Positions 1 to 64,000 of a DNA stretch of 64,000 nucleotides are shown piece by piece (within the stretch, counting starts at the first letter, position 1; the number at the start of each line of letters is the position of its first letter). Below the pieces are notes generated by a model. The model saw nothing but the letters and a program-made list of their open reading frames with translations, was not told the origin of the DNA and made no database searches. The stretch lies in contig JAFAHO010000060.1 in the NCBI GenBank assembly GCA_019237205.1, forward strand, positions 716 through 64,715. Direction: 5' to 3'. The stretch comes from Hyphomicrobiales bacterium (lineage in GTDB: Bacteria; Pseudomonadota; Alphaproteobacteria; Rhizobiales; Beijerinckiaceae). The position numbers and the translations under genes are program-made.

Positions 1-77
1 GTGAAACCCGCTCCCGGGATGGCCGAAACGGCGGAGACTGGATACATAAGTCTCTGATTAGAACGGTGGCGATCTCG

Positions 78-90
78 TAAGTTGTTGAAA
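78..90 (-). promoter_or_regulatory. Possible IHF site next to the att core
   Basis: Reverse complement TTTCAACAACTTA is 1 mismatch from WATCAANNNNTTR; a degenerate equivalent lies before att 2. Confidence 0.4.
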
Positions 91-94
91 CTGC

Positions 95-140
95 TGGCGC
101 GCCCGAAGAGATTCGAACTCCTGACCCCCAGATTCGTAGT
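95..140 (-). repeat. att site 1: 3' half of tRNA-Arg(ACG), from anticodon loop to CCA
   Basis: Reverse complement is ACTACGAATCTGGGGGTCAGGAGTTCGAATCTCTTCGGGCGCGCCA (anticodon loop, GTTCGA T-loop, CCA end); the 5' half of the tRNA is absent. Confidence 0.92.
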
Positions 141-283
141 TTGTCCATAGGTCTGTACCGAGACTTTCCGTTTGTACGCTGGACGCCTACGCCGTTGATT
201 TATCCTTTTGTTGTTTATTGTATTTCGGCCACTATAGCGCAGATTGGCGAACCAAGGCTTTCAAACTCGCGAGCCTGCAAACG

Positions 284-302
284 CCGTTCTAACACCGTTC
301 TA
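284..302 (+). repeat. Tandem CCGTTCTA motifs, putative integrase arm-type sites
   Basis: CCGTTCTA at 284 and 295 (11-bp period) just before the integrase ATG; same pair at 61774 and 61785. Confidence 0.65.
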
Positions 303-307
303 GCGTT

Positions 308-1010
308 ATGCCGCAATCCCGACTTTCGTTCTCGGATCGAGCGATCGGCGCTCTGCCGTTCGCCGCATCTGGCCAGCATATCGTCCGAGACGAGGACGTG
401 CCCGGCTTCTTTCTCCTCGTCGGCGCCCGCTCAAAGACCTTCATGATTCAGGGCGATCTTTGGGAACGGAAAGCGACGGACCATCCGCGTCAAGGTAGGG
501 AAGGTGGGCAAGATCGCGACGCGAGAGGCGCGAGCCAAAGCGAAGGTGCTTCTGGGGTCGATTTCCCGCGGCGCAGATCCGCGCCCTAAGCTGGAAGAGC
601 CAACGAGCCCCAGTGCGAATGGACCTGATCCGACCCTGAGGCAAGCGTGGGAGCGCTATCGCGATGGGCATATTTCCTGCGGACAGCAAGAGCGGACATT
701 TGGCGGAGCATAAGGAAAACCGCGATGAGCTCTCGAAATGGGCAATGACCTGAGGCAGACATTTCGAACAATTGCGCAAACCGCGGGTGTGCCGGAACTG
801 GATGTCCACCTGCTCATGAACCATTCAATTCCGGGAGTGAACGCAGGCTACATCACCCGCAGCACCCTGCTGCGCGACCATCTTCGAACTCAGCAGGAAG
901 CTGTCTCGCGAAAAATGATCGACGCCGTACGAGGCGCCAAACAGAACGAGGGTCAAGCGTCGGCTATTTGGATCGGCATGCCCAGCCGGAAGCTTGCGGC
1001 GAGCAGGTAA
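308..1010 (+). pseudogene. Tyrosine integrase pseudogene with N-terminal arm-binding domain
   Basis: Colinear with 61798..63081; 2-nt deletion near 466, ~579-bp internal deletion near 671, 1-nt deletion near 741; C-terminal DLRQTF, MNH and GYI motifs remain. Confidence 0.92.
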
Positions 1011-1499
1011 GCGCTCATAAATGCAATCCGCGCCTGCACACACCTCCGAGCCGACCTCAGGATTCCCATAAAGGAACCACTTCTCGTTGCCATGACCGCC
1101 CGGGAGTCGGCGAGGCGCAGTACACGTGATAGTCCTTCTCCCTAGAACCTGAGTTCCAGACAAGAGGCCGTGTGGAGCACAACCCACATCGGACGCTACG
1201 GCCGACCGTTGCTGACTTTGATCTGACCCTGCCGTTGTTGTTCAGAAGTCGACGAACTGGCTCCTGTCGTTCGTTGAAGAACGCGTGAATGCCGCTCTTA
1301 TCGTCGGCCGGCATGCTGGTACGGGGCAAGGCCGAACGCAAGGGCGGAGAGCGAAAGTTTGCAAAGTCCGATCATCGAAGTCCTCTCTACTAGGTTCGAG
1401 CAATATGCTCCGGGTTCGACCGGAGAGAGATAGATAGGCAGGACTTGGATCGCGAATTTCAGATGAATCGCCGGGCCGCTCGCCTAGACTTTTCCTTTT

Positions 1500-1680
1500 G
1501 ACCACTAAGCAAAAGCTTGCGCCGTCGGATGGGGAATCGTGCTGATGTCGATGGCGTAGTCTATCCGAGCGGCGGCGAAGCTTCGCGATGTTGTTCACGA
1601 TGGCCTCATTGGGTGTGCTGATGCGGGTGAAGATATGCCGGTAATAGCTGGCGTTCTCGGGGGTTTTGCCGAACTCGGTG
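1500..1680 (-). pseudogene. Unidentified frameshifted gene fragment
   Basis: Two minus frames join into protein-like text PANTEFGKTPENASYYRHIFTRISTPNEAIVNNIAKL / AAARIDYAIDISTIPHPTAQAF; family not recognised. Confidence 0.25.
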
Positions 1681-1726
1681 TTGGCCGGCTGCTTTGCCTA
1701 ATGCGGTTGCATCGACCTTCGTGATA

Positions 1727-1744
1727 TAGTACGCTACATTATTA
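1727..1744. promoter_or_regulatory. Operator motif A
   Basis: TAGTACG-CTAC-ATTATTA upstream of ABC operon 1; left half matches TMGTACG-NTAN-CGTACKA. Confidence 0.55.
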
Positions 1745-1883
1745 ATCGCCCGTTTGTGGGCGGAACGGAAAAACGTTTGAGGAGGCGCCCATTGTCGCCC
1801 GCGAAGAGGCCTCTGCAGCGGATCAATGTCCGCGCCGATAAGCGACGGCGCCGATCGGCCTTCCAATCACGCGCTCCGGCCTC

Positions 1884-2741
1884 ATGATCCCGCTTCTGAT
1901 CGCCAATTCTCTCGCCCTTGCGTCGCTCCTCATAATGATGTCGAGCGGTCTTGCGCTCATCTACGGCCTCAGGGACGTAATCAACTTCGGGCACGGCGCG
2001 CTTTATATGCTGGGCGCCTATCTCGGCTATTCGATCGCGCATGTCGCGGGATTTTGGGTCGCCCTCGTGGCGTCGCCGATCCTGCTCGCGCTGGTCGGAG
2101 CCGCGCTCGAAAATCTCGTGCTCCGCCCGCTGCAGCGACGATCCCACATTGAAGTCGCGCTGGTCACGTTGGGACTGGGAATTATCCTCGGCCAGGTTCT
2201 CATCTTTTTCTACGGTGGAGAAGCCCGCACTGTGGACGCGCCGCTCTCTTTGGCGGGTTCGGTCACTGCCTTTGGCCTGACCTATCCGATCTACCGCCTC
2301 TTCCTGATCGGCGTGGGTCTCAGCTCCTGTGCGCTGCTTGCGATTTGGCTGAATTTTTCGACCTCCGGCCTTCACGTTCGCGCGGTCAGCCAGGAACCGT
2401 CGGTCGCCCGCATGATGGGGATCGACGCGGACCGGCTAAGTCTTCTCGTGACTTCGCTGAGCGCCGCGCTCGCCGGCGTGGCGGGCGTCCTCGCCGGTCC
2501 CTACCTGTCCGTTGACCCAGGCATGGACGTCACGATGATCGTAAGCTGCCTTATCATTGTCGTGATCGGCGGAACGGGAAGTATCCCTGGAGCGATCGTC
2601 GCGGCGCTGCTCTACGGGTTCGTTCAGGTTGCAGGCTCCGTGTTCCTCCCCGACCTCGCCGCGCTCGCGCCCTATGCGCTGCTGATGGCCGTGCTCCTGG
2701 TCGCGCCGCGCGGGATCGGGCGCGGACGGGTGCTCGATTGA
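1884..2741 (+). CDS. livH: Liv/HAAT-family ABC permease
   Basis: GLALIYGLRDVINFGHGALYMLGAY; VVIGGTGSIPGA; multiple TM helices. Confidence 0.9.
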   Translation: MIPLLIANSLALASLLIMMSSGLALIYGLRDVINFGHGALYMLGAYLGYSIAHVAGFWVALVASPILLALVGAALENLVLRPLQRRSHIEVALVTLGLGIILGQVLIFFYGGEARTVDAPLSLAGSVTAFGLTYPIYRLFLIGVGLSSCALLAIWLNFSTSGLHVRAVSQEPSVARMMGIDADRLSLLVTSLSAALAGVAGVLAGPYLSVDPGMDVTMIVSCLIIVVIGGTGSIPGAIVAALLYGFVQVAGSVFLPDLAALAPYALLMAVLLVAPRGIGRGRVLD

Positions 2742-3781
2742 ACGGCCAGGCCGCAACTCGCGTAGCCTACCGACGCGGAGCCGCCCTGGTCCCGTCGGCA
2801 CGCGGGAGCCGGCGCATACTCGCCGGCGCTGCCGCGCTTCTTTTATTCACGATTGGCGCCTTTGCGCCTCAGTATCTGGCCAACGATTTCCTCCTGCGAT
2901 TGGCCGATGGGGGTCTCCTGCTTGGAATCCTCGCGCTGAGCATAGCTTTCCTCATGAGTCAGGCTGGGCTCGTCTCGCTCGGCGCAGCGAGCGTCTATGG
3001 CGGCGTCGGCTATCTCTTCGCGATCGCGATGAGCCAATGGTATCTTTCGCCGCTCGCCGCGATCGTCGCATCGATGGTCGTGGTGACCGTCTATGCGGCG
3101 ATCCTCGGCGCGCTCATCATCCGCACAACGCCGCTGGCCTTCATGATGCTTACGCTGGCGGCTGGGGAAATGATCAGCCACGCCGTGCTTCTTGAGGGCT
3201 TGAGAGACTATACGTCCGGCGCGGATGGTCTGGTCGTGAGTTTTGGCGGCACGCTGTTCGGCCTCGAGGCGGGGGACTTCGCCAATTCGGCAAGGTTCTG
3301 GCCCATCGTCTGGACGGCGGCGTGGGCCATCGGGAGCGCCGTCTGGGCGGTCCGCCGCTCGCGGCTCGGAGCAGTTCTCCGGGCTACGCGCCAGAACGAG
3401 GAGCGGATGCGGTTTTCCGGATTCGACACGTATGGTCCGCGCCTCGCCGCTTTCGTGCTCGCCAACGTTATCGCCGGCGCCTGCGGGCTTCTGCATGTCC
3501 TCAACTCTGGTTTCGTGTCGCCGGAGAGCCTGGGTCTGGGTCTCAGCACCAACGCCCTGGTCTCCGCGCTGATCGGCGGGACGGCCACGTCGGCCGGTCC
3601 GCTGCTCGGCGGAGTGATTTTCGCGTTTGCTCAGGACCAATTCGGCGCACACGGACTCACGCAGTTGCTCACGGGTCTCGCGATCGTGGTCTTCATCGTT
3701 CTCTTTCCAAGCGGCGTCGTGGGCGCATGGCGCGACTTCGCTCAATGGATCTGGCGCAACCGCAATCGGGAGGCCGGTTGA
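2738..3781 (+). CDS. livM: Liv/HAAT-family ABC permease
   Basis: AGLVSLG, FMMLTLAAGE, LRATRQNEERMRFSG; TTG start overlaps upstream stop. Confidence 0.88.
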   Translation: MNGQAATRVAYRRGAALVPSARGSRRILAGAAALLLFTIGAFAPQYLANDFLLRLADGGLLLGILALSIAFLMSQAGLVSLGAASVYGGVGYLFAIAMSQWYLSPLAAIVASMVVVTVYAAILGALIIRTTPLAFMMLTLAAGEMISHAVLLEGLRDYTSGADGLVVSFGGTLFGLEAGDFANSARFWPIVWTAAWAIGSAVWAVRRSRLGAVLRATRQNEERMRFSGFDTYGPRLAAFVLANVIAGACGLLHVLNSGFVSPESLGLGLSTNALVSALIGGTATSAGPLLGGVIFAFAQDQFGAHGLTQLLTGLAIVVFIVLFPSGVVGAWRDFAQWIWRNRNREAG

Positions 3782-4480
3782 ATGCTCGAGATCGACAAGC
3801 TCTCCGTCAGTTATGGGACAGTGCATGCATTGCAGGAGGTGGATCTCGAGATCGCCGGGGAGGGAGTGTTGCACGGCGTCATCGGGCCCAACGGCGCCGG
3901 AAAGTCCACCTTGCTCGACGCCGTTTCCGGCCGTCGCCGGCCGACCGCGGGCGCAATCCGCTATCGCGGCCAGGACATTACCCGCCGCTCGGTCGCGTGG
4001 CGACGGCGCCGCGGCATGGCGAGGTCGTTTCAGCGCACAAACATATTTCAGGATCTTACCGTCCGCGAGCAGCTCTCACTCGTCGCATGGCGCCTCGGCG
4101 ACGATCGGATCTCGGATGTCATCGAGGTCATGGATCTAGGCGACTATCTCGAAGAGAGAGCCGGACGAATCGCCTATGGCGTGCAACGTCGGGTCGATGT
4201 GGCGCTTGCGCTGATCGGCCGGCCGCAGCTCTTGCTTTTGGACGAACCTGGCGCCGGCCTTTCAGCCGAGGAAACGCTTCGCCTGTTTCAGCATGTCCGC
4301 GACCTGGTCGGCGAGCGCCGGATCGCGGCGGTCGTCGTCGAGCATGACGTAGACGCTGTCTTCGCCTGCTGCGGGGTTGTGACGGTGCTGGATCTGGGAC
4401 GGCATCTGGCGACCGGAGTCCCCGCGGAGATTCGCGCCGACCAGCGGGTCATAACGGCCTATCTCGGAAGCGCTGCATGA
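3782..4480 (+). CDS. livG: ABC ATP-binding subunit
   Basis: Walker A GPNGAGKST, ARSFQ, LLLLDEP, VEHD. Confidence 0.9.
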   Translation: MLEIDKLSVSYGTVHALQEVDLEIAGEGVLHGVIGPNGAGKSTLLDAVSGRRRPTAGAIRYRGQDITRRSVAWRRRRGMARSFQRTNIFQDLTVREQLSLVAWRLGDDRISDVIEVMDLGDYLEERAGRIAYGVQRRVDVALALIGRPQLLLLDEPGAGLSAEETLRLFQHVRDLVGERRIAAVVVEHDVDAVFACCGVVTVLDLGRHLATGVPAEIRADQRVITAYLGSAA

Positions 4481-5172
4481 GCGCGCTCAAGATGCAGGCG
4501 CTCTACGCCGGCTACGGCGCTTCGACTGTGCTCCATGGCGTCGATCTCGAAATCGGCAAGGGAGAGTCGGTAGCGATCGTCGGCCGGAATGGGGCCGGCA
4601 AGTCGACGCTCTTGATGTCGGTCTTTCGCGAAACGAATATCCTTTCCGGGGAAATATGGGTCGGCGGGGCGCGTATCGACGGGCTGCCCGGCTATTCCGC
4701 CGCAAAACTCGGCGTCGCCATCGCGCCGCAGGGACGGCGGATCCTGCCGAACCTCAGCATCCGGGAGAACCTCCTGCTTGGCGCGGCGACCCGCCGCCCG
4801 GGCCGGTGGAATCTGAGGACGGTGTTCGACCTCTTTCCCGCGCTCGAGCAGCGCGCCAATTCCGGCGGCATGATGCTGAGCGGCGGACAGCAACAGATGC
4901 TCGCCATCGGCCGGGCGCTGATGGCCAACCCCGACCTTCTCCTGCTCGACGAACCTTCGGAAGGACTGTCGCCGCTGCTGGTCGATGACCTTGTGCGCGC
5001 GCTCGACGAGATCCGGCGCGCGGGCACGGGGATCCTCGTGGTCGAACAGCATCTGAGCCTCGTGCGCCGCGCGACCGACCGGTTCGTGATCCTGTCGAAG
5101 GGCGAGGTGGTTGGCGCGGCGCCGACCGCGGAAATCGACGATCCGAGACACCAGACTTTGATGGCGCTTTAG
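4477..5172 (+). CDS. livF: ABC ATP-binding subunit
   Basis: GRNGAGKST, LSGGQQQMLAIGRALM, LLLLDEPSEGL. Confidence 0.92.
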   Translation: MSALKMQALYAGYGASTVLHGVDLEIGKGESVAIVGRNGAGKSTLLMSVFRETNILSGEIWVGGARIDGLPGYSAAKLGVAIAPQGRRILPNLSIRENLLLGAATRRPGRWNLRTVFDLFPALEQRANSGGMMLSGGQQQMLAIGRALMANPDLLLLDEPSEGLSPLLVDDLVRALDEIRRAGTGILVVEQHLSLVRRATDRFVILSKGEVVGAAPTAEIDDPRHQTLMAL

Positions 5173-5193
5173 CCAAATCGTGGGAGGAGAACG

Positions 5194-6396
5194 ATGAGAA
5201 TGACGACTAACCGTTGGCTGATGGGAGCCGCGACAGGCGCTGCGGCGCTGCTCGCCGCAAGCGCTGCGCTTGCGGAGGACACGATCAAGATCGGCGCGCT
5301 CCTGATCGACGCCGGGCCGCTGGCCGGCCTCAAGGAATCGCAGACCAAGGCGATCAATCTGGCGATCGAGCAGATCAACGCGGCGGGGGGCGCGGCGGGC
5401 AAGAAACTCGAGCCGGTCTTCATCACTTACGCCGGCACGCCCGACACCGCAGTCGATGGCGCGACGCGCGCGGTTCAGAAGGACGGCGCCCTCTTCCTCA
5501 CCGGTATGGATACGTCCGCCGTCTCGCCGGCCCTCTCGGCCAAGCTTGGCTCTTTGAACGCGTTGATGGTCGAAGTGTTCGCCCAGGCGGACCCGCTGAC
5601 CGGCAAGGGCTGCAACCCGAACTACTTCCGCGCCAACGTCAACGATTCGATGCTGATGAATGCGGTGGGAGACTTCCTCAAAGACAAGCCGATCAAGTCC
5701 TGGGACATCATTGCGGTCGATTATTCCTCCGGCCGGGACGCGGCGCAAAAGTTCCAGGCGCTGGTCAAGTCGCAGGGCGCAACCGTCGGAAAGTTGCTGT
5801 TTGCTCCCTCCGGAACGGCGGATTTCGGCGCCAAGATCTCGGAACTCGGCGCCAATCCGTCCGAGGGGCTCTATGTCACGATCTTCGGCAGCGACGCGAT
5901 CAATCTCGCCAAGCAGCAGGCGCAATTCGGGCTCTTCGCCAAATACAAGATGGTGATCGGCAATTCTTTCGTGATCCCGCAGGTCCTCCCAGCAATGGGC
6001 GATGCGGCGCTCGACGTCTATCAGACGCTCGGTTTCGTTCCCGGCGAGCCGGGAGCGCAAGCCGATGCTTTCGTGAAAGCGTACAAGGAACGATACAACG
6101 GAGAACAGCCCGCCTACACCTCCGCGGACCAATATGCGGCGATCCAGCTCATGGCCGCCGCCATCAACAAGGCGAATTCGACCGACGTCGCCGCCGTTCG
6201 CGCCGCGATGTCCGGCCTCACCGCCGACACGGTGCTCGGCCCGGCGGAAGTTCGTGCGGCCGACCATCAGACGGCGCGGCCGATCGTCATGAACCAGATC
6301 GTCAAGGGGCCGGACGGCAGGGCCGCGTATGAGATCAAGAAGGTTTTCACCGGCTCCGAAGTCATGGCCCCTGTGGATCCGGCATGCAAAATGTGA
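5194..6396 (+). CDS. Periplasmic substrate-binding protein, Leu/Ile/Val-binding fold
   Basis: Signal peptide ending ALA-EDTIKIG; AIEQINAAGG; DFGAKI; RAADHQ. Confidence 0.9.
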   Translation: MRMTTNRWLMGAATGAAALLAASAALAEDTIKIGALLIDAGPLAGLKESQTKAINLAIEQINAAGGAAGKKLEPVFITYAGTPDTAVDGATRAVQKDGALFLTGMDTSAVSPALSAKLGSLNALMVEVFAQADPLTGKGCNPNYFRANVNDSMLMNAVGDFLKDKPIKSWDIIAVDYSSGRDAAQKFQALVKSQGATVGKLLFAPSGTADFGAKISELGANPSEGLYVTIFGSDAINLAKQQAQFGLFAKYKMVIGNSFVIPQVLPAMGDAALDVYQTLGFVPGEPGAQADAFVKAYKERYNGEQPAYTSADQYAAIQLMAAAINKANSTDVAAVRAAMSGLTADTVLGPAEVRAADHQTARPIVMNQIVKGPDGRAAYEIKKVFTGSEVMAPVDPACKM

Positions 6397-6416
6397 GGCC
6401 GGTTCGCGCTTTCGGA

Positions 6417-6447
6417 CGCTGCGCCGCGCGTCGTGCGCGGCGCAGCG
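6417..6447. terminator. Perfect 13-bp GC hairpin between convergent genes
   Basis: CGCTGCGCCGCGC-GTCGT-GCGCGGCGCAGCG; no clear U-tract. Confidence 0.5.
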
Positions 6448-6461
6448 CCCGGGGCTCGCGT

Positions 6462-7481
6462 CTACACGACCAGCGAAACCTTGCCGAACCGGCCGCCGGT
6501 TTCGAACCTGTCGAACGCGGTCCGGATGTCGGACATGGCGAAGCGGGCGTCGATGACGGGCCTCACCAGCCCGCGGCTGAAGACGTCGAGAAGCCGGCGC
6601 AATTCGCCGACGCTCCCGCCCGTAGACCCGTAGATCTCGAGCTGACGGATAAACACGCGCTGCAAATCGGCCGGTGGATTGGAGCCGGTCGTCGCGCCGC
6701 AGGTCACGAGCCTCCCGCCCCGGCGCAGCGACTTGAGGGATTCTCCCCAGCTGGCGGCGCCGACGCTGTCGATCGCCATGTCGACGCCGCCTCCGCTCAT
6801 GTCGAGAATGGCCTTGGAGACCTTGTCCCTGCCGTAGTTCACGCCGCCTTCGGCTCCCATCGCGACGGCGCGCGCAATTTTCTCGTCGCTGGACGACGTG
6901 ACGAACACGCGGGCGCCGATGAGCTTCGCCAACTGGAGACAAGCAACGGCGACGCCGCCGCCGACGCCCACGATCAGCACGCTCTCCCCTGGCTGCAGCG
7001 CCCTCTTGCCGAAGAGCATTCGCCATGCGGTCAGGTGACCTGTCATCAGGGCCCCAGCCTCCTCGAGATCCGCGTCGTCGGGCAGGGGAAAGAAGCAGCG
7101 GGTCGGCATGGCGACATACTCGGCGAAGCCGCCATGCCGATGTTCGCCCATGATTTTCACGCTCTCGCACAGGGGCTGGTCCCCGGCGAGACAATAGCGG
7201 CATTTTCCGCAGAAGGCCTCGGAATAGATCAGGGCCTTCATGCCGGGCCGCAAGCCGCCGCCCGGCTCCGCTTCAGCGACAACGCCGGCGGCGTCGACGC
7301 CCATAACCTGCGGCAGCACGTGCGTGATCCCGGCGCCGTTGTCGCGCATGTAGAGATCGACGCGATTGAGCGAGCTGGCGATCACTCTGAGCACCGACTC
7401 GCCGGCCGCCGGCGTGGCATCGGGAAAATCACGCCAGTTCGCGCCCGCCGGGCCGCGCTCTTCAAGGACAACCGCTTTCAT
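6462..7481 (-). CDS. MDR-family alcohol dehydrogenase / quinone oxidoreductase-like protein
   Basis: SLNRVDL, GVDAAG, CGKCRYC...C structural Zn loop, GVGGGVA, TCGATTG, FGKV. Confidence 0.88.
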   Translation of the reverse strand: MKAVVLEERGPAGANWRDFPDATPAAGESVLRVIASSLNRVDLYMRDNGAGITHVLPQVMGVDAAGVVAEAEPGGGLRPGMKALIYSEAFCGKCRYCLAGDQPLCESVKIMGEHRHGGFAEYVAMPTRCFFPLPDDADLEEAGALMTGHLTAWRMLFGKRALQPGESVLIVGVGGGVAVACLQLAKLIGARVFVTSSSDEKIARAVAMGAEGGVNYGRDKVSKAILDMSGGGVDMAIDSVGAASWGESLKSLRRGGRLVTCGATTGSNPPADLQRVFIRQLEIYGSTGGSVGELRRLLDVFSRGLVRPVIDARFAMSDIRTAFDRFETGGRFGKVSLVV

Positions 7482-7545
7482 CGTCTCTCCATCGGCCCTC
7501 GGCGCAGGTATATATCCGGCGGCGCGATCCCTGAACGGACGATAT

Positions 7546-7563
7546 TAGTTCGTTAACGTACTG
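7546..7563. promoter_or_regulatory. Operator motif A in a divergent promoter
   Basis: TAGTTCG-TTAA-CGTACTG between 7481(-) and 7580(+). Confidence 0.65.
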
Positions 7564-7579
7564 TCGAGATCGGGGCGCC

Positions 7580-8647
7580 ATGATCTCATTTGCGCTTACG
7601 GAAGAGCAGACCCTCGTGCAGGCCGCGGCCAAGCAGTTCGCCGCCGACGAGGCTCGCCCCGCCGCGCGCGCCGCTGACGAAGCGGGCGAATTTCCGGAAA
7701 TGCTTCTCCGCCGCGCCTGGGATCTGGGCCTGGCCAAGAGCGCGGCAGACGCCGAACCGATGGACCAGCCCTCGGTGCTGAACGCAGTCGCGCTCGGTGA
7801 AATCGCTCACGGCGACGCGGCGCTGGCTGTCGCGCTCGCGGGGGCGCTGGGCTTCGCCAGAGCCGTCGCGTCGCAGGGAACGGAAGCCCAGCGCGAACGG
7901 CATCTCGCGGCCTTCCAGTCGGACGCGCCGGTCTTCGCCGCGGTCGCCACCCGCGATGCGGGCTGGTTTTGCGGGCAAGGACGGGCGACGCGCGCCGGGC
8001 GCGCCGGCAACGGGTGGCGGATCGAAGGCGCCAAGGCGCTCGTTCCGCTCGCGGCGCGCTGCGATCGGCTGTTGGTGACGGCCGAGACGGAAGAGGGCGT
8101 GCGAGGCTTCATCGTCGAAGCAAAATCTCCGCGCCTCCGCATCGAGCCCGCCAGGGGCACGCTTGGCATGCGCGCGCTGCAGATGGCCGACATTGTTCTC
8201 GATGGGGTCGAGGTCACGGACGACGAGCTCCTGCCGGGGGCGATGAGACGCGTCATCGACGCGAGCCGGATTGCACTGACAGCGGTCCTCGGCGGCCTCG
8301 CCCGCGCTGTCTATGAGTACACATTGCCTTACGTGAAGGAGCGGGTGGTGCATGGCGAGCCGATCGGCCGGAAACAAGCGGTGGCTTTCAAGCTCGCGGA
8401 CATGCATATCGCGGCGAACGCTATCCGATGGACGGGACTTAGAGCTGCGGCCGAGCTCGATTCGAATCCGGAAGCCGCACGGACGGCGCGGCTCGCGCAA
8501 CGCTACGCCGCCGAACAGGCGCTGAAGATCGCCGACGAGGGCGTGCAGCTCTTCGGCGGGTACGGCTTCATTCGCGAATATCCGCTCGAGATGTGGTACC
8601 GGAACGCCCGGTCCCTCTCGGTGCTCGATGGTCTCGCCGGAGTGTAG
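7580..8647 (+). CDS. Acyl-CoA dehydrogenase-like protein, degenerate, probable non-catalytic subunit
   Basis: ACAD C-terminus (QAVAFKLADM, QLFGGYGFIREYPLE) but no TEPxxGSD and LDG in place of the catalytic xEG. Confidence 0.8.
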   Translation: MISFALTEEQTLVQAAAKQFAADEARPAARAADEAGEFPEMLLRRAWDLGLAKSAADAEPMDQPSVLNAVALGEIAHGDAALAVALAGALGFARAVASQGTEAQRERHLAAFQSDAPVFAAVATRDAGWFCGQGRATRAGRAGNGWRIEGAKALVPLAARCDRLLVTAETEEGVRGFIVEAKSPRLRIEPARGTLGMRALQMADIVLDGVEVTDDELLPGAMRRVIDASRIALTAVLGGLARAVYEYTLPYVKERVVHGEPIGRKQAVAFKLADMHIAANAIRWTGLRAAAELDSNPEAARTARLAQRYAAEQALKIADEGVQLFGGYGFIREYPLEMWYRNARSLSVLDGLAGV

Positions 8648-8657
8648 GGAGAGAAAG

Positions 8658-9797
8658 ATGGTCAGTTTCGCGCTCACCAGGGCCGATCGCGCCATCCTGA
8701 AGGAAGCGAAAGCTCAAGCCGATCTCGCTTCCAGACACGCGCGGGAATTCGAACACGACGAGGACCGGATGTTGCCGCACGCCTTTCCGGAAGCGGAGGG
8801 GCGGCCGGACACCAGGGCCATGCTCGCACACCTCGAACCGGAGACGAGCGGCGCCAAAATTCTGACGGCGCTGCTCTATCTCGAGGACTGGCGAGGCGGC
8901 GTACCTTTGCGCGAGGCTCGCTATTCGCTCGGCAACACCGCGCTCAGGATTGCCGGCGCGCCGGAGCAATACGAACGATGGCGCAATCGGACGATCGCCA
9001 TCGGCCTCACCGAGTCGGTCGGAGGCTCCGATCCCGCGTCCACCCGGACGACCGCCACATGGGACGCTGCCGCCGGCGAATGGGTGATCGAGGGCGAAAA
9101 GATATTCATCACTTATGCGGAAAGTTGCGACGCCGTCCTGGTTCTGGCCCGCCTCGTCCATCCGGAACGGCGGGGGCTGTCGGCCTTCATGGTTGAAAAG
9201 GGAACGCCGGGTTTGAGCGTCGGGCGGCAGTTCCGCAAGATGGGCATCCGCTTCGAGGACACCGCGCCGCTCGCTTTTTCCGCTTGCCGCGTGCCGGCGT
9301 TCAACCATATCGACGGCGATCTGAAGTCGATGCTTCGGTCATTCAGCGAATCTCGGCCAGTCGTCGCTGCCTATGCGCTCGGCGTCACCCGGGCGGCGCT
9401 TGACTTCACCTGGGGGCGCCTGGCGGAAATCGGGATCGCGCCGGACTACGACCAGGGCCCGACGGAAACGACCGCCGCGGCCGACCGCCTGATGAGCCTC
9501 GAGGCCGAGTGGGAAGCGACCTGGACCGTGGTTTTGCAAGCCAAATGGATTGAACAGAACGAAGGCCCGGGCAAGATCGATTCCTCAATGGCGAAGGCGA
9601 TGGGCGGCGGCCTCGCACGGAGAGTGACCCAGACCTGCATCGACGTCCTCGGCGTTTGCGGACTTTCCGACGCCTATCCGATCGAGAAGGCGTTTCGCGA
9701 CGCCAGGATCTTCGACATCTACGAGGGAACAGGCGAGGTGCAGCGCCTGATCATCGCGCGCGAAATTCTGGGTTATTCGCCGAAGGAGCTCAACTGA
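8658..9797 (+). CDS. Acyl-CoA dehydrogenase, FadE23-like catalytic subunit
   Basis: GLTESVGGSD, GEKIFIT, RDARIFDIYEGTGEVQR; ATG 8658 after GGGAGAG. Confidence 0.88.
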   Translation: MVSFALTRADRAILKEAKAQADLASRHAREFEHDEDRMLPHAFPEAEGRPDTRAMLAHLEPETSGAKILTALLYLEDWRGGVPLREARYSLGNTALRIAGAPEQYERWRNRTIAIGLTESVGGSDPASTRTTATWDAAAGEWVIEGEKIFITYAESCDAVLVLARLVHPERRGLSAFMVEKGTPGLSVGRQFRKMGIRFEDTAPLAFSACRVPAFNHIDGDLKSMLRSFSESRPVVAAYALGVTRAALDFTWGRLAEIGIAPDYDQGPTETTAAADRLMSLEAEWEATWTVVLQAKWIEQNEGPGKIDSSMAKAMGGGLARRVTQTCIDVLGVCGLSDAYPIEKAFRDARIFDIYEGTGEVQRLIIAREILGYSPKELN

Positions 9798-9936
9798 ACG
9801 CGCGCAGCCCGGGCCATCTTACCTCTGCGTGGCGGGCGGGACGCGAGTGAAAGATTTAAGCTCTCCGCCCCTATTCGACGTCGGTTTTGGCGAACGGACT
9901 CTTGCGAAGACGCTTCGTCTGGCCCAAATGTGCGAA

Positions 9937-9954
9937 TTGTCTGCTAGTGTACGA
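9937..9954. promoter_or_regulatory. Degenerate motif A upstream of MarR-1
   Basis: TTGTCTG-CTAG-TGTACGA. Confidence 0.4.
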
Positions 9955-9992
9955 TTTACTGGCGAGCCGCTTGGCTCCCGAACGAGACCAAC

Positions 9993-10469
9993 ATGGCTCC
10001 GGATTTGAATTGGGAACTGCGGCTCGGTTTCCTCGTCCACGACGTGTCGAGGCTGCGCCGGCGCGTTGTCGACCGGGCGCTGAAACCGCTCGGCGTGACG
10101 CGCTCGCAATGGTGGGTGCTCGCCTTCCTGTCGCGTTCCGATGGCATGTCCCAGGTGGCGCTCGCCGACGAGCTCGATCTTGGAAAAGTGGCGCTCGGGC
10201 AGTTGATCGACCGCCTGGAGAAGACGGGCTTCGTCTCGCGCCGGCCCGACGAGGACGACCGTCGGGTCAAGCGCATATACCTGACCAGGCGCAGCCATGC
10301 CCTGATCGCGCAGATCCGGGACAATGTCAGCGTGACCGAGAAGGAAATCCTCGAGAAAATCGATGAGGCGGACTTGAAGGCGACCGTCCGCGCGCTTCGG
10401 GGCATGAAAGAAAACCTGCTTACAATGACTGGCGACAACGAAGACGTCGAGGATTCGGACGCGGCGTGA
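9993..10469 (+). CDS. MarR-family regulator 1
   Basis: GFLVHDVSRL, TRSQWWVL, DRLEKTGFVSR, DRRVKRIYLT winged helix. Confidence 0.93.
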   Translation: MAPDLNWELRLGFLVHDVSRLRRRVVDRALKPLGVTRSQWWVLAFLSRSDGMSQVALADELDLGKVALGQLIDRLEKTGFVSRRPDEDDRRVKRIYLTRRSHALIAQIRDNVSVTEKEILEKIDEADLKATVRALRGMKENLLTMTGDNEDVEDSDAA

Positions 10470-10493
10470 CCTCGGCGCCCTTCGAAGGCGGCG

Positions 10494-11354
10494 CTAAAAA
10501 AATCCGACCGAGCCGCGGTCGAGCACCAGAACGGAACGTTCGAGGGCCAGGGCGCGAAACCGCAGGCGGTCCGCCGCCTTGAACATCTCGATCCGGATCG
10601 TATCGCCGGGGAAAGCCGGCGCCGAGAAGCGCGCGGCCATTGAGGCAATCGCTCCCGGCCGGCGCGACGCGAATCGCTTGAGCACTGCCCGGCAGGCGAG
10701 GCCGAAAGTGTTGAGGCCATGCGAGATCGGCCGGTCGAACCCGGCCTCGCGCGCGACATCGGGATCGGCGTGAATCGGCATGTAGTCGCGGCTCGCCTGG
10801 CGATAGAGAAGCGCCGCCTGAGGCGACGTGCGGAAGTCACAGATTTCGGTCGGTTCGCTGACGGTTTCCATCGGATACGTCAGTTTCTCGGGCGTCCCGA
10901 ACCCGCCACAGCCGCCGTCGTCGCGTAAAAACTCTGTGGACCGGAGGTTCGCCAGAGGCTCTCCAGTCGCGTCGTCAAAAATGTCGTGCGCCGTGTGGAC
11001 GACGGCGCCCAGCTCGGCGCCCTTGTCGTCCACGGCCAGAATACGATGCTCGGCCCGGACCTCGCCCTCCGCAGGAAGAGGGCGGACCAGCGAAAAGCTC
11101 TGCTCGCCGTGCAGAATGCGCCGCCAGGCTATCCCGGTCTCCGGCGCCTTGTGCCAGAAGGGCGGCCAGCACAGGGTCACGCACTGGCTTGGGACCGCAA
11201 GCGGGCCGCGGCGCTCGTAGATATAGGGGAGTTCGTCCTCGTCGAGCGGGTCCTGGCCCATGCCGAGAGCGAGCGCGTAGAGCGCGCTGTCGCGAATATC
11301 GTAGCGCTGGACGATCGGCGCAAAGGTCAGGTTGCGGACGTAGTCGAGGTTCAT
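10494..11354 (-). CDS. Double hot-dog (R)-specific enoyl-CoA hydratase, MaoC/MFE-2 type
   Basis: LYALALG, ILHGEQ, DYMPIHADP, PISHGLNTFG; start MNLDY at 11354. Confidence 0.88.
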   Translation of the reverse strand: MNLDYVRNLTFAPIVQRYDIRDSALYALALGMGQDPLDEDELPYIYERRGPLAVPSQCVTLCWPPFWHKAPETGIAWRRILHGEQSFSLVRPLPAEGEVRAEHRILAVDDKGAELGAVVHTAHDIFDDATGEPLANLRSTEFLRDDGGCGGFGTPEKLTYPMETVSEPTEICDFRTSPQAALLYRQASRDYMPIHADPDVAREAGFDRPISHGLNTFGLACRAVLKRFASRRPGAIASMAARFSAPAFPGDTIRIEMFKAADRLRFRALALERSVLVLDRGSVGFF

Positions 11355-11364
11355 AAGCTTTCCG

Positions 11365-12303
11365 TCAGGCGCTCGGGGACAGAAGGCATTCTTGGGTCGC
11401 GCTGGCCACAAGAACGCCGGCGCGGGAATAGACGCGCGCTACGGTTAGTCCGCGCCCGAAAGCTCCGCTCGGGCTTAGGCAATCGAACAGGAGCCATTCG
11501 TCGGCGCGCAGCGGCCGATGAAACCAGATCGCGTGATTGAGGCTCGCAACATAAAGCGTGTCGCCTCGCTCCGACGTGGTGCGCACGTGCGCGATGCAGG
11601 CGGCGAAATTGATCCAGTAGTCCGACAGATAAGCAAAAGCGGCGGCATGCAGCGCAGGGTCCTCCACAAGCCTTTGGCGCAAGCGGATCCAGAAGCGCAT
11701 CCGGGGCTCATCGCGTTCCAAACCGGGCATGAGATCGTCAACAAAAGGCGCGCGCAATTCAATCACCGGGTGCGGCCGCAACCTGTAGGAAAGCGTTCGT
11801 TCTATTTCGTGGACTCCGGGGGCGTCGATGTCTTCGAGACGCACGCATGCCTCGGGGTTCCGGTCTAGTCCGCAGTCGGAGGGGGCCTGCGCCGCATGAT
11901 CCGGAGACTCCATTGCTTTGGCGAAGGCAACGCTGGCGTCGCAGACGATGCGGCTTCCGCCCTGCACGCCGCGCACATTGCGCGCCGAGAATCGCTTGCC
12001 GTCCTGCAAGGAGGCGACATCGAAGTCGATTGTCTGATCGGGGAGACCTCCCGCGGCAAACAAAAGCTGCAGGCAGGACGCGAACCGGTCCCTCGATACC
12101 GTCTGCGAAGCCGCATGGAGGGCCTGCCCCAATATCTGGCCGCCATAGATGCGTCCATGCTCGTTCGTCTCGGCCCGCCGCGTCCGAAAGCTACCCTCAG
12201 AGGTGCGCGTCAGACCAAGCAGGTCCGCGATGTCCTTTCCGTCCCATTCCGAAGGATTTTCCCCTGCGGCGGGGAGCGCGGTTTGCATGTTCAATACGTC
12301 CAT
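11365..12303 (-). CDS. tesB: Acyl-CoA thioesterase II
   Basis: IYGGQILGQAL, LQDGKRFSAR, AYLSD, ASLNHAIWFH, LVASATQECL. Confidence 0.85.
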   Translation of the reverse strand: MDVLNMQTALPAAGENPSEWDGKDIADLLGLTRTSEGSFRTRRAETNEHGRIYGGQILGQALHAASQTVSRDRFASCLQLLFAAGGLPDQTIDFDVASLQDGKRFSARNVRGVQGGSRIVCDASVAFAKAMESPDHAAQAPSDCGLDRNPEACVRLEDIDAPGVHEIERTLSYRLRPHPVIELRAPFVDDLMPGLERDEPRMRFWIRLRQRLVEDPALHAAAFAYLSDYWINFAACIAHVRTTSERGDTLYVASLNHAIWFHRPLRADEWLLFDCLSPSGAFGRGLTVARVYSRAGVLVASATQECLLSPSA

Positions 12304-12884
12304 CTGTGGTGTCCGGTTTCGTTGACGCTGGCGACGCCATAACGCTCGTCCCCGAAATGCCTGAGGCGGGTGACCGACCCGTAGCCGACGAGGAATCGGG
12401 TGATGCTGTCGAGCCCGAGCGCGTGCGCCAGGACGATGTTGATCGGGAGACCGTGGGTGAAGACCGCGACGCGAGCTGTCGGCGCTTCCTTTGCGACGGT
12501 CGCGTCGAGCGCCGCAAGAACGCCGTCCCGGAAGGACGCCGGATCGCCTCCCAGATAGCCGATCGGGTTTGCGAGAAAGCGCGACCAGGCCTCTCCCCCG
12601 TCAGCGCGAAGCGTCTCCGTGGATCGGTAGCGGCTCGCCCCGCGATCGGCTTCCGCCCAAAGGTCGATTGTTTCGATCGCCAGGCGGAGGCCCTTTGCCA
12701 GCGGTTCGGCGGTTTCCCGCGCCCGCCGGAGCGGGCTTGTGACAATGCGAGTGATCCCCTCGCTCCCCAATAGGCGCGCAGTGGCTTGCGCCTGCCGCCA
12801 TCCATCCTCATTGAGCGGCGGGTCGTTTGGCGTCTCCGCGCCGTCCTCGTCGGGTCGGCCGTGGCGGACAAGGATGAGGCGCAT
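12291..12884 (-). CDS. Histidine phosphatase (phosphoglycerate mutase family)
   Basis: LILVRHG, SPLRRARETA, VFTHG; start MRLIL at 12884. Confidence 0.9.
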   Translation of the reverse strand: MRLILVRHGRPDEDGAETPNDPPLNEDGWRQAQATARLLGSEGITRIVTSPLRRARETAEPLAKGLRLAIETIDLWAEADRGASRYRSTETLRADGGEAWSRFLANPIGYLGGDPASFRDGVLAALDATVAKEAPTARVAVFTHGLPINIVLAHALGLDSITRFLVGYGSVTRLRHFGDERYGVASVNETGHHRWTY

Positions 12885-12888
12885 GGGG

Positions 12889-14040
12889 TCAGGTCTGGGC
12901 CATCGCCCCGGACGATTCGAGCGCGGCGATCGTTTCCGGCGCGATTCCCCAGTCGGCAAGCGCCTGCCGGCTGTCGCGCCCCGGAGGCGGAGCGGAGCGT
13001 CGAAGCGTCGCCGGCGTCTGGCCGAAGCGCGGCGCCGGGGCAGGGTGGGTCACGCCATCGAAGCGGACATGGGCGCCACGGGCGCGCATGTGGGGGTGCT
13101 TCGGCGCTTCATCCATTGAGAGCGCTGGCGCGAGACAGGCGTCGCGTCCGGCGGCGCGCTCCACCCATTCGTCGCGCGCACGGGTCTTGAAGACTGCGGC
13201 GAAACGTTCCCGCATTGCGCGCCAGGCGCGGCGATCGTTCTGGTCGGGCAGGTCGGCGGCCTTCAACTCCATGCAAGCGAGCAGGTTCGCGTAGAAATGC
13301 GGTTCGATCGCGCCAACAGCGACATGCTTGCCGTCCGCCGTCTCATAGCAGCGATAAAAGGGCGCGCCGCCGTCGACGATGTTGTCCGCCCGCTTATCCG
13401 TCCATGCGCCCTGCTGGCGGAACGCCTGAAAGGCCGACATCAGATGGGTCACGCCATCGACCATCGCGACGTCGAGAGTCTGGCCCCGTCCCGTCTCTCG
13501 CGCGTGGAGCACTGCAGAAAGAATCCCTACCGCCAGGTAGAGCGCGCCTCCGCCAAGGTCGGCGATGAGATTGAGCGGCGGAGGAGGGGGGCGGTCGGCG
13601 TCTCCGAGCGCGTGAAGCGCGCCGGTAAGCGCGAGATAGTTGATGTCGTGTCCGGCCTCCTGAGCGAGCGGACCCTCCTGTCCCCATCCGGTCATGCGGG
13701 CGAAGACGAGCCGTGGGTTGGCGGCGAGACAGACCTCGGGCCCGAGGCCTAGCCGCTCCATGACGCCGGGCCGAAATCCTTCGATCAGCGCATCTGCCTT
13801 GGCGACCGCCGCGAGGACCGCACTGATGGCGCCGCGCTGCTTCAGGTCGAGCGCCACCGATCGTTTGTTTCGATTGTAGAAGTCGAACCGCGCCGGCGTT
13901 TCGGGGTCGATTCCAGGCTTGGGAATACGGTCGATGCGCAGAATGTCTGCGCCGAGATCGCCGAGCAGGCCCCCAGCGAAGGGCGCAGGTCCGATCCCAC
14001 CCAGCTCCACGACCCGAAGGCCCGCTAAAGGTCCCGTCAC
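12889..14040 (-). CDS. CaiB/BaiF class III CoA-transferase, alpha-methylacyl-CoA racemase-like
   Basis: GIGPAPF, NRNKRSVALDLK, GHDINY, NLIADLGGG, DGGAPFY. Confidence 0.88.
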   Translation of the reverse strand: MTGPLAGLRVVELGGIGPAPFAGGLLGDLGADILRIDRIPKPGIDPETPARFDFYNRNKRSVALDLKQRGAISAVLAAVAKADALIEGFRPGVMERLGLGPEVCLAANPRLVFARMTGWGQEGPLAQEAGHDINYLALTGALHALGDADRPPPPPLNLIADLGGGALYLAVGILSAVLHARETGRGQTLDVAMVDGVTHLMSAFQAFRQQGAWTDKRADNIVDGGAPFYRCYETADGKHVAVGAIEPHFYANLLACMELKAADLPDQNDRRAWRAMRERFAAVFKTRARDEWVERAAGRDACLAPALSMDEAPKHPHMRARGAHVRFDGVTHPAPAPRFGQTPATLRRSAPPPGRDSRQALADWGIAPETIAALESSGAMAQT

Positions 14041-15284
14041 GCAGGTACATCCTTTCCGCGATAAGGGCTAAGCCCTTCGGCGCGCGCGGCGAGCGCGCGT
14101 AGCCAGGGCGACGGCGAAAAACGGTCCCCATGCGCCCGGCTGAGATCGTCCAGGGCCTCGACGAGCGGGCCGAACCCGAAATCCTCGGCCCAACGCAAGA
14201 CGCCGCCGCGAGCGTGCGAAAATCCTAGTCCGAGGACCGACGCGGCGTCGGCGTCGTCCGCGCTCGCGACAACGCCCTCTTCGAGGCAACGCAGCGCCTC
14301 GCGGGCCTCCGCGGCGAGGAGCCTGAACTGGATGTCCTCGCGCTGGCTCTGCCGCGTTGCGAGCGGGAAAAGGGCGCCGAGGCCCGCCCACGGCGTGCGA
14401 GGACCGTCGCTGGGCCAGTCGTAGAAGCCGCCGCCCGCCCGCCGGCCAGATCGGCCGGCGGACACGAGACGTTCGAGCGTCGCCTCCGCCAGCGGGCGGC
14501 AGAAGCGTGGTTCGAGACCGTCCTCGCGGGCCTGCCGGGCCTGCGCCAGGTTGAGAGCGATTCCCGTCTCGTCCAGCGTGGCGAACGGGCCGACTGCCCG
14601 GCCGTTTGCGAGCGCGGCGTCATCGATCGTTTCGACCCCGATCCCCTCCGTCGCCATAGCGACGGCTTCGTCCAAATAGGCGGCGAACACCCGGGTTGCG
14701 AAGAAGCCCGGGCCGTCCCGCACGACGATCGGCCTCTTGCCAGCGCCACGGACAAGAGCCAGCGCCTGGCGGACGACCGCGTCGCTGGTGCGTGGCCCGA
14801 TCGCGACCTCGACCAGAGGCATGCGGTTGGCCGGAGAAAAGAAGTGCAGCCCGAGAAAGCGCGACGGGTCGACCAAAACCTGGGCAAGCCCGCCGATGGC
14901 GAGCCCTGACGTCGTGCTGGCGAGGATCGCCGTGGGCGCGGCCCTCTCGACCTTCGCCAGCAGGGCGTTCTTGACGGCTCGATCTTCCGGGGCGCTTTCA
15001 ATCACGAGATCGCAGCGTTGCAAGCCGCAAGCGATCCCGGCCGCTTCGACCCTGGCGAGAACAGCGGCCTTTGCGTCAGGATCAAGCCGGCCGCGGGCGA
15101 CCTGCCCGGAGAGCGACGCGGCGAGGCTCGCGCGCCCGCGCCGCGAAGCCTCTTCGTCGCGCCCACAGAGAACAACCGCGGCGCCCGAGGCGGCGAAAGC
15201 TTGAGCGATCCCGAGTCCCATCAGGCCCGGCCCGACCACGCCGACGCGAGCGGAAATGTCAGCGGTGGAATTGGACGGCGTCAT
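14037..15284 (-). CDS. 3-hydroxyacyl-CoA dehydrogenase (FadB/FadJ C-terminal half)
   Basis: GPGLMGLGIA, VIESAPED, STTS, GLHFFSP, DGPGFFATR, FadJ-like C-terminal helical tail. Confidence 0.88.
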   Translation of the reverse strand: MTPSNSTADISARVGVVGPGLMGLGIAQAFAASGAAVVLCGRDEEASRRGRASLAASLSGQVARGRLDPDAKAAVLARVEAAGIACGLQRCDLVIESAPEDRAVKNALLAKVERAAPTAILASTTSGLAIGGLAQVLVDPSRFLGLHFFSPANRMPLVEVAIGPRTSDAVVRQALALVRGAGKRPIVVRDGPGFFATRVFAAYLDEAVAMATEGIGVETIDDAALANGRAVGPFATLDETGIALNLAQARQAREDGLEPRFCRPLAEATLERLVSAGRSGRRAGGGFYDWPSDGPRTPWAGLGALFPLATRQSQREDIQFRLLAAEAREALRCLEEGVVASADDADAASVLGLGFSHARGGVLRWAEDFGFGPLVEALDDLSRAHGDRFSPSPWLRALAARAEGLSPYRGKDVPA

Positions 15285-15945
15285 CGAGCGAGGCGCGTCC
15301 GACCCGCGCGGCATTGGCCTTCACATTGGGGTCCTCGTATCCGAACGACACCCCGAACAGCAGCTTGTGAGTCTCGGGCACGCCGAGGTGCTCGCGCACG
15401 ATGTCGGGAAAGAGGCTCAGCGCTCCTTGAGCGCAAGAGGCGATGCCGCGCGCGATGAGCGCAAGCATGAGCGTCTGCGCGTACATTCCGATGTCGGTCG
15501 CCTCCCGGACGTCGAAATAGCCGGCCATGAAGACGAAGACCGCGTGCGGCGCGCCGAAGCAGGCGTGATTGCGGATATACGCCATCTTGCGGCCTGCGAG
15601 ATCGCGCCGCTCAACGCCCATTGCGCCATAGAGCTGCTGGGCCGCGTCGACCTGGCGATCGCGGTGGACGCCCAAAAATTTGCGATCCGCCGTGAAGTCC
15701 GGCTTGATCGGCTGGTCGCGCGTTCCCGCATCCACTAGCGCCGCGCTCAGCCGGCGCAGCGCCTCGCCCGAGACGACATGCGGAATCCACGGCTGCACGT
15801 TGCAGTTCGAAGGCGCGAGCTGCGCGAGCTGGAACACTTCGCGCAGCGTCGCTGCGGGGACCTCGTCCGCAAGAAAGCCGCGAACCGACCGGCGCCGGCG
15901 AATGGCTTGTTCAACCGGCATGGCGCGCTGTTCGTGCAGGCTCAT
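15259..15945 (-). CDS. Nitroreductase-family flavoprotein
   Basis: RRSVRGF, APSNCNVQPW, DIGMYAQTLML; ATG overlaps the stop of the upstream kinase. Confidence 0.9.
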   Translation of the reverse strand: MSLHEQRAMPVEQAIRRRRSVRGFLADEVPAATLREVFQLAQLAPSNCNVQPWIPHVVSGEALRRLSAALVDAGTRDQPIKPDFTADRKFLGVHRDRQVDAAQQLYGAMGVERRDLAGRKMAYIRNHACFGAPHAVFVFMAGYFDVREATDIGMYAQTLMLALIARGIASCAQGALSLFPDIVREHLGVPETHKLLFGVSFGYEDPNVKANAARVGRASLDDAVQFHR

Positions 15946-16982
15946 GGCTCCTCCTCGATCAGTGCGGCGCCACGGGCCGCATAGGCTCTCGCAAGGCGCC
16001 GCCCGACTTGCGCTGCGTCGGGCAGGACATTGTTGCCGATCTCGCCCCGCACGGCGACGCCGGCGCTGCCGACCGCCCCGCGGAACATGGCAAAAACCTG
16101 ATGGAACCGGGTCAGGCGCTCGGCGGAGCCGGCGAGGCGATAGTAGAGGTCGAGATAGGCCTGCTCCTCGGGGATCCCCATGTCCTTCAAGGCCAGGCCG
16201 AGGAGGCCGCCGTTTTCGTCGGGGGCCATGCGCCAGGCCTGACTGTTGAAGGCCAGATCGACCAGCGGATGGCCAAGCGTCGAAAGCTCCCAGTCGAGCA
16301 CGCCGATGACGCGGGGCTCGGTGCGATGGAACATCACATTGCCCATGCGAAAGTCGCCGTGGCACAAAGTCAGCGTTTCGCTTTCCGGGATGCGCTCCTC
16401 TAGCCAGCGGACGATGCGGTCGAGGCGGGGATTGTCGTCGTCGCCCTCGCGGTATTCCGACCACAGGCGCGCCCAGCGAGAAAGCTGGCGGCGGAAATAG
16501 TTGCCGGGCCGGCCAAAGTCCGCGAGACCAATGGCGTTGAAGTCGAGCTTGTGAATCTCCGCCAGCGTCGCGCACATAGAGCGATAGAGCGCCGTCCGCT
16601 CCGTCCGCGTGACGCCGGGCGTCGCGAATTCGTGGAACACCCGGCCATCGAGCCATTCCATCAGGTAGAAGGGCGTGCCGAGGACCTCGCGATCCGCGCA
16701 GTACCGGAAAGGCTTCGGCGTCGGCACGGGCGTGCCCTGAAGCGCTTCCAGTACTCGGAACTCGCGGTCGATCGCATGGGCCGACGGGGCCAGCGCGGCG
16801 CGGGGCTGTTTGCGCAGAACCGCGCGCCAATCGCCGCGCTTCAAGAAATAGGTTGGGTTCGACATGCCGCCTTCGGTCTGCCGCGCTTTGGTGCGCGCCG
16901 AGCCGCCGAGCCAGTCCTTGAGCCATGCTCCGAGCGCATCGAGGTCGAAGTCGACCCCGGCTCGCGTATCGACCGCGATCAT
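15942..16982 (-). CDS. APH-family phosphotransferase (ACAD10/11 kinase-domain / LvaA-like)
   Basis: GGMSNPTY, AHAIDREF, LGTPFYLME, HGDFRMGN, LDWELSTLGHPLVDL. Confidence 0.9.
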   Translation of the reverse strand: MIAVDTRAGVDFDLDALGAWLKDWLGGSARTKARQTEGGMSNPTYFLKRGDWRAVLRKQPRAALAPSAHAIDREFRVLEALQGTPVPTPKPFRYCADREVLGTPFYLMEWLDGRVFHEFATPGVTRTERTALYRSMCATLAEIHKLDFNAIGLADFGRPGNYFRRQLSRWARLWSEYREGDDDNPRLDRIVRWLEERIPESETLTLCHGDFRMGNVMFHRTEPRVIGVLDWELSTLGHPLVDLAFNSQAWRMAPDENGGLLGLALKDMGIPEEQAYLDLYYRLAGSAERLTRFHQVFAMFRGAVGSAGVAVRGEIGNNVLPDAAQVGRRLARAYAARGAALIEEEP

Positions 16983-18226
16983 GCGGCCGTCGCCTGCTTG
17001 CCGAAGGCGAACAGATATTGCGCCACCCGCCGCATCTGGATCTCCTCCGTGCCCTCGGTGATCCGGTAGCGGCGATGGTGGCGGTAGATATGCTCGAAGG
17101 GCAGGGCGCGGCTGTAACCCATGCCGCCATGCACCTGCATGGCGCGGTCGGCGGCTTCGCAGCAGAGCCGATTGGCCCGGAAATTGCAGATCGACACCAT
17201 GTCGCTGATCTCGAGCGGATTCTGCCGGTCCATCTGCCAAGCGGTGCGAAAGATAAAGGTCCGCAACATCTGATATTCCGCCCAGAGCTCGACGAGCGGG
17301 AACTGCACTGCCTGCTTTTTCGCCAGCGGTTCGCCGAACGCCACCCGCTCCCTGGCGTATTTCACCGCCTCCTGAATGCAGTAGCGTGCCGCGCCGGCGC
17401 TCGCGGCGGCCTGCCGGATGCGGTTCTCGTGCACGAAACGCTGCGCGACGATGAGGCCTTCGCCCTCCTTGTGCAGGATGGCGCTGTCGGGAACGCGGAC
17501 GTCCTTGAGCTCCGTCTCGGCGTGATCGCTCGGCATGTTGAACGTCCAGTGATTGTACAAGACCTTGTGGCCCGGCGTGTCGGTTGGAACAATGAAGGCG
17601 GTGATGCCTTTGGCGCTTCCCGGCTTGCCGGAGGTGCGTGCGAAGACCAGGTTGGCGTGGGCGCGGGCGACCTGACTGTTCCAGCGTTTGCGGCCGTTGA
17701 TCACCCACTTGTCGCCGTCGCGAACCGCCGTTGTCTCCAGCCAGGTGGCGTCGCTGCCGTGGCCCGGCTCCGTCAGGCCGAAGGAGAGGTGCTTCTTTCC
17801 GGAGATGATGCCTTCGATATAGGTCTTCTGCTCTTCATTGCCGTAGTCGGCGAGAGCGGGAATGATCGGGAAATTGCCGACGATCGAGGACTCGTCCTGC
17901 AGGTCGTTGTGGAGACCCAGACCCTTCGCGGCGAGATGTTCGCGGATCGCTGCGATCGCCAGATTGGAGGCAGCGGCGCCGCCGCAGGATTTCGGCAGGC
18001 CGTAACGCAGATGACCGGCTTTGTCGGCGCGCCACTCCATCTCGGAAATCAGCGCCCGCCATTCTTCTCTGGGCCGGCCGTCGCGATCCCAATCGGTCCG
18101 CGCGTTTTCCCGCCGGTGGTCGAAGAATTGCATGTTCTCGAGTTCGAGCGGCTTGATCTCCCTCTCGATGAACGCGTCAAGTTCGGCCAGCTTGTCAGTG
18201 ATTTCCTTGGGCAGCTCAAAGTCCAA
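16979..18226 (-). CDS. Acyl-CoA dehydrogenase, candidate LvaC/ACAD10-type
   Basis: FGLTEPGHGSD, QVHGGMGYS, YRITEGTEEIQ; TTG start with GGGAGG RBS; coupled to the kinase. Confidence 0.88.
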   Translation of the reverse strand: MDFELPKEITDKLAELDAFIEREIKPLELENMQFFDHRRENARTDWDRDGRPREEWRALISEMEWRADKAGHLRYGLPKSCGGAAASNLAIAAIREHLAAKGLGLHNDLQDESSIVGNFPIIPALADYGNEEQKTYIEGIISGKKHLSFGLTEPGHGSDATWLETTAVRDGDKWVINGRKRWNSQVARAHANLVFARTSGKPGSAKGITAFIVPTDTPGHKVLYNHWTFNMPSDHAETELKDVRVPDSAILHKEGEGLIVAQRFVHENRIRQAAASAGAARYCIQEAVKYARERVAFGEPLAKKQAVQFPLVELWAEYQMLRTFIFRTAWQMDRQNPLEISDMVSICNFRANRLCCEAADRAMQVHGGMGYSRALPFEHIYRHHRRYRITEGTEEIQMRRVAQYLFAFGKQATAA

Positions 18227-18257
18227 GGCTGCGCCTCCCGTCTTTGTGTGCGGCAGA

Positions 18258-18275
18258 TCGTACGTTAACGTACGA
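18258..18275. promoter_or_regulatory. Operator motif A, perfect 18-bp palindrome
   Basis: TCGTACGTTAACGTACGA, inside a minus-strand TTGACT(18284..18279)-N16-TACGAT promoter. Confidence 0.8.
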
Positions 18276-18294
18276 ATAAGTCAAGCATCGAGAC

Positions 18295-19086
18295 TCAATT
18301 CGGCAGCGCGATGCGCCCAAAAGGATGCGTGCTGCTGACGCCGCCATCGACCGAGAGGAGCTGGCCGTCGACATAGGACGAGTCGTCGCTGGCGAGAAAC
18401 GCGACCGCCGCCGCGATCTCGTCGGCGCGTCCTGGCCGCTTGAGCGGCGTGACATGGCCGATCTTGCTTTCGACCCCGCGAGCGCGCGCATCCTCGAAAA
18501 CCTTCCGGGTAAGCTGGGTTTCGACAAGGCCGGGGAGAACCGCGTTCACCCTGACCCCGGTTCCGGCGAAGGCGTTGGCCGCGGTCTGCGCGAGATTGTT
18601 CACTGCCGCCTTGCTGGCGCTGTAGGAGATCGCGCCGGCGTTCGCCCGCAGCGACGCCGCCGATGAAGTGAGGATGATCGACCCGTAGCGCTGCGCCGTC
18701 ATGTGCGCGCCGGCGTATTTGATGGCGAGGAAGCAGCTCACCGTATTGATGCGATAGACCTCCATCCACTCCTCGACGCTTTGGTCGAGAAGGGGAGTGT
18801 TGGTTCCGGTGACGCCGATATTGGCGAAGAAAATCTCGAGTCCGCCGACTTCGCTCAGACAACGGCGGACGATTTCGGCGACATTGTCCTCGAGCGACGC
18901 GTCGGTGATCATGCCGAGCGCCGTCCCGCCCTCGGCGCGGATCTCCTCGACCGTTTCTTCGGTATTGGCCGAACGTCCGACCACGAACACGGAGGCGCCT
19001 TCGCGCGCGAGACGGATAGCGCTCGCCTTTCCAATCCCGCTGCCGCCGCCGGTGACGACCGCACGCTTGCCTTCGAGCCGCTTCAA
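18295..19086 (-). CDS. Classical SDR oxidoreductase
   Basis: TGGGSGIG, YSASK, VNAVLPG; TTG start. Confidence 0.9.
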   Translation of the reverse strand: MKRLEGKRAVVTGGGSGIGKASAIRLAREGASVFVVGRSANTEETVEEIRAEGGTALGMITDASLEDNVAEIVRRCLSEVGGLEIFFANIGVTGTNTPLLDQSVEEWMEVYRINTVSCFLAIKYAGAHMTAQRYGSIILTSSAASLRANAGAISYSASKAAVNNLAQTAANAFAGTGVRVNAVLPGLVETQLTRKVFEDARARGVESKIGHVTPLKRPGRADEIAAAVAFLASDDSSYVDGQLLSVDGGVSSTHPFGRIALPN

Positions 19087-19097
19087 GGCGGGTCTCC

Positions 19098-19859
19098 CTA
19101 TCTTGCCGGGACGGTCCAGCCGCCGTCCGCGGTCACGACCGCACCCTGCAGGTAGCTCGCCTCGTCGCTGGCGAGGAACGCGGCGAGGGCGGCGATTTCC
19201 TCCGGCGCTCCGAAGCGGCCAAGCGGCATCTCGGTTTGGCGCGTCGCAATCGTCGCCTCGTCGAATTGAGCGATCGAAGCGGGCGTGCCGATCATGCCCG
19301 GCGCGATGGCGTTCACGCGGATGCCCTGGGGCGCGAGCTCCGTCGCGGAGGCGCGAGTGAGGCCCGTGACTCCGGCCTTAACCGCCGAATAGGCAATGGA
19401 GTGCTTGGCGGGGTGGGCCGCGGAGACAGAGGTGAGATTGACGATCGCTCCGCCGCCGTTTCGCGCCATCTGCGGCGCCGCGGCCTGGGTCGTCCAGAAC
19501 AGCCCCTCGACGCCGACCGAAAGCATCCGGCGCGACGTCTCTTCATCGATGTCCGCGAGCGGCATGAAGCGCGCCCAGACGGCATTGTTGACGAGCACGG
19601 AAATCGGCGCGCCGAAATCCCTCTCGATCCGCCCGAATTCGGATCGCACAGCTACGCGGTCCGAGACATCCAGGGCATAACCTCTCGCCTCGAAGCCCTT
19701 CGCCTTGAGTTCATTGACGGCCGGCTCCAGCCTGCGCGCACTGACATCGAGGGCGGCGATGCGTCCGCCCTCGCTCCCCAGCCGCTGCGCGATTGCGAGA
19801 CCAATGCCCCGCGCCGCTCCGGTGACGACACAGACGCGTCCGGCGAAGCGCCGGCTCAT
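19098..19859 (-). CDS. Classical SDR oxidoreductase
   Basis: TGAARGIG, NNA, YSAVK, VNAIAPG. Confidence 0.9.
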   Translation of the reverse strand: MSRRFAGRVCVVTGAARGIGLAIAQRLGSEGGRIAALDVSARRLEPAVNELKAKGFEARGYALDVSDRVAVRSEFGRIERDFGAPISVLVNNAVWARFMPLADIDEETSRRMLSVGVEGLFWTTQAAAPQMARNGGGAIVNLTSVSAAHPAKHSIAYSAVKAGVTGLTRASATELAPQGIRVNAIAPGMIGTPASIAQFDEATIATRQTEMPLGRFGAPEEIAALAAFLASDEASYLQGAVVTADGGWTVPAR

Positions 19860-21517
19860 ACCGGCGCGTTCTGCGGGAGATCGCCGAACGCCTTCGCCTG
19901 TTCCTTGAGCTGAAACTTCTGCACCTTGCCGGCAGGGGTCTTCGGCAGGTCGGCGACGGCCTCTACCCGTTCAGGCCAATATTGCTTGGCGACCTTGTGC
20001 TCGGCCATGTAGGCCTGAAGGGAGGGGAGGTCGAGCTTCTGGCCTGGACGCAGGACGACGAAGGCGCAGGCCCGTTCGCCGAGGCGCGAGTCCGGATATC
20101 CCACGAGGGCGGCTGCTAGAATCGCGGGGTGTCTGTAGAGCAGGTCCTCAATCTCGACGATCGGAATATTTTCGCCGCCGCGGATAATGATGTCCTTGGA
20201 CCGGCCGTTGATGCGGATGTAGCCATCGTCGTCGACCACGTAGGCGAGGTCTCCGGTGTCGAACCAGCCTTCGGCGTCAAAGGGCTCCATGTCGGGACGC
20301 TTGTAATAGCCGAGGCACATCTGGGCGCCGCGAACCTTGAGCGGCCCGGTCTCGCCGACAGGGGCCGGCGTCCCGTCCATCCTGACGACCTTGACCGCCA
20401 CGCCTTCGAGCGGCCGCCCGTCGGTCTTCGAGGATTTTTCCAGCGCCCGGTCGGGCTCGGTCAGCGTGCTCGACAGCGATTCCGTCATGCCCCAGAGCGA
20501 GCAGACGCTGAGGTCGAGTTCCCGGTAGACGCGTTCGATGAGGGAAGGAGGAATTGGCGCGCCGGCGCACAGGAACTTACGAAGCCGCTCCGGCTTGGGC
20601 GCGCCCGCGGCGACCGCCTCGCACATGTCGGACAGGAACGTCGCAGCGCCTGCCGAGTAGGTAACGCCTTCTTCCGCCACGATCGAGACGCCGCGCTTCG
20701 GATCCCAGACGTCCTGGAAAATGACGCTGGCGCCGATCTTGAACCCGAGCAGCATCCCGGCCGCGAAGCCCGTCATGTGGCCGAGCGGGGAACAGACGAG
20801 CATGGTGTCGCTCTCGTCGAGCCCGAAACGCTCCGCCAGCGCGACGTTGCAGGCCATCAGCGTATTGAGACAATGCATCACGCCTTTGGGCGACCCGGTC
20901 GTGCCCGAGGTGAACATCAGCACAGCCATTTCATCCGCCGGGAGGGCGCCCGGTTCCCCGACGGGTGGCGGGGGGAGCCGTTCTTCGGCTGCGAGGAGGG
21001 AAGCGTCGAAGCTGTCGGGACCCTCGCCGTCGACGACGACGATATGCGCCAGTTTCGGCAGATCGGGCTTGAGCGACTTCGCCATGGCCTCGTGGTCGAA
21101 GCCGCGGAAGAGCTTGGGAACCACGAAGACCTTCGCCTCCGCGAGGTCGAGCATGTAGCTCAGTTCCCGTTCACGGAAAATCGGCATCAGGGGGTTGACG
21201 ACTGCGCCGACGCGGAACGCGGCGAGGGCGAGAACGGCGAATTCCCACCAGTTCGGCAACTGGACGGAGATGACGTCGCCACGCCGAATTCCCATTCGCT
21301 TGAGGGAGGCGGCGGCTCCGGAAACGCTGTCGCCAAGCTCCGCGTAGGTGAAGCGCCTCCCCTCACGCCGATCCGAGCGATGCGCCAGCAGCGCGAGCTT
21401 GTCGGGCGACTTCGCGATCCATTGCTGGAGGAATTCGTCGTAGTTCCTGTCGATCCAGAACCCCGCCGCCCGCATCGACCGGGCGTGCGCGACAGGATCA
21501 AAACGCGTCTTTGGCAT
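19856..21517 (-). CDS. aliA: Cyclohexanecarboxylate-CoA ligase-like acyl-CoA synthetase
   Basis: QLPNWWEF, VNPLMPIFRERELSYML, FRGFDHEAM, FTSGTTGSPKGVMH, WGMTE, KQYWPER. Confidence 0.82.
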   Translation of the reverse strand: MPKTRFDPVAHARSMRAAGFWIDRNYDEFLQQWIAKSPDKLALLAHRSDRREGRRFTYAELGDSVSGAAASLKRMGIRRGDVISVQLPNWWEFAVLALAAFRVGAVVNPLMPIFRERELSYMLDLAEAKVFVVPKLFRGFDHEAMAKSLKPDLPKLAHIVVVDGEGPDSFDASLLAAEERLPPPPVGEPGALPADEMAVLMFTSGTTGSPKGVMHCLNTLMACNVALAERFGLDESDTMLVCSPLGHMTGFAAGMLLGFKIGASVIFQDVWDPKRGVSIVAEEGVTYSAGAATFLSDMCEAVAAGAPKPERLRKFLCAGAPIPPSLIERVYRELDLSVCSLWGMTESLSSTLTEPDRALEKSSKTDGRPLEGVAVKVVRMDGTPAPVGETGPLKVRGAQMCLGYYKRPDMEPFDAEGWFDTGDLAYVVDDDGYIRINGRSKDIIIRGGENIPIVEIEDLLYRHPAILAAALVGYPDSRLGERACAFVVLRPGQKLDLPSLQAYMAEHKVAKQYWPERVEAVADLPKTPAGKVQKFQLKEQAKAFGDLPQNAPV

Positions 21518-21546
21518 GATCTCCTCCCGGGCTGCGAAGCCAGATG

Positions 21547-21564
21547 TCGTTAAGTAGCGTACTA
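21547..21564. promoter_or_regulatory. Operator motif A upstream of aliA
   Basis: TCGTTAA-GTAG-CGTACTA; minus-strand TTGACG at 21588..21583. Confidence 0.7.
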
Positions 21565-21596
21565 TCTAACGGAAAGCGTTTTCGTCAAGTCGCGCA

Positions 21597-22886
21597 TCAC
21601 TTCCAGCTCTCCGAGCGAAACGCGAAAGGGCCGCCGAGATAGGCGGGAAAGCCGGACTGCGTCACGGCGGCGTAGTCGGCGACGCGCAGCGTTTCCTTGC
21701 TCTGGCCGGCGGCGAGATGTTGTGCTGCGTCATGGATGCGGCGCAGCACCGCGAGCGCCGCGCGTGCGGGCTCGTCGTCGCCCTCGAGCCAATATCCTGG
21801 CTGCTGGCGAATGCGAGGCGGCGCGGCGTTTCCGAGACCGGCAAAGCCGGCGGCGGCCAGCGCCGACGTCGCGCCGCTTGCCTTCTCGACCTCCGCCTTC
21901 ACGAGCGCCGCCGCCGCCTGCACGAGCTCCGGAAGCTCGTGCTTTCGCTCCAACCGCTCGAAGTCCACCCGGCCGAGGAACATGGTCTGGATCATGGCGC
22001 GCGGCTCGGGCCGCAAGATGAGATGGGAGAAGCTCGTCATCTCGCTGCGGATGGCCCCTTCGAAGCTCTGCGGCAGGCCGAACTCGACGCAGTCGAGGAT
22101 GGCGAAGATTGCTGGGTAATGGCCGAGCGAGGCTTCGACCGCCGCGCGCCGGACCGGCTCGAGCGCAGCGCTCACTTCTGCCGGCGCGGGCGACGTCCAG
22201 CCATCGCGGTCCCAGGGCTGGACCGGTTCGGGCGAGCTGAGGAGCCAGGCTTCGGCCGCCGCGATCTCCTCGCCCGGCTTCACGATCCTGTCGGCGACCC
22301 CCGCCTCGACCGCGCGCTCGCCGGCGAGCCGCTTGCCTTCGAGCAGGATGGGCATGGCGCGTTCGACGCCGACGAGGCGCGGCAGGCGCTGCGTGCCGCC
22401 CGCGCCGGGCAGAAGGCCGACGAGCGATTCCGGCAGGCCGATCGCCGCGCGCCTGTCGTTGGTCAAAACCCGGTAGTGGCTGGCCAGCGCAAGCTCGCCG
22501 CCTCCGCCGAGCGCCAGTCCCGCAATCGCGGAAGCGACCGGCTTGCCGCAAGTCTCAAGCGCTCGAAGCGCGAGGCTCATGCGGAAGAAATGATCGTAGG
22601 CCGCACGAAAGCGGTGGGGCTTCGGCGTCGCCATGATCTTGTCGTAGGCAGCCCAGATTTCCGGCAAGTTCGCCCCGGCGCAGAAGCCCGATGTCTTGCC
22701 CGAGCGGATGAGGGCGCCGCGAACGTCCGCGTCTTCGAGCCAGCGCGCAATGAGTCCGATTTCGACGATAGCCGCCTCCGAGAAGACGTTCATCGTCCGG
22801 TCGGGCGCGTCGAAGATGACGTGCGCGAGCCCTCCGTCGGATAACTCGACGCGGAACTCGGTGAGGCCGGGCGGGGGAGAGATCAT
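21597..22886 (-). CDS. Enoyl-CoA hydratase: FadB/FadJ N-terminal crotonase domain without the dehydrogenase domain
   Basis: FCAGANL, GGGGELALA, IGLPE (both Glu present), GHYPA, tail GFPAYLGGPF; no NAD-binding GxGxMG. Confidence 0.82.
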   Translation of the reverse strand: MISPPPGLTEFRVELSDGGLAHVIFDAPDRTMNVFSEAAIVEIGLIARWLEDADVRGALIRSGKTSGFCAGANLPEIWAAYDKIMATPKPHRFRAAYDHFFRMSLALRALETCGKPVASAIAGLALGGGGELALASHYRVLTNDRRAAIGLPESLVGLLPGAGGTQRLPRLVGVERAMPILLEGKRLAGERAVEAGVADRIVKPGEEIAAAEAWLLSSPEPVQPWDRDGWTSPAPAEVSAALEPVRRAAVEASLGHYPAIFAILDCVEFGLPQSFEGAIRSEMTSFSHLILRPEPRAMIQTMFLGRVDFERLERKHELPELVQAAAALVKAEVEKASGATSALAAAGFAGLGNAAPPRIRQQPGYWLEGDDEPARAALAVLRRIHDAAQHLAAGQSKETLRVADYAAVTQSGFPAYLGGPFAFRSESWK

Positions 22887-22896
22887 AGTCGGTCCT

Positions 22897-23826
22897 TTAG
22901 AAAGCGACGCGGTCGCCCCCTTTGAGTTCGAGTATTTCGCGCGCTTCGTCCGGCGTCGCGACCTCAAGCCCGAGGCCCTCGATGATCTTGCGCACCTGGG
23001 TGACCTGGCTCGCGTTCGAAGGCGCAAGCTTGCCGGCGCCGACCCAGAGGCTGTCCTCGAGGCCGACGCGAACGTTGCCGCCCATGGCCGCCGCCGTGGC
23101 TGCGACCGGCATCTGGTTGCGGCCCGCGCCCAGAACCGACCAGCGATAGCTGTCGCCGAAGAGCCGATCCGCCGTGCGCTTCATATGCATCACGTCCTCC
23201 GGATGCGCGCCGATGCCGCCAAGCAGGCCGAAGACCGTCTGGATGAATAGCGGGGGCTTCACCAGCCCTTCGGTGAGAAAGTAATGGAGATTATAGAGAT
23301 GGCTCGTGTCGTAGCACTCGAACTCGTAGCGGGCGCCGGTCGAGTTCAGCGTTTCGAGCGCATAGCGAATGTCCTTGAAGCTGTTGCGAAACACGAGATC
23401 GTGGGAGGCTTCGAGGACTTTCGGCTCCCAGTCGTATTTGAACTCCTTGTAGCGCTTGAGCATCGGGAAGAGGCCGAAGTTCATCGAGCCCATGTTGAGC
23501 GAGGCGATCTCGGGCCTCCACGTCTCCGCTGGCCGGACGCGCTCCTCGACGGTCATGTAAGGCGCGCCGCCGGTCGTGATATTGACCACCACATTCGACG
23601 ATTGCTTGATGCTGCGCAGGAAGGGCTCGAAAGCTTCAGGGCTCTGGTCCGGCCGTCCATCCACCGGATTGCGCGCGTGCAGGTGCACAATCGCCGCGCC
23701 CGCTTCGGCCGCGCCGAGCGCGCTCTCGGCGATCTCCTCGGCCGTCACCGGCAGATGCGGCGACATGGAAGGCGTGTGGATCGATCCAGTGATCGCGCAG
23801 CTGACAATGACTTTCCGCGTGGCCAT
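22897..23826 (-). CDS. Beta-keto acid cleavage enzyme (BKACE / DUF849 / Kce family)
   Basis: CAITGSIHTP, IVHLHAR, SLNMGSMN, FECYD, RVGLED. Confidence 0.9.
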   Translation of the reverse strand: MATRKVIVSCAITGSIHTPSMSPHLPVTAEEIAESALGAAEAGAAIVHLHARNPVDGRPDQSPEAFEPFLRSIKQSSNVVVNITTGGAPYMTVEERVRPAETWRPEIASLNMGSMNFGLFPMLKRYKEFKYDWEPKVLEASHDLVFRNSFKDIRYALETLNSTGARYEFECYDTSHLYNLHYFLTEGLVKPPLFIQTVFGLLGGIGAHPEDVMHMKRTADRLFGDSYRWSVLGAGRNQMPVAATAAAMGGNVRVGLEDSLWVGAGKLAPSNASQVTQVRKIIEGLGLEVATPDEAREILELKGGDRVAF

Positions 23827-23848
23827 GGAGTGTTCCTCTGTTTTGCGC

Positions 23849-25090
23849 TCAGAAACTCGCAGCCAGCTCCGACCATTGCGCGGCCAGCCGGTCGCGATGC
23901 GCCGGCGGGGCGATGGCGACGAGCGCGCGCGCGCGTTCATCGTGATCCAATCCCCGCAAGTCCGCGGCGCCATGTTCGGTGACGACGACGTCCGTATCCA
24001 TTCGGCCGAGTGATACCGGCCCGCGGCCTTCGCCGGGAGCGACGATTCGGCTGACAGCTCCCCGGTTTGCGGAGGCGGCGAGCGCGACGATTCGTGCGCC
24101 GCCTGCCGCGCGGGCGCCGCGCGCAAAATCCGAAGCGCCCCCGGCGCCGGATATCAGGCCGGAAGGCCCGACCTCCGCATAAGCCTGGCCGAACAGATCG
24201 ACTTCTATTGCAGAATTGAGCGTCACGAAATTGTCTATCTCCGCCAGGACTTTCGGCGAATGCGTGTAGGAAACCGGACGGAAGCGGTAGGCGCCGCTGG
24301 CGACGCGATCGTAAAGGCGGCGCGATCCGATCGCCGCGCCGCCAGTGACGCTGACGCCCGGCGCGAGTGCGCCCGCATCCTCGAGGTCGACGACCGCTTC
24401 GGGGATCAGGCCGGAATGGACTCTCAGGTTGCGATGGCCTTTGAGGGCGCGGAGGGCTGCGGTCGGGATCTTGCCGAGACCCATCTGGAGCGTGGCGCCG
24501 TTGGAGGCGAACCGCGCCACCGCTTCGCCAATCGCTCGCGACACGGGATCGTCCGGCGGGTCCCGCTGCTCCAAGAGGTCCTGGTCGGCCTCGATGAAGG
24601 CCGTGAGCGCCTCGAAGGGGATGCCGTGCGGGCCCGCGACCCGGGGCAGGCGCGGATTGATATGCGCGACGCGCACTGGAATTTTGGGCCAAAGTTCGGC
24701 GAGGAAGTCTACCACGGGGCCGAAGCTGCATAGCCCGTCGCCGTCGGGAGGCGTAACCATGAAAAGCGCGGCGTCGATCGGGATTGATCTGAGCCAGTGG
24801 AGAATGTCGCCGTAGCAGAAGGGCAGGAATTTCGTCGCTGCGCCCGCCGCCTTCAACTCCGGCGTCATGAAGAACGTCTCGACCCTGCAGGTAGGGTTCG
24901 CAAGCCAGCTCCGGGTGTTGAGACCGGGAACGAAAATCCCGGTGAAGGTCATCGCGCCGAGAGCAGTTCCGGCGCGGCGGACGGCGTCGCCGAGAACGAG
25001 CGATTCCGCCGAGCAGCTCGAAACGAGGACGCGACCCTTCGCCGGGAGGAGCGAGGCGATGTCGTCGGGATCGAGACGGCGCGGGGCCAT
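23849..25090 (-). CDS. Acetyl-CoA hydrolase / CoA-transferase family
   Basis: LQMGLG, NSAIEVDLFGQ, GAGGASDF, VVTEHGAADLRG. Confidence 0.88.
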   Translation of the reverse strand: MAPRRLDPDDIASLLPAKGRVLVSSCSAESLVLGDAVRRAGTALGAMTFTGIFVPGLNTRSWLANPTCRVETFFMTPELKAAGAATKFLPFCYGDILHWLRSIPIDAALFMVTPPDGDGLCSFGPVVDFLAELWPKIPVRVAHINPRLPRVAGPHGIPFEALTAFIEADQDLLEQRDPPDDPVSRAIGEAVARFASNGATLQMGLGKIPTAALRALKGHRNLRVHSGLIPEAVVDLEDAGALAPGVSVTGGAAIGSRRLYDRVASGAYRFRPVSYTHSPKVLAEIDNFVTLNSAIEVDLFGQAYAEVGPSGLISGAGGASDFARGARAAGGARIVALAASANRGAVSRIVAPGEGRGPVSLGRMDTDVVVTEHGAADLRGLDHDERARALVAIAPPAHRDRLAAQWSELAASF

Positions 25091-25104
25091 GGGTCAGATG
25101 AAGA

Positions 25105-25902
25105 TCACTTCACGAAGGCGTGGAAGTCGGGCTTCCGCTTGCCCATGAAAGCACGCACGCCCTCCTTGGATTCTTCCGTCTCGTAGAACAGCTTCACCGC
25201 GCTGAGCATGGCGAGGCTGATGCCGCGGATGTTCTCGCTGTCGGCGTTGAACGAGCGCTTGGCGAGGGCAAGCGCCGTCGGCGAACGCTCGGCCAGGATG
25301 TCGGTCCACGCCTTCACCGCCGCATCGAGTTCGGCCAGGGGCACGACCTTGTTGACGAGCCCCATCTCATAGGCCTGTTGCGCGGTGTATTGTTCGTTGA
25401 GGAACCACATCTCACGGGCCCGCTTGTCGCCGATGTGACGGGCGAGCAGGGCGGTGCCCCAGCCGGCGTCCACCGATCCGACCTTCGGGCCGACCTGGCC
25501 GAATTTGGCGCTGTCCGCAGCAATCGTCAGGTCGCAGAGCGTGGCGAAAACATTGCCGCCGCCGATGGCGAAACCGTTCACGCGCGCGATCACCGGTTTC
25601 GGCACGTCGCGGATGATGGACTGAAACTCGTCGATGGGCAGGCCGACGATGCCGCGCCCGTCGTATTGTCCCTCATGCGCGCTCTGATCGCCGCCGGTGC
25701 AGAAGGCCTTGTCGCCCGCCCCAGTCAGCACGATCGAGGAAATCGCCTTGTCGTAGCCCGCCATCTGGAAGGCTTTGATCAGCTCCTCCATCGTCTGGGC
25801 GCGGAAGGCGTTGTAGAGCTTTGGCCGGTTGATGATGATCCAGGCCGCGCGATTGTCGCGCTTCTCGAACAGGATGTCTTCGAACGCGGGAGCATCGGTC
25901 AT
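25105..25902 (-). CDS. badI: 2-ketocyclohexanecarboxyl-CoA hydrolase (ring-opening, MenB-like crotonase)
   Basis: AWIIINRP, AGYDK, AFCTGGDQS, YDGRGIVGLP, IRDVPKPVIARV, GQVGPKVGSVD, ERSPTALA. Confidence 0.9.
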   Translation of the reverse strand: MTDAPAFEDILFEKRDNRAAWIIINRPKLYNAFRAQTMEELIKAFQMAGYDKAISSIVLTGAGDKAFCTGGDQSAHEGQYDGRGIVGLPIDEFQSIIRDVPKPVIARVNGFAIGGGNVFATLCDLTIAADSAKFGQVGPKVGSVDAGWGTALLARHIGDKRAREMWFLNEQYTAQQAYEMGLVNKVVPLAELDAAVKAWTDILAERSPTALALAKRSFNADSENIRGISLAMLSAVKLFYETEESKEGVRAFMGKRKPDFHAFVK

Positions 25903-25920
25903 CGTAGTGTCCTCCAGGGG

Positions 25921-26679
25921 TCAGATCATGTTCATGCCGCCGGCGACCGAGATGGTCTGGCCGGTCATGAAGGAGGCGTCGTCGGAGGCGAGGAAGGCGA
26001 CGATGCCGGCGTAGTCTTCCGGTTCGCCCATGCGCTTGAGCGGAATGCCGCGAACCATCGCGTCCTTCCACTTGACGGCCTGCTCGCCTTCGCCGAGCAC
26101 GCTGGCCATCATCGGGGTGTTGGTCGGGCCGGGGCAGACCACATTGAGCAACACCCCCTTGCTCGCGAGTTCGCGCGCGACCGATTTCGTGAAGCTTATG
26201 AGGCCGCCCTTGCAGGCCGAATAGACGGCCTCGTTGCTCGTGCCGACGCGCGCCGCGTCCGAGGCGATGTTGATGATGCGGCCGCCGCCGCGTTTGGCCA
26301 TCAGCGGCGCAACGACGTGATGGGTATTGAGCGGGCCGTATAGATTGATGTGGACGATTCTGTCCCACAGCGCCTTGTCTGTGGTGAGGAAGGGCGCAGG
26401 GCGGTCCCAGCCGGCGTTGTTGACGAGCGTCCAGATCGGGCCAAGATCGGCCTCGACCTTGGCGACTGCCGCCGCCACCGCGGCGTAATCGCCCACGTCG
26501 AGTTCATAGCCCGTGACCGAGCCTTTCGGGGCGAGACGTTCGGTCTCCTTGGCGGCCTCGGGCTTCAAATCGAAGATCGCGACCTTGCAGCCCTCTTCAG
26601 CGAGGCGCAGCGTGAGCGCGCGCCCGATTCCCTGTCCGCCGCCGGTTACGACCGCGACCTTGTCTTTCAGTCCGCGCAA
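25921..26679 (-). CDS. badH: 2-hydroxycyclohexanecarboxyl-CoA dehydrogenase-like SDR
   Basis: NNAGWD, NIASDAARVG, EAVYSACKGG, NVVCPGPT; adjacent to badI. Confidence 0.78.
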   Translation of the reverse strand: MRGLKDKVAVVTGGGQGIGRALTLRLAEEGCKVAIFDLKPEAAKETERLAPKGSVTGYELDVGDYAAVAAAVAKVEADLGPIWTLVNNAGWDRPAPFLTTDKALWDRIVHINLYGPLNTHHVVAPLMAKRGGGRIINIASDAARVGTSNEAVYSACKGGLISFTKSVARELASKGVLLNVVCPGPTNTPMMASVLGEGEQAVKWKDAMVRGIPLKRMGEPEDYAGIVAFLASDDASFMTGQTISVAGGMNMI

Positions 26680-26693
26680 GATTTCCTCTCCTC

Positions 26694-27218
26694 CTAGTTG
26701 AGCGTTTCAATATCCGAGCTCTCGCTCTCCTCTGCTTCAGCGCCGAGAATCTCGAGGAGCGTCTCCTTCAGCGTGCGCAGCGTTTCTGCCGCCTGCTCGA
26801 GCGCGGCCTCCGAAATGCGGCTCAGAATTTCGAGCTCGACGGTCTCCACGCTCTGCCGGATGGCGCTGACCATTTTCGCGCCGGCGCGCGTCAGGTGGAC
26901 CCGTCGCGCGCGGCCGTCGCTCTGATCCATTCGCCGCTCGACGAAGCCGGCGTTCTCCATGCGATCGAGCAGGCCTCCAACGGCCACCTTGGTGAGGTCG
27001 AGATCCGCCGCCAGCGCCGTCTGGGTCATCCCGTCGCGGCGCGAGAGAAACGCCAGCACCCACCATTGCGCGCGGGTGATCCCGAGCGGCTTCAGCGCCC
27101 GATCCACGGCGACGCGCCGCAGCCGGGAGACGTCGTGGATCAGGAAGCCGAAACGAAGCCCCGTGTTGAGGTCCCGCGCCGACGGCTTGTTTTCCGCTGG
27201 GGTAGGCCGCTTGTTCAT
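26694..27218 (-). CDS. MarR-family regulator 2, paralogue of 9993..10469
   Basis: GFLIHDVSRLRR, DRALKPLGITRAQWWVLAFLSR; ATG 27218 overlaps the ACAD stop. Confidence 0.92.
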   Translation of the reverse strand: MNKRPTPAENKPSARDLNTGLRFGFLIHDVSRLRRVAVDRALKPLGITRAQWWVLAFLSRRDGMTQTALAADLDLTKVAVGGLLDRMENAGFVERRMDQSDGRARRVHLTRAGAKMVSAIRQSVETVELEILSRISEAALEQAAETLRTLKETLLEILGAEAEESESSDIETLN

Positions 27219-28387
27219 CCGCGCGAGGACCTCGCTGGCAACCGGCCCTTGAACATGTCGCGCGCGATGATCGTCTTCATCACCTCGACCGAGCCGCCCG
27301 CGATCTTGACGACGCGTGCGTCGGCATAGGCCCGGCAGATCGGATATTCCCACATGTAACCCCACCCGCCGAAGAGCTGGAGGCACTTGTCGACCGCTTC
27401 GCAATGCAGTTCGGAGGTCACGAGTTTCGCCATCGCCGCGTCAACCGGATCGAGCTTGCCGTGCCGGAAGAGGTCAATGCACTTATCGGTGAAGACCCGC
27501 GCCATGGTCGCCCGCGCCTTCAGGTCGGCGAGCACGAACTGGGTATTCTGGAAGTCGGCGATCGTGTGGCCGAAAGCCTTGCGTCCGGCGGTGTAGTCGG
27601 CAGTCCATTCGATCACGATCTCGGTGACGGTCGCAGAGCGGATGGCCTGGGCGAGCCGCTCCTGCGGCAGCTTGGTCATCATGAGCGCGAAGCCTTTGCC
27701 CTCCGCGCCGAGCATGTTGGAAGCGGGCACGCGCACCTGGTCGAAGAACAGCTCAGACGTGTCCTGCGCCTTCATGCCCAGCTTTTCGAGATTGCGGCCC
27801 CGCGTGAATCCGGGCCGATTCGATTCCACCAGGAAGAGCGTCACGCCGCTCGCGCCAGCGGTCGAATCGGTCTTCGTCGCCAGCACGATGACGTCGCAGA
27901 GCTGGCCGTTCGAGATGAAGACCTTCTGGCCGTTGACCAGATAGTGATCGCCGTCGCGGCGCGCCTGGGTGCGCACGGCCTTGAGGTCGCTGCCCGCGTG
28001 GGGCTCGGTCATGCCAAGCGAACCGATCGCCTCGCCCCGGACCATTTTCGGCAGCCAGTGTCGCTTCTGTTCTTCGGTGCCAAACGAAAGAATGTAGGTC
28101 GCGACAAGGTCGGTGTGGATGAGGAAACCGGGGCCGCTCGCGCCCACCCGCCAAAGCTCCTCGAACACCACGACGTCGAACAGATAATCGAGACCCAACC
28201 CGCCATATTCCTCCGGGACCGTGCAACAGAGCAGGCCCTGCGCTCCCGCCTTCAGCCATAGCTCGCGGGGAACGATGCCCTCCTCCTCCCATCGGGCGTG
28301 GTAGGGGACGATCTCCTCTTCGACGAACCGGCGGACCGTTGCGCGCCAGATCTCGTGCTCTTCATTGAACAGGGAGCGTTCGATCAT
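27215..28387 (-). CDS. Acyl-CoA dehydrogenase, long-chain (LCAD)-like
   Basis: MIERSLFNEEHE, MTEPHAGSDL, LPQERL, QLFGGWGYMWEYPI; true start 28387. Confidence 0.9.
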   Translation of the reverse strand: MIERSLFNEEHEIWRATVRRFVEEEIVPYHARWEEEGIVPRELWLKAGAQGLLCCTVPEEYGGLGLDYLFDVVVFEELWRVGASGPGFLIHTDLVATYILSFGTEEQKRHWLPKMVRGEAIGSLGMTEPHAGSDLKAVRTQARRDGDHYLVNGQKVFISNGQLCDVIVLATKTDSTAGASGVTLFLVESNRPGFTRGRNLEKLGMKAQDTSELFFDQVRVPASNMLGAEGKGFALMMTKLPQERLAQAIRSATVTEIVIEWTADYTAGRKAFGHTIADFQNTQFVLADLKARATMARVFTDKCIDLFRHGKLDPVDAAMAKLVTSELHCEAVDKCLQLFGGWGYMWEYPICRAYADARVVKIAGGSVEVMKTIIARDMFKGRLPARSSRG

Positions 28388-28401
28388 CTCTCTCTTCCCG
28401 G

Positions 28402-29304
28402 TCAGGCGCCAGCGGCGCGCTGCGCCTTGTCGCGCTGGGTCGATCGCTGGATGGCCTCGCGCGCTGTACGCCATTGCTCGTCGGTGAGCGCGGTGAGGTC
28501 GGCGAAAGTGCCTGGCCCCGCAAGATGCTGGCCTCCGTCTATGGCGATCGTCTGGCCGGTCAGATAATCGCAGGCGTCGGAGAGCAGGAAGATGATGAGG
28601 TTTTGAAGCTCCCGTATCTGACCGTAGCGCCCCAAAGGCACTGTGTCGGCGCGCGTCGCGGAGGATGACACGTCGGGAATAGGGCTGAGCTTCTCCCAGG
28701 CGCTCTCGGTCGGAAAGGGGCCTGGCGCTGTTGCGTTGAGACGGATGCCGTAGCGCCCCCACTCAACCGCAAGCGACATGGTCATCGCGTGCAGCGCGGT
28801 CTTGGCCATCGCCGACGGCACCACGAAGGCGGATCCGGTCCAGACCCAGGTGACAAGGTTGCTGACCACAGAACCTTTGTGTCCGCCGGCGATCCAGCGC
28901 TTGCCGGCGGCGAGCGTCGCGTGGAAGCTGCCGTCCATCACCGTTGAAGTCACGGCGCGGAAGCCGCGGGGACTGAGGTCTCTTGTAGGCGCAATGAAAT
29001 TCGCGGCGGCGTTGTTGACGAGCCCTGTCAGCGGGCCTTCGGCCCAGATGGCTTCCATCGCGCCTTCGACCTGGTCGGCGTCACGGACGTCGCAGACATG
29101 ATGGGAAGCGGGGACGGCAGCGCCTTCGGAGATTTTCGCAGCCGCCTCTTCGAGCAGTTGCGGGCGGCGGCCACAGATGTGAACCTTCGAGCCCTTGGCG
29201 GCGAGGGCCTTGCCGATCTCAAGGCCAAGGCCGCTCCCTCCGCCGGTCACCAGGATCGACTTTCCGGCAAGCGCGTCTTCGCGAAAGATATCCATACTCA
29301 TCAA
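28402..29304 (-). CDS. SDR, 2,4-dienoyl-CoA reductase-like
   Basis: TGGGSGLG, NNAAANF, GSAFVVPSAMAK, LAVEWGRYGIR; start could be 29301. Confidence 0.82.
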   Translation of the reverse strand: MMSMDIFREDALAGKSILVTGGGSGLGLEIGKALAAKGSKVHICGRRPQLLEEAAAKISEGAAVPASHHVCDVRDADQVEGAMEAIWAEGPLTGLVNNAAANFIAPTRDLSPRGFRAVTSTVMDGSFHATLAAGKRWIAGGHKGSVVSNLVTWVWTGSAFVVPSAMAKTALHAMTMSLAVEWGRYGIRLNATAPGPFPTESAWEKLSPIPDVSSSATRADTVPLGRYGQIRELQNLIIFLLSDACDYLTGQTIAIDGGQHLAGPGTFADLTALTDEQWRTAREAIQRSTQRDKAQRAAGA

Positions 29305-29352
29305 GGCGCGCCTCCCTCGAACCGGGCCGTTTTGGTGATCTGTCGGCCAAAT

Positions 29353-29370
29353 TCGTAAGCATATTTACAA
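29353..29370. promoter_or_regulatory. Degenerate motif A in a divergent promoter
   Basis: TCGTAAG-CATA-TTTACAA; minus-strand TTGACA at 29389..29384. Confidence 0.45.
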
Positions 29371-29391
29371 ACTCCGCAAAAGCTGTCAAGG

Positions 29392-30864
29392 ATGATGAAG
29401 CGAGACGGGAGCGAACGCTTGGCGGCAGAGGCGAAGAGGGTCGGCGCGAGAGCGATTGCAGGAGTCGGGGCGTATGCGCCGCTCCTGAGGCTCGACCGCC
29501 GCGCCGCCGCGCAGGCGCTCAAATTTTCTGGCCTCGGCGGTCGCGGCGCGGGACATCGCGCCGTCGCGGGATGGGATGAAGACGCCCTGACCCTCGCGGT
29601 CGAAGCCGCGCGCCTGGCGCATGGCGAACCAGACGCCGTGGTGTTTGCGTCGACCTCGGCGCCGTTTTTCGAGCGCCTGCAGTCGACGCTCCTGGTCGAC
29701 GCGCTGGCCCTTTCCCCCGAAACGCGCGCCCGCGACGTTTCCGGCTCGCGGCGCTGCGCCGTCTCCGCCCTTGTGGACGCGTTGATCGGCTCCGGCTCGA
29801 CGCTCGTCGCGGCTGGCGAGAGGCGAGCCGGCCGCGCCGGGTCGCCGCAGCACCTTTGGCAGGGGGACGGAGGCGCTGCGGCCTTGGTCGAGGAGGAGGG
29901 CGCGGCGCGGCTTCTCGGCTGGGCGAGCCTCGCGCACGATCTCGTGGACGTCTACGCCTCGCGCGAACATCCCGAGCCCTACGCCTACGAGGAGCGGTTT
30001 GTGCGCGACACGTCGGTGTCCGAGATCTTCGCTCCGACCATTCGCCGCGCGCTGGCGAAAGCCGGAATCGCCGCTGCAGACATCCAGCATGCGGCGGTCC
30101 ACGAGCCGATCCCAGGCCTCTGGCGCGATATTGGCCCAGCTACCGGAATCGCCGCGCCGAACCACGCCTCCGACGTCGCGACCGAGTTCGGCGACCTCGG
30201 CGCCGCGCATGGCCTGTTCGCGCTTGCGCTCGCAACGGCGCGGGCGAAGCCCGGAGAGCGCATCCTGCTTGCAGGATTCGGCAGTGGCTGCGACGCGCTC
30301 GTCCTGGAAATGACCGCGCCGATGCCGGGGGCGGAATCGGCGGAAGAGGCTCTCCAACGGGGGCTCACCTTTGGCGACTATCTGCGTTTCCTGAGCCTGA
30401 ACGGGGCGCTCGACCTCGACTGGGGCGTGCGCTCGGAAGTCGAGCAGAAGGCCCAGGCGACCGTCATCGAACGCTACGGACGCGACATGATCGGGTTCGT
30501 CGGCGGAAGCGACGCGGCCGGGAATGTGCAGTTTCCCAAGAGTCGCATTCCCGTGAGGCCGGACGCCAACGGCCCGGAGCCTATGGAGGACGTCCGCCTT
30601 GCCGAGGATCTCGCGCGCATTGTTTCGGTGACCGCCGACCGGCTGATCTTCACGCCCGATCCGCCATTCTGGTTCGGACTCGCCCAGTTCGACAAGGGCG
30701 CGCGCGTGATGATGGAATTCACCGACGCGGATTCGCGCGGCTTTTCCGTAGGCGACCGGGTGCGCATGCGCTTTCGCGTCAAGTCGCGTGATCGCGCCCG
30801 TGGCTTCCGTACTTATTTCTGGAAGGCGGCGCTGGTCGAGCGCCCAATGCTTGGAGCCCAATGA
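29392..30864 (+). CDS. HMG-CoA synthase-like domain fused to a DUF35/OB-fold domain (thiolase partner)
   Basis: GAYAPLLRL, DEDALTLAVEA, FGDLGAAH, GFGSGCDA; C-terminal VQFP ribbon and OB-fold; start uncertain. Confidence 0.8.
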   Translation: MMKRDGSERLAAEAKRVGARAIAGVGAYAPLLRLDRRAAAQALKFSGLGGRGAGHRAVAGWDEDALTLAVEAARLAHGEPDAVVFASTSAPFFERLQSTLLVDALALSPETRARDVSGSRRCAVSALVDALIGSGSTLVAAGERRAGRAGSPQHLWQGDGGAAALVEEEGAARLLGWASLAHDLVDVYASREHPEPYAYEERFVRDTSVSEIFAPTIRRALAKAGIAAADIQHAAVHEPIPGLWRDIGPATGIAAPNHASDVATEFGDLGAAHGLFALALATARAKPGERILLAGFGSGCDALVLEMTAPMPGAESAEEALQRGLTFGDYLRFLSLNGALDLDWGVRSEVEQKAQATVIERYGRDMIGFVGGSDAAGNVQFPKSRIPVRPDANGPEPMEDVRLAEDLARIVSVTADRLIFTPDPPFWFGLAQFDKGARVMMEFTDADSRGFSVGDRVRMRFRVKSRDRARGFRTYFWKAALVERPMLGAQ

Positions 30865-32063
30865 TGGCGAGCGGAATCAAGGACAAGGTCGCGATCGTCG
30901 GCATGGGCTGCACGACCTTCGGCGAGCATTGGAACAAAGGCTCGGAGGACCTCATCGTCGCCGCATTCGAGGAGGCGCTGGCCGACGCGAAGATCGCGCG
31001 TTCCGACATCCAAGCGGCCTGGATGGGGAATGCGCTCGACGATATCAACGTCGGCAACAGCGCCCTGCCGCTCGCTCATTCGCTGCGCCTAAAGACGATT
31101 CCGGTCTCCCGGGTCGAGAACATGTGCGCGACCGGATCGGAGGCATTGCGCGCCGCCGTCTATGCGGTCGCGGCGGGGGCGGTCGATTTCGCGCTGGCGC
31201 TCGGGGTCGAGAAGCTCAAGGACACAGGCTACGGTGGCTTGCCGCTCCGCACCAAAGGCCTCGCCAATGACCTCTGGCTCCCCTATGGGTCTGCGCCCGG
31301 CTCCTTCGCCCAACTTGCGGGCGCGTATGCGGCGAAGCACCGCCTGAACGGCGACGACCTTAAACGCGCCATGGCGCACGTGAGCTGGAAGAGCCACCAG
31401 AACGCGGTCCAGAATCCGCGTGCGCATCTGCGCAAGGCCGTCGACGTCGACACGATCCTGGCAGCCCCGATGATTGCCGATCCGCTCGGACTCTACGATT
31501 GTTGCGGCGTATCCGACGGCGCTGCGGCCGCGATTGTCACAACGCCCGACATCGCGCGCGGACTCGGGATCGCAAATCCCGTCACGGTGAAGGCGGTGCA
31601 GCTTTCCGCGAGCCACGGCTGGGAGATGCAGTACGGCGCGTGGGATGGCTCTTATGTGCTGAACACGCGCGAGGCGGCGAAGCGCGCCTACGCGGAGGCA
31701 GGCGTGGGCGATCCGGCGGCCGAGCTTTCGCTCACCGAAGTGCACGATTGCTTCTCCATCACCGAGCTCGTCACGATGGAGGATCTCGGCCTGTCGGAGG
31801 AGGGCCGCGCGCCGCGTGACATCCTCGATGGCCGCTACGACCGCGAGGGGGCGCAACCGTGCCAGATCGATGGCGGGCTCAAATGCTTCGGCCATCCGGT
31901 CGGCGCCTCGGGCCTGCGCATGGCCTATGAAGTCTATACCCAACTGCTGGGCCGGGCGGGCGCGCGCCAGCGTGACCGGGTCGACCTCGGCCTCACCCAC
32001 AATCTCGGAGGCGCTCCTTTCAACAGCGTCGCCGCGGTTTCGATCTTCGGGCGTCTGAACTGA
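30861..32063 (+). CDS. SCP2-type acetyl-CoA acyltransferase (thiolase)
   Basis: VENMCATG (nucleophile Cys), EVHDCFS, GHPVGASG, HNLGG. Confidence 0.9.
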   Translation: MMASGIKDKVAIVGMGCTTFGEHWNKGSEDLIVAAFEEALADAKIARSDIQAAWMGNALDDINVGNSALPLAHSLRLKTIPVSRVENMCATGSEALRAAVYAVAAGAVDFALALGVEKLKDTGYGGLPLRTKGLANDLWLPYGSAPGSFAQLAGAYAAKHRLNGDDLKRAMAHVSWKSHQNAVQNPRAHLRKAVDVDTILAAPMIADPLGLYDCCGVSDGAAAAIVTTPDIARGLGIANPVTVKAVQLSASHGWEMQYGAWDGSYVLNTREAAKRAYAEAGVGDPAAELSLTEVHDCFSITELVTMEDLGLSEEGRAPRDILDGRYDREGAQPCQIDGGLKCFGHPVGASGLRMAYEVYTQLLGRAGARQRDRVDLGLTHNLGGAPFNSVAAVSIFGRLN

Positions 32064-32129
32064 AAGGCGGATCCACGCCGCGCCTGAGCGCGGACAGCTC
32101 AACTCATCACCAGCAGGGGAGAAACGCCG

Positions 32130-32961
32130 ATGACGATGCCTGATGCGACCCACTCCATCTCCGCACCGGATGGTGGAACGATACGCGTCTATCGGTGGGA
32201 AGGCGCCGCGCCGAAACGCGGGTCCGTTCAGATTGCGCACGGCATGGGTGAGCATGCGCGGCGATATAGCCCAGTGGCGGAGGCATTGGCCGGCGCCGGC
32301 TACGACGTTTACGCCAATGACCACCGCGGCCATGGCCCGCTCGCCGCAGAGGCCGGCGCTCTTGGAGACTTCGGTCCAACCGGCTTTCCGGCCCTGGTTT
32401 CCGACATGGTCGAGGTCACGCGGATGGCGCGGCGCGAGGGTGGAGACGGAAAGGTTGTCCTGCTTGGCCACAGCATGGGATCCTTTGCCACGCAGCTCTA
32501 CATTCTCGATCACAGCGACCTCGTGGACGGGGTCGCCTATCCGGCTCGGCGGCGCTCGATCTTCTGGGAGCTGCGGCGATGACGGGGCAGTGGAAACTCG
32601 AGGACCTCAACGCGCCCTTCGAGCCAGCGCGCACGCCGTTCTGGCTCAGCCGCGATCCCGCGCAAGTCGACGCCTATATCGGCGATCCGCTGTGCGGGTT
32701 TACCGCCGCGGCTTGCGGACGCCTCGGAGCTCAAACGCATCCGCCGCGATCTGCCGATGTTCCGATCTCGACCCCGTGAACGCCAAGCTCGCCTGGTTCC
32801 GCCCGCTGGTCGACCGCTATCGGGAGGCTGGACTCACCGATGTGTCGTCGCACGTCTATGGCGGCGCGCGCCACGAGATCCTGAACGAGACCAACCGGGC
32901 GGAAGTGCTGGCCGTTCTCCGGACCTGGGTCGACCGCGTCGCGGGCGCCTCGGGCGCCTGA
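32130..32961 (+). pseudogene. Alpha/beta hydrolase (lysophospholipase-like) pseudogene
   Basis: AHGMGEH, DHRGHG, GHSMG, LSRD and RHEILNE lie in three frames; frameshift near 32537 and further lesions at 32700..32765. Confidence 0.85.
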
Positions 32962-33013
32962 GGTCAAAAGCGCTGAGGAGACCCGGCGCTTCCAAACATC
33001 GAGGAGGCCGCGT

Positions 33014-33466
33014 TTGGGCGGGAAATATTTCGAGGAATTCGAGGTCGGTCAGACTTTCGTGCACGAGGTCCGGCGCACTGTCACGGACATGGACAACATC
33101 CTGTTCTCGGCGCTGACCCACAATCCGGCGGCGATTCACATCGACCATGAATATGCGAAGACGACCGAGTTCGGGAAGCCGCTGGTCAATTCGATCTTCA
33201 CCCTCGGGCTGGTCGTTGGCCTCTCTGTGCAGGACACGACCCTGGGCACGACAGTTGGCAACCTCGGCTGGGAAGAGGTCGCCTTTCCGAAGCCGGTTTT
33301 CGCCGGCGACACGATCCGGGCGGAAACGACGGTGGTCGGCCTGCGCGACTCGAAGTCGCGGCCGACGCAGGGAATCGTCACCTTTGAGCACAGGGGGCTG
33401 AACCAGCGCCACGAGCTCGTCTGCAACTGCCGGCGCGTCGCGCTGATGCTGAGGAAACCGCAGTGA
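33014..33466 (+). CDS. Single hot-dog MaoC-family hydratase
   Basis: YFEEFEVG, RRTVT, NPAAIHID, PVFAGDT; TTG start. Confidence 0.88.
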   Translation: MGGKYFEEFEVGQTFVHEVRRTVTDMDNILFSALTHNPAAIHIDHEYAKTTEFGKPLVNSIFTLGLVVGLSVQDTTLGTTVGNLGWEEVAFPKPVFAGDTIRAETTVVGLRDSKSRPTQGIVTFEHRGLNQRHELVCNCRRVALMLRKPQ

Positions 33467-34323
33467 AGTTTCGTTCCCTCCTATTCGTCCCCGGCGATTC
33501 CGAACGCAAGTTCGCCAAGGCGGAGGCGTCCGGCGCGGATGCGCTGATCCTCGATCTCGAGGATTCCGTTGCGCCGCGACAAAAGGAGGAAGCGCGTGCC
33601 CATGTCGCGAGGCTTCTTGACAAGCCCGGGGCGCGCGCCTGGTCGTTCTTCGTGCGAGTCAATGCGCTCGACACGGGCCTGACCCTCGACGACCTCGCCG
33701 CCGTCGTGAAGCCGGGGCTTGATGGCGTCCTCGTCCCCAAGGCAAACGGAGCGGACGACACCGCCCGCTTCGGCCACTATCTCGACGCCTTCGAGACGAA
33801 AGTGGGTATGCCGGTCAGCTCGTTAAAGATGATCGTCGTCGCCACCGAGACAGCCAAGGCGATGTTCGCCCTTCACACCTATGCGCCCGCGCATCCGCGA
33901 CTGGCCGCGCTCACCTGGGGCGGCGAGGACCTCGCCGCGGCTCTTGGCGCAACGGAGAACCGCAAGGACGGCGGCTGGACCTTCCCCTATCAGGTTGCGC
34001 GCGCGCAGTGCCTGTTCGCGGCCGGGGCCGCCGGGGTCACCGCCATCGACACGATCCACGCCGATTTCCGCGACGCGGAAGGGCTTGAGTGCGACTGCCG
34101 CCGTTCGCGGCGCGACGGCTTCCTTGGCCGCATGGCGATCCATCCCGACCAGGTGGAAACGATCAACCGCTGCTATACGCCGTCGGAAGCGGAAATCGCT
34201 CACGCGCGCCGCATCGTGGAAGCCTTCGGCGCCAATCCTGGGGCCGGGACGCTGGGGCTCGACGGCAAGATGATCGATATCCCGCATTTGAAGGCGGCGC
34301 AAAAGACGCTGGCGTCAATCTGA
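33463..34323 (+). CDS. CitE-family beta-hydroxyacyl-CoA lyase
   Basis: RSLLFVPG, LDLEDSVA, VRVN, WGGEDL, DGFLGRMAIHPDQ, GKMID. Confidence 0.9.
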   Translation: MKFRSLLFVPGDSERKFAKAEASGADALILDLEDSVAPRQKEEARAHVARLLDKPGARAWSFFVRVNALDTGLTLDDLAAVVKPGLDGVLVPKANGADDTARFGHYLDAFETKVGMPVSSLKMIVVATETAKAMFALHTYAPAHPRLAALTWGGEDLAAALGATENRKDGGWTFPYQVARAQCLFAAGAAGVTAIDTIHADFRDAEGLECDCRRSRRDGFLGRMAIHPDQVETINRCYTPSEAEIAHARRIVEAFGANPGAGTLGLDGKMIDIPHLKAAQKTLASI

Positions 34324-34339
34324 ACGGAAGGCGTCAATC

Positions 34340-35518
34340 ATGAATGACCCCAGGCCCCTACCCACCGAGGACGACCGTAGCGCGATACGCGAAGGCGTCC
34401 GCGCCGTCGTCTCGAAGTTCGGAGACGACTATTGGCTCGATCGCGACGAGGACGGCGCCTTCCCGCACGAGTTTCACCGCGCGATGGCCGAGGCCGGATG
34501 GCTCGGGATAACCATGCCGGAGGACTACGGGGGCGCAGGCCTCGGCGTCACCGAGGCCGCAATCATGATGCATGAGGTCGCCAGTCACGGCGGCGGGATG
34601 GCGGCCGCTTCGACCGTGCACATTAACCTGTTCGGTCCGCACCCGATCGTCGTGAACGGCACGCCGGAACAGAAGGCGCGGTGGGTTCCTCGCCTCATCG
34701 CCGGGCAGGACCAGTGCGCCTTCGGCTTCACCGAGCCGGACGCAGGTCTCAACACGACTCGCATCAAGACTTTCGCCGAAAAGGTCCCGGGCGGCTACGT
34801 CGTGCGCGGCCAGAAAGTCTGGACGTCGACGGCGCAGGTCGCGAGCAAGATCATGTTGCTCACCCGCACCACCCGATACGAGGACTGCAAGCGTCCGACC
34901 GACGGCATCACGATCTTCTATACCGACCTCGATCGCGCCAAGATCGACGTGCAACGCATTCGGAAGATGGGCCGCAAGGCAGTCGATTCAAACGCCATCT
35001 TCATCGACGGCCTGTTCGTGCCGGAGGAAGACCGCATCGGCGAGGAGGGCAAGGGTTTCTCCTACATCCTCCACAGCCTCAACCCGGAACGTGTCCTGAT
35101 CGCGGTCGAGGCGATCGGCATCGGACAGGACGCGCTCCGTCGCGCCACGCGCTATGCGAAAGAGCGCGTCGTCTTCGATCGACCGATCGGTCAGAATCAG
35201 GGCATCCAGCATCCGCTGGCGGAAAAGTGGATGTATCTCGAAGCTGCGTGGCTCATGGCCATGAGGGCCGCCGAGCTTTACGATACGGGCCGCCCCTGCG
35301 GAGCCGAAGCCAACAGTGCGAAGTTCCTCGGCGCCCGCGCGGGCCACGAAGCCGCGTGGCAGGCGGTGATGACGCACGGCGGCTTCGGCTACGCCAAGGA
35401 ATACCACGTCGAGCGCCTCTATCGAGAGGCGTCACTGACCCGCCTCGCTCCGATCACCGAGCAATTGATCATGTGCTTCATCGCCGAAAAGGTTCTGGAG
35501 CTGCCGAAGAGCTATTGA
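34340..35518 (+). CDS. Acyl-CoA dehydrogenase
   Basis: FTEPDAGLN, GQKVWTS, LNPERV, THGGFGYAKEYHVER. Confidence 0.9.
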   Translation: MNDPRPLPTEDDRSAIREGVRAVVSKFGDDYWLDRDEDGAFPHEFHRAMAEAGWLGITMPEDYGGAGLGVTEAAIMMHEVASHGGGMAAASTVHINLFGPHPIVVNGTPEQKARWVPRLIAGQDQCAFGFTEPDAGLNTTRIKTFAEKVPGGYVVRGQKVWTSTAQVASKIMLLTRTTRYEDCKRPTDGITIFYTDLDRAKIDVQRIRKMGRKAVDSNAIFIDGLFVPEEDRIGEEGKGFSYILHSLNPERVLIAVEAIGIGQDALRRATRYAKERVVFDRPIGQNQGIQHPLAEKWMYLEAAWLMAMRAAELYDTGRPCGAEANSAKFLGARAGHEAAWQAVMTHGGFGYAKEYHVERLYREASLTRLAPITEQLIMCFIAEKVLELPKSY

Positions 35519-35525
35519 GGAGCAC

Positions 35526-36440
35526 GTGATGGGAATCATGCAGGGCAAGGTCGTCATCGTCACCGGGGCGGGGCGCGGCGTCGGACGGGGCGTCGCGCTC
35601 GATCTCGCCCGCGCGGGCGCTGCGGTCGTAGTGAATGATCTCGGCGTCAGCCTTACGGGCGCGGGCGACGAGACGCCGGTCGCCGAACAGGTCGCACAGG
35701 AGATCCGGGCTTTCGGCGGGCGCGCCGTCGCCAACGGCGAGTCGGTCGCTTCATGGCAGGGGGGGCGTCGAATCGTCGAGGCGGCGCTCGATTCGTTCGG
35801 CCGAATTGACGGTATCGTCAACAACGCCGGCAACCTGCGCGACAGCCTCTTCCATAAGATGACGGAGGAGGAGTTCGACGCCGTCATCGCGGTGCATCTC
35901 AAGGGCTCGTTCAACGTCAGTCGCGCCGCCGCGCCGCATTTCAAGAATCAGGGGTCCGGCGCCTATGTCCACATGACCTCGACCTCGGGACTCATCGGCA
36001 ATTTCGGGCAGGCGAATTATTCCGCCGCGAAGCTCGGCGTCGCGGCCTTGTCGAAATCAATCGCACTCGACATGCAGCGTTTCAATGTGCGCTCGAACGC
36101 AGTTGCGCCCTTCGCCTGGACGCGGATGATCGATTCGATTCCGACCAACACGCCCGAGCAGCAAAAGCGCGTCGACGGCCTGAAGAAACTCGTGCCGGAG
36201 AAGATCGCGCCTTTCGTCACCGCGCTGCTCAGCGACGCGGGCGCCGGCGTCACGGGTCAGATTTTTGGTGTGCGCAACAACGAGATCTATCTCTTCTCGC
36301 AGCCGCGGCCGATCCGCACCGCCCACACCTCGGAGGGCTGGACGCCGGAGACGATTGCCGAGCGCGTCTTCCCGATGTTCGCGAATGACTTTTATCCGCT
36401 GCTCCGCTCTGGTGAGGTCTTCACCTGGGACCCGGTCTGA
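35526..36440 (+). CDS. SDR, MFE-2-type 3-hydroxyacyl-CoA dehydrogenase-like
   Basis: TGAGRGVG, VVNDLG, NNAG, GNFGQANYSAAK. Confidence 0.88.
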   Translation: MMGIMQGKVVIVTGAGRGVGRGVALDLARAGAAVVVNDLGVSLTGAGDETPVAEQVAQEIRAFGGRAVANGESVASWQGGRRIVEAALDSFGRIDGIVNNAGNLRDSLFHKMTEEEFDAVIAVHLKGSFNVSRAAAPHFKNQGSGAYVHMTSTSGLIGNFGQANYSAAKLGVAALSKSIALDMQRFNVRSNAVAPFAWTRMIDSIPTNTPEQQKRVDGLKKLVPEKIAPFVTALLSDAGAGVTGQIFGVRNNEIYLFSQPRPIRTAHTSEGWTPETIAERVFPMFANDFYPLLRSGEVFTWDPV

Positions 36441-36442
36441 AC

Positions 36443-37297
36443 ATGGCCATCCGGGCGGACCTCCTGCTCACGCATGAATTCCCGGACGCGCGCCAGAGTT
36501 ACACGAAGCGCGACGCCATCCTCTATGCGCTTGGCGCCGGACTCGGCGCCGACCCGACTGATCCCGCCGATCTTCCGTTCCTGCTTGAGGATCGGCTGAG
36601 AGTGCTCCCGACTTACGCGGTGACGCTCGGCTCGCCGGGCCTGTGGATCCGCGCGCCCGAATTCGGCGTCGATTTCCCGAAGCTCGTCCACTATGAGCAG
36701 GCAACCGCCTTTCACGCGCCCATCCCTCCGGAGGCCGAAGTTATCTCGCGCGCGCGGGTCGCTTCGGTCACCGATCGAGGACCCGGCAGGGGAGCGGTAG
36801 TCGTGGTTGAGCGAAAAATATCCGATGCCGCGAAGGGCACGCCCTACTGCACCCTCCGGCAGACGCTGCTGCTGCGGGGCGACGGCGGTTTCGGCGGCGG
36901 ACCGCCCGCACACTCGCCCTCGATCATCCCAGACCGGGAGCCGGATGCGGTCGCGACTTTCGCGGTCGATCCGCGCGCGGCGCTGATCTATCGGCTGTCG
37001 GGGGACTGGAATCCGCTCCACGCCGATCCGGAGGCCGCGAAGCGCGCCGGTTTTGATCGCCCGATCCTGCACGGGCTCGCCTCCTACGCCGTCGCCGGCG
37101 TCGCGGTCGCCCGCGCGCTCGGGGCTTCGCCCGCCGCGCTTTCCGCCCTCGCTTGTCGTTTCACCGGAATCGTCTTCCCCGGCGACGTTTTGAGTTTCCG
37201 CATTTGGCGCGATGCGTCGGCGGCGACCTTTCAGGCCTTCGTCGGCGACCGCAAGGCGCTCGACCAGGGTTTCGCATCCTTTGGAGGCTTGGATTGA
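36443..37297 (+). CDS. Double hot-dog MaoC / MFE-2-type hydratase
   Basis: ILYALGAG, LVHYEQ, YRLSGDWNPLHADP, RPILHGL. Confidence 0.9.
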   Translation: MAIRADLLLTHEFPDARQSYTKRDAILYALGAGLGADPTDPADLPFLLEDRLRVLPTYAVTLGSPGLWIRAPEFGVDFPKLVHYEQATAFHAPIPPEAEVISRARVASVTDRGPGRGAVVVVERKISDAAKGTPYCTLRQTLLLRGDGGFGGGPPAHSPSIIPDREPDAVATFAVDPRAALIYRLSGDWNPLHADPEAAKRAGFDRPILHGLASYAVAGVAVARALGASPAALSALACRFTGIVFPGDVLSFRIWRDASAATFQAFVGDRKALDQGFASFGGLD

Positions 37298-37467
37298 AAG
37301 GCGATCCGAAACTAGCCGGCCGGCTGTGGCGGCAGCTCAAACTGCCCGCCATGGCGGGGCAAATGTTCATCGTTTCGACTCCGGAGCTTGTGATCGCCCA
37401 ATGCCGGATCGCCTGGCTCGCGGCGGACTACGCGACGGCGCGCGAGGCCATTGGAATTGTCGCATGA
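37294..37467 (+). pseudogene. 57-codon in-frame deletion remnant of a nitronate monooxygenase-family gene
   Basis: LKLPAMAGQMFIVSTPELVIAQC (NMO N-terminus) fused to IAWLAADYATARE (C-terminal helix); 4-nt overlaps with both neighbours. Confidence 0.62.
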
Positions 37468-38468
37468 AGGTTCGCCGCGTCCTGCTCGTCTCGCGCCCGC
37501 GCGGCGTCGCGCAGGCGGAGAATTTCGCGATCGAGGAAACGGAGCTTTCGCCTCTGGCCGGGGGGCAGATTCGCGTCCGCAACGCCTTCCTGTCGGTCGA
37601 GCCCGCGATGCGCGGATGGATCGCCGACAGGGGCAATTACTCGGTTCCGGTCGAGACAGGCTCGGTCATGCGCTCGCTTGCGGTCGGCGAGGTGGTCGAA
37701 TCGAACGCCGCCGAGTTTCGCCCGGGGGAAGTCGTCATGGGCTGGTTCGGCTGGCAGGATTACGCCGACGTGGCGCCCTCCGCGGTCGTTCGCCGCGTCA
37801 AGGAAGTCGACCTGCCCGTTTCTCTCGCGCTCGGCGTGTTGGGCATCAATGGGGTCACCGCCCTGATCGGGCTGGAGACGATCGGCGATCCCAAGCCTGG
37901 AGAAACCGTGCTCGTTTCGACTGCGGCCGGCGCGGTCGGATCAGCAGTCGGGCAGATCGCCAAAATCCTCGGATGCCGGACGGTCGGCGTAGCGGGCGGT
38001 GCGGACAAGACCAGGCTCTGCCGAGAAGTTTTTGGCTACGATGTCGCCATCGACTATCGCGCGGCGGGTTTGAGCGAGGCGATCGCCGCGGCCTGCCCGG
38101 GTGGCGCGAACGTCTATTTCGACAATACGTCGGGCGCGATCAGCGATGCGGTCTGGCCGCGGCTGGCGGTCGGGGGACGGGTGGTGATTTGCGGAACGGC
38201 CTCGATCCCGTCCTGGGATCCGTGGCCGACCGGACCGCGGCTCGAACGCCATCTCCTGGTCAAGCGTGCGCGAGCGCAGGGCTTTGTCGTCTTCGACTAC
38301 GCGGATCGTTGGGAAACCTCCGTCGCGAGACTCGCCGGCTGGGTGCGTGCGGGGAAGCTCCGCTACGTCGAGGACATTCTCGACGGGATCGAAGCCTGTC
38401 CAGACGCGCTGGCGGGACTCTATCGGGGTGAGAATCGCGGCAAAAGGCTGATTCGACTCAGGCGATGA
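37464..38468 (+). CDS. NADP-dependent oxidoreductase (PTGR/CurA-like MDR)
   Basis: FLSVEPAMRG, GWQDY, AAAGAVGS-type motif TAAGAVGS, YFDN; ATG 37464. Confidence 0.9.
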   Translation: MKVRRVLLVSRPRGVAQAENFAIEETELSPLAGGQIRVRNAFLSVEPAMRGWIADRGNYSVPVETGSVMRSLAVGEVVESNAAEFRPGEVVMGWFGWQDYADVAPSAVVRRVKEVDLPVSLALGVLGINGVTALIGLETIGDPKPGETVLVSTAAGAVGSAVGQIAKILGCRTVGVAGGADKTRLCREVFGYDVAIDYRAAGLSEAIAAACPGGANVYFDNTSGAISDAVWPRLAVGGRVVICGTASIPSWDPWPTGPRLERHLLVKRARAQGFVVFDYADRWETSVARLAGWVRAGKLRYVEDILDGIEACPDALAGLYRGENRGKRLIRLRR

Positions 38469-38476
38469 AAAAATTT

Positions 38477-39277
38477 TCACGCGTCCCGGTAGGCCGGCGC
38501 ACGCTTCTCGCGAAAGGCCTTGACCGCCTCGCGATGGTCGTCGGTGTCGATCAGGATGACTTGCTGGCGGTCTTCGATCGCTAGCGCCGCTTCGAGGCTG
38601 GGCGCGTCGATCTCGGCGTTGATCGCTTCCTTGGTCATGCGCAGTCCCATCGGCGCCGCCTTCAGCATGTCCTCGGCGAGCGCGAGGCCCGCGTCGAGGA
38701 GCTTGTCCAGCGGAACGATCTCGCTGACCAGGCCCATGCGGAACGCACGCTCCGCGTTGACGAAACGGCCGGACAGGAGAAACTCGGAGGCGTTGGAGAC
38801 GCCGACCAGCCGCGGCAATAAGTAGCCCGCGCCCATATCGCAGCCGCCGAGGCCGATTCGGATATAGGCCGCATTCATGCGGACGTCAGGCGCCGCGTAT
38901 CGTACGTCGGCGGCGAGCGCCAGCGAGAAGCCGCCGCCGCAGGCGGCGTCGTGAATGAGCGCGATGATCGGCTGCGGGCAGAAGCGCATGGCGCGCACGA
39001 CGCCGGAATAAAGCTTCTGCATGGCCATCTGGCGCTGGGCGCGTCCCGACCCCTGCTCGGCGAAGGCCTCGGTCCCAAGGTCGGCTCCGGCGCAGAAGAG
39101 TCGACCCTCGCCGCGCAGAATGACGACTCGCACGTCGAGGCGGGCCTTGAGTCCGTCAAAATAGGCCGTGATCTCGCGCGCCATTTCGGGTGAGAGGGCG
39201 TTCAGCTCTTCCGGCCGGTTCAGCGATAGGATTTCGACGGCGCCTCGCCGCTCGAGCTTCAGCGTCGTGTAAGTCAT
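38477..39277 (-). CDS. Enoyl-CoA hydratase/isomerase family
   Basis: LNRPEELNAL, FCAGADL, QPIIALI, GGGFSLALAAD. Confidence 0.9.
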   Translation of the reverse strand: MTYTTLKLERRGAVEILSLNRPEELNALSPEMAREITAYFDGLKARLDVRVVILRGEGRLFCAGADLGTEAFAEQGSGRAQRQMAMQKLYSGVVRAMRFCPQPIIALIHDAACGGGFSLALAADVRYAAPDVRMNAAYIRIGLGGCDMGAGYLLPRLVGVSNASEFLLSGRFVNAERAFRMGLVSEIVPLDKLLDAGLALAEDMLKAAPMGLRMTKEAINAEIDAPSLEAALAIEDRQQVILIDTDDHREAVKAFREKRAPAYRDA

Positions 39278-39295
39278 CGGTTTTCCCGTCCATGC

Positions 39296-40411
39296 TCAAA
39301 TCGGCGGATGGCCCTGGACTTCCGCATAACGGGCGTATCCCTTGCCGACGCCGTACTCGACGATGCCGTAGCCGACCTCGTCGCCGTCGGTCACTTCGAT
39401 CACATGGTCGCTGAGGGTGCGCACCAGCTTGCGCGTCTCGGGCTCAGCCAGCGTCCACACATCGTGCTCTGAATAAAACTTGCCCTTGTCGTCCCCGTGC
39501 GACCAGCCGTTCAGTCCGCCGTAGAGGCCTCCCTTGAGGAAGTACCGGCCGGGCAAGGCGCGGATCTTGAGCTTCCGCGTCGAGCCGTCCGAAAAACGGG
39601 CCTCGAATTCCGCCCTCTCGAGCGTCTGTCCGAGTTGATCCTTCGACCAGGTGATATCGTGCGAGACATCTTCGAGCCGGACGCTCTCCTTCGTTCGGGT
39701 TCCGATCGTCCGGACCTCTTCGCCCGAAAGATAGATCTTTTCGCCCGGCGCCCGCTCCTTGAAGAACACATGCAGGCCGCGATCCCTGAACTGCGCGGTT
39801 GTCCAGCAATAGAAGAACGGCGGATAAAAGGTCAGCGGCGGATTGGTCTCGTCGGTGCGCATTTCGGCTCGAATCCCCCAGGAATGGTCGCGCTGGCCGA
39901 GCCAATCCACCGGCGTGATCTCCCTCCGCTCGCCTGCGATTTCGATCCACCCGCGATAGGCGCCGAGCTGCTGCGCCCGCGCCATATGTTCTGTGACGCG
40001 GCCGCCGCGGCGGCGGAAATGCTCACCCTCCTCGTGCGGATTCATTGTCGCCTGGAATTCGAGATCGAAGGCGAGACCCGACTCGTTAGGCTGCAACGTC
40101 AGGCGGTGGCGGCGCATGCCTTCGAGAATCTCGATTGTCAGCGGGCCTATGGTCGTCTCCAGCGGGTACGGGCGGAGCCGGCGCGAGACTCGGAAATTAT
40201 GTTGCTTGCTGCGGAAGGCGACGCCAGCGAAGCCGTCCATCACATTGCGGTTCGGATGCCAGCCGAGGCCGATGTCGAAGATGAAGTCGCCGCCGGGGAC
40301 CGGATGGCCAGTGTACCATAGCCGCTCCATCCAGGCCGGATCGGAGCTCATGACGTGGTCGAAGGTCGTCGGCAGCTGATGGCCGATGAAGTCGTCCTGC
40401 TTGCTCAGCAT
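39296..40411 (-). CDS. Uncharacterised protein, CrtC / tocopherol-cyclase / AttH-like fold (tentative)
   Basis: 371 aa, beta-rich; W-x-ERLWY near the N-terminus; Q-x-G-x-x-x-G-x-I and RDHSWG. Confidence 0.6.
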   Translation of the reverse strand: MLSKQDDFIGHQLPTTFDHVMSSDPAWMERLWYTGHPVPGGDFIFDIGLGWHPNRNVMDGFAGVAFRSKQHNFRVSRRLRPYPLETTIGPLTIEILEGMRRHRLTLQPNESGLAFDLEFQATMNPHEEGEHFRRRGGRVTEHMARAQQLGAYRGWIEIAGERREITPVDWLGQRDHSWGIRAEMRTDETNPPLTFYPPFFYCWTTAQFRDRGLHVFFKERAPGEKIYLSGEEVRTIGTRTKESVRLEDVSHDITWSKDQLGQTLERAEFEARFSDGSTRKLKIRALPGRYFLKGGLYGGLNGWSHGDDKGKFYSEHDVWTLAEPETRKLVRTLSDHVIEVTDGDEVGYGIVEYGVGKGYARYAEVQGHPPI

Positions 40412-40426
40412 GAAGGGCTCCGAACC

Positions 40427-40915
40427 TCAGGTTTTCTCGGCGCCGCCGGACATTTCGACGAACATCGGCTTGGCGCTGGTGGAGATTTCATATTTCGCCT
40501 GACGGGCGAGATAGGCGTCGACGATGCTTTCCACGCTCGCCGCTGCCTCGGCCGGCAAGCGCGCGCGATTTGCGGCGAGCCAGTCGATGAGGTCGCAGAC
40601 GCGCCCATCGCCGGCGTCGCGCATCGCTTCGAGCGTCCCGACCTCCGGCAACGCGGCAGGGGCGTGGATATCGGGCAGGGGAGCGCCCGCAAGATCTGGC
40701 GCGAGGGGCGCGAGGTCGCGGCTCACGCCTTCGAGGGCTTTCAGCTGCTCCATCAGGAAGGCGTTCGACCACGAGCATCGGAGCTTCAGGTTGTTCAACA
40801 TGTAGATGATGCCAAAGGCCTGCCCGCGGGCGTACTCGCCTTCGATGCGCGGAATGACTTCTTTCCGCAGGGTCGCGACCATGCCGTCGATCAGACGGGG
40901 GAGGGAATTGTTCAT
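40427..40915 (-). CDS. Small helical hypothetical protein, possible LvaB-like kinase partner
   Basis: 162 aa, ATGA overlap with the APH kinase, normal codon usage. Confidence 0.6.
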   Translation of the reverse strand: MNNSLPRLIDGMVATLRKEVIPRIEGEYARGQAFGIIYMLNNLKLRCSWSNAFLMEQLKALEGVSRDLAPLAPDLAGAPLPDIHAPAALPEVGTLEAMRDAGDGRVCDLIDWLAANRARLPAEAAASVESIVDAYLARQAKYEISTSAKPMFVEMSGGAEKT

Positions 40916-41967
40916 GCAGCCTCATCCAGCGCCCGGCCGATTTGGCGAAAGACCGGCGAAATCTGCGTCGCCATCGCGGGCATGCGCAGGTCGTGGAACA
41001 GCCCATTCTCGAAGCAGCGCGCCGCCGCCATATGGGTGAAGGCGAGCTTCAGGAGGGAAAAGACGCGATAGAACCGGAGCGAAGCAGGACCGACCGGGCG
41101 CCCGGCCTGCGCCTCGTAGCGGGAGAGAAAATCGGTTTCGCTGGCAAGCCCGCAGACGAGCGGCGTGCCCCCGCGATATTGCGGCAGGAACGCCCAACCG
41201 AGATCCTCGATGGGATCCCCAAGATGGACGAGCTCCCAGTCGAGAATCGCGGAAATCCGTCCCTCTCGTTCGAGAAAATTGCCGAGCCGATAGTCGCCAT
41301 GCACGAGCGACAGGCGCTCCGCGACCGGGGCGTTGCCGCGCAGCCACTGAAGAGCGCGATGCGCCATCGGATGGGGGCGCAAGGCCCAGCGGCGGAAGCG
41401 CGCCTCCCAGTCGTCGACCTGTTTTAGGGCGGCGTTCTCGTGGGTCACGCCCTCGCCCCATTTCGCAAGCGGCGTCGCGCGCCAGTCAAAACGGTGCAGC
41501 GCCGCCAGCGCGCTGATGAAGTCGGCCGCGAGCGATTCCCGCCGCGCCCCCTGGATCGTCTGGCCCTGCGAGCCCCAGGGCAGCGGGGTGTCGCCCTCGA
41601 CCTTCTCGCTCAGGAAGAAGGGGGCGCCGAGGATCGCCGGATCGTCGCTCGCGTGATAGACGCGCGGCGCAGGAACTTCGCTCGCCGCGAGCGCGCTGAG
41701 GGATTCGAATTCCGGCATTGCGCTATAGGGCGCGAAGAGCCCGTAAGGCGGGCCGACGCGAAGGATGGCTTCGTTCACGCCGGGAAAGCCGGAGAGCGAA
41801 ACCTCGCAGGTGATCCATGAGAAGCCCGCAGGAAACTTCGTCACCCGTTCGACAGAGACGGTTCGGCCAACGGCCCCGCTGAGATATTGGCCGAGCCTGC
41901 CGCGGAGACGCGCGACCGTCTCGAACGCCGGGGCGTCTCCCGACGACCCTCCAGGGGGCTCCCTCAC
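40912..41967 (-). CDS. APH-family phosphotransferase 2
   Basis: LGAPFFL, VHGDYRLGN, LDWELVHLGDPIEDL; GTG start with GAGGA RBS. Confidence 0.88.
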   Translation of the reverse strand: MREPPGGSSGDAPAFETVARLRGRLGQYLSGAVGRTVSVERVTKFPAGFSWITCEVSLSGFPGVNEAILRVGPPYGLFAPYSAMPEFESLSALAASEVPAPRVYHASDDPAILGAPFFLSEKVEGDTPLPWGSQGQTIQGARRESLAADFISALAALHRFDWRATPLAKWGEGVTHENAALKQVDDWEARFRRWALRPHPMAHRALQWLRGNAPVAERLSLVHGDYRLGNFLEREGRISAILDWELVHLGDPIEDLGWAFLPQYRGGTPLVCGLASETDFLSRYEAQAGRPVGPASLRFYRVFSLLKLAFTHMAAARCFENGLFHDLRMPAMATQISPVFRQIGRALDEAA

Positions 41968-42013
41968 AAATGATCCTCGCTTTGGCCACGCGCCGGCCGT
42001 GTCGGCAGCTTTT

Positions 42014-42153
42014 TGATAAACTAGCACACGATTATCTTCCAGGCAACCGGAATGCTCGCCGAGGCGAAGCCGCAAAAATTAGAAGAAAGATAGGCGGAGC
42101 GCCCGGCGATGGGCTGGACAAAGGCTTCCAGATGATGATAAACTATATTACGA
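42014..42153. promoter_or_regulatory. Two related sites TGATAAACTA-N4-ACGAT, 122 bp apart, in a divergent region
   Basis: TGATAAA-CTAG-CACACGA at 42014 and TGATAAA-CTAT-ATTACGA at 42136; fit motif A loosely. Confidence 0.5.
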
Positions 42154-42362
42154 TATGGCGCGCCGAAGTCTGGGCCGGCCGCGTCCGCCACGGGAGGAAC
42201 CAATGCAGGAGGATCGATCCACTCGCAGTTTGCGCCACCCCTCTCCTCCTCCCGACTTCAATGCTTGCGGCGCGTTAGCCGGCGGCGGGCTCTCGTCAGA
42301 TCTGGACAGGTCTCCTCCGACTGGCGCGGCTTCACATTTCGCCCGGTCGCGGGGTCGCTGAG

Positions 42363-43151
42363 ATGGAACTGACCGCATTCGCGTTCGAAGTCTTGGACGG
42401 TGTGGCGCACATCACGATGAACCAGCCTGAACGCGGCAACCCGCTCGACGAGCGCTTCGGCGTCGAATTCGACACGCTCGCGACCGAGTGCTCGGTGCGC
42501 GAGGACGTCCGCGCCGTGCTCATCGACGCGAAAGGGCGCTTCTTCAGCGTCGGCGGCGACCTCAATGCGTTGACCCGCAGCCGCGAAGAACTGGCGCGCT
42601 TCGTCTCGAGCGTCACCTCTAACCTGCATATGGGCATCTCGCGTTTCGCCCGACTCGACGCGCCGGTGGTCATGGCCGTGCATGGTCTAGCGGCGGGCGG
42701 CGCGGTGGCGCTGATCGCCGGCGCGGATTTCGTCCTGGCCTCGCCGAACGCCAAATTCTACGCCGCGTTCGCCGGCATCGGGATTATCAGCGACAGCGGC
42801 GGCAGCTATTTCCTGCCGCGCCGGATGGGCTCGCGGCGCGCGGCGCAATTCTACATGCTCAACGAAACGCTCGGCGCCGACGAAGCCGCCTCAACGGGTC
42901 TCATCAACCGCGTGGTCGAGGCCGACGCGCTCGAGCCGGAAGCCTGGGCGCTCGCCCGCAGGCTGGCGCAAGGCCCGACCCGCGCGTTCGGCGAAGCCAA
43001 GAATCTGCTGCTCTCAAGTCCAACCGAGAGCCTTGAGGGGCAACTCGAAAAGGAAGCGCGGGCTATGGCCCGTGTCACCCGCTCCGACGATGCGTGGAAC
43101 GCTATGTGCGCGGTGCTTGCCAAGCGAAAGCCGAACTTTCAGGCGCGCTAG
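42363..43151 (+). CDS. Enoyl-CoA hydratase/isomerase, PaaG-like
   Basis: FFSVGGDL, GIISDSGGSYFLPR, LAQGPTRAFG. Confidence 0.88.
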   Translation: MELTAFAFEVLDGVAHITMNQPERGNPLDERFGVEFDTLATECSVREDVRAVLIDAKGRFFSVGGDLNALTRSREELARFVSSVTSNLHMGISRFARLDAPVVMAVHGLAAGGAVALIAGADFVLASPNAKFYAAFAGIGIISDSGGSYFLPRRMGSRRAAQFYMLNETLGADEAASTGLINRVVEADALEPEAWALARRLAQGPTRAFGEAKNLLLSSPTESLEGQLEKEARAMARVTRSDDAWNAMCAVLAKRKPNFQAR

Positions 43152-43192
43152 CGGGGTTGTCGATCACGAACCGCGTCACGAGGTTTTCGCCG

Positions 43193-44350
43193 ATGATTTT
43201 CAACGACGACCAACTCGCCATCCGGGATCTTGCCCGCCGCTTCGCGCGCGAGAAGCTGGCGCCTCAGTATCAGGCGCGGGACAAATCAGGCGTGCTCGAC
43301 CGCTCGCTCATTCGCGAGATGGGCGAACTCGGCCTGATGGGGGTCGATCTGCCGGAGTCTGTCGGCGGGCTTGGCGCGCCCGGGGTCACCGCGGGCGTCA
43401 TTGCCGAGGAGCTCGCGTATGGGGACTTCAACGTCAGCGCCGTACCGGTCGGCGTGTCGCTGCTCGGCGCGATCATCATGAGCAGCGGCTCGCCGAAACT
43501 GGCGGAGCACTGGATTCCTCGGATGATCAGCGGCGAGACATTGATGGGCGTGTGCGTGACGGAGCCCAGCGGCGGCTCCGACGCGAGCGCCATGAAGCTG
43601 CGCTGCCGCCGCGACGGCGATTTCTATGTTCTCGAAGGCGAGAAAACCTCGATCACCTTCGCCGATTGTGCTGACGCGTTCATCGTCTTCGCGCGGACAG
43701 GGTCCCCGGAAAGCGGCGCCGGAGGGATTACGGCGCTGGTCGTTCCCGCGGATACGCCCGGCGTCGCACGCACCCGCTTCAACGACGTTGGCAGCCACAT
43801 CATCGGACGCGGCTCGGTCTTTTTCGAAGGCGTTCGCGTGCCGATAGAGAACAGGCTCGGTAAGGAGAATCAGGGCTTTACCCACGTCATGCGCGGGTTC
43901 GATTTCAGCCGCGCCCTGATCGCGCTTCAATGCGTGGGTTGCGCCCAGGCTTCGCTCGATGAGGCGTGGGAGTACACGAAGACGCGCACTGCGTTCAACG
44001 CGCCGATCGCCTCCTACCAGGGCGTCACGTTTCCGCTGGTCGAAGGCGACAGCCAAATCGCGGCGATCCGGCAGCTCTGCTATCACGCCGTGGCGTTGCG
44101 TGACGCTGGCCTTCCTCACACCGCGGAGGCCGCGATGGTAAAGTGGATGGGCCCGAAGACCGCGTTCGACGTCATCCATCAATGCCTGCTGACCTTTGGG
44201 CACTACGGATGGTCGATGGACCTGCCGCATCAGCAGCGCATGCGCGACGTGATGGGGCTTGAAATCGGGGACGGCACTGCGGGAATCATGAAGCTGATCG
44301 TGGCTCGCGAGCGAGTCGGACGGATCGCGGTGCAGTATGACAAGCGCTAG
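43193..44350 (+). CDS. aliB: Cyclohexanecarboxyl-CoA dehydrogenase-like ACAD
   Basis: TEPSGGSDA, GEKTSI, IGRGSVFF, GFDFSRALI, GLPHTAEAAM, HQCLLTFGH, IGDGT. Confidence 0.72.
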   Translation: MIFNDDQLAIRDLARRFAREKLAPQYQARDKSGVLDRSLIREMGELGLMGVDLPESVGGLGAPGVTAGVIAEELAYGDFNVSAVPVGVSLLGAIIMSSGSPKLAEHWIPRMISGETLMGVCVTEPSGGSDASAMKLRCRRDGDFYVLEGEKTSITFADCADAFIVFARTGSPESGAGGITALVVPADTPGVARTRFNDVGSHIIGRGSVFFEGVRVPIENRLGKENQGFTHVMRGFDFSRALIALQCVGCAQASLDEAWEYTKTRTAFNAPIASYQGVTFPLVEGDSQIAAIRQLCYHAVALRDAGLPHTAEAAMVKWMGPKTAFDVIHQCLLTFGHYGWSMDLPHQQRMRDVMGLEIGDGTAGIMKLIVARERVGRIAVQYDKR

Positions 44351-44380
44351 TCCGACCAACCTCACAAGCGGCGATCCGCA

Positions 44381-45532
44381 ATGAGCGACTTTGCGCTCGA
44401 TGACGAACGCGCGGCGATACGCGAAACGGCTCGCGCCTTCGCCGACGACAAAATTGCTCCGCACGCAATCGACTGGGACACAAACAAGCACTTTCCGATC
44501 GACGTCATCCGGCAAGCCGCTTCATTGGGCATGGGCGGAATCTATGTCCGCGACGACGTCGGCGGATCCGCGCTGACGCGCTTGGACGCAACGCTCATCT
44601 TTGAGGCGCTGGCGACCGGCTGTCCCGCGGTGTCGGCCTACATTTCGATTCACAACATGTGCGCTTGGATGATCGACGCGTTCGGAGATGAGAGCCAACG
44701 TCGGACGTTCCTGCCTCCTCTCGTAGCGATGGATCGGCTCGCCAGCTACTGTCTCACTGAGCCGGGCGCGGGATCGGATGCGGCAGCGTTGCGAACCCGC
44801 GCTGTGCGCGACGGGGATTGCTATGTTCTGAACGGACAGAAGCAATTCATTTCAGGAGCTGGCAATGAGCGCGATTTCTATGTGGTGATGGCGCGCACGG
44901 GGGAAGACGGCCCGAAGGGCATTTCGACGTTCCTCGTCGAGGGGGGTTCGAGCGGCCTCAAGTTTGGCGCGAATGAACGCAAGATGGGTTGGAACGCCCA
45001 GCCGACACGCGCTGTTATTTTCGAAGATTGTCCTGTGCCGGCGACGAACCTCTTGGGAGAAGAGGGTGCCGGCTTTAAGATCGCGATGGCCGGGTTGGAC
45101 GGCGGGCGACTCAATATCGGGGCCTGCTCATTGGGCGGCGCTCAGTCCGCTCTTGAGAAAGCGCTTTCCTATATGAAAGAGCGCAGGGCGTTTGGCCGTC
45201 GGCTCGACGAGTTTCAGGCGCTCCAGTTTCGTATTGCCGACATGGCTACCGAACTTGAAGCCGCGCGGACGTTGCTATGGCGCGCCGCCTCGGCTCTCGA
45301 CTCGAAGTCGCCAAACGCGACCACGCTCTGCGCAATGGCCAAGCGCTTCGCGACCGATGTCGGGTCGCAAGTGGCCAACGACGCGCTGCAGATGTTCGGC
45401 GGCTATGGGTATCTAACAGAGTACGGCGTCGAGAAAATCGTCCGCGATCTTCGAGTACACCAGATTCTCGAGGGCACGAACGAAATCATGCGCTTGATCG
45501 TGGCGCGCGAGATCGTTGGCAGTGGGATGTAG
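44381..45532 (+). CDS. Isobutyryl-CoA dehydrogenase-like ACAD
   Basis: GMGGIYV, LTRLDATLIFEAL, SIHNMCAWMI, YCLTEPGAGSDAA, KMGWNAQPT, RVHQILEGTNE. Confidence 0.85.
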   Translation: MSDFALDDERAAIRETARAFADDKIAPHAIDWDTNKHFPIDVIRQAASLGMGGIYVRDDVGGSALTRLDATLIFEALATGCPAVSAYISIHNMCAWMIDAFGDESQRRTFLPPLVAMDRLASYCLTEPGAGSDAAALRTRAVRDGDCYVLNGQKQFISGAGNERDFYVVMARTGEDGPKGISTFLVEGGSSGLKFGANERKMGWNAQPTRAVIFEDCPVPATNLLGEEGAGFKIAMAGLDGGRLNIGACSLGGAQSALEKALSYMKERRAFGRRLDEFQALQFRIADMATELEAARTLLWRAASALDSKSPNATTLCAMAKRFATDVGSQVANDALQMFGGYGYLTEYGVEKIVRDLRVHQILEGTNEIMRLIVAREIVGSGM

Positions 45533-45586
45533 CAAATGTCGAAACTCGGAACGAGGAAAGCAATGCGTTTCAAAGGGAGGCTAGGA

Positions 45587-46744
45587 ATGAGGGCTGTTGG
45601 CATTGCTCGTGTGTGCGCTGCGATTGCGGGCGCAATCTCATTGGCCGCGCCGGCGCGCGCCGAGGATACAATCAAGATCGGAGTCATCCTGCCGATTTCA
45701 GGCGGAGCGGCCTATGTCGGGCAAGGCATCGGCGACGGTGTCCGTCTCGCGGTCGATCAAATCAATGCTGTCGGCGGAATCAAAGGCAGAAAACTCGAGA
45801 TTCTGCTGCGCGACGAAATGCTGCGCCCGGACGCGTCTGTCGCCGCCGCTAAGGAGCTGATCACCAAGGATGGCGTTAAATTCATTATCGGCCCGGCGAC
45901 GTCGGCGACCTCGCTCGCCGTGTCGGAGCTCGCGAAAACGGAGCATATCGTAAATATCTCGCCGTCCGCGAAGACCGAGGCCATTACGGGCTCCAAACTT
46001 CATGAGTACATTTTCCAGCTCGCGCCGACAACCGACGTCGACGGAGTTCGCAGTGTCGGCGTCCTGAACAAAATCGGCGCCAAAAGCGTTTGCTTCACCG
46101 GTTTTGACTATGCCTACACGCAGGACTGGTTCAAGGCGATCAAGGCGAACATGGGCGCCATCCAGAACGCCGGCGAATTCCTTGTGCCGTTGAATACCAC
46201 CGACTACAGCACGGTGATCGGGCAGCTGATCGCCAGTTCCTGCGACACCGTCGTCGGAACGATGTACGGGGGCGGCTTCATAGCTTTCGTGAAGCAGGCC
46301 GCCCCATTCGGATTGTTCAAGACGAAGAAACTGTTGTGGGGAGCGAATACCGGCGACTATGCCGTCGCGAAGGCGTTGGGGCCGGACTTCCCGGAAGGGG
46401 TTTGGGCCGCGGCCTCAGACATCTGGTACTACGAAGGCTCCGACGCCCACGCGAAATATCAGGCGGCGTTGGCGCAGCTCCAGGGACGCAAGGAGACGGA
46501 CATGTGGCCGATCACGGGCTACAACGCCGTCAATTTCCTCGCTGCCGCGATCGAAAAGGCTGGAAGCGACGATCCCAAAGCCGTGCGTGACGCTTTGGAG
46601 GGCCTGACGATTGATTCCCCGCTCGGCCCGCTCACCGTCGACGCCAAAACTCATCGCGCCAATTCGCCGGAGTTCTATGGGCAGGTGAACTCCGTCGCCG
46701 GCTCCCCGGTGAAGCGAATGTCGCCGTATGAGCTCGTCAAATGA
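45587..46744 (+). CDS. Liv-type periplasmic substrate-binding protein 2
   Basis: Signal peptide ARA-EDTIKIG, VDQINAVGGIKG; start may be 45563. Confidence 0.88.
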   Translation: MRAVGIARVCAAIAGAISLAAPARAEDTIKIGVILPISGGAAYVGQGIGDGVRLAVDQINAVGGIKGRKLEILLRDEMLRPDASVAAAKELITKDGVKFIIGPATSATSLAVSELAKTEHIVNISPSAKTEAITGSKLHEYIFQLAPTTDVDGVRSVGVLNKIGAKSVCFTGFDYAYTQDWFKAIKANMGAIQNAGEFLVPLNTTDYSTVIGQLIASSCDTVVGTMYGGGFIAFVKQAAPFGLFKTKKLLWGANTGDYAVAKALGPDFPEGVWAAASDIWYYEGSDAHAKYQAALAQLQGRKETDMWPITGYNAVNFLAAAIEKAGSDDPKAVRDALEGLTIDSPLGPLTVDAKTHRANSPEFYGQVNSVAGSPVKRMSPYELVK

Positions 46745-46809
46745 GCGGCGGGCTCGCGCCCCGGTGAGTACGCGCAGATCACTCGCAAGCGCGACGAAAG
46801 ACTAGCGTC

Positions 46810-47706
46810 GTGCTGGCGAATCCAATCGTGTTGTTCATCCAGGTGATGAACGCGCTGTCGCTGGGCATGAGCCTTTTCGTCATCGCGGCGGGGCTCACGC
46901 TCATCTTCGGCGTGCTGCGGATCGTGAACTTCGCTCACGGCGCTTTTTACATGGTTGGCGCTTATCTCGCCTACACGGTTGTGCAAACTTTCGGAGACAC
47001 CAATTTGGGTTTCTTTCTTGGCGTGGCGGGCGCCGGACTTGGCATGGGGTTGATCGCATTCCTCATCGAACGGTTTCTCCTGACAAGGCTCTATGACAAG
47101 GACCCGATGCTGCAACTTCTCCTCACCTTCGCGCTGGTGATGATCCTCAGGGACGCGGTGCGAATGGTCTGGGGCTCAGATCAACATAGCATCTCGACGC
47201 CGCCGGCTCTGAGCGGCGCGGTGAATCTCGGGTTGACCTACTACCCTACCTATATGCTCTTCCTTCTCGTCCTCGGCCCGATCGTCGCCTTCGCGCTCTG
47301 GTTTGGAATAGAGCGGACGCGATGGGGTCGAATTGCTCGTGCCGCACGCCTCGATCGAGAAATGCTTTCTGCGTTGGGCGTCGACGTAAATCTTGTCTAC
47401 GCCGCAGTTTTTGTCGTGGGCTCGATGTTGGCCGCGATCGGCGGCGCTCTCGCTGCCCCGAGATCTGCCGTCGACCCCGGGATGGACGCACTCGTCATCA
47501 TCGACTGTTTCATCATCGTAGTGATCGGTGGGCTGGGGAGTCTGATTGGGAGCTTCGTTGGGGCTCTGATTCTGGGTTTCCTGACAATTTTCGGCTCGTT
47601 CTACCTTCAGGAATGGGTCATCGTTGCCTCGTATGCGATGATGGTTTTCATTCTGATCCTCCGCCCGTGGGGATTGTTCGGCCAATCCGACGAAGTCCGT
47701 CACTGA
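46810..47706 (+). CDS. livH: Liv/HAAT ABC permease
   Basis: GLTLIFGVLRIVNFAHGAFYMVG, VVIGGLGSLIG. Confidence 0.92.
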   Translation: MLANPIVLFIQVMNALSLGMSLFVIAAGLTLIFGVLRIVNFAHGAFYMVGAYLAYTVVQTFGDTNLGFFLGVAGAGLGMGLIAFLIERFLLTRLYDKDPMLQLLLTFALVMILRDAVRMVWGSDQHSISTPPALSGAVNLGLTYYPTYMLFLLVLGPIVAFALWFGIERTRWGRIARAARLDREMLSALGVDVNLVYAAVFVVGSMLAAIGGALAAPRSAVDPGMDALVIIDCFIIVVIGGLGSLIGSFVGALILGFLTIFGSFYLQEWVIVASYAMMVFILILRPWGLFGQSDEVRH

Positions 47707-48632
47707 TGACCAGCCGGCCGCAGCTCATCTTTCTCCTCGCCGTCTTTGCAGTGCTCGCGGTCGTCCCTTTTCTCGGCGCCCGCTACCCGGTGGAGCTGGC
47801 GACCCAGGTCATGATCTTCAGCCTCTTTGCGTTGAGCCTCAATGTCCTGGCGGGTCAGACCGGGAACCTATCATTTGGTCATGCGGCCTTCCTGTCGATC
47901 GGGGGATATGCCTGCGCCTATTTTCTGACCCGGCTCGGGTGGCCCCTGGCTGTTAGCATGGCGGGGGCGGTGATCATGTCGGCCGCAGCGGCGTTGATCA
48001 TCGGCGCGCTATGCGTTCGGCTGAACGCCATCTACTTTTCGATGCTGACGCTCGCGTTCTCAATGCTCGTTTGGGCCGTTGCGACCAAATGGAGGTCGAT
48101 CACCGGCGGAGACGACGGATTTGTGGGCGTCGACGTTCCGATTTATCTGACTAACCCCTATTCGTTCTTTTGGTTCACGCTGGCTGTGTGCGCGCTCTCT
48201 GTCGTGGCGCTTTGGATCCTGAGCGCGTCGGCAATGGGTCATGCCCTCGTCGCGATTCGTGAAAACCCGACACGAGCCAGCTTTCTCGGCATGAACGTGA
48301 AAAGGATGCGGCTTGCGGCTTTTGTCATAGCCGGGGCGTTCGCTGGTCTCGCCGGCTGCCTCCTCGCGATGTACGTTCGCGGGATGTACCCCCAAACGGC
48401 CTTCTGGACGCAGTCAGGTCAGGTCATCATCATGGTCCTTCTGGGCGGGATACACTCTTTTATAGGGCCGATCATTGGCGCGGCGGTGCTCTATCTACTG
48501 GAAGTCATCACCGAGCAATATACCGAGTACTGGTCCTTCGTAATGGGGCTCATCCTCCTCGCAATCGTCATGGCGTTTCCCGAGGGGCTCGTCGGGATAT
48601 TCTCCAAGCTGCGGGCGCCCCGGAGGAGTTGA
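47706..48632 (+). CDS. livM: Liv/HAAT ABC permease
   Basis: GNLSFGHAAF, YFSMLTLAF, TGGDDG, AIRENP; true start MTSRP at 47706. Confidence 0.9.
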   Translation: MTSRPQLIFLLAVFAVLAVVPFLGARYPVELATQVMIFSLFALSLNVLAGQTGNLSFGHAAFLSIGGYACAYFLTRLGWPLAVSMAGAVIMSAAAALIIGALCVRLNAIYFSMLTLAFSMLVWAVATKWRSITGGDDGFVGVDVPIYLTNPYSFFWFTLAVCALSVVALWILSASAMGHALVAIRENPTRASFLGMNVKRMRLAAFVIAGAFAGLAGCLLAMYVRGMYPQTAFWTQSGQVIIMVLLGGIHSFIGPIIGAAVLYLLEVITEQYTEYWSFVMGLILLAIVMAFPEGLVGIFSKLRAPRRS

Positions 48633-48635
48633 GGC

Positions 48636-49376
48636 TTGGCGATTCTCGAAATAGTCAACCTTACGAAGAATTTCGGCGCCTTTGTCGCCGTCCGCGGCGT
48701 AACGTTGCAGATCGAGGAATTTGCCACTCACGCAATCATCGGTCCCAATGGCGCGGGCAAAACGACGCTGTTCAATCTGATCAGCGGGTTGGCTTCGCCC
48801 ACGACGGGAGAGGTGTGGTATCGCCAGCAGCGGTTGGCGCGCTTGCAGCCCCATGAGATCGTCAGGGCCGGGATGGCGCGTTCGTTTCAGCGCGTGAACG
48901 TTTTTTCGCGAAGGACGGCGTTCGAAAATGTTCAAGTCGCGCTCATCGCGAGCGCTGGCATCAACTACAATTTTCTACGCAACGCAGGATCTCTGTTCCG
49001 CGAAGAGGCCCTGGAATTGCTCAGGCTGGTGCGATGCGAGGACGAAGCATTGCGGCGGGCGAGCGAACTGGCGTACGGCAAGCAGAAGCAACTAGAGCTC
49101 GCTGTTGCGCTTGCCGCGAAGCCCAAGCTCCTGCTGCTTGATGAGCCGACTGCAGGCATGTCGATTGCCGAAACAAAATCAACCATCGGCTTGATCAAGG
49201 ATGTCGTGGCGGACCGCGGACTCACGCTGCTCTTCACCGAACACGACATGAACGTCGTGTTTGAAATAGCGTCGGCGATTTCGGTCCTGCACCACGGCGA
49301 AATCATCGCCTCCGGGGCGCCTGAGGACGTCCGAAAGAACGACGACGTCAGGCGCGTCTATCTTGGCCAGGATTGA
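48636..49376 (+). CDS. livG: ABC ATP-binding subunit
   Basis: GPNGAGKT, ARSFQ, LAYG, LDEPTAG, TEHD. Confidence 0.92.
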   Translation: MAILEIVNLTKNFGAFVAVRGVTLQIEEFATHAIIGPNGAGKTTLFNLISGLASPTTGEVWYRQQRLARLQPHEIVRAGMARSFQRVNVFSRRTAFENVQVALIASAGINYNFLRNAGSLFREEALELLRLVRCEDEALRRASELAYGKQKQLELAVALAAKPKLLLLDEPTAGMSIAETKSTIGLIKDVVADRGLTLLFTEHDMNVVFEIASAISVLHHGEIIASGAPEDVRKNDDVRRVYLGQD

Positions 49377-50086
49377 CTATGGAGCTTCTCAAGGTCGAGA
49401 ATCTGTCAGTGTCTTACGGCCTGAGCCGCGTCCTCCACGACGTCTCGCTGGCGGTGAACAGCGGGGAGCTTGTCTCGCTGATTGGTCGAAATGGCGTCGG
49501 GAAGTCGACGACCATGAGAGGGATCATGGGGCTACAACCTCCGAGGGGTGGCTCGATCCTCTGGAAGGGAAAACAGATCGTCAGGAGGGCGGCACATCGC
49601 AATGCGCGCGATGGCATCGGGTACGTTCCCGAAGATCGGCGAATCTTCAGTGAATTGAGCGTTTGGGAGAATTTGGATGTCGCGCGCTTGCCGGCCCGCG
49701 GGGGCCAGACTCCATGGGACGAGGATCGTGTCTTCGCGCTCTTTCCCGATCTTCAGCAGTTCCGTGATCGTGCGGGGGGACTGTTGAGCGGCGGGCAGCA
49801 GCAGATGCTGACCATCGGCCGTACCCTGATGGGCAACCCCGAGCTTCTTCTCCTCGATGAGCCATCAGAAGGGGTCGCGCCTTTGGTGGTCAGACAGATC
49901 GAGCGAAAGATCCAGGAGTTGAAGCAGGCCGGACTGTCCATCGTGCTCGCGGAGCAGAACCTGGGCTTCGTGCTGGCGCTCAGCGACCGCTGCTACGTTC
50001 TCGAAAAGGGAGCAGTAGTGTTTTCGGGAACCGCGCGGGAGCTTGGCCGGAACCAGGATATCCAGGATCGGTATCTCCACGTGTAG
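49373..50086 (+). CDS. livF: ABC ATP-binding subunit
   Basis: GRNGVGKST, YVPEDR, LSGGQQQM, LDEPSEG. Confidence 0.92.
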   Translation: MTMELLKVENLSVSYGLSRVLHDVSLAVNSGELVSLIGRNGVGKSTTMRGIMGLQPPRGGSILWKGKQIVRRAAHRNARDGIGYVPEDRRIFSELSVWENLDVARLPARGGQTPWDEDRVFALFPDLQQFRDRAGGLLSGGQQQMLTIGRTLMGNPELLLLDEPSEGVAPLVVRQIERKIQELKQAGLSIVLAEQNLGFVLALSDRCYVLEKGAVVFSGTARELGRNQDIQDRYLHV

Positions 50087-50122
50087 ATTCGTGGTGCGAC
50101 CGCTTCCGCCTCGCCGCTTCCA

Positions 50123-51268
50123 TCAAACGTATTCTCTGCCGAACAGCTGACGCGCAATTATCAGCTTCTGAATTTGCGGCGTGCCGTCGGCAATCAGTTG
50201 TCCCGCGACATCGCGAAGCCTCTGCTCGACGGCAAAATCCTGCGTGTAGCCATAGTGGCCATGCAACACTAGACAGTCCTGAATGGCCCCCATGCAGATT
50301 TCCGGGATGAATCCTTTGCACATCGCGGCTTCCGCGTTGTGAGGGAGGCCCTGGTCGCGCAGCCATAGTGTGCGGTAGCAATGCCAGCGAGCCATGGTGA
50401 GGCGCGTGTGCCATTCGGCCACCGGAAATGAAACGCCCTGATTGCGCGTGATCGGTTGACCAAAAGCGATGCGGCTCTTGGTGTATTCGATCGTCTCTTC
50501 GAGGGAGATCTGCGCGGCCCCAATGCACATGAGTCCGATAAGCGCCCGCGTGTATTCAAACGTCTGCATGACGCGGGAGAAGGCTCCATTTTCGGGCCCG
50601 ATCATATTTTCCGAAGGCACTTCCACATCGTCGAGAAAGAGCGATCCACGCACGATGCCTTTTGCCCCCATATCTGAATATCGCGAGCGCGATACGCCAG
50701 CGGAGTGGAACGGAACGAGGAAGGCGGACACTCCGCGCGCCCCGGCATTCGGATCGGTCTTCGCGAATACGATGCCGGCGTGCCCGGCCATCAAAAGGGT
50801 GATTGCGGATTTCTCGCCACGGATGACGTAGTGGTCGCCCCGACGCTCAGCCTTGGTGCGAATCGCGGCTGCGTCCGACCCGCAATGCGGCTCCGTCAGG
50901 CAGACGCAAAGCACTTTCTCGCCCGAAGCCATCCCCGGCAACCATTCGCGCTGCACGGATTGCGACGCGTGCTGGCCAAGAAGGTCGCCGGCAAATGAGC
51001 TGTTCAAAATGCCGTAGCAACAGTTGAAGTCGCCCCGGGCGGCTTCCTCAATGGCGAGGCCGGCAGTGACGCAATCGAGGTTCTGCCCGCCATAGGCTTC
51101 AGGCACGCGCAGCCCCAGCAGGCCAACTGCGCCCATTTTGCGCCAGATCTCGGCAGGAAATTCGCCCGTCCTGTCCCAGTGAGCATATTTGGGGCGCAAT
51201 TCCCTTGCGGCGAACTCACGGAGGGAATCGCGCACCAGTTCCTGTTCCGGCGTGAGCGCGAAATCCAT
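50123..51268 (-). CDS. Second AliB/CHC-CoA dehydrogenase-like ACAD
   Basis: LTEPHCGSDAA, GEKSAI, RGSLFL, RALIGL, GLPHNAEAAMCK, HGHYGY, IADGT; start MDFAL at 51268. Confidence 0.85.
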   Translation of the reverse strand: MDFALTPEQELVRDSLREFAARELRPKYAHWDRTGEFPAEIWRKMGAVGLLGLRVPEAYGGQNLDCVTAGLAIEEAARGDFNCCYGILNSSFAGDLLGQHASQSVQREWLPGMASGEKVLCVCLTEPHCGSDAAAIRTKAERRGDHYVIRGEKSAITLLMAGHAGIVFAKTDPNAGARGVSAFLVPFHSAGVSRSRYSDMGAKGIVRGSLFLDDVEVPSENMIGPENGAFSRVMQTFEYTRALIGLMCIGAAQISLEETIEYTKSRIAFGQPITRNQGVSFPVAEWHTRLTMARWHCYRTLWLRDQGLPHNAEAAMCKGFIPEICMGAIQDCLVLHGHYGYTQDFAVEQRLRDVAGQLIADGTPQIQKLIIARQLFGREYV

Positions 51269-51306
51269 GGCTGTGACCTCGGTAAGCCTGCTATTGGAAA
51301 GGCAAG

Positions 51307-51324
51307 TCGTATAGTAGCGTACGA
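51307..51324. promoter_or_regulatory. Operator motif A
   Basis: TCGTATA-GTAG-CGTACGA upstream of 51268(-). Confidence 0.7.
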
Positions 51325-51380
51325 CCGTACAACGAAGCTCGGTTCCGCGCAAGCTGCAAAGCATTGATCTCTGCACCAAG

Positions 51381-51395
51381 GTGATTCTCACTCAT
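51381..51395. promoter_or_regulatory. Operator motif B, weaker copy
   Basis: Reverse complement ATGAGTGAGAATCAC, 12/15 to the 51526 site. Confidence 0.45.
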
Positions 51396-51517
51396 GTTCT
51401 ATCGTGCCGAACGAGCGAGTGGCTTTCTGGGGAAGGATATGTCCAAAAGTCGCCGAAATTCGGGGACATCCCATTCGTCGGGGGATTCGCCCAAAGGCTT
51501 CACGGCGTTTTTTTGAC

Positions 51518-51546
51518 TTGACGTAGTGAGTGAGACTTACTATGGT
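51518..51546 (+). promoter_or_regulatory. Sigma70 promoter with operator motif B in the spacer
   Basis: TTGACG-N17-TATGGT; GTGAGTGAGACTTACTA at 51526..51542. Confidence 0.72.
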
Positions 51547-51584
51547 CGCCGGAGATTGGGGACGCGTTCGCCGAGGAGCTCGGG

Positions 51585-52733
51585 ATGGAAGACGTGCTGG
51601 ACCTGTTTGAGGACGTCGCCGCGGATTCCCTCGGCTACGCTCGGCGGTGGAAAGAGGAAACCGGCGGCCGAGTGATCGGCGTGCTGCCGATGCATTTTCC
51701 GGCCGAGCTTGCGCACGCAGCGGGAGCCCTCCCAGTTATCCTGCAGGAGGACGAAGAGCCGATCACGATCGGCCATAAGAGCGTTTTCAATTTTTATTGC
51801 GGTTTCAATCGCAGTCTGATCGACCAGGCGTTGCGCGGGAAGTTCTCGGGCCTCGACGCGATCATGTTTGGCGATCACTGCGTCCAGCTGTTGGGCACCG
51901 CTGACGTAATTCGCGCCAACATCCCGGGGCTGCCGATCCTTTTCAACCAGCTTTGTTCGATCATCGATGCGGAATGGGCCCTGGCCGAGACGGAGCGGAC
52001 CTTTCAGCAGCTGTGGAAGGAACTTGAAACGCTCATCGGCCGGAAGATCGATGAAGCGGATGTCCGGGCGTCCATTCGTCTTTTCAATCGCGACCGTGGG
52101 CTCATGCGGCGACTCTACGACTTGCGCCGCAATGGGCAGATCGCCTTGAGTGCGCGTCAAATGCAGGCAGTAGTCAAATCGTCGATGGTGATGGACAAGG
52201 CGCAGCATTGTGCGCTTCTCGAGAGGTTCCTTACCCAGAAGCGCTCGGAGCCTTCAGCCGTCAGGTCGGTCAGGGTGTTTCTGTCCGGTCACCTGTGTCA
52301 CGCGCCTAAGCTCGACATTCTCGACCTCATAGAAACATGCGGCGGGCGAGTTGTGGATGACGACTTGTACCACGGCTTCCGCTTCATATTTGCGGACATC
52401 GACGAGCAGGCGCCGCCCGTTCGGGCGCTTGCGGATTGGTACTTGAGTCGGAATCGAAAAGTTCCCTGCCCAACGCGAGCGGTCAAGGGAGCGGACTGGG
52501 AGCAATACCTCCTGAAAGCGGTCGCCGATTGCCGGGCTGACGGACTTATTGTGCTCATGGCCAAGTTTTGTGAGCCCCACATGTTTTTCTATCCCGAAAT
52601 CAAGGAAGCCTTTGAACGGCGCGGCGTTCCCCATCTTCTGGTCGAGACGGAGCACGAAGGGGTTGCGCTCGAAGCGCTGAAAACTCGTCTCGAGACTTTC
52701 ATGGAGATAACCCGGCGCGCTGTCGCCGCGTGA
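51585..52733 (+). CDS. Benzoyl-CoA reductase BcrC/BzdN-like or 2-hydroxyacyl-CoA dehydratase subunit
   Basis: YARRWKEETGGRVIG, ELAHAAG, C in GDHC, VVDDD, PCPT, KFCEPH, VPHL, RLETF. Confidence 0.85.
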   Translation: MEDVLDLFEDVAADSLGYARRWKEETGGRVIGVLPMHFPAELAHAAGALPVILQEDEEPITIGHKSVFNFYCGFNRSLIDQALRGKFSGLDAIMFGDHCVQLLGTADVIRANIPGLPILFNQLCSIIDAEWALAETERTFQQLWKELETLIGRKIDEADVRASIRLFNRDRGLMRRLYDLRRNGQIALSARQMQAVVKSSMVMDKAQHCALLERFLTQKRSEPSAVRSVRVFLSGHLCHAPKLDILDLIETCGGRVVDDDLYHGFRFIFADIDEQAPPVRALADWYLSRNRKVPCPTRAVKGADWEQYLLKAVADCRADGLIVLMAKFCEPHMFFYPEIKEAFERRGVPHLLVETEHEGVALEALKTRLETFMEITRRAVAA

Positions 52734-52766
52734 CCGATCGTCACGGCAGGTACGGAGGAGAAGTTC

Positions 52767-54125
52767 ATGCTGAATCTTGTTGATCGCCCGGGCCCCAGTC
52801 CCATTTTCGGCAACGGAGAGCGGGCCAATAGGCTTCAGAGCACCCGCTTTGGCGGCAAACTCGTCAACGCGTACTGGGAGAGTTTGTTTCGCGCCAAAGA
52901 AGAGGGAAAGAAGGTCGTCTGGTACAACGGAACCTATATCCCGCCGTTTTTTCACGCCCACGATCTCGCCTGGGTTCACGGCGAGGCGTGGTCCGCCTAT
53001 CTTGCGGCCAAGCATGGCGAGATGCCGGCGCAAAAGGCTGGAGAGCAGCGCGGATATGATCGCGAACTCTGCTCGTACGCGAGGACGCATATCGGTCAGG
53101 CGCTGATCGATCTCGGGAAACTTAAGGACGGGACGCTCGGAATTGCGCCCGACGATGAGCGCGCGGTCACCATGGCGAAGCTGCCGCCGCCGGACATGAT
53201 CATCAACGCTTATCCCTATTGCAGTTCGGGACAGCAGTGGGACGACATCACCTATCGGCTGTTTGGCAAGAAGGTGCCAATGTTCACCGTCTCGATCCCC
53301 TTGCTATGGGGCGGGCGGCCGGACGCAGGATATCTGCGCGGCGAGGAGTGGGAACAACGCTCTCGCTATGTCGCGGATCAGTTAGTCGCCATGACCCGGT
53401 TCCTCGAGGAGCATACCGGACGAAAATACAACTTTGACCGGCTAAGCGAAGTCATGGGCTACGTCAAAAAAGCTGCGCGGCTTCGATTGGAGGCTATGGA
53501 CCTTTGTACAGCGACTCCCTCGCCGGCGAGCTTTTTCGACTGGATCGTCAGCATTGCTCCGGTGAACTTTCTCCCCGGCGATCAGAACCTGGTCACGTAC
53601 TTCGAAGGCGTAAAGGCGGAGATCAAAGAGAGGGCGGAGCGGGGCATCGGCGCAGTCAAGGACGAGAAGTACCGGCTCTTCTTCGACGGGATGATGAACT
53701 GGAACAAGGTTGGCTGGCTTGCGGACAAATTCGCGGCGGTCAATGCCTGTGTCGTCGCAGGACGTTATACTCACATGTCGTTCTGGCAGGAGCCGGAATT
53801 GATCGATCTCGACGAACCTGTCCTGGGCATGGCGCAGAACTACCTGATCTGCCCCAACAATCATGGCGCTCCGATCATGATCGGAGAGATCGAGCGAATT
53901 TGCGACAAGTTTGGAATTGGTGGAATGGTGATGCACGCCTCGCGCACCTGTCGAGGCATGACCAATTCCCAGTTCCTCATTGCCGAGTCGGCGAAACGGA
54001 ACGGGCGGCAGGCTCTGTTCTTCGAGGGCGATGTCGCTGACGAGTCTTTCTATAAGGACGAATTGCTGAACACTCGACTCGAGGCGATGATTGAGTCGAT
54101 GGAGGCGCAACGGCGCGCGGCCTGA
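52767..54125 (+). CDS. Benzoyl-CoA reductase BcrB/BzdO-like or 2-hydroxyacyl-CoA dehydratase subunit
   Basis: ELCSY, LPPPD, YPYC, PSP, EKYRL, SRTC (three putative cluster Cys), FEGD, RLEAM. Confidence 0.85.
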   Translation: MLNLVDRPGPSPIFGNGERANRLQSTRFGGKLVNAYWESLFRAKEEGKKVVWYNGTYIPPFFHAHDLAWVHGEAWSAYLAAKHGEMPAQKAGEQRGYDRELCSYARTHIGQALIDLGKLKDGTLGIAPDDERAVTMAKLPPPDMIINAYPYCSSGQQWDDITYRLFGKKVPMFTVSIPLLWGGRPDAGYLRGEEWEQRSRYVADQLVAMTRFLEEHTGRKYNFDRLSEVMGYVKKAARLRLEAMDLCTATPSPASFFDWIVSIAPVNFLPGDQNLVTYFEGVKAEIKERAERGIGAVKDEKYRLFFDGMMNWNKVGWLADKFAAVNACVVAGRYTHMSFWQEPELIDLDEPVLGMAQNYLICPNNHGAPIMIGEIERICDKFGIGGMVMHASRTCRGMTNSQFLIAESAKRNGRQALFFEGDVADESFYKDELLNTRLEAMIESMEAQRRAA

Positions 54126-54474
54126 ATCGAACCGTGGCTTCGCGTTGGCGCCCGGCGCGCGTGGCCTCGACGGTTGGGTTCCTCTGATGGCCTCGCGACC
54201 TAGGCGCTTTGAACATTGGTCGAGGCCGATGGGAGAAGCGCGCGTTGGCGAGTCCGTGAGCCGCGGTTGGCCCTCGACTGAAGCACCTGCGTCCGGGATC
54301 AGGGGTCGCTTTCCATCTGCCGCAGGGAGCGAGCAAATCGCCGCTCCCCGGCCCGCATCGCGATTCTGTCTGACGTTAGTTGGACGTCCCGGGCTGTCCT
54401 CGAAAAATTCTTGGAAGCGTGGCGGCAGAGCGCGAAACCAGCGTGAATTTCGCCGGCTCCATATGCGAGAGCGC

Positions 54475-54503
54475 TTGCATTTCGTACGGTAACGTACTAT
54501 TGT
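54475..54503 (+). promoter_or_regulatory. Sigma70 promoter with operator motif A in the spacer
   Basis: TTGCAT-N17-TATTGT; TCGTACG-GTAA-CGTACTA at 54482..54499. Confidence 0.75.
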
Positions 54504-54537
54504 TCGGTCAATCCTTGGGAGGAGGCCGCACGGAGTC

Positions 54538-55335
54538 ATGGGCGAAACGAAGACCTGGAACACGCGGCCTCTCAACGAATGTAGTGTGTTGATCACCGGC
54601 GGGACTTCTGGCGTAGGATTGGCGACCGCGGTCCGCTTCGCAGAAGCCGGGAGCCCCGCGATTGGCATTGTTGGCAGGAATCGGGAGCGCGGCGAATCCG
54701 CGATGCGGAAGGTTCGTGAGAAAGCCCCACGTTCGCAGGTTCGTTTTTTCCCGGGCGACTGCAATTTGGCAGACCAGGCGACCGTCGTCTGCGAGGCGGC
54801 GCAACAGGAATTTGGCCGCCTCGACGTATTGGTCAATTCGACGACTGGCTCCTATGCTCCAAAGCTTCTGCACAAGACCGGTCTCGATGAGATTCAGAGT
54901 GTTCTCTTCGAGCAAATCATGGCGCCGTTGCTGACAAGCCGGATCGTCCTTCCCTTCATGACTGCGCAAGGCGGAGGCGCGATCGTCAATGTCGCGTCGG
55001 ACGCAGCGAAGGTGGCGACGCCCGGCGAGACGGTCCTCTCTGCGGCAATGGCCGGCATCGTGATGTTCTCCCGGACGCTTGCGATAGAGGCCAAGCGAAA
55101 CGGCATCCGGGTCAATGTCGTGACCCCATCGATTATTGAGGGCACCGCGACCCGCGACAAAGTGATGGGTGACGAATTCGCCGGCAAGCTGTTCGGGAAG
55201 GCGATCAAACTTGCGCATCTCGGAGTTGTCAACGCCTACGATATGGCCGACCTGATCGTCTTCCTCGCGAGCCCGCAGGCGGCCAAGATTTCCGGTCAGG
55301 CGATAAGTCTGAACGGAGGAATCTCTGCGGCATGA
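54538..55335 (+). CDS. Atypical SDR, BadH-like, catalytic YxxxK replaced by LxxxM
   Basis: TGGTSGVG, NVASDAAKV, ETVLSAAMAG, ISGQAISLNGG. Confidence 0.82.
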   Translation: MGETKTWNTRPLNECSVLITGGTSGVGLATAVRFAEAGSPAIGIVGRNRERGESAMRKVREKAPRSQVRFFPGDCNLADQATVVCEAAQQEFGRLDVLVNSTTGSYAPKLLHKTGLDEIQSVLFEQIMAPLLTSRIVLPFMTAQGGGAIVNVASDAAKVATPGETVLSAAMAGIVMFSRTLAIEAKRNGIRVNVVTPSIIEGTATRDKVMGDEFAGKLFGKAIKLAHLGVVNAYDMADLIVFLASPQAAKISGQAISLNGGISAA

Positions 55336-55388
55336 GAGTCCATGAAGCGCCTTGATATCGAAGTGACGTCCGAGAGTTGGGTGGGACA

Positions 55389-56297
55389 ATGAAGCAAGCG
55401 ACTGCCCTCGCCGCGTCCGCGTCGCGGACGACCTATGATTCGATCTTTCGCCCCAAGCTCTTCGACCAACGGACGATAATCGTTACCGGGGGCGGCAGCG
55501 GCATCGGCCGTTGCATCGCGCACGAGCTCGCGTCTCTCGGCGCGAGCGTCATCCTCCTGGGCCGTACGTCCAACAAACTGGACACCGTCGCACGAGAGAT
55601 TGAAGAGGATGGCGGCCAAGCGATGGCCCATGTCTGTGATATTCGCGACGAGGTCCAAGTGGCAGGGGCTATCGAGGCTGCGCTCGCCTGGCGAGGCGGA
55701 ATTGACGGGCTCGTCAACAACGCCGGCGGTCAGTATCGCGCCGCCATGCGGACAATTACAACCAAGGGATTTGAGGCTGTTGTCCGCAACAATCTCACCG
55801 GAGGGTTCGTCTTCATGCGGGAGGTCTACAATCGCTGGATGGCTGGGCACGGCGGCGCGATCGTCAATATCATCGCCGATATCTGGAACGGCTGGCCAGA
55901 ATTCGCGCATTCCGGCGCGGCGCGCGGCGGCATGCTGACTTTGACCGAGACCGCGGCTTACGAGTGGGCGTCGTCGGGAGTCCGGGTCAATGCGGTTGCG
56001 CCAGGCGGCATCGCGTCCAGCGGATTTGATACCTATACGCCGGAGATGCGCGAGCGACTGTTCGACTACACGCATCGCATCCCCGCTCAGCGTTTCGGGA
56101 CCGAAGCTGAAGTCTCGGCCGCCGTAGTCTTCCTGCTTTCTCCGGCTGCGGCCTACATCACCGGCTCCTGCCTGCGCGTGGATGGCGGGGCGCCAAACGC
56201 GCGGCAAACCGGTCAACTGGAGCCCCACGCGAACAGTTCACCCTTCGAGGGCTTCCATCGCTCGAGCTTACCGGAAGTGCTCAAGCTTCGGCGCTGA
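55389..56297 (+). CDS. SDR, AtuB / trans-2-enoyl-CoA reductase-like
   Basis: SIFRP, TGGGSGIGRCIAHELA, NNAGGQY, HSGAAR, RFGTEAEVS. Confidence 0.82.
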   Translation: MKQATALAASASRTTYDSIFRPKLFDQRTIIVTGGGSGIGRCIAHELASLGASVILLGRTSNKLDTVAREIEEDGGQAMAHVCDIRDEVQVAGAIEAALAWRGGIDGLVNNAGGQYRAAMRTITTKGFEAVVRNNLTGGFVFMREVYNRWMAGHGGAIVNIIADIWNGWPEFAHSGAARGGMLTLTETAAYEWASSGVRVNAVAPGGIASSGFDTYTPEMRERLFDYTHRIPAQRFGTEAEVSAAVVFLLSPAAAYITGSCLRVDGGAPNARQTGQLEPHANSSPFEGFHRSSLPEVLKLRR

Positions 56298-56367
56298 CCA
56301 GGACGATAGTTGTGGAGTGCAATTCTCGCCAGAACCGCGAATCCAGCGGTCCAAATAGGAGGGAACG

Positions 56368-58026
56368 TTGAGCGCAGCCAGGTTCTCCGTCTCGTACCAT
56401 CCGGCCGATCCCGGTCCGCCCCTCTGGGAGATGACCGTCGGCGATATGATGGAGAAGATTGCGACCGCATGGCCTGATCGTACGGCCCTGGTCGAGGGAG
56501 TTTCGGACCCATCGAAGCGGCGACGGTGGACCTTCCGTCAGTTGGTTGATCAATCGAAGTCGCTTGCGCGAGCTCTGCTGAAGCGGTTCGAGGTTGGCGA
56601 CAGGATTGGGCTGCTGGCCCCTGAAACGCCCGAGTGGATGCTTTTCCAGCATGCCTTGAGCTACGCTGGACTGATCATCGTGCCGGTCAATCCAACCTAT
56701 ACAGAGCGGGAACTCGAGTTCGTGTTGCAAAACTCTGGAGCCCGGGGCTTGGTCTTCGCCGAGGCGTCACGCAATAGAGCGCTCCGACCCGTGGTTGAGG
56801 CGATACGTCCGAAGCTGCCGGAATTGCGGGAGACGATCTCGCTCGATGAGATCGGAGATCTGCTTGCACAATCCGACCCGTCGGTCGCGTTACCTCAGCT
56901 TGATCCCAGAGCCACCATGCAAATTCAATACACATCCGGCACAACGGGCCAACCCAAAGGCGCCTGCCTACACCATATGGCGGTGGTCAACACCGCGCGA
57001 CAGATCGCCGATCGCGCTGACTTTCCAGAGGGCGGAGTCTGGATCAATGCGATGCCGATGTTTCATATCGGCGGGGGCATCGTCAGTCAGATCGGCACGT
57101 TCAGTCACGCCGGCACATTTGTGCTCATGCAAGCCTTCGAGCCCGGCCTTTTCCTTGAGCTAATCGAATCGGAGCAGTGTAACAATTCGCTGATCGTACC
57201 GACGATGATTCTCGCGCTGCTCAATCATCCCGACATGAAAACGCGCGACGTGTCGAGCTTCAAATCCATTCTTTCCGGAGCATCCAACGTACCCGCCGCT
57301 CTGGTCATGCGCGCCAAACAGGAATTCAACTGCAATTTCTGCATCATGTATGGCCAGACTGAGAGCAACGGTCCATTTCTCGAGACTTCGACGAGCGATC
57401 CGGTCGAACGGCAGACCGAGACGATCGGTCGCCCGACGCCCCACATTGAGGTGATGATCGCCAACATCGAGACCTCAAAGCCGCAGCCACTCAATACCGT
57501 AGGCGAAATCTGGGTTCGTGGCTTCCTCACGATGTCCGGCTATTACGGGATGCCGGAGGCGAGCGCCGCTGCGCTCACAAGCGAAGGCTGGCTGAGGACT
57601 GGCGACCTCGGCAGGATGGATGAGGACGGTTACTTTAAGATCACCGGTCGACTGAAGGAGATGATCATCCGCGGGGGCATGAACCTCTATCCCAAGGAAA
57701 TCGAGGACGTCATCTTCCAGCACCCGAAAGTCGGGCAGATCGCGGTTGTCGGGTTGCCAGACGAGAGCTGGGGCGAAATCGTCGCTGCTGTGGTGCAGCC
57801 AAAGGCGTCGGAGACAATTACGGCAGACGAACTCTACGCCTACTGCCGGAAATACCTGTCGCCGCAGAAGACGCCGGAGCGCTGGTTCTTCGTCGATCAC
57901 TATCCGATGACCGCGACCGGGAAGATCCAAAAGAACAAATTGACCACTTCGATCCAGGAGGGCGAGATTCTTGCCGTGGATTGGCGAAAGCCGTCCGGAT
58001 CCGGCGCCCGCGCCACCTCGCTGTGA
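56368..58026 (+). CDS. Acyl-CoA synthetase (AMP-binding, FadD-like)
   Basis: YTSGTTGQPKG, YGQTE, LRTGDLG, GRLKEMIIRGG, GKIQK; TTG start. Confidence 0.92.
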   Translation: MSAARFSVSYHPADPGPPLWEMTVGDMMEKIATAWPDRTALVEGVSDPSKRRRWTFRQLVDQSKSLARALLKRFEVGDRIGLLAPETPEWMLFQHALSYAGLIIVPVNPTYTERELEFVLQNSGARGLVFAEASRNRALRPVVEAIRPKLPELRETISLDEIGDLLAQSDPSVALPQLDPRATMQIQYTSGTTGQPKGACLHHMAVVNTARQIADRADFPEGGVWINAMPMFHIGGGIVSQIGTFSHAGTFVLMQAFEPGLFLELIESEQCNNSLIVPTMILALLNHPDMKTRDVSSFKSILSGASNVPAALVMRAKQEFNCNFCIMYGQTESNGPFLETSTSDPVERQTETIGRPTPHIEVMIANIETSKPQPLNTVGEIWVRGFLTMSGYYGMPEASAAALTSEGWLRTGDLGRMDEDGYFKITGRLKEMIIRGGMNLYPKEIEDVIFQHPKVGQIAVVGLPDESWGEIVAAVVQPKASETITADELYAYCRKYLSPQKTPERWFFVDHYPMTATGKIQKNKLTTSIQEGEILAVDWRKPSGSGARATSL

Positions 58027-58817
58027 AGGTCGACGCCGGAGTTGCGAGGACACGACCGGTCGCGCTTGTGACGGGCGCGGGCGGAGGACTTGGCGCGGCA
58101 ATCGCCGTCGCACTTGCGAAGTCGGGTTTCGACCTGGCGCTGAATGATCTTGCTGAAAGCGAATCCCTTCGCAACGTTGTCGCGCGCGCTTCAGATCGCG
58201 GCGCCCGAGCCCAAATCTTCGCGCGCGATCTCGCGCAGATCGAAGAACTACCGAACTTCGTTGGATCTGTATGCGATGACTTCGGAGAGGTGGACTGTCT
58301 TGTCAACAACGCGGGCGTGTCAGTTCTCTCGCGCGGGGACATTCTGGATGTCGCCCCTACCAGCTTCGACCGCTGCATCGGCGTCAATCTGCGCGCCCAG
58401 TTCTTCTTGACGCAAGCGATGGCTCGCAGAATGGCCGCGCAAGCGGCCAACGGCCGACGGCGTTCGATCATCACGGTCACCAGCGTCGCCGTGGACGAGA
58501 TAGTCGGCGCCGCGCTCGCGGAATACAGCATCTCAAAGGCCGGTCTGTCGCACATGATCAAGCATTTCGCCGTGAGGCTCGCCCCGCTTGGCGTCGAGTG
58601 CTACGAACTGCGCCCTGGAATGATGAAAACCAACATGACGGGTTCTTCACGGAAGAAATACGACGACCTTATCGCTTCGGGATTCGTGGCGGCGAATCGC
58701 TGGGGGGAAGTCGACGAGATCGCCGAAACGGCGGCCAGTCTTGCGAGCGGCGCCCTTCGCTACACCGTTGGCCAGATCGTAAACGTCGACGGCGGGATGT
58801 GGCTCAAGACCTTCTGA
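58023..58817 (+). CDS. Classical SDR oxidoreductase
   Basis: TGAGGGLG, NNAG, YSISK; GTG start overlaps the ligase stop. Confidence 0.85.
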   Translation: MKVDAGVARTRPVALVTGAGGGLGAAIAVALAKSGFDLALNDLAESESLRNVVARASDRGARAQIFARDLAQIEELPNFVGSVCDDFGEVDCLVNNAGVSVLSRGDILDVAPTSFDRCIGVNLRAQFFLTQAMARRMAAQAANGRRRSIITVTSVAVDEIVGAALAEYSISKAGLSHMIKHFAVRLAPLGVECYELRPGMMKTNMTGSSRKKYDDLIASGFVAANRWGEVDEIAETAASLASGALRYTVGQIVNVDGGMWLKTF

Positions 58818-58902
58818 ACACGCGCGCCGAATCTAGTTGCAGCTCTCGATGGTGCCATTTGAAGAGACGACGTTTCGCGCCTTCACGTGCGGCGCGGCTC
58901 CT

Positions 58903-59859
58903 TCAGATGTGAGCGTGGATTCTTTGCCAAATGTCGCCGACAGGACGCGGCTCGACGGCGGTCGCGAGAGCGGCTTGCGTTCCCTTGCATCCGGGAACAC
59001 AGGACGCCTGGCTTAGAGTCATCTGACGATCTAGCGGTTCGTCATCCTCGATCGACGCGTCTTGCCTCCTGCATTCAGCTAGATAATCGTCGAGCCCGAT
59101 CAAGGCGGCGCCCAACGCCCCCGCGATCTGGGGCGCGGCCGGCAGAATGACCGGCATGCCGATCGCTTTCTCAATGTAGTGTACCGCCGCTCTGTTGCGC
59201 GCGACGCCGCCGGTCATGACCACGGGCCCCTGCTGTCCGACCCGGGCGACCAGGCCCGCGGTCCTGGTCGCGATCGCCGCATGGACCGCCCCCAATACGT
59301 CGGGCTTTGTCCGCCCCTCGGCCAGAAGCGAGATGACTTCGGTTTCAGCGAAGGTCGCGCACATGCTCGAGATTCGCAGTTCGTGGCGCGCGTCAAGCGC
59401 GGTCTCGCCCATAAGGTCGAGGTCGATCGACAACGCGCGCGCAAGCACCTCAAGGAATTTTCCGGTGCCGGCGGCGCAACGGTCGTTCATCGCAAATTGG
59501 GTCACAAGCCCCTTCGCGTCGACCGCTATGGTCTTGCTGTCCTGACCGCCTATATCGATGATCAGCCGGGCCTCCGGGACCATTGCGACGGCGCCTCGCG
59601 CGTGGCAGGTGATTTCGGTATAATTCTTGTCAGCCATGTCGAGCATGCGCCGACCGTAGCCGGTGCTCACGGTGCGCCCCATGTCGTTCTGGCTGAGGCG
59701 CGCCTCTTGTAGCGCGCCCTCGACTGAGGCCTTCACGCCTTCACCGCTGACCGCGCCCATATGGGCGACGCAAGATGCGACCATCTCGCTTTTCAGGTTC
59801 AGAATTACCGTCTTAGCGGTCGTCGAACCGAAGTCAATTCCCATTACATAGGACTTCAT
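58903..59859 (-). CDS. ASKHA-family [4Fe-4S] activase (HgdC / BzdQ-like) with C-terminal extension
   Basis: GIDFGSTTAK, STGYGR, TEITCH, DIGGQDSK, MNDRCAAGTG, SSMCATFAE, GGVARN, AGALGAAL. Confidence 0.92.
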   Translation of the reverse strand: MKSYVMGIDFGSTTAKTVILNLKSEMVASCVAHMGAVSGEGVKASVEGALQEARLSQNDMGRTVSTGYGRRMLDMADKNYTEITCHARGAVAMVPEARLIIDIGGQDSKTIAVDAKGLVTQFAMNDRCAAGTGKFLEVLARALSIDLDLMGETALDARHELRISSMCATFAETEVISLLAEGRTKPDVLGAVHAAIATRTAGLVARVGQQGPVVMTGGVARNRAAVHYIEKAIGMPVILPAAPQIAGALGAALIGLDDYLAECRRQDASIEDDEPLDRQMTLSQASCVPGCKGTQAALATAVEPRPVGDIWQRIHAHI

Positions 59860-59898
59860 GGCGCGGTCCTCTGTCCCGGAATAGGAGCGCAAGAATAG

Positions 59899-59939
59899 GT
59901 GAGTTGGACTTACTAACGACAAAAGACGGCGAATGTCAA
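59899..59939 (-). promoter_or_regulatory. Activase promoter with operator motif B
   Basis: GTGAGTTGGACTTACTA at 59899..59915 (15/17 to the 51526 site); minus-strand TTGACA at 59939..59934. Confidence 0.72.
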
Positions 59940-60010
59940 GGTACGCGAGCCACGGCGAGCGCCCTGAATGGCCAGCGGGTCGCGGCGACTCTGCCGATGG
60001 CGAGCCTGCC

Positions 60011-60757
60011 TCACTTCAAATTCTGGGTCGATGCAAGCTCCTGGCGCAATTCTGCGACTCCCGCGCTGAGTTTTCCGATCGACTCCTGCAATTGTGAAGC
60101 CACGTCCACGAGGGTGGCGACAGACCCTGATCTGGGCCGCTGACCCAGGCCGTTCGTAATCACGTCGGCAATGGCCGAAGCCGAGTCATCGACGGAAAAG
60201 TCTCCCTCGCCCCTCAAATAAGCCCATGTCTGGTGTTCGATGGCGCCGAAGATCATGTCGCGGATGACTTTTGGTGGAACGTCTCCCCTGAGTTCGCCGC
60301 GGCGGATCCCCTCGGCCACCACATCCGTCACCATGGCCGCAAATCTACGGTTCTGCTCGTAGGATTTCATTTTGCGGAAGTCCGGATCCGGTCGCAGCTC
60401 CAATAGGACAAACCGGGTAAGGGCGGGCTCCTTCTTTATCCCCCACAGGTTTCTCCAGATGACCCTGAAAAGTCTCTCTCGAATCGGCTCATCCGGGTTC
60501 GAAGGCGGGTCTTCGGTGAGAAACTCCTCAAACCAGTCCTCGGCTACACGCTGAAGCAATTCGCGTTTCGTGCTGAAGTACTTGTAGATCGTGCCTTCCG
60601 AGACCCCACACCGCTGCGCCACTTCAGAGGTCAGAAACTGTTCCGATCCGCGCTCGCGCAACACGACCCGGGCGGTCTGCAAAATAGAAGCAATGCGATG
60701 GTCTTTCGGAAGCCGTTTCGCTGACGGGCGGGAAAGCGGGGGGAGTGGCCGTTCCAT
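60011..60757 (-). CDS. TetR-family regulator
   Basis: ILQTAR, EVAQRCGVSEGTIYKYFSTKRELL HTH. Confidence 0.92.
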   Translation of the reverse strand: MERPLPPLSRPSAKRLPKDHRIASILQTARVVLRERGSEQFLTSEVAQRCGVSEGTIYKYFSTKRELLQRVAEDWFEEFLTEDPPSNPDEPIRERLFRVIWRNLWGIKKEPALTRFVLLELRPDPDFRKMKSYEQNRRFAAMVTDVVAEGIRRGELRGDVPPKVIRDMIFGAIEHQTWAYLRGEGDFSVDDSASAIADVITNGLGQRPRSGSVATLVDVASQLQESIGKLSAGVAELRQELASTQNLK

Positions 60758-60889
60758 ATTGTTATATTTCAGCACCAGATTGTGGCATTACACCTATCCT
60801 TATCGTCTGTAGCAGAACGATCAAAACTGCCGTGCGCTTTTGTTCTCGAGTTTGTTCCTTCGGTGCTATCCTAACTGGTGCGCTGGCTG

Positions 60890-61228
60890 ATGGAAGTTAG
60901 CACGGGTCGTGCCGAACATTTGCCCTTTGGCGCGTCCTGTTCCCTTGGTCGGCACCCCTCCTGCGACGAAGGCGTTTACAGGCGCCGGTCGGGGCGCGTA
61001 GCCGGGATAGCCCTCGGGATGCTAACCGAGCGCGGGCCGACGTTCGCCGTCGAGACGTTCTGGCGCCACGAATTACTTCAACTTCCAAGTGCCGAGCAGC
61101 GGATCATCGCCGAGCGACATCCTGGCAGTCCCGACTAACGCCAGCACACAGATCGCCACGATAGCGAGCCGCGCGAATCTCGTTGCGAGGTGGGTTGAGC
61201 CGCCATGGCCGTGATAGTTCCAGCTCAT
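60890..61228 (-). pseudogene. Secreted lipocalin-like protein pseudogene
   Basis: Signal peptide, then DDPLLGTWKLK*FV...GERRPALG*HPEGYPGYA; two in-frame stops and a later frameshift; GGGAGG RBS; left boundary approximate. Confidence 0.6.
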
Positions 61229-61523
61229 CCGCGCCCTCCCGTATCGCTTGCACGTATCCATCGCTCAACGCCAATTGATACCCTTCGGAGCAGACTGCGG
61301 TCCGACGGCTTTCCTACTGACGCCGGTGTGCCGTCATTCATTTAGGAAGGGATACCGCCAGCCTAGAAACTGTATAAAAACGGGTGACGTCACTCAGGCA
61401 ACCTGCCCGATTTGGACGAGCCGGACTGCTGAGGTAATGGCAGTTGCCACGGGCTTGGCTACGGAGTGATCTATGTTAACCGAGGGCAACAGACCTAAGG
61501 AGGCACTAACGAGCAGCGAGCAA

Positions 61524-61558
61524 CCGCCGTTCTAAATAAGATCTCTCTAGAACGGTGG
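61524..61558. repeat. Inverted arm-type motifs at the island's right end
   Basis: CCGCCGTTCTA (61524..61534) and TAGAACGGTGG (61548..61558); the latter also at 59..69. Confidence 0.6.
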
Positions 61559-61584
61559 GCGCTAGCCTAATATCCTGAAATTGC

Positions 61585-61630
61585 TGGCGCGCCCGAAGAG
61601 ATTCGAACTCCTGACCCCCAGATTCGCAGT
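61585..61630 (-). repeat. att site 2: 3' half of tRNA-Arg with an anticodon-loop substitution
   Basis: 45/46 identical to 95..140; C61627 versus T137. Confidence 0.92.
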
Positions 61631-61773
61631 TTGTCTGCTGGGCCGTACCGAGGCTTTCCATTTGTGCGCTTGGACCCCTAAGTTGTCGATCACACCTTTG
61701 TGTTTTATTGTGTTTTGGCTACTTTAGCGTAGGATAGCAAACTGCGGCTCTCAAACTCGTGAGCCTGCAACCG

Positions 61774-61792
61774 CCGTTCTAACACCGTTCTA
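61774..61792 (+). repeat. Tandem CCGTTCTA arm-type motifs
   Basis: Same motif and spacing as 284..302. Confidence 0.65.
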
Positions 61793-61797
61793 ACGTC

Positions 61798-63081
61798 ATG
61801 CTGCACTCCCGACTTTCCTTCTCTGATCGAGCGATCGGCGCTTTGCCGTTCGCTGCATCTGGCCAGCATATCGTGCGAGATAAGGATATGGCGGGCTTTT
61901 TTCTCCTCGTCGGTACCCGTTCCAAGACCTTCATGATCCAGGGCGATCTTTGGGAGAATGGAAAGCGACGGACCATCCGGGTGAAAGTCGGGGAGGTGGG
62001 CAGAATTGCAACCCGAGAGGCGCGAGCGAAAGCGAAGGTGCTCCTCGGGTCAATTGCCAACGGCGTCGATCCGCGGCCTAAGCCGGAGGAGCCATTGAGC
62101 CCTACTCCGAACGGGCCCGACCCCACCTTAAGGCAGGCGTGGGAGCGCTACCGGGATGGGCATATGAAGCGGAAAGGGAGAAGCGGCGGCACGATCGAGA
62201 ATTATAGGGACCATGTCGAACGGCTGATGTCAGATTGGCTCGATATTCCCCTATCCAAGCTTGGGCTCCAGCCGGACTTGGTGAGAGCTCGGCACGAAAA
62301 GCTCAGTCAAGAGAACGGAAACTATATTGCAAACGGCTGCATGCGAACGCTGCGCGCGATCTACAATCACGCTCGCAAAGCAGCGAGGGGCCTTCCTCCG
62401 GACGACCCCGTCTCAGCGGTTGATTGGAATTTGGAACGCCGGCGAGACACAGCCCTTGGGCTCGCCGATCTCAAGGGTTGGTTCAATGAATTGGCGGCGC
62501 TCGAAAACCCGGTGCGGCGAGAATTTCATCTTTTCCTCCTGCTCTCGGGCCATCGCCCGGAGGCGATCAAGGAGTCGCGCAGGGAGGACCTGGATTTTCG
62601 CCGACGCTTCCTGCACGTGCCGAAGCCGAAAGGTGGAGAGGCGAGAGCATTCGACATTCCGCGGTCGGCCCATGATTCGCTGCCTGGTCCGCGTTCTGCG
62701 CTTTGGGCAGTTGCTCTATCCTTACCAATCAGCGGAATGGGCATTTCCAGCTGATAGCGAGAGCGGACATTTGGCGGAGCACAAGGAGAAGCGTGGTGAG
62801 CTGTCAAAGTGGGGCAACGACCTGAGGCAGACGTTTCGGACGATTGCGCAGACCGCCGGTGTGCCAGAACTGGATGTCCACCTGCTGATGAACCATTCAA
62901 TTCCGGGAGTGAACGCAGGCTACATCACCCGCAACAAGCTGCTGCGCGACCATCTTCGAATTCAGCAGGAGGCGATCTCGCGAAAAATGATCGCGCGGCA
63001 CGAGGCGCCAACCAGGACGAGCCGCAAGCGACGGCTCTTTGGATTGACATGCCCGCGCGGAGGCTTGTCGCGAGCATGTAA
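61798..63081 (+). pseudogene. Near-full-length tyrosine integrase with two frameshifts
   Basis: Arm-binding N-terminus, SGHRPE, PKPKGG, NDLRQTF, MNHS, AGYI; frame changes at ~62660..62671 and ~62993. Confidence 0.85.
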
Positions 63082-63274
63082 GCTGGTCTCCATCGGAGCG
63101 CGCTGAGCTAACTTTGGCTGACTACTGACGCTTCGCGGGGCGGACGTGGCTCGTTGCAAGGCGCTTCTTGAGCGCGCTCAAAAAATTGTCTCAAAGTCCG
63201 CCAACCTTGCTCAGACGGTTGCCTGATTCGGTTGGTCGCCCGCAATTGTCCATCGCGCATAGAGCTGGGGGAAC

Positions 63275-64000
63275 ATGCTCGACCAACGAAAAAACGACGA
63301 TTTCTCAAGACCCGGTCGATCATCGCCGATCGTGCTTCAGCATCTTCGATATGCGGTGTCGGCAGCGGAGCACGGCAGCTTTCGGCGCGCCGCCGAGGCG
63401 ATGCTGCTTCAACAGTCGACGCTCAGCCGCTGCGTTCGGCAGCTCGAGGAATCGATTGGCCTGATTGTTTTCGATCGGTTCAGCGGCGGCGTCCGGCCGA
63501 CGCAGGCGGGCCAAGAGTTTCTGCGAAACGCTCGATCGATCCTGGAGCAGGTGGAGGCGCTGGCAGCGACTGCGCACAGGACGGGCCGCGGCGAAGCCGG
63601 GCGCTTAGGGATCGGCTTTTACACCTCGTTGTCCGCCGGGAACCTTCGCGCGACGCTGACGGAAGTCGCGCAGCGCTTCCCGCAACTGGAGATCGAGCTC
63701 GTCGAGAGTTCACGGAAACGGCTCGCCACGGCGCTTCGCAATGGCGCCGTCGACATCGTGATCGTCCCTGGCGATGCGCCGCTACCGGAGAACACAGTGA
63801 TGGCGCTCTGGAGCGAACGGCTTTTCGCCGCCATTCCCGAAAGTCATCCGTTCGTCGGGAGGCAGGCTGTCCACTGGATCGACCTCAAGGACGAGACAGT
63901 GCTGCTCAGCCGACGCGATCCCGGACCGGAGCTTCATGATCTCTTGATTGCAAGGACGGCATCGCCCGGTGACCGGCCGAAGATCGTGCGCCACGATGTC
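63275..64000 (+). CDS. LysR-family regulator, 3' end beyond the window
   Basis: Own translation from ATG 63275: LQHLRYAVSAAEHGSFRRAAE...QSTLSRCVRQLEESIG...GRLGIG; frame open to 64000. Confidence 0.9.
   Translation, partial: MLDQRKNDDFSRPGRSSPIVLQHLRYAVSAAEHGSFRRAAEAMLLQQSTLSRCVRQLEESIGLIVFDRFSGGVRPTQAGQEFLRNARSILEQVEALAATAHRTGRGEAGRLGIGFYTSLSAGNLRATLTEVAQRFPQLEIELVESSRKRLATALRNGAVDIVIVPGDAPLPENTVMALWSERLFAAIPESHPFVGRQAVHWIDLKDETVLLSRRDPGPELHDLLIARTASPGDRPKIVRHDV

Follow-up and report, generated by a model that had tools for sequence, protein, structure and literature searches.

IntS of ICEMlSymR7A is a P4-family (DUF4102 / Arm-DNA-bind_3) tyrosine integrase at tRNA-Phe, and in islands and ICEs of this family the integrase combines an arm-binding domain at its N-terminus with a tyrosine-recombinase fold, the target is the 3′ portion of a tRNA gene that is duplicated and restored by the element, and arm-type sites recur on either side of the core. 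The locus reported here, a window of 64,000 nucleotides (the whole stretch of DNA that was analysed), shares these traits; however, its target is tRNA-Arg(ACG), its integrase sits at the end far from the intact tRNA, its catalytic domain falls below the PF00589 cut-off with N341 in place of the first His, and, unlike in P4-family ICEs, the islands seen here are without conjugation genes. Lambda integrase (PDB 1z1b and 1z1g, the best structural matches) resembles the predicted model of the present integrase in its three domains, and in lambda, too, short repeated sites lie in both arms (P and P′) at a distance from the core. Unlike in lambda, the sites here are of the aaCRCCGTTCTAa type; two direct copies adjoin the start codon of the integrase, and P′ holds an inverted pair. 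No Xis- or AlpA-like small ORF was found near either island end.

Stacking of related elements at one att site, with internal att copies between them and older members that lost functions, is described for ICESt1/CIME of Streptococcus thermophilus, where tandem accretion proceeds by site-specific recombination (Pavlovic 2004 and Bellanger 2011, as cited in bioRxiv 10.64898/2026.01.13.699239), and for the island arrays at asn-tDNA of Klebsiella (PMC4891358). The present locus resembles both in these respects, but it belongs to an uncultured Rhizobiales (Beijerinckiaceae-like) host, carries catabolic cargo, and all of its array integrases are pseudogenes, so that mobilisation in cis is impossible without a helper. 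We propose, with good confidence, that the window holds an array of integrase-only islands that entered one tRNA-Arg(ACG) gene by successive site-specific integrations (Table 1). As such it is a frozen and fairly ordinary example of a well-known process, and the concepts of island formation are unchanged by it.

Table 1. Features of the 64,000-nt window, from left to right.
Feature	Coordinates	Strand	Remarks
Likely scar of an older element (E0)	43..94	-	Trailer-like sequence and proximal P′-type arm half
att1	95..140	-	46-nt 3′ part of tRNA-Arg(ACG), anticodon loop to CCA; not an intact tRNA
Leader 1 (P arm)	141..307	+	167 bp; two direct arm-type sites, 284-291 and 295-302
int1 pseudogene, heavily decayed	308..1010	+	tblastn against the intact 428-aa homologue of G054
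Spacer	1011..1883		Non-coding, lower GC, no Pfam-recognisable ORF, unmatched in relatives
Cargo part A	1884..45532		GC ~65%; Pfam searches
Cargo part B	45536..61522		GC ~59%; Pfam searches
Complete P′ arm, element 1	61523..61584	-	Inverted pair plus trailer-like sequence
att2	61585..61630	-	Second copy of the tRNA-Arg 3′ part, 42 nt exact; internal array junction
Leader 2 (P arm, element 2)	61631..61797	+	Arm sites 61774-61781 and 61785-61792
int2 pseudogene	61798..63081	+	All 428 residues represented; two frameshifts
LysR-family regulator	63275..64000	+	Pfam HTH_1 and LysR_substrate; first visible cargo gene of element 2

Direct repeats derived from the 3′ part of a tRNA gene bound element 1. 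The 42-nt core TGGCGCGCCCGAAGAGATTCGAACTCCTGACCCCCAGATTCG is exact at both 95-136 and 61585-61626, and the two 46-mer copies match at 45 of 46 positions, att2 having GCG at the anticodon position. Read on the minus strand, the 46-mer is the stretch of positions 32-77 in the tRNA-Arg(ACG) found intact in relatives, to which att1 is 100% identical; ARAGORN called no tRNA at att1, and the whole 64-kb window gave zero tRNA predictions. An earlier note had reported that att, a 167-bp leader and a homologous integrase occur twice, 61,490 bp apart, as sibling modules at tRNA-Arg(ACG); the first point is confirmed by the repeat itself and by the 61,490-bp spacing of repeat families D1 and D4, and the second is supported. 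The two copies of leader plus integrase share 82-92% identity. With flanks ~84% identical, a core of 42/42 exact positions has an expectation of 0.84^42, ~7e-4, and an exact core amid diverged flanks is what would be expected if the core were reset from the tRNA at each integration.

Neither integrase gene is intact, which the earlier note had missed. The frame of int1 is shifted near 460 and again near 741, and 192 codons are deleted internally (residues 124-315). In int2, 90% identical to the integrase of the relative G054, the two frameshifts are a 2-bp deletion near 62665 and, near 62993, a 1-bp change. The window thus holds no intact translatable integrase gene, and no intact integrase of the array's family was found assembly-wide. 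A shared or programmed frameshift was rejected because the indel sites differ among int2 and the copies in G077 and G079. The frameshifts could in principle be assembly errors, but the neighbouring ORFs examined are long open frames with Pfam matches, which weighs against this. As both integrases are pseudogenes and the assembly has no intact family copy, the array is a fossil, now immobile cargo.

Judged from its sequence, the integrase appears to be a P4-type (Arm-DNA-bind_3) tyrosine recombinase. The N-terminal Arm-DNA-bind_3 domain (PF13356) was detected at E = 2.2e-9 (37.7 bits, cut-off 27), and the HAI7 arm-domain structure (3ju0) matches the integrase model with a TM of 0.69. The intact homologue P0003 scored 14 bits (E = 0.045) for PF00589, with a cut-off of 27.1, and PF00589 is present in homologues at 64-68% identity, the range in which the DUF4102 integrases of Mesorhizobium are found. 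The homologues number >1600 and include Mesorhizobium proteins annotated as DUF4102 plus PF00589, while neither NCBIfam nor PDB returned a match to the integrase when searched by sequence. Among 32 homologues, R253, K278, R344 and Y376 are invariant and H367 nearly so, and N341 is an invariant Asn where the HxxR box usually has His. The AlphaFold model (pLDDT 80) had its best matches with full-length lambda integrase, the Tn1549 integrase, Xer recombinases and the HAI7 arm-binding domain, those with lambda integrase, Tn1549 integrase and XerA/D/H having a probability of 1.0. The catalytic residues of a tyrosine recombinase in the 32 homologues and its fold in the predicted model were therefore both recovered.

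The arm-type sites give the att regions a recognisable architecture. A 12-nt motif with the consensus aaCRCCGTTCTAa was derived from 42 instances and would be the site that the integrase binds. Its 8-mer CCGTTCTA/TAGAACGG has 7 copies in the window, every one of them within 250 bp of a core, while 89 copies in the 5.46-Mb assembly give an expectation of ~1 per 64 kb; in a scan of the whole assembly, clusters of at least two copies were found in att regions only. The direct pair in leader 1 stands immediately before the integrase start codon, and the P′ arm of element 1 carries the inverted pair CCGCCGTTCTA-N13-TAGAACGGTGG at 61524-61558 and is homologous to the P′ arms in G054, G024 and G077. 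Rfam gave no match in either att region, and scanning the att2 region for promoters and terminators was likewise negative.

The complete single element in G077 (contig C7) fixes the layout of the family: a tRNA fragment at 26,046 is followed by leader and integrase, and 60.6 kb further by a P′ arm with three motifs and the intact tRNA-Arg(ACG) at 86,648-86,724 on the minus strand, i.e., flank, fragment, leader, integrase, ~60 kb of cargo, P′ arm, intact tRNA. On this layout int2 was rightly assigned to the next element in the earlier note, and the intact tRNA would lie to the right of element 2. The order at 61523-61800, P′ arm, core, leader and int2, is that of an internal junction, which is a signature of tandem accretion and upholds the claim of a tandem array; such junctions also occur in G054 and G078. 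Separately, the idea that the G054 module lies on a circular contig, as an attP, was rejected, as there is no terminal overlap.

Based on these findings, the array probably formed as follows, the order of arrival and the crossover position being what we infer. The attP would contain the final 46 nt of the tRNA, and the crossover would fall in the anticodon loop. On one side the 167-bp leader would form the P arm, its two direct aaCRCCGTTCTAa sites lying right up against the start codon of the integrase, and on the other side a P′ arm of ~62 nt would carry the inverted pair. Integration would leave a tRNA fragment beside the leader and integrase at the far end and rebuild an intact tRNA beside the P′ arm, and a later sibling using the rebuilt tRNA would create the internal junction at 61523-61800. 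Element 1, with the wrecked integrase, would be the older one and span 95-61584 (61.5 kb); element 2, with the twice frameshifted integrase, would start at 61585; and a still older element or remnant, half of whose P′ arm survives, probably ends at 94.

Two other origins of the paired modules were weighed against the tandem array. One is that the contig is an assembly or binning chimera, in which the single islands of two populations were joined through the shared 46-nt core. The bin is fragmented and has many near-duplicate segments of 85-98% identity that end at contig ends, the pair of C376 and the left end of C429 among them, which speaks for a chimera; yet the exact repeat is merely 42-46 nt between divergent flanks. 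The usual metagenome assemblers finish with k-mers longer than 42-46 nt, so a join through the core is disfavoured, and the same P′-core-leader-integrase junction recurs in assemblies that are independent of this one, among them that of G078, where it lies on a 5.97-Mb contig, leaving a chimera very unlikely. In-place segmental duplication instead of two integrations would also leave same-orientation direct repeats flanking 61.5 kb. However, int1 with its leader is 89-91% identical to the modules of G077, G079 and G080 and 82% to int2; because int1 is closer to foreign modules than to its neighbour, the two modules are independent acquisitions and not a local duplication. A perfect core between flanks of ~84% identity, and left sides that differ (a full P′ arm at att2, half an arm at att1), likewise speak against duplication, which we regard as extremely improbable.

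How many elements the tandem array holds is a separate question, and we lean towards a third, older element or remnant ending at position 94. TAGAACGGTGG is present on the left of both cores, 36 nt from the first (59-69) and 37 nt from the second (61548-61558); positions 43-94 agree with the right end of element 1 (61533-61584) in 39 of 54 aligned columns; and since every motif copy in the window lies near a core, the copy left of att1 would be element-derived, which makes a third element likely. The rival reading is that only two elements exist, that the DNA left of att1 is the true attB flank and that TAGAACGGTGG there is a chance occurrence or an unrelated relic. It agrees with the proximal half-site standing alone and with the P′ arm similarity ending 52 nt from the core. 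It also agrees with the 6.4 kb of the paralogous contig C376, where no integrase or other mobility gene is visible and only an aromatic-catabolism cluster and a LysR regulator are seen. The sequence TAA-N5-TGAAA-N-TGC, at 78-94 and 61568-61584, which the earlier note had taken as an element mark, does not serve as one, being the trailer that the tRNA naturally has in most relatives within the genus, element or not, and its likeness at the two sites is equally accounted for by two elements.

Against the two-element reading, the probability that an exact 11-mer would fall by chance at the same offset, to within 1 nt, is ~1e-6, and this site has no counterpart beside the tRNA in six genus relatives lacking a P′ arm there (G012, G018, G013, G016, G006 and G022), being otherwise confined to P and P′ arms. 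The LysR/aromatic cluster left of att1, moreover, never adjoins tRNA-Arg in the ~10 of 60 relatives that have it. We therefore regard two elements as possible but unlikely; the earlier claim of a third element keeps its arm-type site and its cluster context, but what can be seen of the P′ arm is half only. Window positions 43-94 share 92% identity with C376:6388-6439, and this similarity of the att1 left flank runs through the C376 core (6440-6485) and ends just past it at 6489, beyond which C376 has the leader of another integrase subfamily (G075 type).

The array is seen only from inside, as the assembly contains neither the body of element 2 nor either of the outer chromosomal flanks. The intact tRNA-Arg(ACG) is in none of the 459 contigs, the contig of the window ending 192 bp beyond it (at 64192), and a search of the assembly with the tRNA 5′ half matched other Arg tRNAs only. 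The cell presumably needs this gene, and the array accounts for both the assembly break here and the absence of tRNA-Arg(ACG) from the bin. No overlaps of the ends of C429 and C376 with other contigs were found. The bin (G000) has 3.6% contamination and 74 near-duplicate segment pairs, because of which two related populations may be mixed in it. Across the genus the context of tRNA-Arg is not conserved, and the right chromosomal flank was not located by synteny: in G022 the tRNA is 610 bp upstream of rpsL, a linkage seen in no other relative fetched, and in G000 rpsL is unassembled, contig C305 ending within rpsG. Two candidate flanks were set aside, C14, which matches the upstream flanks of two relatives without containing the tRNA, and that of C315 (a 20-nt att remnant with a wrecked integrase), which is not beside tRNA-Arg in relatives.

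The cargo of element 1 is catabolic only. No gene for VirB4, a coupling protein or a relaxase was found by Pfam among its ~58 ORFs, and no VirB4 (PF03135) in G000, G077, G078 or G079, so that element 1 lacks the conjugation machinery of its own that defines an ICE. The spacer after int1 is probably decayed element backbone. Part A encodes a LIV-type ABC transporter, acyl-CoA dehydrogenases, hydratases, SDRs, a CoA ligase and transferases, a thiolase, BKACE, an APH kinase and a MarR regulator, and part B a second LIV ABC transporter, an ACAD, two HGD-D subunits, SDRs, a CoA ligase, a BcrAD/BadFG activase and a TetR regulator. Distribution is patchy, as expected of a tRNA-integrated island, with the integrase family in 5 of 60 genus relatives and part A in G022 at a chromosomal site that has no att and is empty in G000.

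From this locus, a widespread Rhizobiales integrase subfamily gains an att site and an arm-site motif that had not been described before, and studies of the cargo pathways gain clear island boundaries. It also marks tRNA-Arg(ACG) as a recurrent hotspot at which an uncultured soil lineage stacks large catabolic gene sets (beta-oxidation, alicyclic and aromatic CoA pathways). A further, quite doubtful idea is that integrase-only islands capture large chromosomal catabolic blocks and stack them at tRNA-Arg(ACG) as a slow, giant cassette platform, decayed members being excised or shuffled in trans by the integrase of a new sibling through the shared aaCRCCGTTCTAa sites. Part A (~44 kb) occupies an att-less chromosomal site in relatives; its collinear counterparts, at 74-83%, are G022:C3:148-199 kb and those of four more relatives, and the matching site in G000 is without it. 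Part B is absent from all five relatives that carry part A.

The junction at the right end of element 1, where a full P′ arm (the ~62-nt element end), the att core, the leader and the second integrase gene, int2, follow one another, has the order expected of a tandem array, in which a second element would integrate into the tRNA rebuilt by the first and leave a P′-core-leader-integrase junction. Thus, element 1 spans 95-61584 and int2 opens element 2, in agreement with the earlier note, which had assigned int2 to the next element. Next to each copy of the core come a 167-bp leader and then an integrase gene homologous to its counterpart; these repeat families lie 61,490 bp apart with 82-92% identity. 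The 42-nt core is identical in both copies, acquires a single mismatch when extended to 46 nt, and, in reverse complement, equals positions 32-77 (anticodon loop through CCA) of the intact tRNA-Arg(ACG) in genus relatives; ARAGORN detected no tRNA anywhere in the window. The exact match at 42 of 42 positions, against ~84% identity in the flanks (0.84^42, ~7e-4), fits a core that is reset from the tRNA at every integration. Additionally, the leader and N-terminal integrase DNA of the first gene, int1, are 89-91% identical to the modules of three relatives (G077, G079 and G080) but only 82% to int2, and the two att-integrase modules are not a local duplication.

Coordinates of the att-associated features and cargo (window positions unless a contig of the assembly under study, G000, is named)
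Feature	Location	Description
Arm site left of att1	59-69	TAGAACGGTGG, at the canonical offset
att1 core	95-136	TGGCGCGCCCGAAGAGATTCGAACTCCTGACCCCCAGATTCG (42 nt)
att2 core	61585-61626	TGGCGCGCCCGAAGAGATTCGAACTCCTGACCCCCAGATTCG (42 nt)
Element junction	61523-61800	P′ arm, core, leader, int2
Inverted motif pair	61524-61558	CCGCCGTTCTA-N13-TAGAACGGTGG, 27-61 nt past the tRNA 3′ end, opposite side from the integrase
Third full 46-nt att copy	G000:C376:6440-6616 (L043)	Then 135 bp matching the G075-type leader; contig ends before the gene
Fourth relic	G000:C315:800-1228 (L044)	20 nt of att core (TGGCGCGCCCGAAGAGATTC) joined straight to codon ~136 of a multiply deleted integrase
Cargo families	Element 1	Two LIV-type ABC transporters, many acyl-CoA dehydrogenases, enoyl-CoA hydratases, SDRs; CoA ligases and transferases, thiolase, BKACE, APH kinase; two HGD-D subunits with BcrAD/BadFG activase, MarR and TetR regulators
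Two HGD-D (2-hydroxyacyl-CoA dehydratase/benzoyl-CoA reductase-like) subunit genes and single BcrAD/BadFG-type activase	51585-54125 and 58903-59922	Lower-GC part
Stretch with truncated alpha/beta-hydrolase ORF	32063-33001	~940 bp

The layout of the family can be read from a relative. Contig C7 of G077 holds a complete single element, in which a motif-less flank is followed by a tRNA fragment at 26,046, the leader and the integrase, and, after 60.6 kb, by a P′ arm bearing three copies of the motif and, on the minus strand at 86,648-86,724, the intact tRNA-Arg(ACG); therefore, the P′ arm borders the intact tRNA, and the integrase occupies the distant end of the element. P′-type motifs directly after the intact tRNA also occur in G003, G004, G017 and G007 and are absent there in six genus relatives (G012, G018, G013, G016, G006 and G022). 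Internal P′-core-leader-integrase junctions are present in G054 and on a 5.97-Mb contig of G078 as well, so stacking at the tRNA-Arg(ACG) site recurs. Tandem accretion is a well-documented process at att sites and tRNA hotspots (bioRxiv 10.64898/2026.01.13.699239, citing Pavlovic 2004 and Bellanger 2011; PMC4891358), and the array of the window is of the same kind. What is new here is that an att site and an arm motif are defined for an integrase subfamily widespread in Rhizobiales, but the array is dead and lies within a fragmented MAG. Separately, a lone tRNA-Arg fragment with a complete P′ arm occurs in G024 (G024:C5:534580-534700, L029), 2.2 kb from a tRNA-Asn gene, where no family integrase was found nearby and the intact tRNA-Arg(ACG) is 262 kb off; this locus resembles an orphaned att scar.

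In the window, the 8-mer CCGTTCTA or its complement is present seven times, each within 250 bp of a core, and it occurs 89 times across the 5.46-Mb assembly, for ~1 expected per 64 kb; beyond the att regions, no cluster of at least two copies was found elsewhere in G000. From 42 instances in family att regions (the window and 14 related loci), the consensus aaCRCCGTTCTAa was derived. In all family members examined, the start codon of the integrase is immediately preceded by two copies in direct orientation, spaced 11 bp apart, and an inverted pair lies in the P′ arm. Judged from sequence, these copies are best read as putative arm-type sites for the Arm domain of the integrase.

Because neither window copy is intact, the integrase was analyzed through the intact 428-aa homolog of G054, which is 90% identical to int2. 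This protein carries a P4-type Arm-DNA-bind_3 domain (E = 2e-9); its catalytic domain is too divergent for the PF00589 profile (14 bits), and searches of NCBIfam and PDB sequences with the integrase gave no match; its more than 1600 homologs include Mesorhizobium proteins that are annotated as DUF4102/tyrosine recombinases and match PF00589. In an alignment of 32 homologs, R253, K278, R344 and Y376 are invariant and H367 nearly so, and the first catalytic His position is occupied by an invariant Asn (N341). The closest structural matches of the AlphaFold model (pLDDT 80) are full-length lambda integrase, the Tn1549 integrase, Xer recombinases and the HAI7 integrase's arm-binding domain. Together, the domain, the conserved residues and the model matches mark the protein as a tyrosine integrase of three domains, one of which is arm-binding.

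Both window genes appear to be pseudogenes: int2 retains all 428 residues with two frame changes (near 62665, where 2 bp are deleted, and near 62993, where the change is of 1 bp), and int1 is frameshifted near both 460 and 741, with residues 124-315 missing. That int1 has decayed further is consistent with element 1 having arrived before element 2, provided that newcomers use the intact tRNA. No intact integrase of the family was found in the whole G000 assembly; a relic on contig C315 is decayed even more than int1 and int2, with no P′ motif on its other flank, and may represent either the array's outermost and oldest junction or a locus of its own. A 104-bp stretch of the same contig (G000:C315:1853-1956), 99% identical to C388:16827-16930, may be a small dispersed repeat. 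The integrases of G077 (L037) and G079 (L039) carry single-base frameshifts at differing sites, one in a C run, which may be long-read errors and not real decay.

A third element, ending at 94, had been proposed from motifs shared to the left of both cores. These motifs are indeed present, and 39 of 54 columns match when positions 43-94 are aligned with 61533-61584, with no similarity further left; however, TAA-N5-TGAAA-N-TGC proved to be the natural tRNA trailer (GCAnTTTCAAnnnnCTTA in the tRNA sense), found in most genus relatives with or without an element, and is uninformative. What speaks for the third element is the arm site at its canonical offset, within ~52 nt recognizable as P′-like, and against it the distal half-site of the P′ arm is missing. 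Further left lies a LysR gene, which on contig C376 (92% identical) closes an aromatic-catabolism cluster of an MFS transporter, FAD monooxygenase, Rieske protein, dioxygenase and hydrolase. The flank left of 95 is not conserved core chromosome, because this cluster occurs in ~10 of 60 relatives and adjoins tRNA-Arg in none of them. On this evidence, a remnant of a third, older element left of att1 is moderately probable.

The identity of C376 to the left flank of C429, the window's contig, ends just past the core, where a leader of another integrase subfamily (G075-type, 84-87% identical) begins; the G075-type integrase is ~67% identical to int2 and was not found in the G000 bin. C376 could be either a further junction of the array within G000 or part of a sister population in the bin, with a different element at the same boundary. 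G000 contains 74 pairs of near-duplicate segments (at least 500 bp, 85-98% identity, ~72 kb in total, many at contig ends), which suggest a mixture of two related populations and leave both sources plausible. Under either reading, att1 is a real recombination boundary.

The G000 bin (5.46 Mb, 459 contigs, 91% complete, 3.6% contamination) includes C429 at 64,907 bp, of which the window (716-64715) leaves 715 bp on the left and 192 bp on the right, and the loci homologous to the window come from MAGs labeled uncultured Alphaproteobacteria and Beijerinckiaceae. Among the 45 tRNAs of the 459 contigs, tRNA-Arg(ACG) was not found; since the cell presumably needs it, an assembly gap is most likely, plausibly caused by the array's own repeats. 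The intact tRNA-Arg(ACG) of G022 is located 610 bp upstream of rpsL-rpsG-fusA-tuf (G022:C3:38570-39440, L062), a linkage found in no other relative examined, and in G000 rpsL is unassembled and contig C305 stops inside rpsG; by analogy, the array might abut the S12 operon in G000.

Among ~58 ORFs scanned, every recognizable one is metabolic or regulatory, and a TetR regulator adjoins the BcrAD/BadFG-type activase. Searches for a relaxase, a coupling protein, VirB4 and Xis-like genes gave no match, and the elements are integrase-only islands, not ICEs. The region 1.9-45.5 kb (GC ~65%) is collinear, at 74-83%, with blocks in G022, G017, G067, G011 and G018, and the region 45.5-61.5 kb (GC ~59%) is not shared with them, which marks element 1 as a mosaic, most of whose cargo is found in relatives as ordinary chromosomal DNA. 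In G022, the block adjoins ETF-QO and is only a few genes away from yidC; att and motif are absent nearby, and the equivalent site in G000 (C298) is without the block. The stretch with the truncated hydrolase ORF is missing from the otherwise collinear blocks of all five relatives, which makes it either an insertion local to G000 or the remnant of a gene there.

Follow-up and report, generated by a model that had tools for sequence, protein, structure and literature searches.

MarR-type paralogues as probable readers of a conserved palindrome at the operon starts of an acyl-CoA breakdown cluster

Known regulators of CoA-dependent pathways

In actinobacterial steroid catabolism, the TetR-family regulators KstR and KstR2 split a large CoA-dependent supercluster into two regulons by means of distinct palindromic operators. 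The fold of the MarR family comprises six helices, and a beta wing follows the recognition helix. Among its members are SlyA and RovA, which act globally in virulence and anti-silencing and recognise a 12-bp TTAGCAAGCTAA-type site. Both proteins (PDB 3Q5F, 4AIJ) act as dimers on a short palindrome, whose major groove takes up the recognition helix and whose minor groove is contacted by the wing. CouR of Rhodococcus jostii RHA1 keeps a CoA-dependent catabolic pathway repressed until a CoA thioester of that pathway releases it. BadR, described in Rhodopseudomonas palustris and Aromatoleum sp. CIB, is a MarR-type repressor of the bad-ali cyclohexanecarboxylate genes, and its 10-bp operator (CAATnnATTG / CAAN4TTG) is found at the bad-ali promoters (PMC9795900).

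Here, a ~57-kb gene cluster for acyl-CoA breakdown was analysed within a window of 64,000 nucleotides, the whole stretch of Hyphomicrobiales DNA under study. A conserved DNA switch lies before almost every operon, and the regulator/operator system is apparently not yet described: literature searches on the regulator, on its regulon and with the site sequence itself returned nothing relevant, and the 3974 homologues retrieved carry generic MarR names only. The locus resembles the bad-ali system in having a putative MarR repressor beside BadH-/BadI-type genes and a palindromic operator at catabolic promoters; BadR has a CoA-thioester effector, and an acyl-CoA would play this part here. The regulon is, however, far larger than that of BadR (10 sites, ~50 genes, two paralogous regulators), and an identity with BadR was rejected on operator pattern and equivalog scores. 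The only occurrence of the BadR operator pattern in the window is a chance match in an integrase gene at 62484, with none at promoters, and the BadH-/BadI-like proteins fall below the equivalog cut-offs (401 vs 467.6 for TIGR03210; 314 vs 431.2 for TIGR03206). CouR and related acyl-CoA-sensing MarR repressors (PDB 3FM5, 5CYV) share the MarR fold and appear at rank 20 in the structure search, but CouR is a distant sequence match (E ~1e-6) with hydroxycinnamate substrates and a small regulon. The closest solved sequences are SlyA and RovA (63 bits, ~30% identity), in contrast to which the proteins examined here appear to be cluster-specific catabolic regulators with an 18-bp site. The likeness to KstR/KstR2 is one of logic only, these being TetR and not MarR proteins, from another phylum and with other motifs.

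Genetic organization of the cluster

The transcription units and the two MarR genes are as follows.

1884-6396, plus strand: Liv-type unit, branched-chain-type ABC transporter (LivHMGFK-like)
6462-9797, minus and plus strands: divergent units, Zn-ADH (minus) and two ACADs (plus)
9993-10469, plus strand: marR1, 158 aa, clade A, proposed reader of the GTAC-class sites
10494-18226, minus strand: operon with ACAD, APH kinase, nitroreductase, HADH, CaiB-type CoA-transferase, His-phosphatase, TesB, MaoC
18295-21517, minus strand: operon with acyl-CoA synthetase and two SDRs
21597-29304, minus strand: core operon under site 29353, with SDR, ACAD, MarR2, BadH-like, BadI-like, CoA-transferase, BKACE, ECH
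26694-27218, minus strand: marR2, 174 aa, clade B, internal to the core operon, proposed reader of site 29353
29392-38468, plus strand: divergent core operon with HMGS-like, SCPx-type thiolase, MaoC, CitE-like lyase, ACAD, SDR, MaoC, CurA-like reductase
38477-41967, minus strand: operon with APH kinase, a 162-aa protein, a 371-aa protein without Pfam match, ECH; its likely start is a GTG at 41967
42363-50086, plus strand: operon with ECH, two ACADs and a second Liv-type transporter
50123-51268, minus strand: AliB-like ACAD under site 51307
54538-58817, plus strand: operon under site 54482, with SDR, SDR, AMP-forming ligase, SDR

A dehydratase-like gene pair (51585-54125) and its activase (58903-59922) have another motif and lie outside the regulon. 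The description of the region as an island is doubtful: the G+C content of the left 44 kb equals that of the genome, and the same supercluster with the same sites is found in large chromosomal contigs of relatives.

Palindromic sites at operon starts

All ten palindrome copies listed in the initial annotation were recovered at their positions, and all are intergenic, even though intergenic DNA makes up just 5% of the interval 1600-60000. Scores below refer to a matrix (hereafter the GTAC matrix) built from the five strong sites at 7546, 18258, 21547, 51307 and 54482.

1727-1744: GTAC class, good in one half (TAGTACGCTACATTATTA); precedes the Liv-type ABC transporter operon by 139 bp; score 16.7
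7546-7563: GTAC-class candidate operator in the divergent ADH / ACAD-ACAD promoter region; score 28.6; conserved in L004 and L006
9937-9954: weaker GTAC-class site, 38 bp upstream of marR1 (putative autoregulation); score 15.9
18258-18275: perfect palindrome, TCGTACGTTAACGTACGA, candidate operator of the 8-gene operon running from 18226 to 10494; score 35.2; conserved in L004, L006 and L008
21547-21564: GTAC class, strong in one half; precedes the acyl-CoA synthetase-SDR-SDR operon; score 26.5; orthologous sites in L022 and L005
29353-29370: candidate MarR2-class operator, TCGTAAGCATATTTACAA; the SDR-ACAD-marR2 operon (minus) and the HMGS-like operon (plus) diverge from the 87-bp promoter region that contains it
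42014-42031: weak but conserved (reverse complement TCGTGTGCTAGTTTATCA); precedes the APH-kinase operon by 46 bp; footprint in 9 relatives
42136-42153: weak but conserved (reverse complement TCGTAATATAGTTTATCA); lies within the ECH-ACAD-ACAD-Liv2 promoter region; footprint in 9 relatives
51307-51324: GTAC-class candidate operator, 38 bp upstream of the AliB-like ACAD; score 26.5
54482-54499: GTAC-class candidate operator without mismatch, 38 bp upstream of the SDR-SDR-acyl-CoA synthetase-SDR operon; score 33.5

A pattern search of the window with TMGTACGNTANCGTACKA, allowing up to 3 mismatches, returned matches at 1727, 7546, 18258, 21547, 51307 and 54482, with 0 mismatches at 18258 and 54482. 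These six matches compare with 0.18 expected, and none of 100 shuffles reached six. In the whole assembly (5.45 Mb), the pattern has nine matches: six are on the contig of the window, as are all those with up to 2 mismatches. With the GTAC matrix, the five strong sites score 26-35 and the best score elsewhere in the genome is 18; 1727, 9937 and 29353 (the last at 13.0) exceed the ~0.15 matches expected per 64 kb at such a score. The sites at 42014 and 42136 score 9.9 and 8.7, which is noise level, and are at that level with the clade B matrix described below, too. A reading of these two as chance matches, based on the matrix scores, was overturned by phylogenetic footprinting: they are the sole conserved blocks across 9 relatives in an otherwise diverged ~400-bp intergenic region, and are thus considered real in spite of their scores. 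Both probably belong to the GTAC class, the assignment of 42014 to a regulator being ambiguous.

Nine sites combine a GTAC-type half-site with a central TA that never varies; sites of this type accompany MarR1-like regulators. Of the roughly 14 transcription units that start between 1.7 and 59 kb, about 11 have a site at their start. A start codon follows 16-48 bp downstream of 8 of the 10 sites (139 bp for 1727; 209 bp for 42136). The earlier proposal that the sites are operator-like elements upstream of transcription units is supported. Promoter-like sequences overlap the sites at 7546 (TCGACA-17-TATCGT, minus strand), 21547 (TTGACG-16-GATAGT) and 42136 (TGGACA-18-TAAACT). The overlap with a sigma70 spacer, initially annotated for 18258 and 54482, is confirmed for the former, where TTGACT-16-TACGAT lies over the site; at the latter, no promoter match reached the scanner threshold, and TTGCAT/TATTGT agrees at just 7 of 12 positions. 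The position of several sites over predicted -35/-10 elements points to repression by promoter occlusion.

Two MarR paralogues and two operator classes

MarR1 and MarR2, which are 58% identical, are the only members of their subfamily in this genome. MarR domains (Pfam PF01047 / PF12802) were detected above the gathering cut-offs in both (59.5 and 51.5 bits for MarR1; 57.5 and 45.3 for MarR2). The structural model of MarR1 (pLDDT 81) has a MarR fold, with a helix at residues 65-78 followed by strands at 81-85 and 93-97, and TM values of 0.7-0.86 to MarR, SlyA, RovA and MftR. Family traits also extend to the DNA: MarR operators are typically palindromes of ~16-20 bp with half-sites one helical turn apart that overlap promoters, and the 18-bp dyad has its GTAC cores 10 bp apart, centre to centre. 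Autoregulation, a further family trait, is suggested by the sites upstream of marR1 (9937) and of the marR2 operon (29353), both conserved in relatives.

The subfamily falls into three well-supported clades, A, B and C. The site at 29353 is a different palindrome, TYGTAAAY-NN-RTTTACRA, conserved at the promoter of the MarR2 operon in 22 other genomes (clade B loci). In a matrix built from those clade B genomes only, leaving out the present one, it scores 26.5 and is the top match in the genome, and the strong GTAC sites score below 10. Exact GTAC-N6-GTAC occurs 4, 0 and 21 times in clades A, B and C, respectively, with none in 37 clade B loci, and exact GTAA-N6-TTAC 1, 8 and 0 times; this correlation of clade and operator rests on a single evolutionary split and so represents one event, not many independent ones. 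Residues that set clade B apart from clades A and C map to the recognition-helix N-cap (G64/T) and to the tip of the wing (R90, V92, K93 vs G/A, A, R).

Conservation in related loci

Eighty loci (L001-L080; 1.34 Mb) were fetched via the MarR1 protein, a selection that biases the co-occurrence of motif and MarR, and contain ~130 matrix matches vs ~3 expected. Orthologous promoters in L004, L006 and L008 carry sites, and in most clade A and clade C loci the MarR gene has a site in its own upstream region. The counterpart of 9937 likewise keeps a distance of ~57 bp from the marR1 gene in L001, L004 and L006, and is weaker in L002; relatives also have a counterpart of 1727 before Liv operons, both orthologous and paralogous. 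In Bradyrhizobium, the second SDR of the 54482 operon has orthologues that adjoin sites, and in Caulobacteraceae a MarR1-like regulator is found within the BadH/BadI core cluster, together with GTAC-type sites. Among loci fetched via MarR or an unrelated cluster gene, the same palindrome was found at the same promoters in Roseiarcus, Bradyrhizobium, Caulobacteraceae and many Burkholderiales. Sixty mostly betaproteobacterial loci, fetched via the unrelated cluster gene, yielded 61 GTAC-class matches vs ~1.6 expected, with the same consensus, TCGTACGCTACCGTACGA. Loci L081-L160 offset the selection bias just in part, since all ~5-6 further genomes checked hold at least one subfamily MarR and no clean case of a genome with the target genes and without the subfamily was found among them. 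In Ottowia, the target locus is 830 kb from the MarR gene and has no site; some Variovorax loci have no match with either matrix, though a subfamily MarR is present in the genome.

Alternative readings

The preferred reading, to which we assign a probability of roughly 0.78, is that the palindromes are operators of a proteobacterial MarR repressor subfamily, with MarR1 reading the GTAC class and MarR2 reading 29353, repression by occlusion and release by an acyl-CoA. The initial annotation had proposed that one repressor controls all units. Its operator-like sites and its choice of the MarR paralogues as best candidate binders are retained, but a single repressor appears too simple, with 29353 forming a distinct class that travels with MarR2 orthologues and the GTAC class travelling with MarR1-like regulators. 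That one paralogue binds all ten sites, 29353 included, in a single regulon, the other paralogue doing something else, is accordingly considered unlikely. It would fit the frame T-N-G-T-N10-A-C-N-A that the ten sites share, with some mismatches, the very similar recognition helices of MarR1 and MarR2, and the many hybrid GTAC/TTAC sites of clade C loci, which indicate that position 6 is no strict discriminator and that cross-binding is possible. The two matrices separate the classes, however (13 vs 26.5 for 29353), exact GTAC dyads are absent from clade B loci, and the central TA that is invariant in the GTAC class is not maintained in the B class. MarR binding might also activate or counteract silencing, as with SlyA and RovA, which are the closest solved relatives by sequence; this is very unlikely given that the sites lie over predicted -35/-10 elements or between them and the start codon, a position typical of repressors, and that MarR proteins of catabolic clusters such as BadR are repressors (PMC9795900).

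A reader outside the MarR family, either the TetR protein encoded in the window (60011-60775) or an unlinked global factor, is highly improbable. TetR operators are likewise short palindromes, and the TetR protein had been named earlier as a candidate, but it was rejected as the binder and is effectively excluded: none of the 80 motif-bearing MarR loci encodes a homologue, and the promoter of the dehydratase-like genes carries a different inverted repeat. A global factor is disfavoured, since the motif stays within the cluster both in the present genome and in complete genomes of Bradyrhizobium; in the latter, the strict pattern is restricted to the cluster or its edge (1 of 1 inside it in L040; 3 of 3 within 22 kb overlapping or adjoining it in L049). 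Least probable of all is that the palindromes work at the RNA level, as hairpins that terminate or attenuate transcription, or are a dispersed repeat with no role in regulation. Three sites do have genes of the same direction on both sides, the perfect copy has a folding energy of -8.7 kcal/mol, and 54484-54497 is terminator-like according to the scanner; most copies, however, have 4-7 of 9 pairs and fold weakly (-1 to -4.6 kcal/mol), base identity and not pairing is conserved in relatives, and sites occur at divergent promoters and before a regulator gene. The hairpin or terminator reading was rejected on this weak folding and pattern of conservation.

Proposed mechanism and significance

Under the two-regulator reading, a MarR1 dimer would most likely bind the GTAC-class sites (T-N-G-T-A-C-R-C-T-A-G-Y-G-T-A-C-N-A) at 1727, 7546, 9937 (its own promoter), 18258, 21547, 51307 and 54482, and probably those at 42014 and 42136. 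MarR2 would most likely bind the related but distinct palindrome at 29353, and thereby control its own operon and the divergent core operon. A dimer bound at these sites, which lie over or just downstream of predicted -35/-10 elements and mostly 16-48 bp ahead of the start codon, would block RNA polymerase. Release would be brought about by a pathway intermediate, probably an acyl-CoA thioester. Such a mechanism is that of a standard MarR repressor circuit, an ordinary kind of gene control, and as such is well supported.

A broader proposal is more tentative, and we rate it slightly below even odds: duplicated MarR paralogues may have acquired different half-site preferences (GTAC plus a fixed central TA vs GTAAAY with a free centre) through few residues (G64/T; wing R-R-V-K vs G-R-A-R), splitting the supercluster into core and peripheral regulons with cross-talk through hybrid operators, in a widespread and undescribed system of Alpha- and Betaproteobacteria. 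If this is true, the split supercluster would serve an uncharacterised alicyclic, branched or 4-hydroxy acyl-CoA pathway. The paralogues would offer a natural case of co-divergence of operator and regulator, with a short list of candidate specificity residues.

From sequence alone, the sites define a ~50-gene regulon for a CoA-dependent pathway whose conservation extends from Roseiarcus and Bradyrhizobium as far as Rubrivivax and Rhodoferax. With the operator known, the gene set of this pathway can be delimited in any genome, and the repressor-promoter pair could serve in a screen for the metabolite that acts as inducer, and hence for the substrate.

Palindromes at the starts of acyl-CoA transcription units

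Sequence comparisons indicate that ten 18-bp palindromes, named here by their start positions (1727, 7546, 9937, 18258, 21547, 29353, 42014, 42136, 51307, and 54482), constitute a real, strongly conserved set of operators for a MarR subfamily. A pattern search with TMGTACGNTANCGTACKA, allowing up to three mismatches, returned six matches in the window (1727, 7546, 18258, 21547, 51307, and 54482) for 0.18 expected, a number reached by none of the shuffled window sequences. The source assembly (5.45 Mb in 459 contigs, G+C 64.8%; the window spans positions 716-64715 on a contig of 64.9 kb) contains nine such matches, of which six are on the window's contig, as are all those with at most two mismatches. 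The motif described in the initial annotation is thus confirmed. With a position matrix built from the five strong sites, which have a GTAC-type half-site and a central TA (GTAC class), these sites scored 26-35 and the top match elsewhere in the genome 18.0. Sites 1727 (16.7), 9937 (15.9), and 29353 (13.0) scored lower but still exceed the background of about 0.15 matches per 64 kb at that level; 42014 (9.9) and 42136 (8.7) were at background level.

A gene map refined by means of Pfam, NCBIfam, and codon-position G+C places every one of the ten sites between genes, as had been claimed, with intergenic DNA representing only 5% of positions 1600-60000. The distance to the downstream start codon is 16-48 bp for eight sites, 139 bp for 1727, and 209 bp for 42136. 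Promoter-like matches on the correct strand were found over 18258 (TTGACT-16-TACGAT), 7546 (TCGACA-17-TATCGT), 21547 (TTGACG-16-GATAGT), and 42136 (TGGACA-18-TAAACT), the half-site itself supplying part of each -10 match. The sigma70 overlap annotated at 18258 was therefore recovered, and that annotated at 54482 was not, since neither 54482 nor 51307 had a promoter-like match at the scanner threshold.

The region from 1.9 to 58.8 kb is a dense acyl-CoA gene set of about 14 transcription units. Its products comprise nine acyl-CoA dehydrogenases, crotonases, MaoC hydratases, SDRs, two AMP-forming ligases, CoA-transferases, two APH-type kinases, one BKACE enzyme, BadH-like and BadI-like proteins, a CitE-like lyase, an HMGS-like/thiolase pair, and two Liv-type ABC transporters. 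Regulators and other genes discussed here are as follows.

9993-10469, MarR1, regulator
22897-23825 (-), BKACE-family protein
26694-27218, MarR2, regulator; its start overlapping the stop codon of the preceding ACAD gene
39296-40411 (-), 371-aa protein without Pfam match, gene of the 371-aa module
40427-40915, gene of the 371-aa module
40912-41967, gene of the 371-aa module
51585-54125, dehydratase-like pair
58903-59922, activase of the dehydratase-like pair
60011-60775, TetR, regulator
Right end of the window, partial LysR, regulator

MarR1 and MarR2 are 58% identical and are the assembly's only close subfamily members; any other MarR reaches at most 44% identity. Because of its overlap with the upstream ACAD gene, MarR2 is internal to its operon. 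A family site occurs at the start of about 11 of the approximately 14 units: Liv1, ADH, ACAD-ACAD, marR1, the 8-gene ACAD-kinase operon, the ligase-SDR-SDR operon, two divergent core operons both served by 29353, the APH-kinase operon, the ECH-ACAD-Liv2 operon, the AliB-like ACAD, and the SDR-ligase operon. No family site was found at the start of the dehydratase-like pair or its activase, which are near a different inverted repeat. This repeat (ACCAAGGTGATTCTCACTCA / TGAGTGAGACTTACTATGGT, at 51375-51394 and 51527-51546) occupies the ACAD/dehydratase-like divergent region, with one arm overlapping a promoter-like TTGACG-17-TATGGT, and is a candidate operator of TetR, distinct from the MarR sites.

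Base composition and genomic setting

The G+C content of the left 44 kb equals the genome average (about 65%; genome mean 64.8%), and that of the right 20 kb (44000-64000) is lower (59-61%), which suggests, from composition, an origin different from the rest. This low-G+C part holds two of the best GTAC sites (51307 and 54482) and no MarR gene. The cluster had been called an island, a label made doubtful by the composition of the left 44 kb and by a relative that has the supercluster, in the same order and with the same spacing, within a 1.95-Mb contig (L004, L094). ARAGORN detected no tRNA gene on the whole contig (the window with its flanks of 715 and 192 bases), and integrase fragments are found at 738-1010 and 61798-62754.

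Conservation of the sites with the regulator

MarR1 homology was used to fetch 80 loci (1.34 Mb) from Roseiarcus (77-94% identity), Caulobacteraceae, Bradyrhizobium, sphingomonads, and others. These contain about 130 GTAC-matrix matches at a score of at least 13, where the own-genome background predicts about 3. In three close relatives among them (L004, L006, and L008), the orthologous promoters of ADH/ACAD, the ACAD-kinase operon, Liv operons, and marR1 carry sites, and the intergenic DNA flanking these sites has diverged. The MarR protein tree comprises three well-supported clades, namely A (MarR1 orthologues), B (MarR2 orthologues), and C (mostly Bradyrhizobium); in L040, from Bradyrhizobium sp. 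PUT101, a clade C gene occupies the MarR1 position, downstream of two ACAD genes. In clades A and C, most regulator genes are themselves preceded by a site, such as TAATACACTAGCGTACTT about 150 bp upstream in Bradyrhizobium. Bradyrhizobium loci carry 5-7 sites per 20 kb, all in intergenic gaps just 5' of gene starts, and the strict pattern TNGTAC-N6-GTACNA, searched for in complete Bradyrhizobium genomes, was only found inside or adjoining the cluster: the single genome match lies inside L040 in one case, and all three lie within 22 kb overlapping or adjoining L049 in another.

The ACAD heading the kinase operon (16979-18226) is 91.5% identical to its PUT101 counterpart (L040:18708-19952) and the adjacent SDR 90%, far above the neighbouring MarR (56%); such identity would come from a recent transfer or from very strong constraint. 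Aligned clade C MarR proteins from Bradyrhizobium loci (L065:10001-10525, L074:10001-10522, and L040:9983-10495) have a C-terminal Lys/Arg-rich tail (e.g., KTRKKRRVAA), absent from the clade A and B proteins in the alignment, that may provide an extra DNA contact.

To avoid the bias of a MarR-based choice, a second set of 80 loci was fetched via the unrelated 371-aa protein. Sixty of these fall outside the close alphaproteobacterial relatives, mostly in Burkholderiales (e.g., Rubrivivax, Rhodoferax, and Hydrogenophaga), and contain 61 GTAC-class matches for about 1.6 expected, with the same consensus, TCGTACGCTACCGTACGA, in which T9 and A10 are nearly invariant. Several of these sixty loci additionally encode a MarR with 53-60% identity to MarR1, and one or more subfamily members are present in each of five further genomes checked. 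The Ottowia target locus is 830 kb from the MarR gene, and no site was found in it. As for 42014 and 42136, the alphaproteobacterial loci of the second set show little conservation across the region orthologous to 41.97-42.36 kb save for two blocks, which are exactly these sites, each beside a -35-like element; the two weakest sites of the initial annotation can therefore be considered real.

Two other explanations were considered. The palindromes could be RNA hairpins, which is unlikely since most copies fold weakly and relatives keep base identity rather than pairing. TetR, the alternative reader first put forward, is effectively removed as a candidate, since none of the 80 MarR1-fetched loci encodes a homologue.

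The 371-aa protein is 64-90% identical across Alpha- and Betaproteobacteria and a few Gammaproteobacteria. An APH-type kinase accompanies it in the loci examined and a protein of about 160 aa in several, a co-occurrence marking the three as a conserved module of uncharacterised function. In Rhodobacteraceae bacterium QY30 (L102, CP023455.1), the kinase/371-aa module and two GTAC-class sites are on a 124-kb plasmid; parts of the regulon can therefore be plasmid-borne.

Two operator classes

In clade B loci, the HMGS-like gene and the SDR-ACAD-marR2 operon diverge from a promoter region with a conserved palindrome, TYGTAAAY-NN-RTTTACRA. It was found in 22 loci (e.g., TCGTAAACAAGTTCACTA and TTGTAAATAGGTTTACGA), and 29353 (TCGTAAGCATATTTACAA) is its orthologue. 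With a B-class matrix built from these other genomes alone, 29353 had the top score of the whole assembly (26.5; runner-up 15.5), and strong GTAC sites scored below 10. The central TA is invariant in the GTAC class and not kept in the B class.

Exact half-site counts by MarR clade
GTAC-N6-GTAC: clade A 4, clade B 0, clade C 21; rest of own genome about 0.02 per 100 kb
GTAA-N6-TTAC: clade A 1, clade B 8, clade C 0; rest of own genome about 0.07 per 100 kb

Operator class tracks the regulator clade rather than the regulated genes, because a Caulobacteraceae locus (L016) has a MarR1-like regulator inside its BadH/BadI core cluster, with GTAC-type sites. This correlation corresponds to one split in the MarR tree. 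Residues shared by clades A and C and differing in clade B are G64 (T in B) at the recognition-helix N-cap, and R90, V92, and K93 (G/A, A, and R) at the wing tip. Mapped on a structural model (pLDDT 81; helix 65-78, strands 81-85 and 93-97), these four positions are candidate determinants of operator class. In clade C loci, 21 further sites are GTAC/TTAC hybrids, and the clades may therefore cross-recognise each other's operator class. Sites 42014 and 42136 combine the GTAC-class central TA with GTAA/ATAA-like halves, and their reader is uncertain. In place of the one repressor proposed earlier for some 50 kb, the sites are probably read by two MarR paralogues with diverged specificity.

Proposed mechanism and relation to known systems

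In the MarR-DNA, SlyA-DNA, and OhrR-DNA structures, dimer recognition helices are set in successive major grooves. A fold match to MarR-type structures was found here, and by analogy a MarR dimer would place its two helices in the same way, which fits the 10-bp core-to-core spacing of the half-sites. Bound near the start codon, the dimer would occlude RNA polymerase, and a CoA thioester of the pathway may release it, as is a feature of BadR (PMC9795900) and CouR.

The BadR operator, CAATnnATTG, is unlike these palindromes, and a pattern search found none in the cluster promoters; the BadH-like and BadI-like proteins are below NCBIfam equivalog cut-offs. Literature searches for the regulator, regulon, and site strings returned no description, and 3974 homologues carry generic names only. 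The BKACE-family protein matches NF053538 ('3,5-dioxohexanoate:acetyl-CoA acetone transferase') with 546 bits for a curated NCBIfam cut-off of 430, and as the sole cluster enzyme reaching an equivalog cut-off it is a clue to the substrate. The operator set is a further case of a well-known type of MarR switch and is chiefly useful as an entry point to a widespread, uncharacterised acyl-CoA pathway.

Follow-up and report, generated by a model that had tools for sequence, protein, structure and literature searches.

Predicted operators of a FadR-like TetR regulator on the promoters of an acyl-CoA dehydratase pair, a separated activase and probably a divergent acyl-CoA dehydrogenase

Results

Gene content of the locus and its TetR-family regulator

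The window, by which we mean the whole 64,000-nt stretch of Hyphomicrobiales DNA that was analysed, encodes at 51585-54125 (plus strand) the alpha (51585-52733) and beta (52767-54125) subunits of the HGD-D family (Pfam PF06050, 1.4e-67 and 7.8e-48), which form the single HGD-D pair in the genome. Divergent from alpha lies the gene of an acyl-CoA dehydrogenase (ACAD; 50123-51268, minus strand) with Pfam ACAD domains, the real start of which is the ATG at 51268. In NCBIfam it comes closest to cyclohexanecarboxyl-CoA dehydrogenase, with 393 bits and thus short of the 575-bit cut-off. ABC transporter genes occupy 45536-50086, while alpha/beta is followed by an SDR1-SDR2-ligase-SDR3 unit and, on the minus strand, by the gene of an acyl-CoA dehydratase activase of the BcrAD_BadFG ATPase type (58903-59859; Pfam 2.7e-59; TIGR00241 248 bits, above cut-off), which is present in a single copy in the genome.

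Upstream of the activase, a 248-aa regulator of the TetR family with FadR/YsiA-like features is encoded at 60011-60757 (minus strand), in which Pfam recognises TetR_N, TetR_C_24 and TetR_C_4. The TetR_N helix-turn-helix (residues 25-71) scores 50.1 bits against PF00440 (E 2.4e-13, cut-off 24), and the C-terminal domain scores 34.8 bits against PF17932 TetR_C_24 (cut-off 26.4) and 34.6 bits against PF08359 TetR_C_4, the YsiA/FadR-like ligand domain (cut-off 21). Among solved structures, those nearest to it are FadR of B. subtilis (1VI0 and 3WHB, both aligned over residues 21-207) and of B. halodurans (5GP9), and the Bacillus FadR (YsiA) entries together (1VI0, 3WHB/3WHC, 5GP9/5GPC) are the best solved-structure match at E 1e-14 to 8e-11. 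FadR also supplies the best NCBIfam model and has the same pair of TetR_N and YsiA-like C-terminal domains; the score against the FadR equivalog NF053878 is 75.9 bits, compared with a cut-off of 200. Judged from these sequence comparisons, the window TetR is a relative, and not an orthologue, of Bacillus FadR. It is the sole TetR_N gene on the contig, in which a profile search for other regulators revealed two MarR genes (MarR_2; ~10089-10265 on the plus strand and ~26907-27086 on the minus strand), no GntR and no convincing IclR.

A palindrome shared by the alpha/beta and activase upstream regions

The initial annotation had proposed that two near-identical copies of a short sequence connect these genes, and this was borne out by the comparison of GTGAGTGAGACTTACTA (51526-51542) with GTGAGTTGGACTTACTA (59899-59915), which are identical at 15 of their 17 positions. 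With up to three mismatches allowed, these are exactly the two matches in the 64,000-nt window, with a chance expectation of 0.03 and two copies in none of 100 shuffles. The core GTGAG-N5-CTYAC, as originally written, is indeed an imperfect palindrome but is better noted in a 6-3-6 layout as GTRAGT-N3-ACTYAC (referred to as motif B), and this palindrome occurs genome-wide (5,455,350 bp, 64.8% G+C) at 51526 and 59899 only. When a weight matrix built from orthologous loci of other genomes only (consensus GTGAGT-N3-ACTCAC) was applied to the genome, its top three matches were the 59899, 51526 and 51381 sites (predicted operators O2, O1 and O3, respectively), scoring 26.4, 25.1 and 19.2 bits, with the fourth match at 17.1 bits. 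The half-sites read GTGAGT/GTAAGT at O1 and O2, and ATGAGT at O3.

No further regulon members were found in the genome, where the matches of at most 17.1 bits were AT-rich and located on other contigs, and where the match at C128:53683 lies between convergent genes. The matrix scan also showed the ABC transporter genes to be without an upstream motif-B site, and no match of at least 8 bits was present in 54126-54537, ahead of the SDR-ligase-SDR unit situated between O1 and O2. The likely promoter of that unit (TTGCAT-17 bp-TATTGT) bears in its spacer a different palindrome, GTACG-GTAA-CGTAC (54484-54497; motif A, GTACG-N4-CGTAC), which falls outside the TetR regulon and is kept upstream of SDR1 in orthologues; the two MarR proteins of the window are candidates for binding it.

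Position of O1 and O2 relative to predicted promoters

O1 (GTGAGT-GAG-ACTTAC, 51526-51540) lies upstream of alpha/beta between TTGACG and TATGGT, as first annotated, and both elements were called by the promoter scan. The predicted sigma-70-type promoter (51518-51546, plus strand) comprises a –35 element TTGACG at 51518-51523 and a –10 element TATGGT at 51541-51546, matches the consensus at 9 of 12 positions (promoter scan; shuffle mean 0.2), and has its 17-bp spacer occupied by the palindrome. This layout, in which the –35 element is followed by 2 bp, the 15-bp palindrome and the –10 element, is kept in alphaproteobacterial orthologues, and a site between the –35 and –10 elements is a feature of 11 orthologous alpha promoters. 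A reading of the palindrome as an RNA hairpin or terminator was rejected, as O1 is located upstream of the predicted start point and its stem would consist of only 5-6 imperfect pairs.

O2 (GTGAGT-TGG-ACTTAC, 59899-59913), the best site of the genome, is placed beyond the TetR stop codon and ahead of the activase gene, with its centre 47 bp upstream of the activase ATG. The initial annotation had this copy overlapping the activase –10 element downstream of a perfect TTGACA. That hexamer is indeed perfect (TGTCAA at 59934-59939, read on the minus strand) and the palindrome does overlap the candidate promoter (59911-59939, minus strand; TTGACA at 59939-59934, 17 bp, TTAGTA at 59916-59911), but the –10 element itself is weak and uncertain, being TTAGTA at 17 bp or TAGTAA at 18 bp; no promoter was called by the scan in the activase region. 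TTGTCG-19 bp-TATTCT forms an alternative promoter, which the palindrome overlaps as well. O1 lies within the called core promoter, and at O2 the overlap concerns two candidates of which neither is strong. The metagenome relatives L052 and L053 share the TetR-then-activase layout and carry a site at the homologous O2 position with the common upstream sequence TTTGTCGTTA. Near tetR, a tblastn search found no alpha'/beta' or CoA-transferase remnants, and upstream of tetR itself (60758-61000) the window contains no match of at least 8 bits that could serve in autoregulation.

O3 and the divergent ACAD gene

O3 (GTGATT-CTC-ACTCAT, or ATGAGT-GAG-AATCAC on the minus strand; 51381-51395) falls between the ACAD and alpha genes, at a distance of 145 bp from O1 and with the ACAD ATG ~120 bp downstream of it. 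The weaker copy that had been annotated in front of the divergent ACAD is the third best of 5.4 million genome positions according to the orthologue-only matrix and agrees with the 6-3-6 palindrome at 10 of 12 positions, but it does not match GTGAG-N5-CTYAC at up to one mismatch, and it may either control ACAD or only assist at the alpha promoter. The most plausible ACAD promoter is TTGCGC-17 bp-TACGGT, and since O3 sits ~50 bp upstream of this candidate, simple occlusion of that promoter is not expected.

A tandem arrangement is common among relatives, in that the proximal site is accompanied by a distal one at 72-150 bp in nearly all orthologous loci. An alternative, less likely than not, is that O3 is no ACAD operator but an additional upstream site that serves the alpha/beta promoter by cooperative or higher-order binding, with ACAD being controlled otherwise. 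Betaproteobacterial loci keep a distal site ~90 bp upstream of the proximal one even where the upstream ligase2 gene is co-directional and there is no divergent promoter, which favours this possibility, as do the distance of O3 from the best ACAD promoter candidate in the window and the motif-A-like GTAGCGTACGACCGTAC adjoining that candidate. On the other hand, in the genome G018 of the same genus an ACAD orthologue (68% identity) follows tetR in a unit that starts at an operator-bearing divergent region, and Salipiger, Mesorhizobium and the L023 locus have strong sites of 24.7-26 bits between the divergent ACAD and ligase2 genes, at 83-95 bp from where ACAD starts. The distal-proximal spacings moreover vary (72, 76, 89-93, 145 and 150 bp) without constant helical phase, which lends no support to DNA looping between O1 and O3. 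O3 may thus be as much an auxiliary alpha operator as an ACAD operator.

Conservation of motif B and its association with the TetR lineage

Across 341.5 kb of orthologous loci, 42 sites of at least 13 bits were found, nearly all of which fall in promoter regions of alpha, alpha', ACAD/ligase or the binding-protein gene. Among the findings that would refute it, the initial annotation had named orthologous operons without the motif in front of them; when checked, the motif proved to be present, being kept on orthologous alpha/beta, alpha'-beta'-activase, ACAD/ligase and transporter promoters in alpha-, beta- and gammaproteobacteria. Relatives possess a second operon, alpha'-beta', which has the activase as its last gene and bears the same operator. 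This, together with the single-copy status here of both the activase and the alpha/beta pair, lends further support to the link between the two.

The distribution of the motif follows that of the regulator. All ten proteobacterial genomes examined combine a TetR orthologue (50-60% identity) with the motif, and the two actinobacterial genomes lack both. In Mesorhizobium, four of the seven genome-wide matches fall in a cluster of ~20 kb, and in Kumtagia all three do. In the compact clusters L009 and L020, the TetR is the sole regulator and is flanked by sites, and in G018 two sites lie between the divergent tetR-ACAD and alpha'-beta'-activase-SDR operons. Among 80 metagenome loci selected on TetR similarity alone, 49 motif sites were counted against 2 with a reversed matrix as control, a ~25-fold enrichment that is partly circular because the matrix sites were initially chosen with a window-derived pattern. 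A site was present at most 300 bp upstream of tetR in 17 of 72 metagenome loci (control, 0), often just upstream and commonly at 10-40 bp. An operator at tetR's own promoter is thus found in G018 and many more distant family members, while betaproteobacterial tetR orthologues showed no site of at least 10 bits within 1.5 kb.

The recognition helix and the half-site also covary, with paralogues carrying RAGVVEGSIYRF being associated with ATGAAT-type half-sites and orthologues carrying RCGxSEATIYKYF with GTGAGT. Structurally, the monomers of B. halodurans FadR contact 5′-ATGA(A/G)T-3′ via Gly42 and Tyr45 (PMC5397183), and these residues align with Gly55 and Tyr58 of the window TetR. Co-occurrence, compact clusters, enrichment, covariation and the FadR half-site together support the assignment of the motif to the lineage of the adjacent TetR.

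Discussion

Proposed regulation and alternative explanations

We consider it probable, with the evidence being that of sequence comparison, that the FadR-like TetR encoded at 60011-60757 is a repressor with the three palindromes as its operators, and that the dehydratase pair, the activase and probably ACAD are co-controlled. Each monomer of a TetR dimer would read one RTGAGT half-site of the 15-bp GTRAGT-N3-ACTYAC. Because O1 lies between the –35 and –10 elements and O2 over the –10/start region, bound repressor would exclude RNA polymerase from both the alpha/beta and the activase promoter, and at O2 it would also stop any read-through from tetR into the activase. O3 would either repress the divergent ACAD or reinforce repression at O1. 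Release would most likely come about when the FadR-like C-terminal domain takes up a CoA thioester of the pathway, upon which the catalytic pair, the single activase and probably ACAD would be induced together. Of the earlier proposal that the TetR represses all three units, the assignment of the sites to this TetR is supported, repression is suggested by the position of the sites, and control of ACAD is less certain; we infer that the TetR actually binds, in which direction it regulates and what type of effector it responds to.

The palindrome could alternatively be bound by another factor, such as a MarR protein of the contig or a global regulator, with the proximity of tetR being coincidental. 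The window does encode two MarR_2 genes, and the promoters of several relatives bear two different palindromes, which implies no fewer than two regulators for the cluster. We nevertheless deem such a factor very improbable, as motif A is missing from the compact clusters L009 and L020, in which motif B and the TetR are both found, as loci selected on the TetR only are enriched in the motif, often 10-40 bp upstream of tetR, and as the half-site is identical to that in the solved FadR-DNA complex. CRP (consensus TGTGA-N6-TCACA) and FNR (consensus TTGAT-N4-ATCAA) were rejected on account of their differing spacing and half-sites. An equally small chance is accorded to the TetR binding these sites as an activator or dual regulator, in the manner of the mycobacterial TetR-family protein FasR. 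The TetR has a weak NCBIfam match to this activator (33 bits), and O3 and several distal sites in relatives are located upstream of core promoters; the positions of O1 and O2, however, are typical for repression, and FadR of Bacillus, the nearest relative to have been characterised, represses its targets until acyl-CoA releases it (PMC5397183).

tetR is bordered by an integrase-like ORF (61798-62754) and by the end of the contig, and the gene order differs from that in relatives, so that rearrangement has happened and the similarity between the sites might be thought a product of chance or a functionless relic of duplicated or mobile DNA. This reading is effectively refuted by the failure of 100 shuffles to reproduce the pair, by the genome-wide uniqueness of the sites, and by the retention of the motif at equivalent promoter positions in three proteobacterial classes despite diverged flanks.

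Significance of the regulon

As a regulatory mechanism, the predicted TetR-operator switch is conserved and conventional. Its wider reading is a close call that we put forward tentatively: RTGAGT-N3-ACTCAY could be what a large and so far undescribed group of FadR-like TetR proteins recognises, with the FadR half-site at a spacing 1 bp shorter. Across alpha-, beta- and gammaproteobacteria, this branch would mark out all genes of an uncharacterised pathway of ATP-dependent radical acyl-CoA dehydratases or reductases, with one activase serving one to three catalytic pairs. A literature search on this cluster or operator returned nothing relevant. If the proposal is true, the CoA-thioester effector of the regulator would name the substrate of the pathway. 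The TetR could serve in a screen of CoA esters for the inducer and hence for the substrate. The operator offers regulatory evidence, apart from gene order, tying the lone activase to the only HGD-type alpha/beta pair of the genome. The small regulon recurs in relatives from Mesorhizobium, Kumtagia, Salipiger, Rhodoferax and Solimonas, in which it also takes in a second alpha'-beta'-activase operon as well as genes for a family III CoA-transferase and a solute-binding protein. It thereby gives practical access to a radical-enzyme pathway that is uncharacterised and occurs in hosts not usually associated with oxygen-sensitive chemistry of this kind.

Comparison with known regulators

The window system resembles that of Bacillus FadR in its 6-bp half-site (RTGAGT here, ATGA(A/G)T for FadR) with conserved base-contacting Gly and Tyr residues, and in the placement of operators on promoters of acyl-CoA catabolic genes. 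It differs in its spacer, which is 3 bp (15-bp site) throughout, at O1, O2 and O3 as well as in orthologues, but 4 bp for FadR, so that one FadR-type half-site appears to be reused with altered spacing. The overlapping repeats that accommodate a dimer of dimers in FadR have no clear counterpart here, a 4-bp-offset repeat matching at most 3 of 6 positions at O1 and being absent at O2. FadR represses fatty-acid degradation, whereas the window regulon is local (three genome sites) and has at its centre a radical HGD/BCR-type dehydratase and the corresponding activase instead of beta-oxidation; its hosts are proteobacteria, unlike those of Bacillus FadR, and an autoregulatory site is not seen in the window.

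KstR2, PaaR, PsrA, FadP and LiuQ, which are local TetR-family repressors in the catabolism of CoA thioesters, follow the same logic of a cluster-encoded regulator with a likely CoA-thioester effector and a small palindromic operator on few catabolic promoters, and KstR2 is a weak structural-sequence match to the window TetR (E ~3e-6). The operators of KstR2 (AnCAAGnnCTTGnT) and PsrA (GAAAC-N-GTTTC) nevertheless differ in sequence from GTRAGT-N3-ACTYAC. In terms of function, the best matches of the window neighbours (an AliB-like ACAD, a BadH-like SDR and a CoA ligase) belong to the bad-ali cyclohexanecarboxylate genes of Rhodopseudomonas and Aromatoleum, which are controlled by BadR (PMC9795900). 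BadR, however, is of the MarR family, and its regulon is not known to comprise an HGD-type dehydratase or activase. FadP is reported from betaproteobacteria only, with ~18 target genes per genome (PMC5343134), whereas the window-type regulator spans three proteobacterial classes with a handful of sites.

Gene content and palindrome copies

Gene assignments checked with Pfam and NCBIfam were confirmed, and comprise the HGD-D family dehydratase genes alpha (51585–52733) and beta (52767–54125), the SDR1-SDR2-AMP-ligase-SDR3 unit (54538–58817) and, on the minus strand, an acyl-CoA dehydratase activase (58903–59859), a TetR regulator with a YsiA/FadR-like C-terminal domain (60011–60757) and an acyl-CoA dehydrogenase (ACAD; 50123–51268), whose closest match, cyclohexanecarboxyl-CoA dehydrogenase, scored under the cut-off. 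The host genome (a 5.45-Mb draft of 459 contigs, 64.8% G+C) has one copy each of alpha, beta, the activase and this tetR, and of the 29 TetR_N genes in that genome, this tetR alone lies on the window's contig.

The initial annotation proposed that this TetR represses alpha/beta, the activase and the divergent ACAD through a shared operator, and the two 17-mers it described, GTGAGTGAGACTTACTA at 51526 (O1) and GTGAGTTGGACTTACTA at 59899 (O2), were indeed found there. A motif search with up to three mismatches returned only these two in the window (0.03 expected by chance; two copies in none of 100 shuffles), and the 6-3-6 palindrome GTRAGT-N3-ACTYAC occurs nowhere else in the whole genome. The proposed third copy (O3, 51381) agrees with this palindrome at 10 of 12 positions, but fails to match the originally proposed core GTGAG-N5-CTYAC at one mismatch. 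A weight matrix built from 35 distinct orthologue sites, with the window sites left out, scored O2, O1 and O3 at 26.4, 25.1 and 19.2 bits, respectively (next window match 9.2), an agreement that is partly circular because the orthologue sites had first been chosen with a window-derived pattern; that choice does not bear on the flanking positions or on the TetR-anchored test described below. Because the three sites are the top three matrix matches in the genome (the fourth reaching 17.1 bits), we regard the predicted site O3 as genuine.

Conservation in orthologous loci

The initial annotation had made its proposal depend on the motif lying upstream of orthologous operons. Surveying alpha orthologues at one genome per species gave 14 loci (betaproteobacteria including Rhodoferax, Mesorhizobium, Kumtagia, Salipiger, a Paracoccaceae genome, Solimonas and two actinobacteria), to which the separately found congener G018 was added. 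Every proteobacterial locus carried two or three copies, nearly all in promoter regions. In five genomes, the TetR and activase orthologues lie 12–17 kb off in the same cluster, the activase being gene three of a second operon (alpha′-beta′-activase) with the palindrome on its promoter; these clusters also carry the palindrome before a divergent family III CoA-transferase gene and a solute-binding-protein gene. When up to one mismatch was allowed across whole genomes, the matches fell mostly inside the cluster: 4 of 7 on the 8.4-Mb chromosome of Mesorhizobium and all three in Kumtagia.

HGD-type alpha/beta pairs number three in betaproteobacterial relatives, two in alphaproteobacterial ones and one in the window's genome, and despite multiple pairs a single activase gene was found in each of five genomes searched. 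The second pair lies immediately downstream of the first in loci L012, L013, L014 and L019, and a third or second pair accompanies the activase in L037–L042. Upstream of the actinobacterial alpha of Amycolatopsis (L021:5950–6100) the motif is absent; this region carries another inverted repeat, TTAGACAT-N22-ATGTCTAA, which suggests that the regulator has been exchanged.

The adjacent TetR as predicted binder

Five lines of evidence favour the adjacent TetR as the protein reading the palindrome. TetR orthologues (50–60% identity) were present in all 10 proteobacterial genomes tested, while the two actinobacterial genomes tested had neither orthologue nor motif. G018 and Solimonas have compact clusters that encode no regulator other than the TetR, and in G018 two sites occupy the divergent region between tetR-ACAD and alpha′-beta′-activase-SDR. 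Among 80 metagenome loci chosen on TetR similarity only (37–72% identity, 526 kb), 49 sites of at least 15 bits were found versus 2 with the reversed matrix, and 17 of 72 loci had a site within 300 bp upstream of tetR versus 0 in the control, often just 10–40 bp upstream and facing a divergent ACAD. Two such loci, L052 and L053 (TetR 72%, activase 79% identity), show tetR followed by the activase as in the window; their spacer holds two sites, and TTTGTCGTTA adjoins a site in both loci and the window. Orthologous TetRs, with recognition helix RCGxSEATIYKYF, go with the half-site GTGAGT; paralogues of 39–43% identity, with helix RAGVVEGSIYRF, have ATGAAT-type half-sites nearby.

The nearest solved relatives of the window TetR are the FadR proteins of B. 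subtilis and B. halodurans, although it scores well under the FadR equivalog cut-off. In the FadR-DNA structure, each monomer reads 5′-ATGA(A/G)T-3′ via Gly42 and Tyr45 (PMC5397183). The window TetR has Gly55 and Tyr58 at the aligned positions, and the half-sites are the same, but the spacer is 3 bp here versus 4 in FadR. Palindromes of the ATGAAT-N3-ATTCAT type (e.g. GAATGATGAATTATCTTCATTAAC), even nearer the Bacillus FadR box, adjoin paralogous TetRs of 39–45% identity (L029, L031 and L049 in Mesorhizobium genomes; L066, L077, L082, L087, L126, L130), upstream of crotonase-TetR-ligase or ACAD units.

Promoters and proposed repression

The promoter scan bore out the placement of O1: between ACAD and alpha it called a single promoter, TTGACG-17 bp-TATGGT, and O1 sits in its spacer, a repressor position from which the predicted O1-bound TetR would repress alpha/beta. 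The same layout (–35, 2 bp, palindrome, –10) recurs in alphaproteobacterial orthologues, and alpha′ promoters have their –10 inside the palindrome. O2 precedes the activase ATG by 47 bp. Here the perfect TTGACA of the initial annotation is present, but its –10 partner is weak, and no promoter was called by the scanner; TTGTCG-19 bp-TATTCT is an alternative similar to the G018 arrangement, and O2 overlaps both candidates. By analogy with FadR, the effector would be a CoA thioester.

Relative to the ACAD gene, O3 sits upstream, ~120 bp from the start and ~50 bp from the likeliest promoter. The ACAD is supported as a putative regulon member by its place behind tetR in G018 and by a strong site in the ACAD/ligase2 divergent region of Salipiger, Mesorhizobium and L023. 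Betaproteobacteria retain a distal site ~90 bp upstream of the proximal one without a divergent gene, so that O3 may also, or instead, aid repression at O1; looping is not claimed, because distal-proximal spacings vary without constant phase.

The literature searched yielded no account of this regulator, its operator or the gene cluster. The predicted TetR-operator pair is a well-supported further case of a familiar switch type, whose chief value is that it links parts of an uncharacterised radical-enzyme pathway.

A second palindrome and the history of the cluster

The SDR1-SDR2-ligase-SDR3 unit falls outside the predicted regulon: the matrix scan found no GTRAGT-N3-ACTYAC copy there, and the spacer of its TTGCAT-17 bp-TATTGT promoter carries a different palindrome, GTACG-N4-CGTAC (54484–54497). 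This motif is kept upstream of SDR1 in relatives (L012, L014, L017), and further copies lie at L012:8088, L013:8067, L014:8088 and L019:5642. Window copies also lie at 18260–18273 (perfect, TCGTACGTTAACGTACGA) and 7548–7561, those at 54484 and 18260 being the only exact ones in the 5.45-Mb genome. Promoters that carry this motif in the spacer are those of the SDR1-ligase unit, an ACAD gene (16979–18226) and, in relatives, the divergent ligase genes. Because the SDR1 unit carries this different palindrome, at least two regulators would control the cluster. Candidate binders are the contig's two MarR_2-type genes (~10089–10265, plus strand, 60 bits; ~26907–27086, minus strand, 59.5 bits); the contig holds no GntR gene and no convincing IclR gene.

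Relatives have the activase at the end of an alpha′-beta′-activase operon under a GTRAGT-N3-ACTYAC operator; in the window, L052 and L053 it is left alone behind tetR. The centre of O2, AGTCCAACTCA, is common to the proximal alpha′ operator of G018. It is a reasonable, if unproven, inference that alpha′-beta′ were lost, leaving the activase.

Cluster proteins are nearer beta- and alphaproteobacterial orthologues (alpha 62–73%, TetR ~58%) than those of the congener G018 (53% and 45%), and gene order differs from relatives, with an ABC transporter on the opposite side, which together suggests rearrangement or horizontal acquisition. Beyond tetR toward the contig end (60758–62754), ~1 kb without a long ORF precedes an ORF (61798–62754) whose sole domain is an integrase Arm DNA-binding domain; the contig ends ~190 bp past the window. 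An APH-family kinase gene adjoins the Mesorhizobium tetR (L037:10979–12046) and the window carries an APH/ACAD (Lva-like) operon at 10–18 kb, which suggests that the two gene sets travel together.
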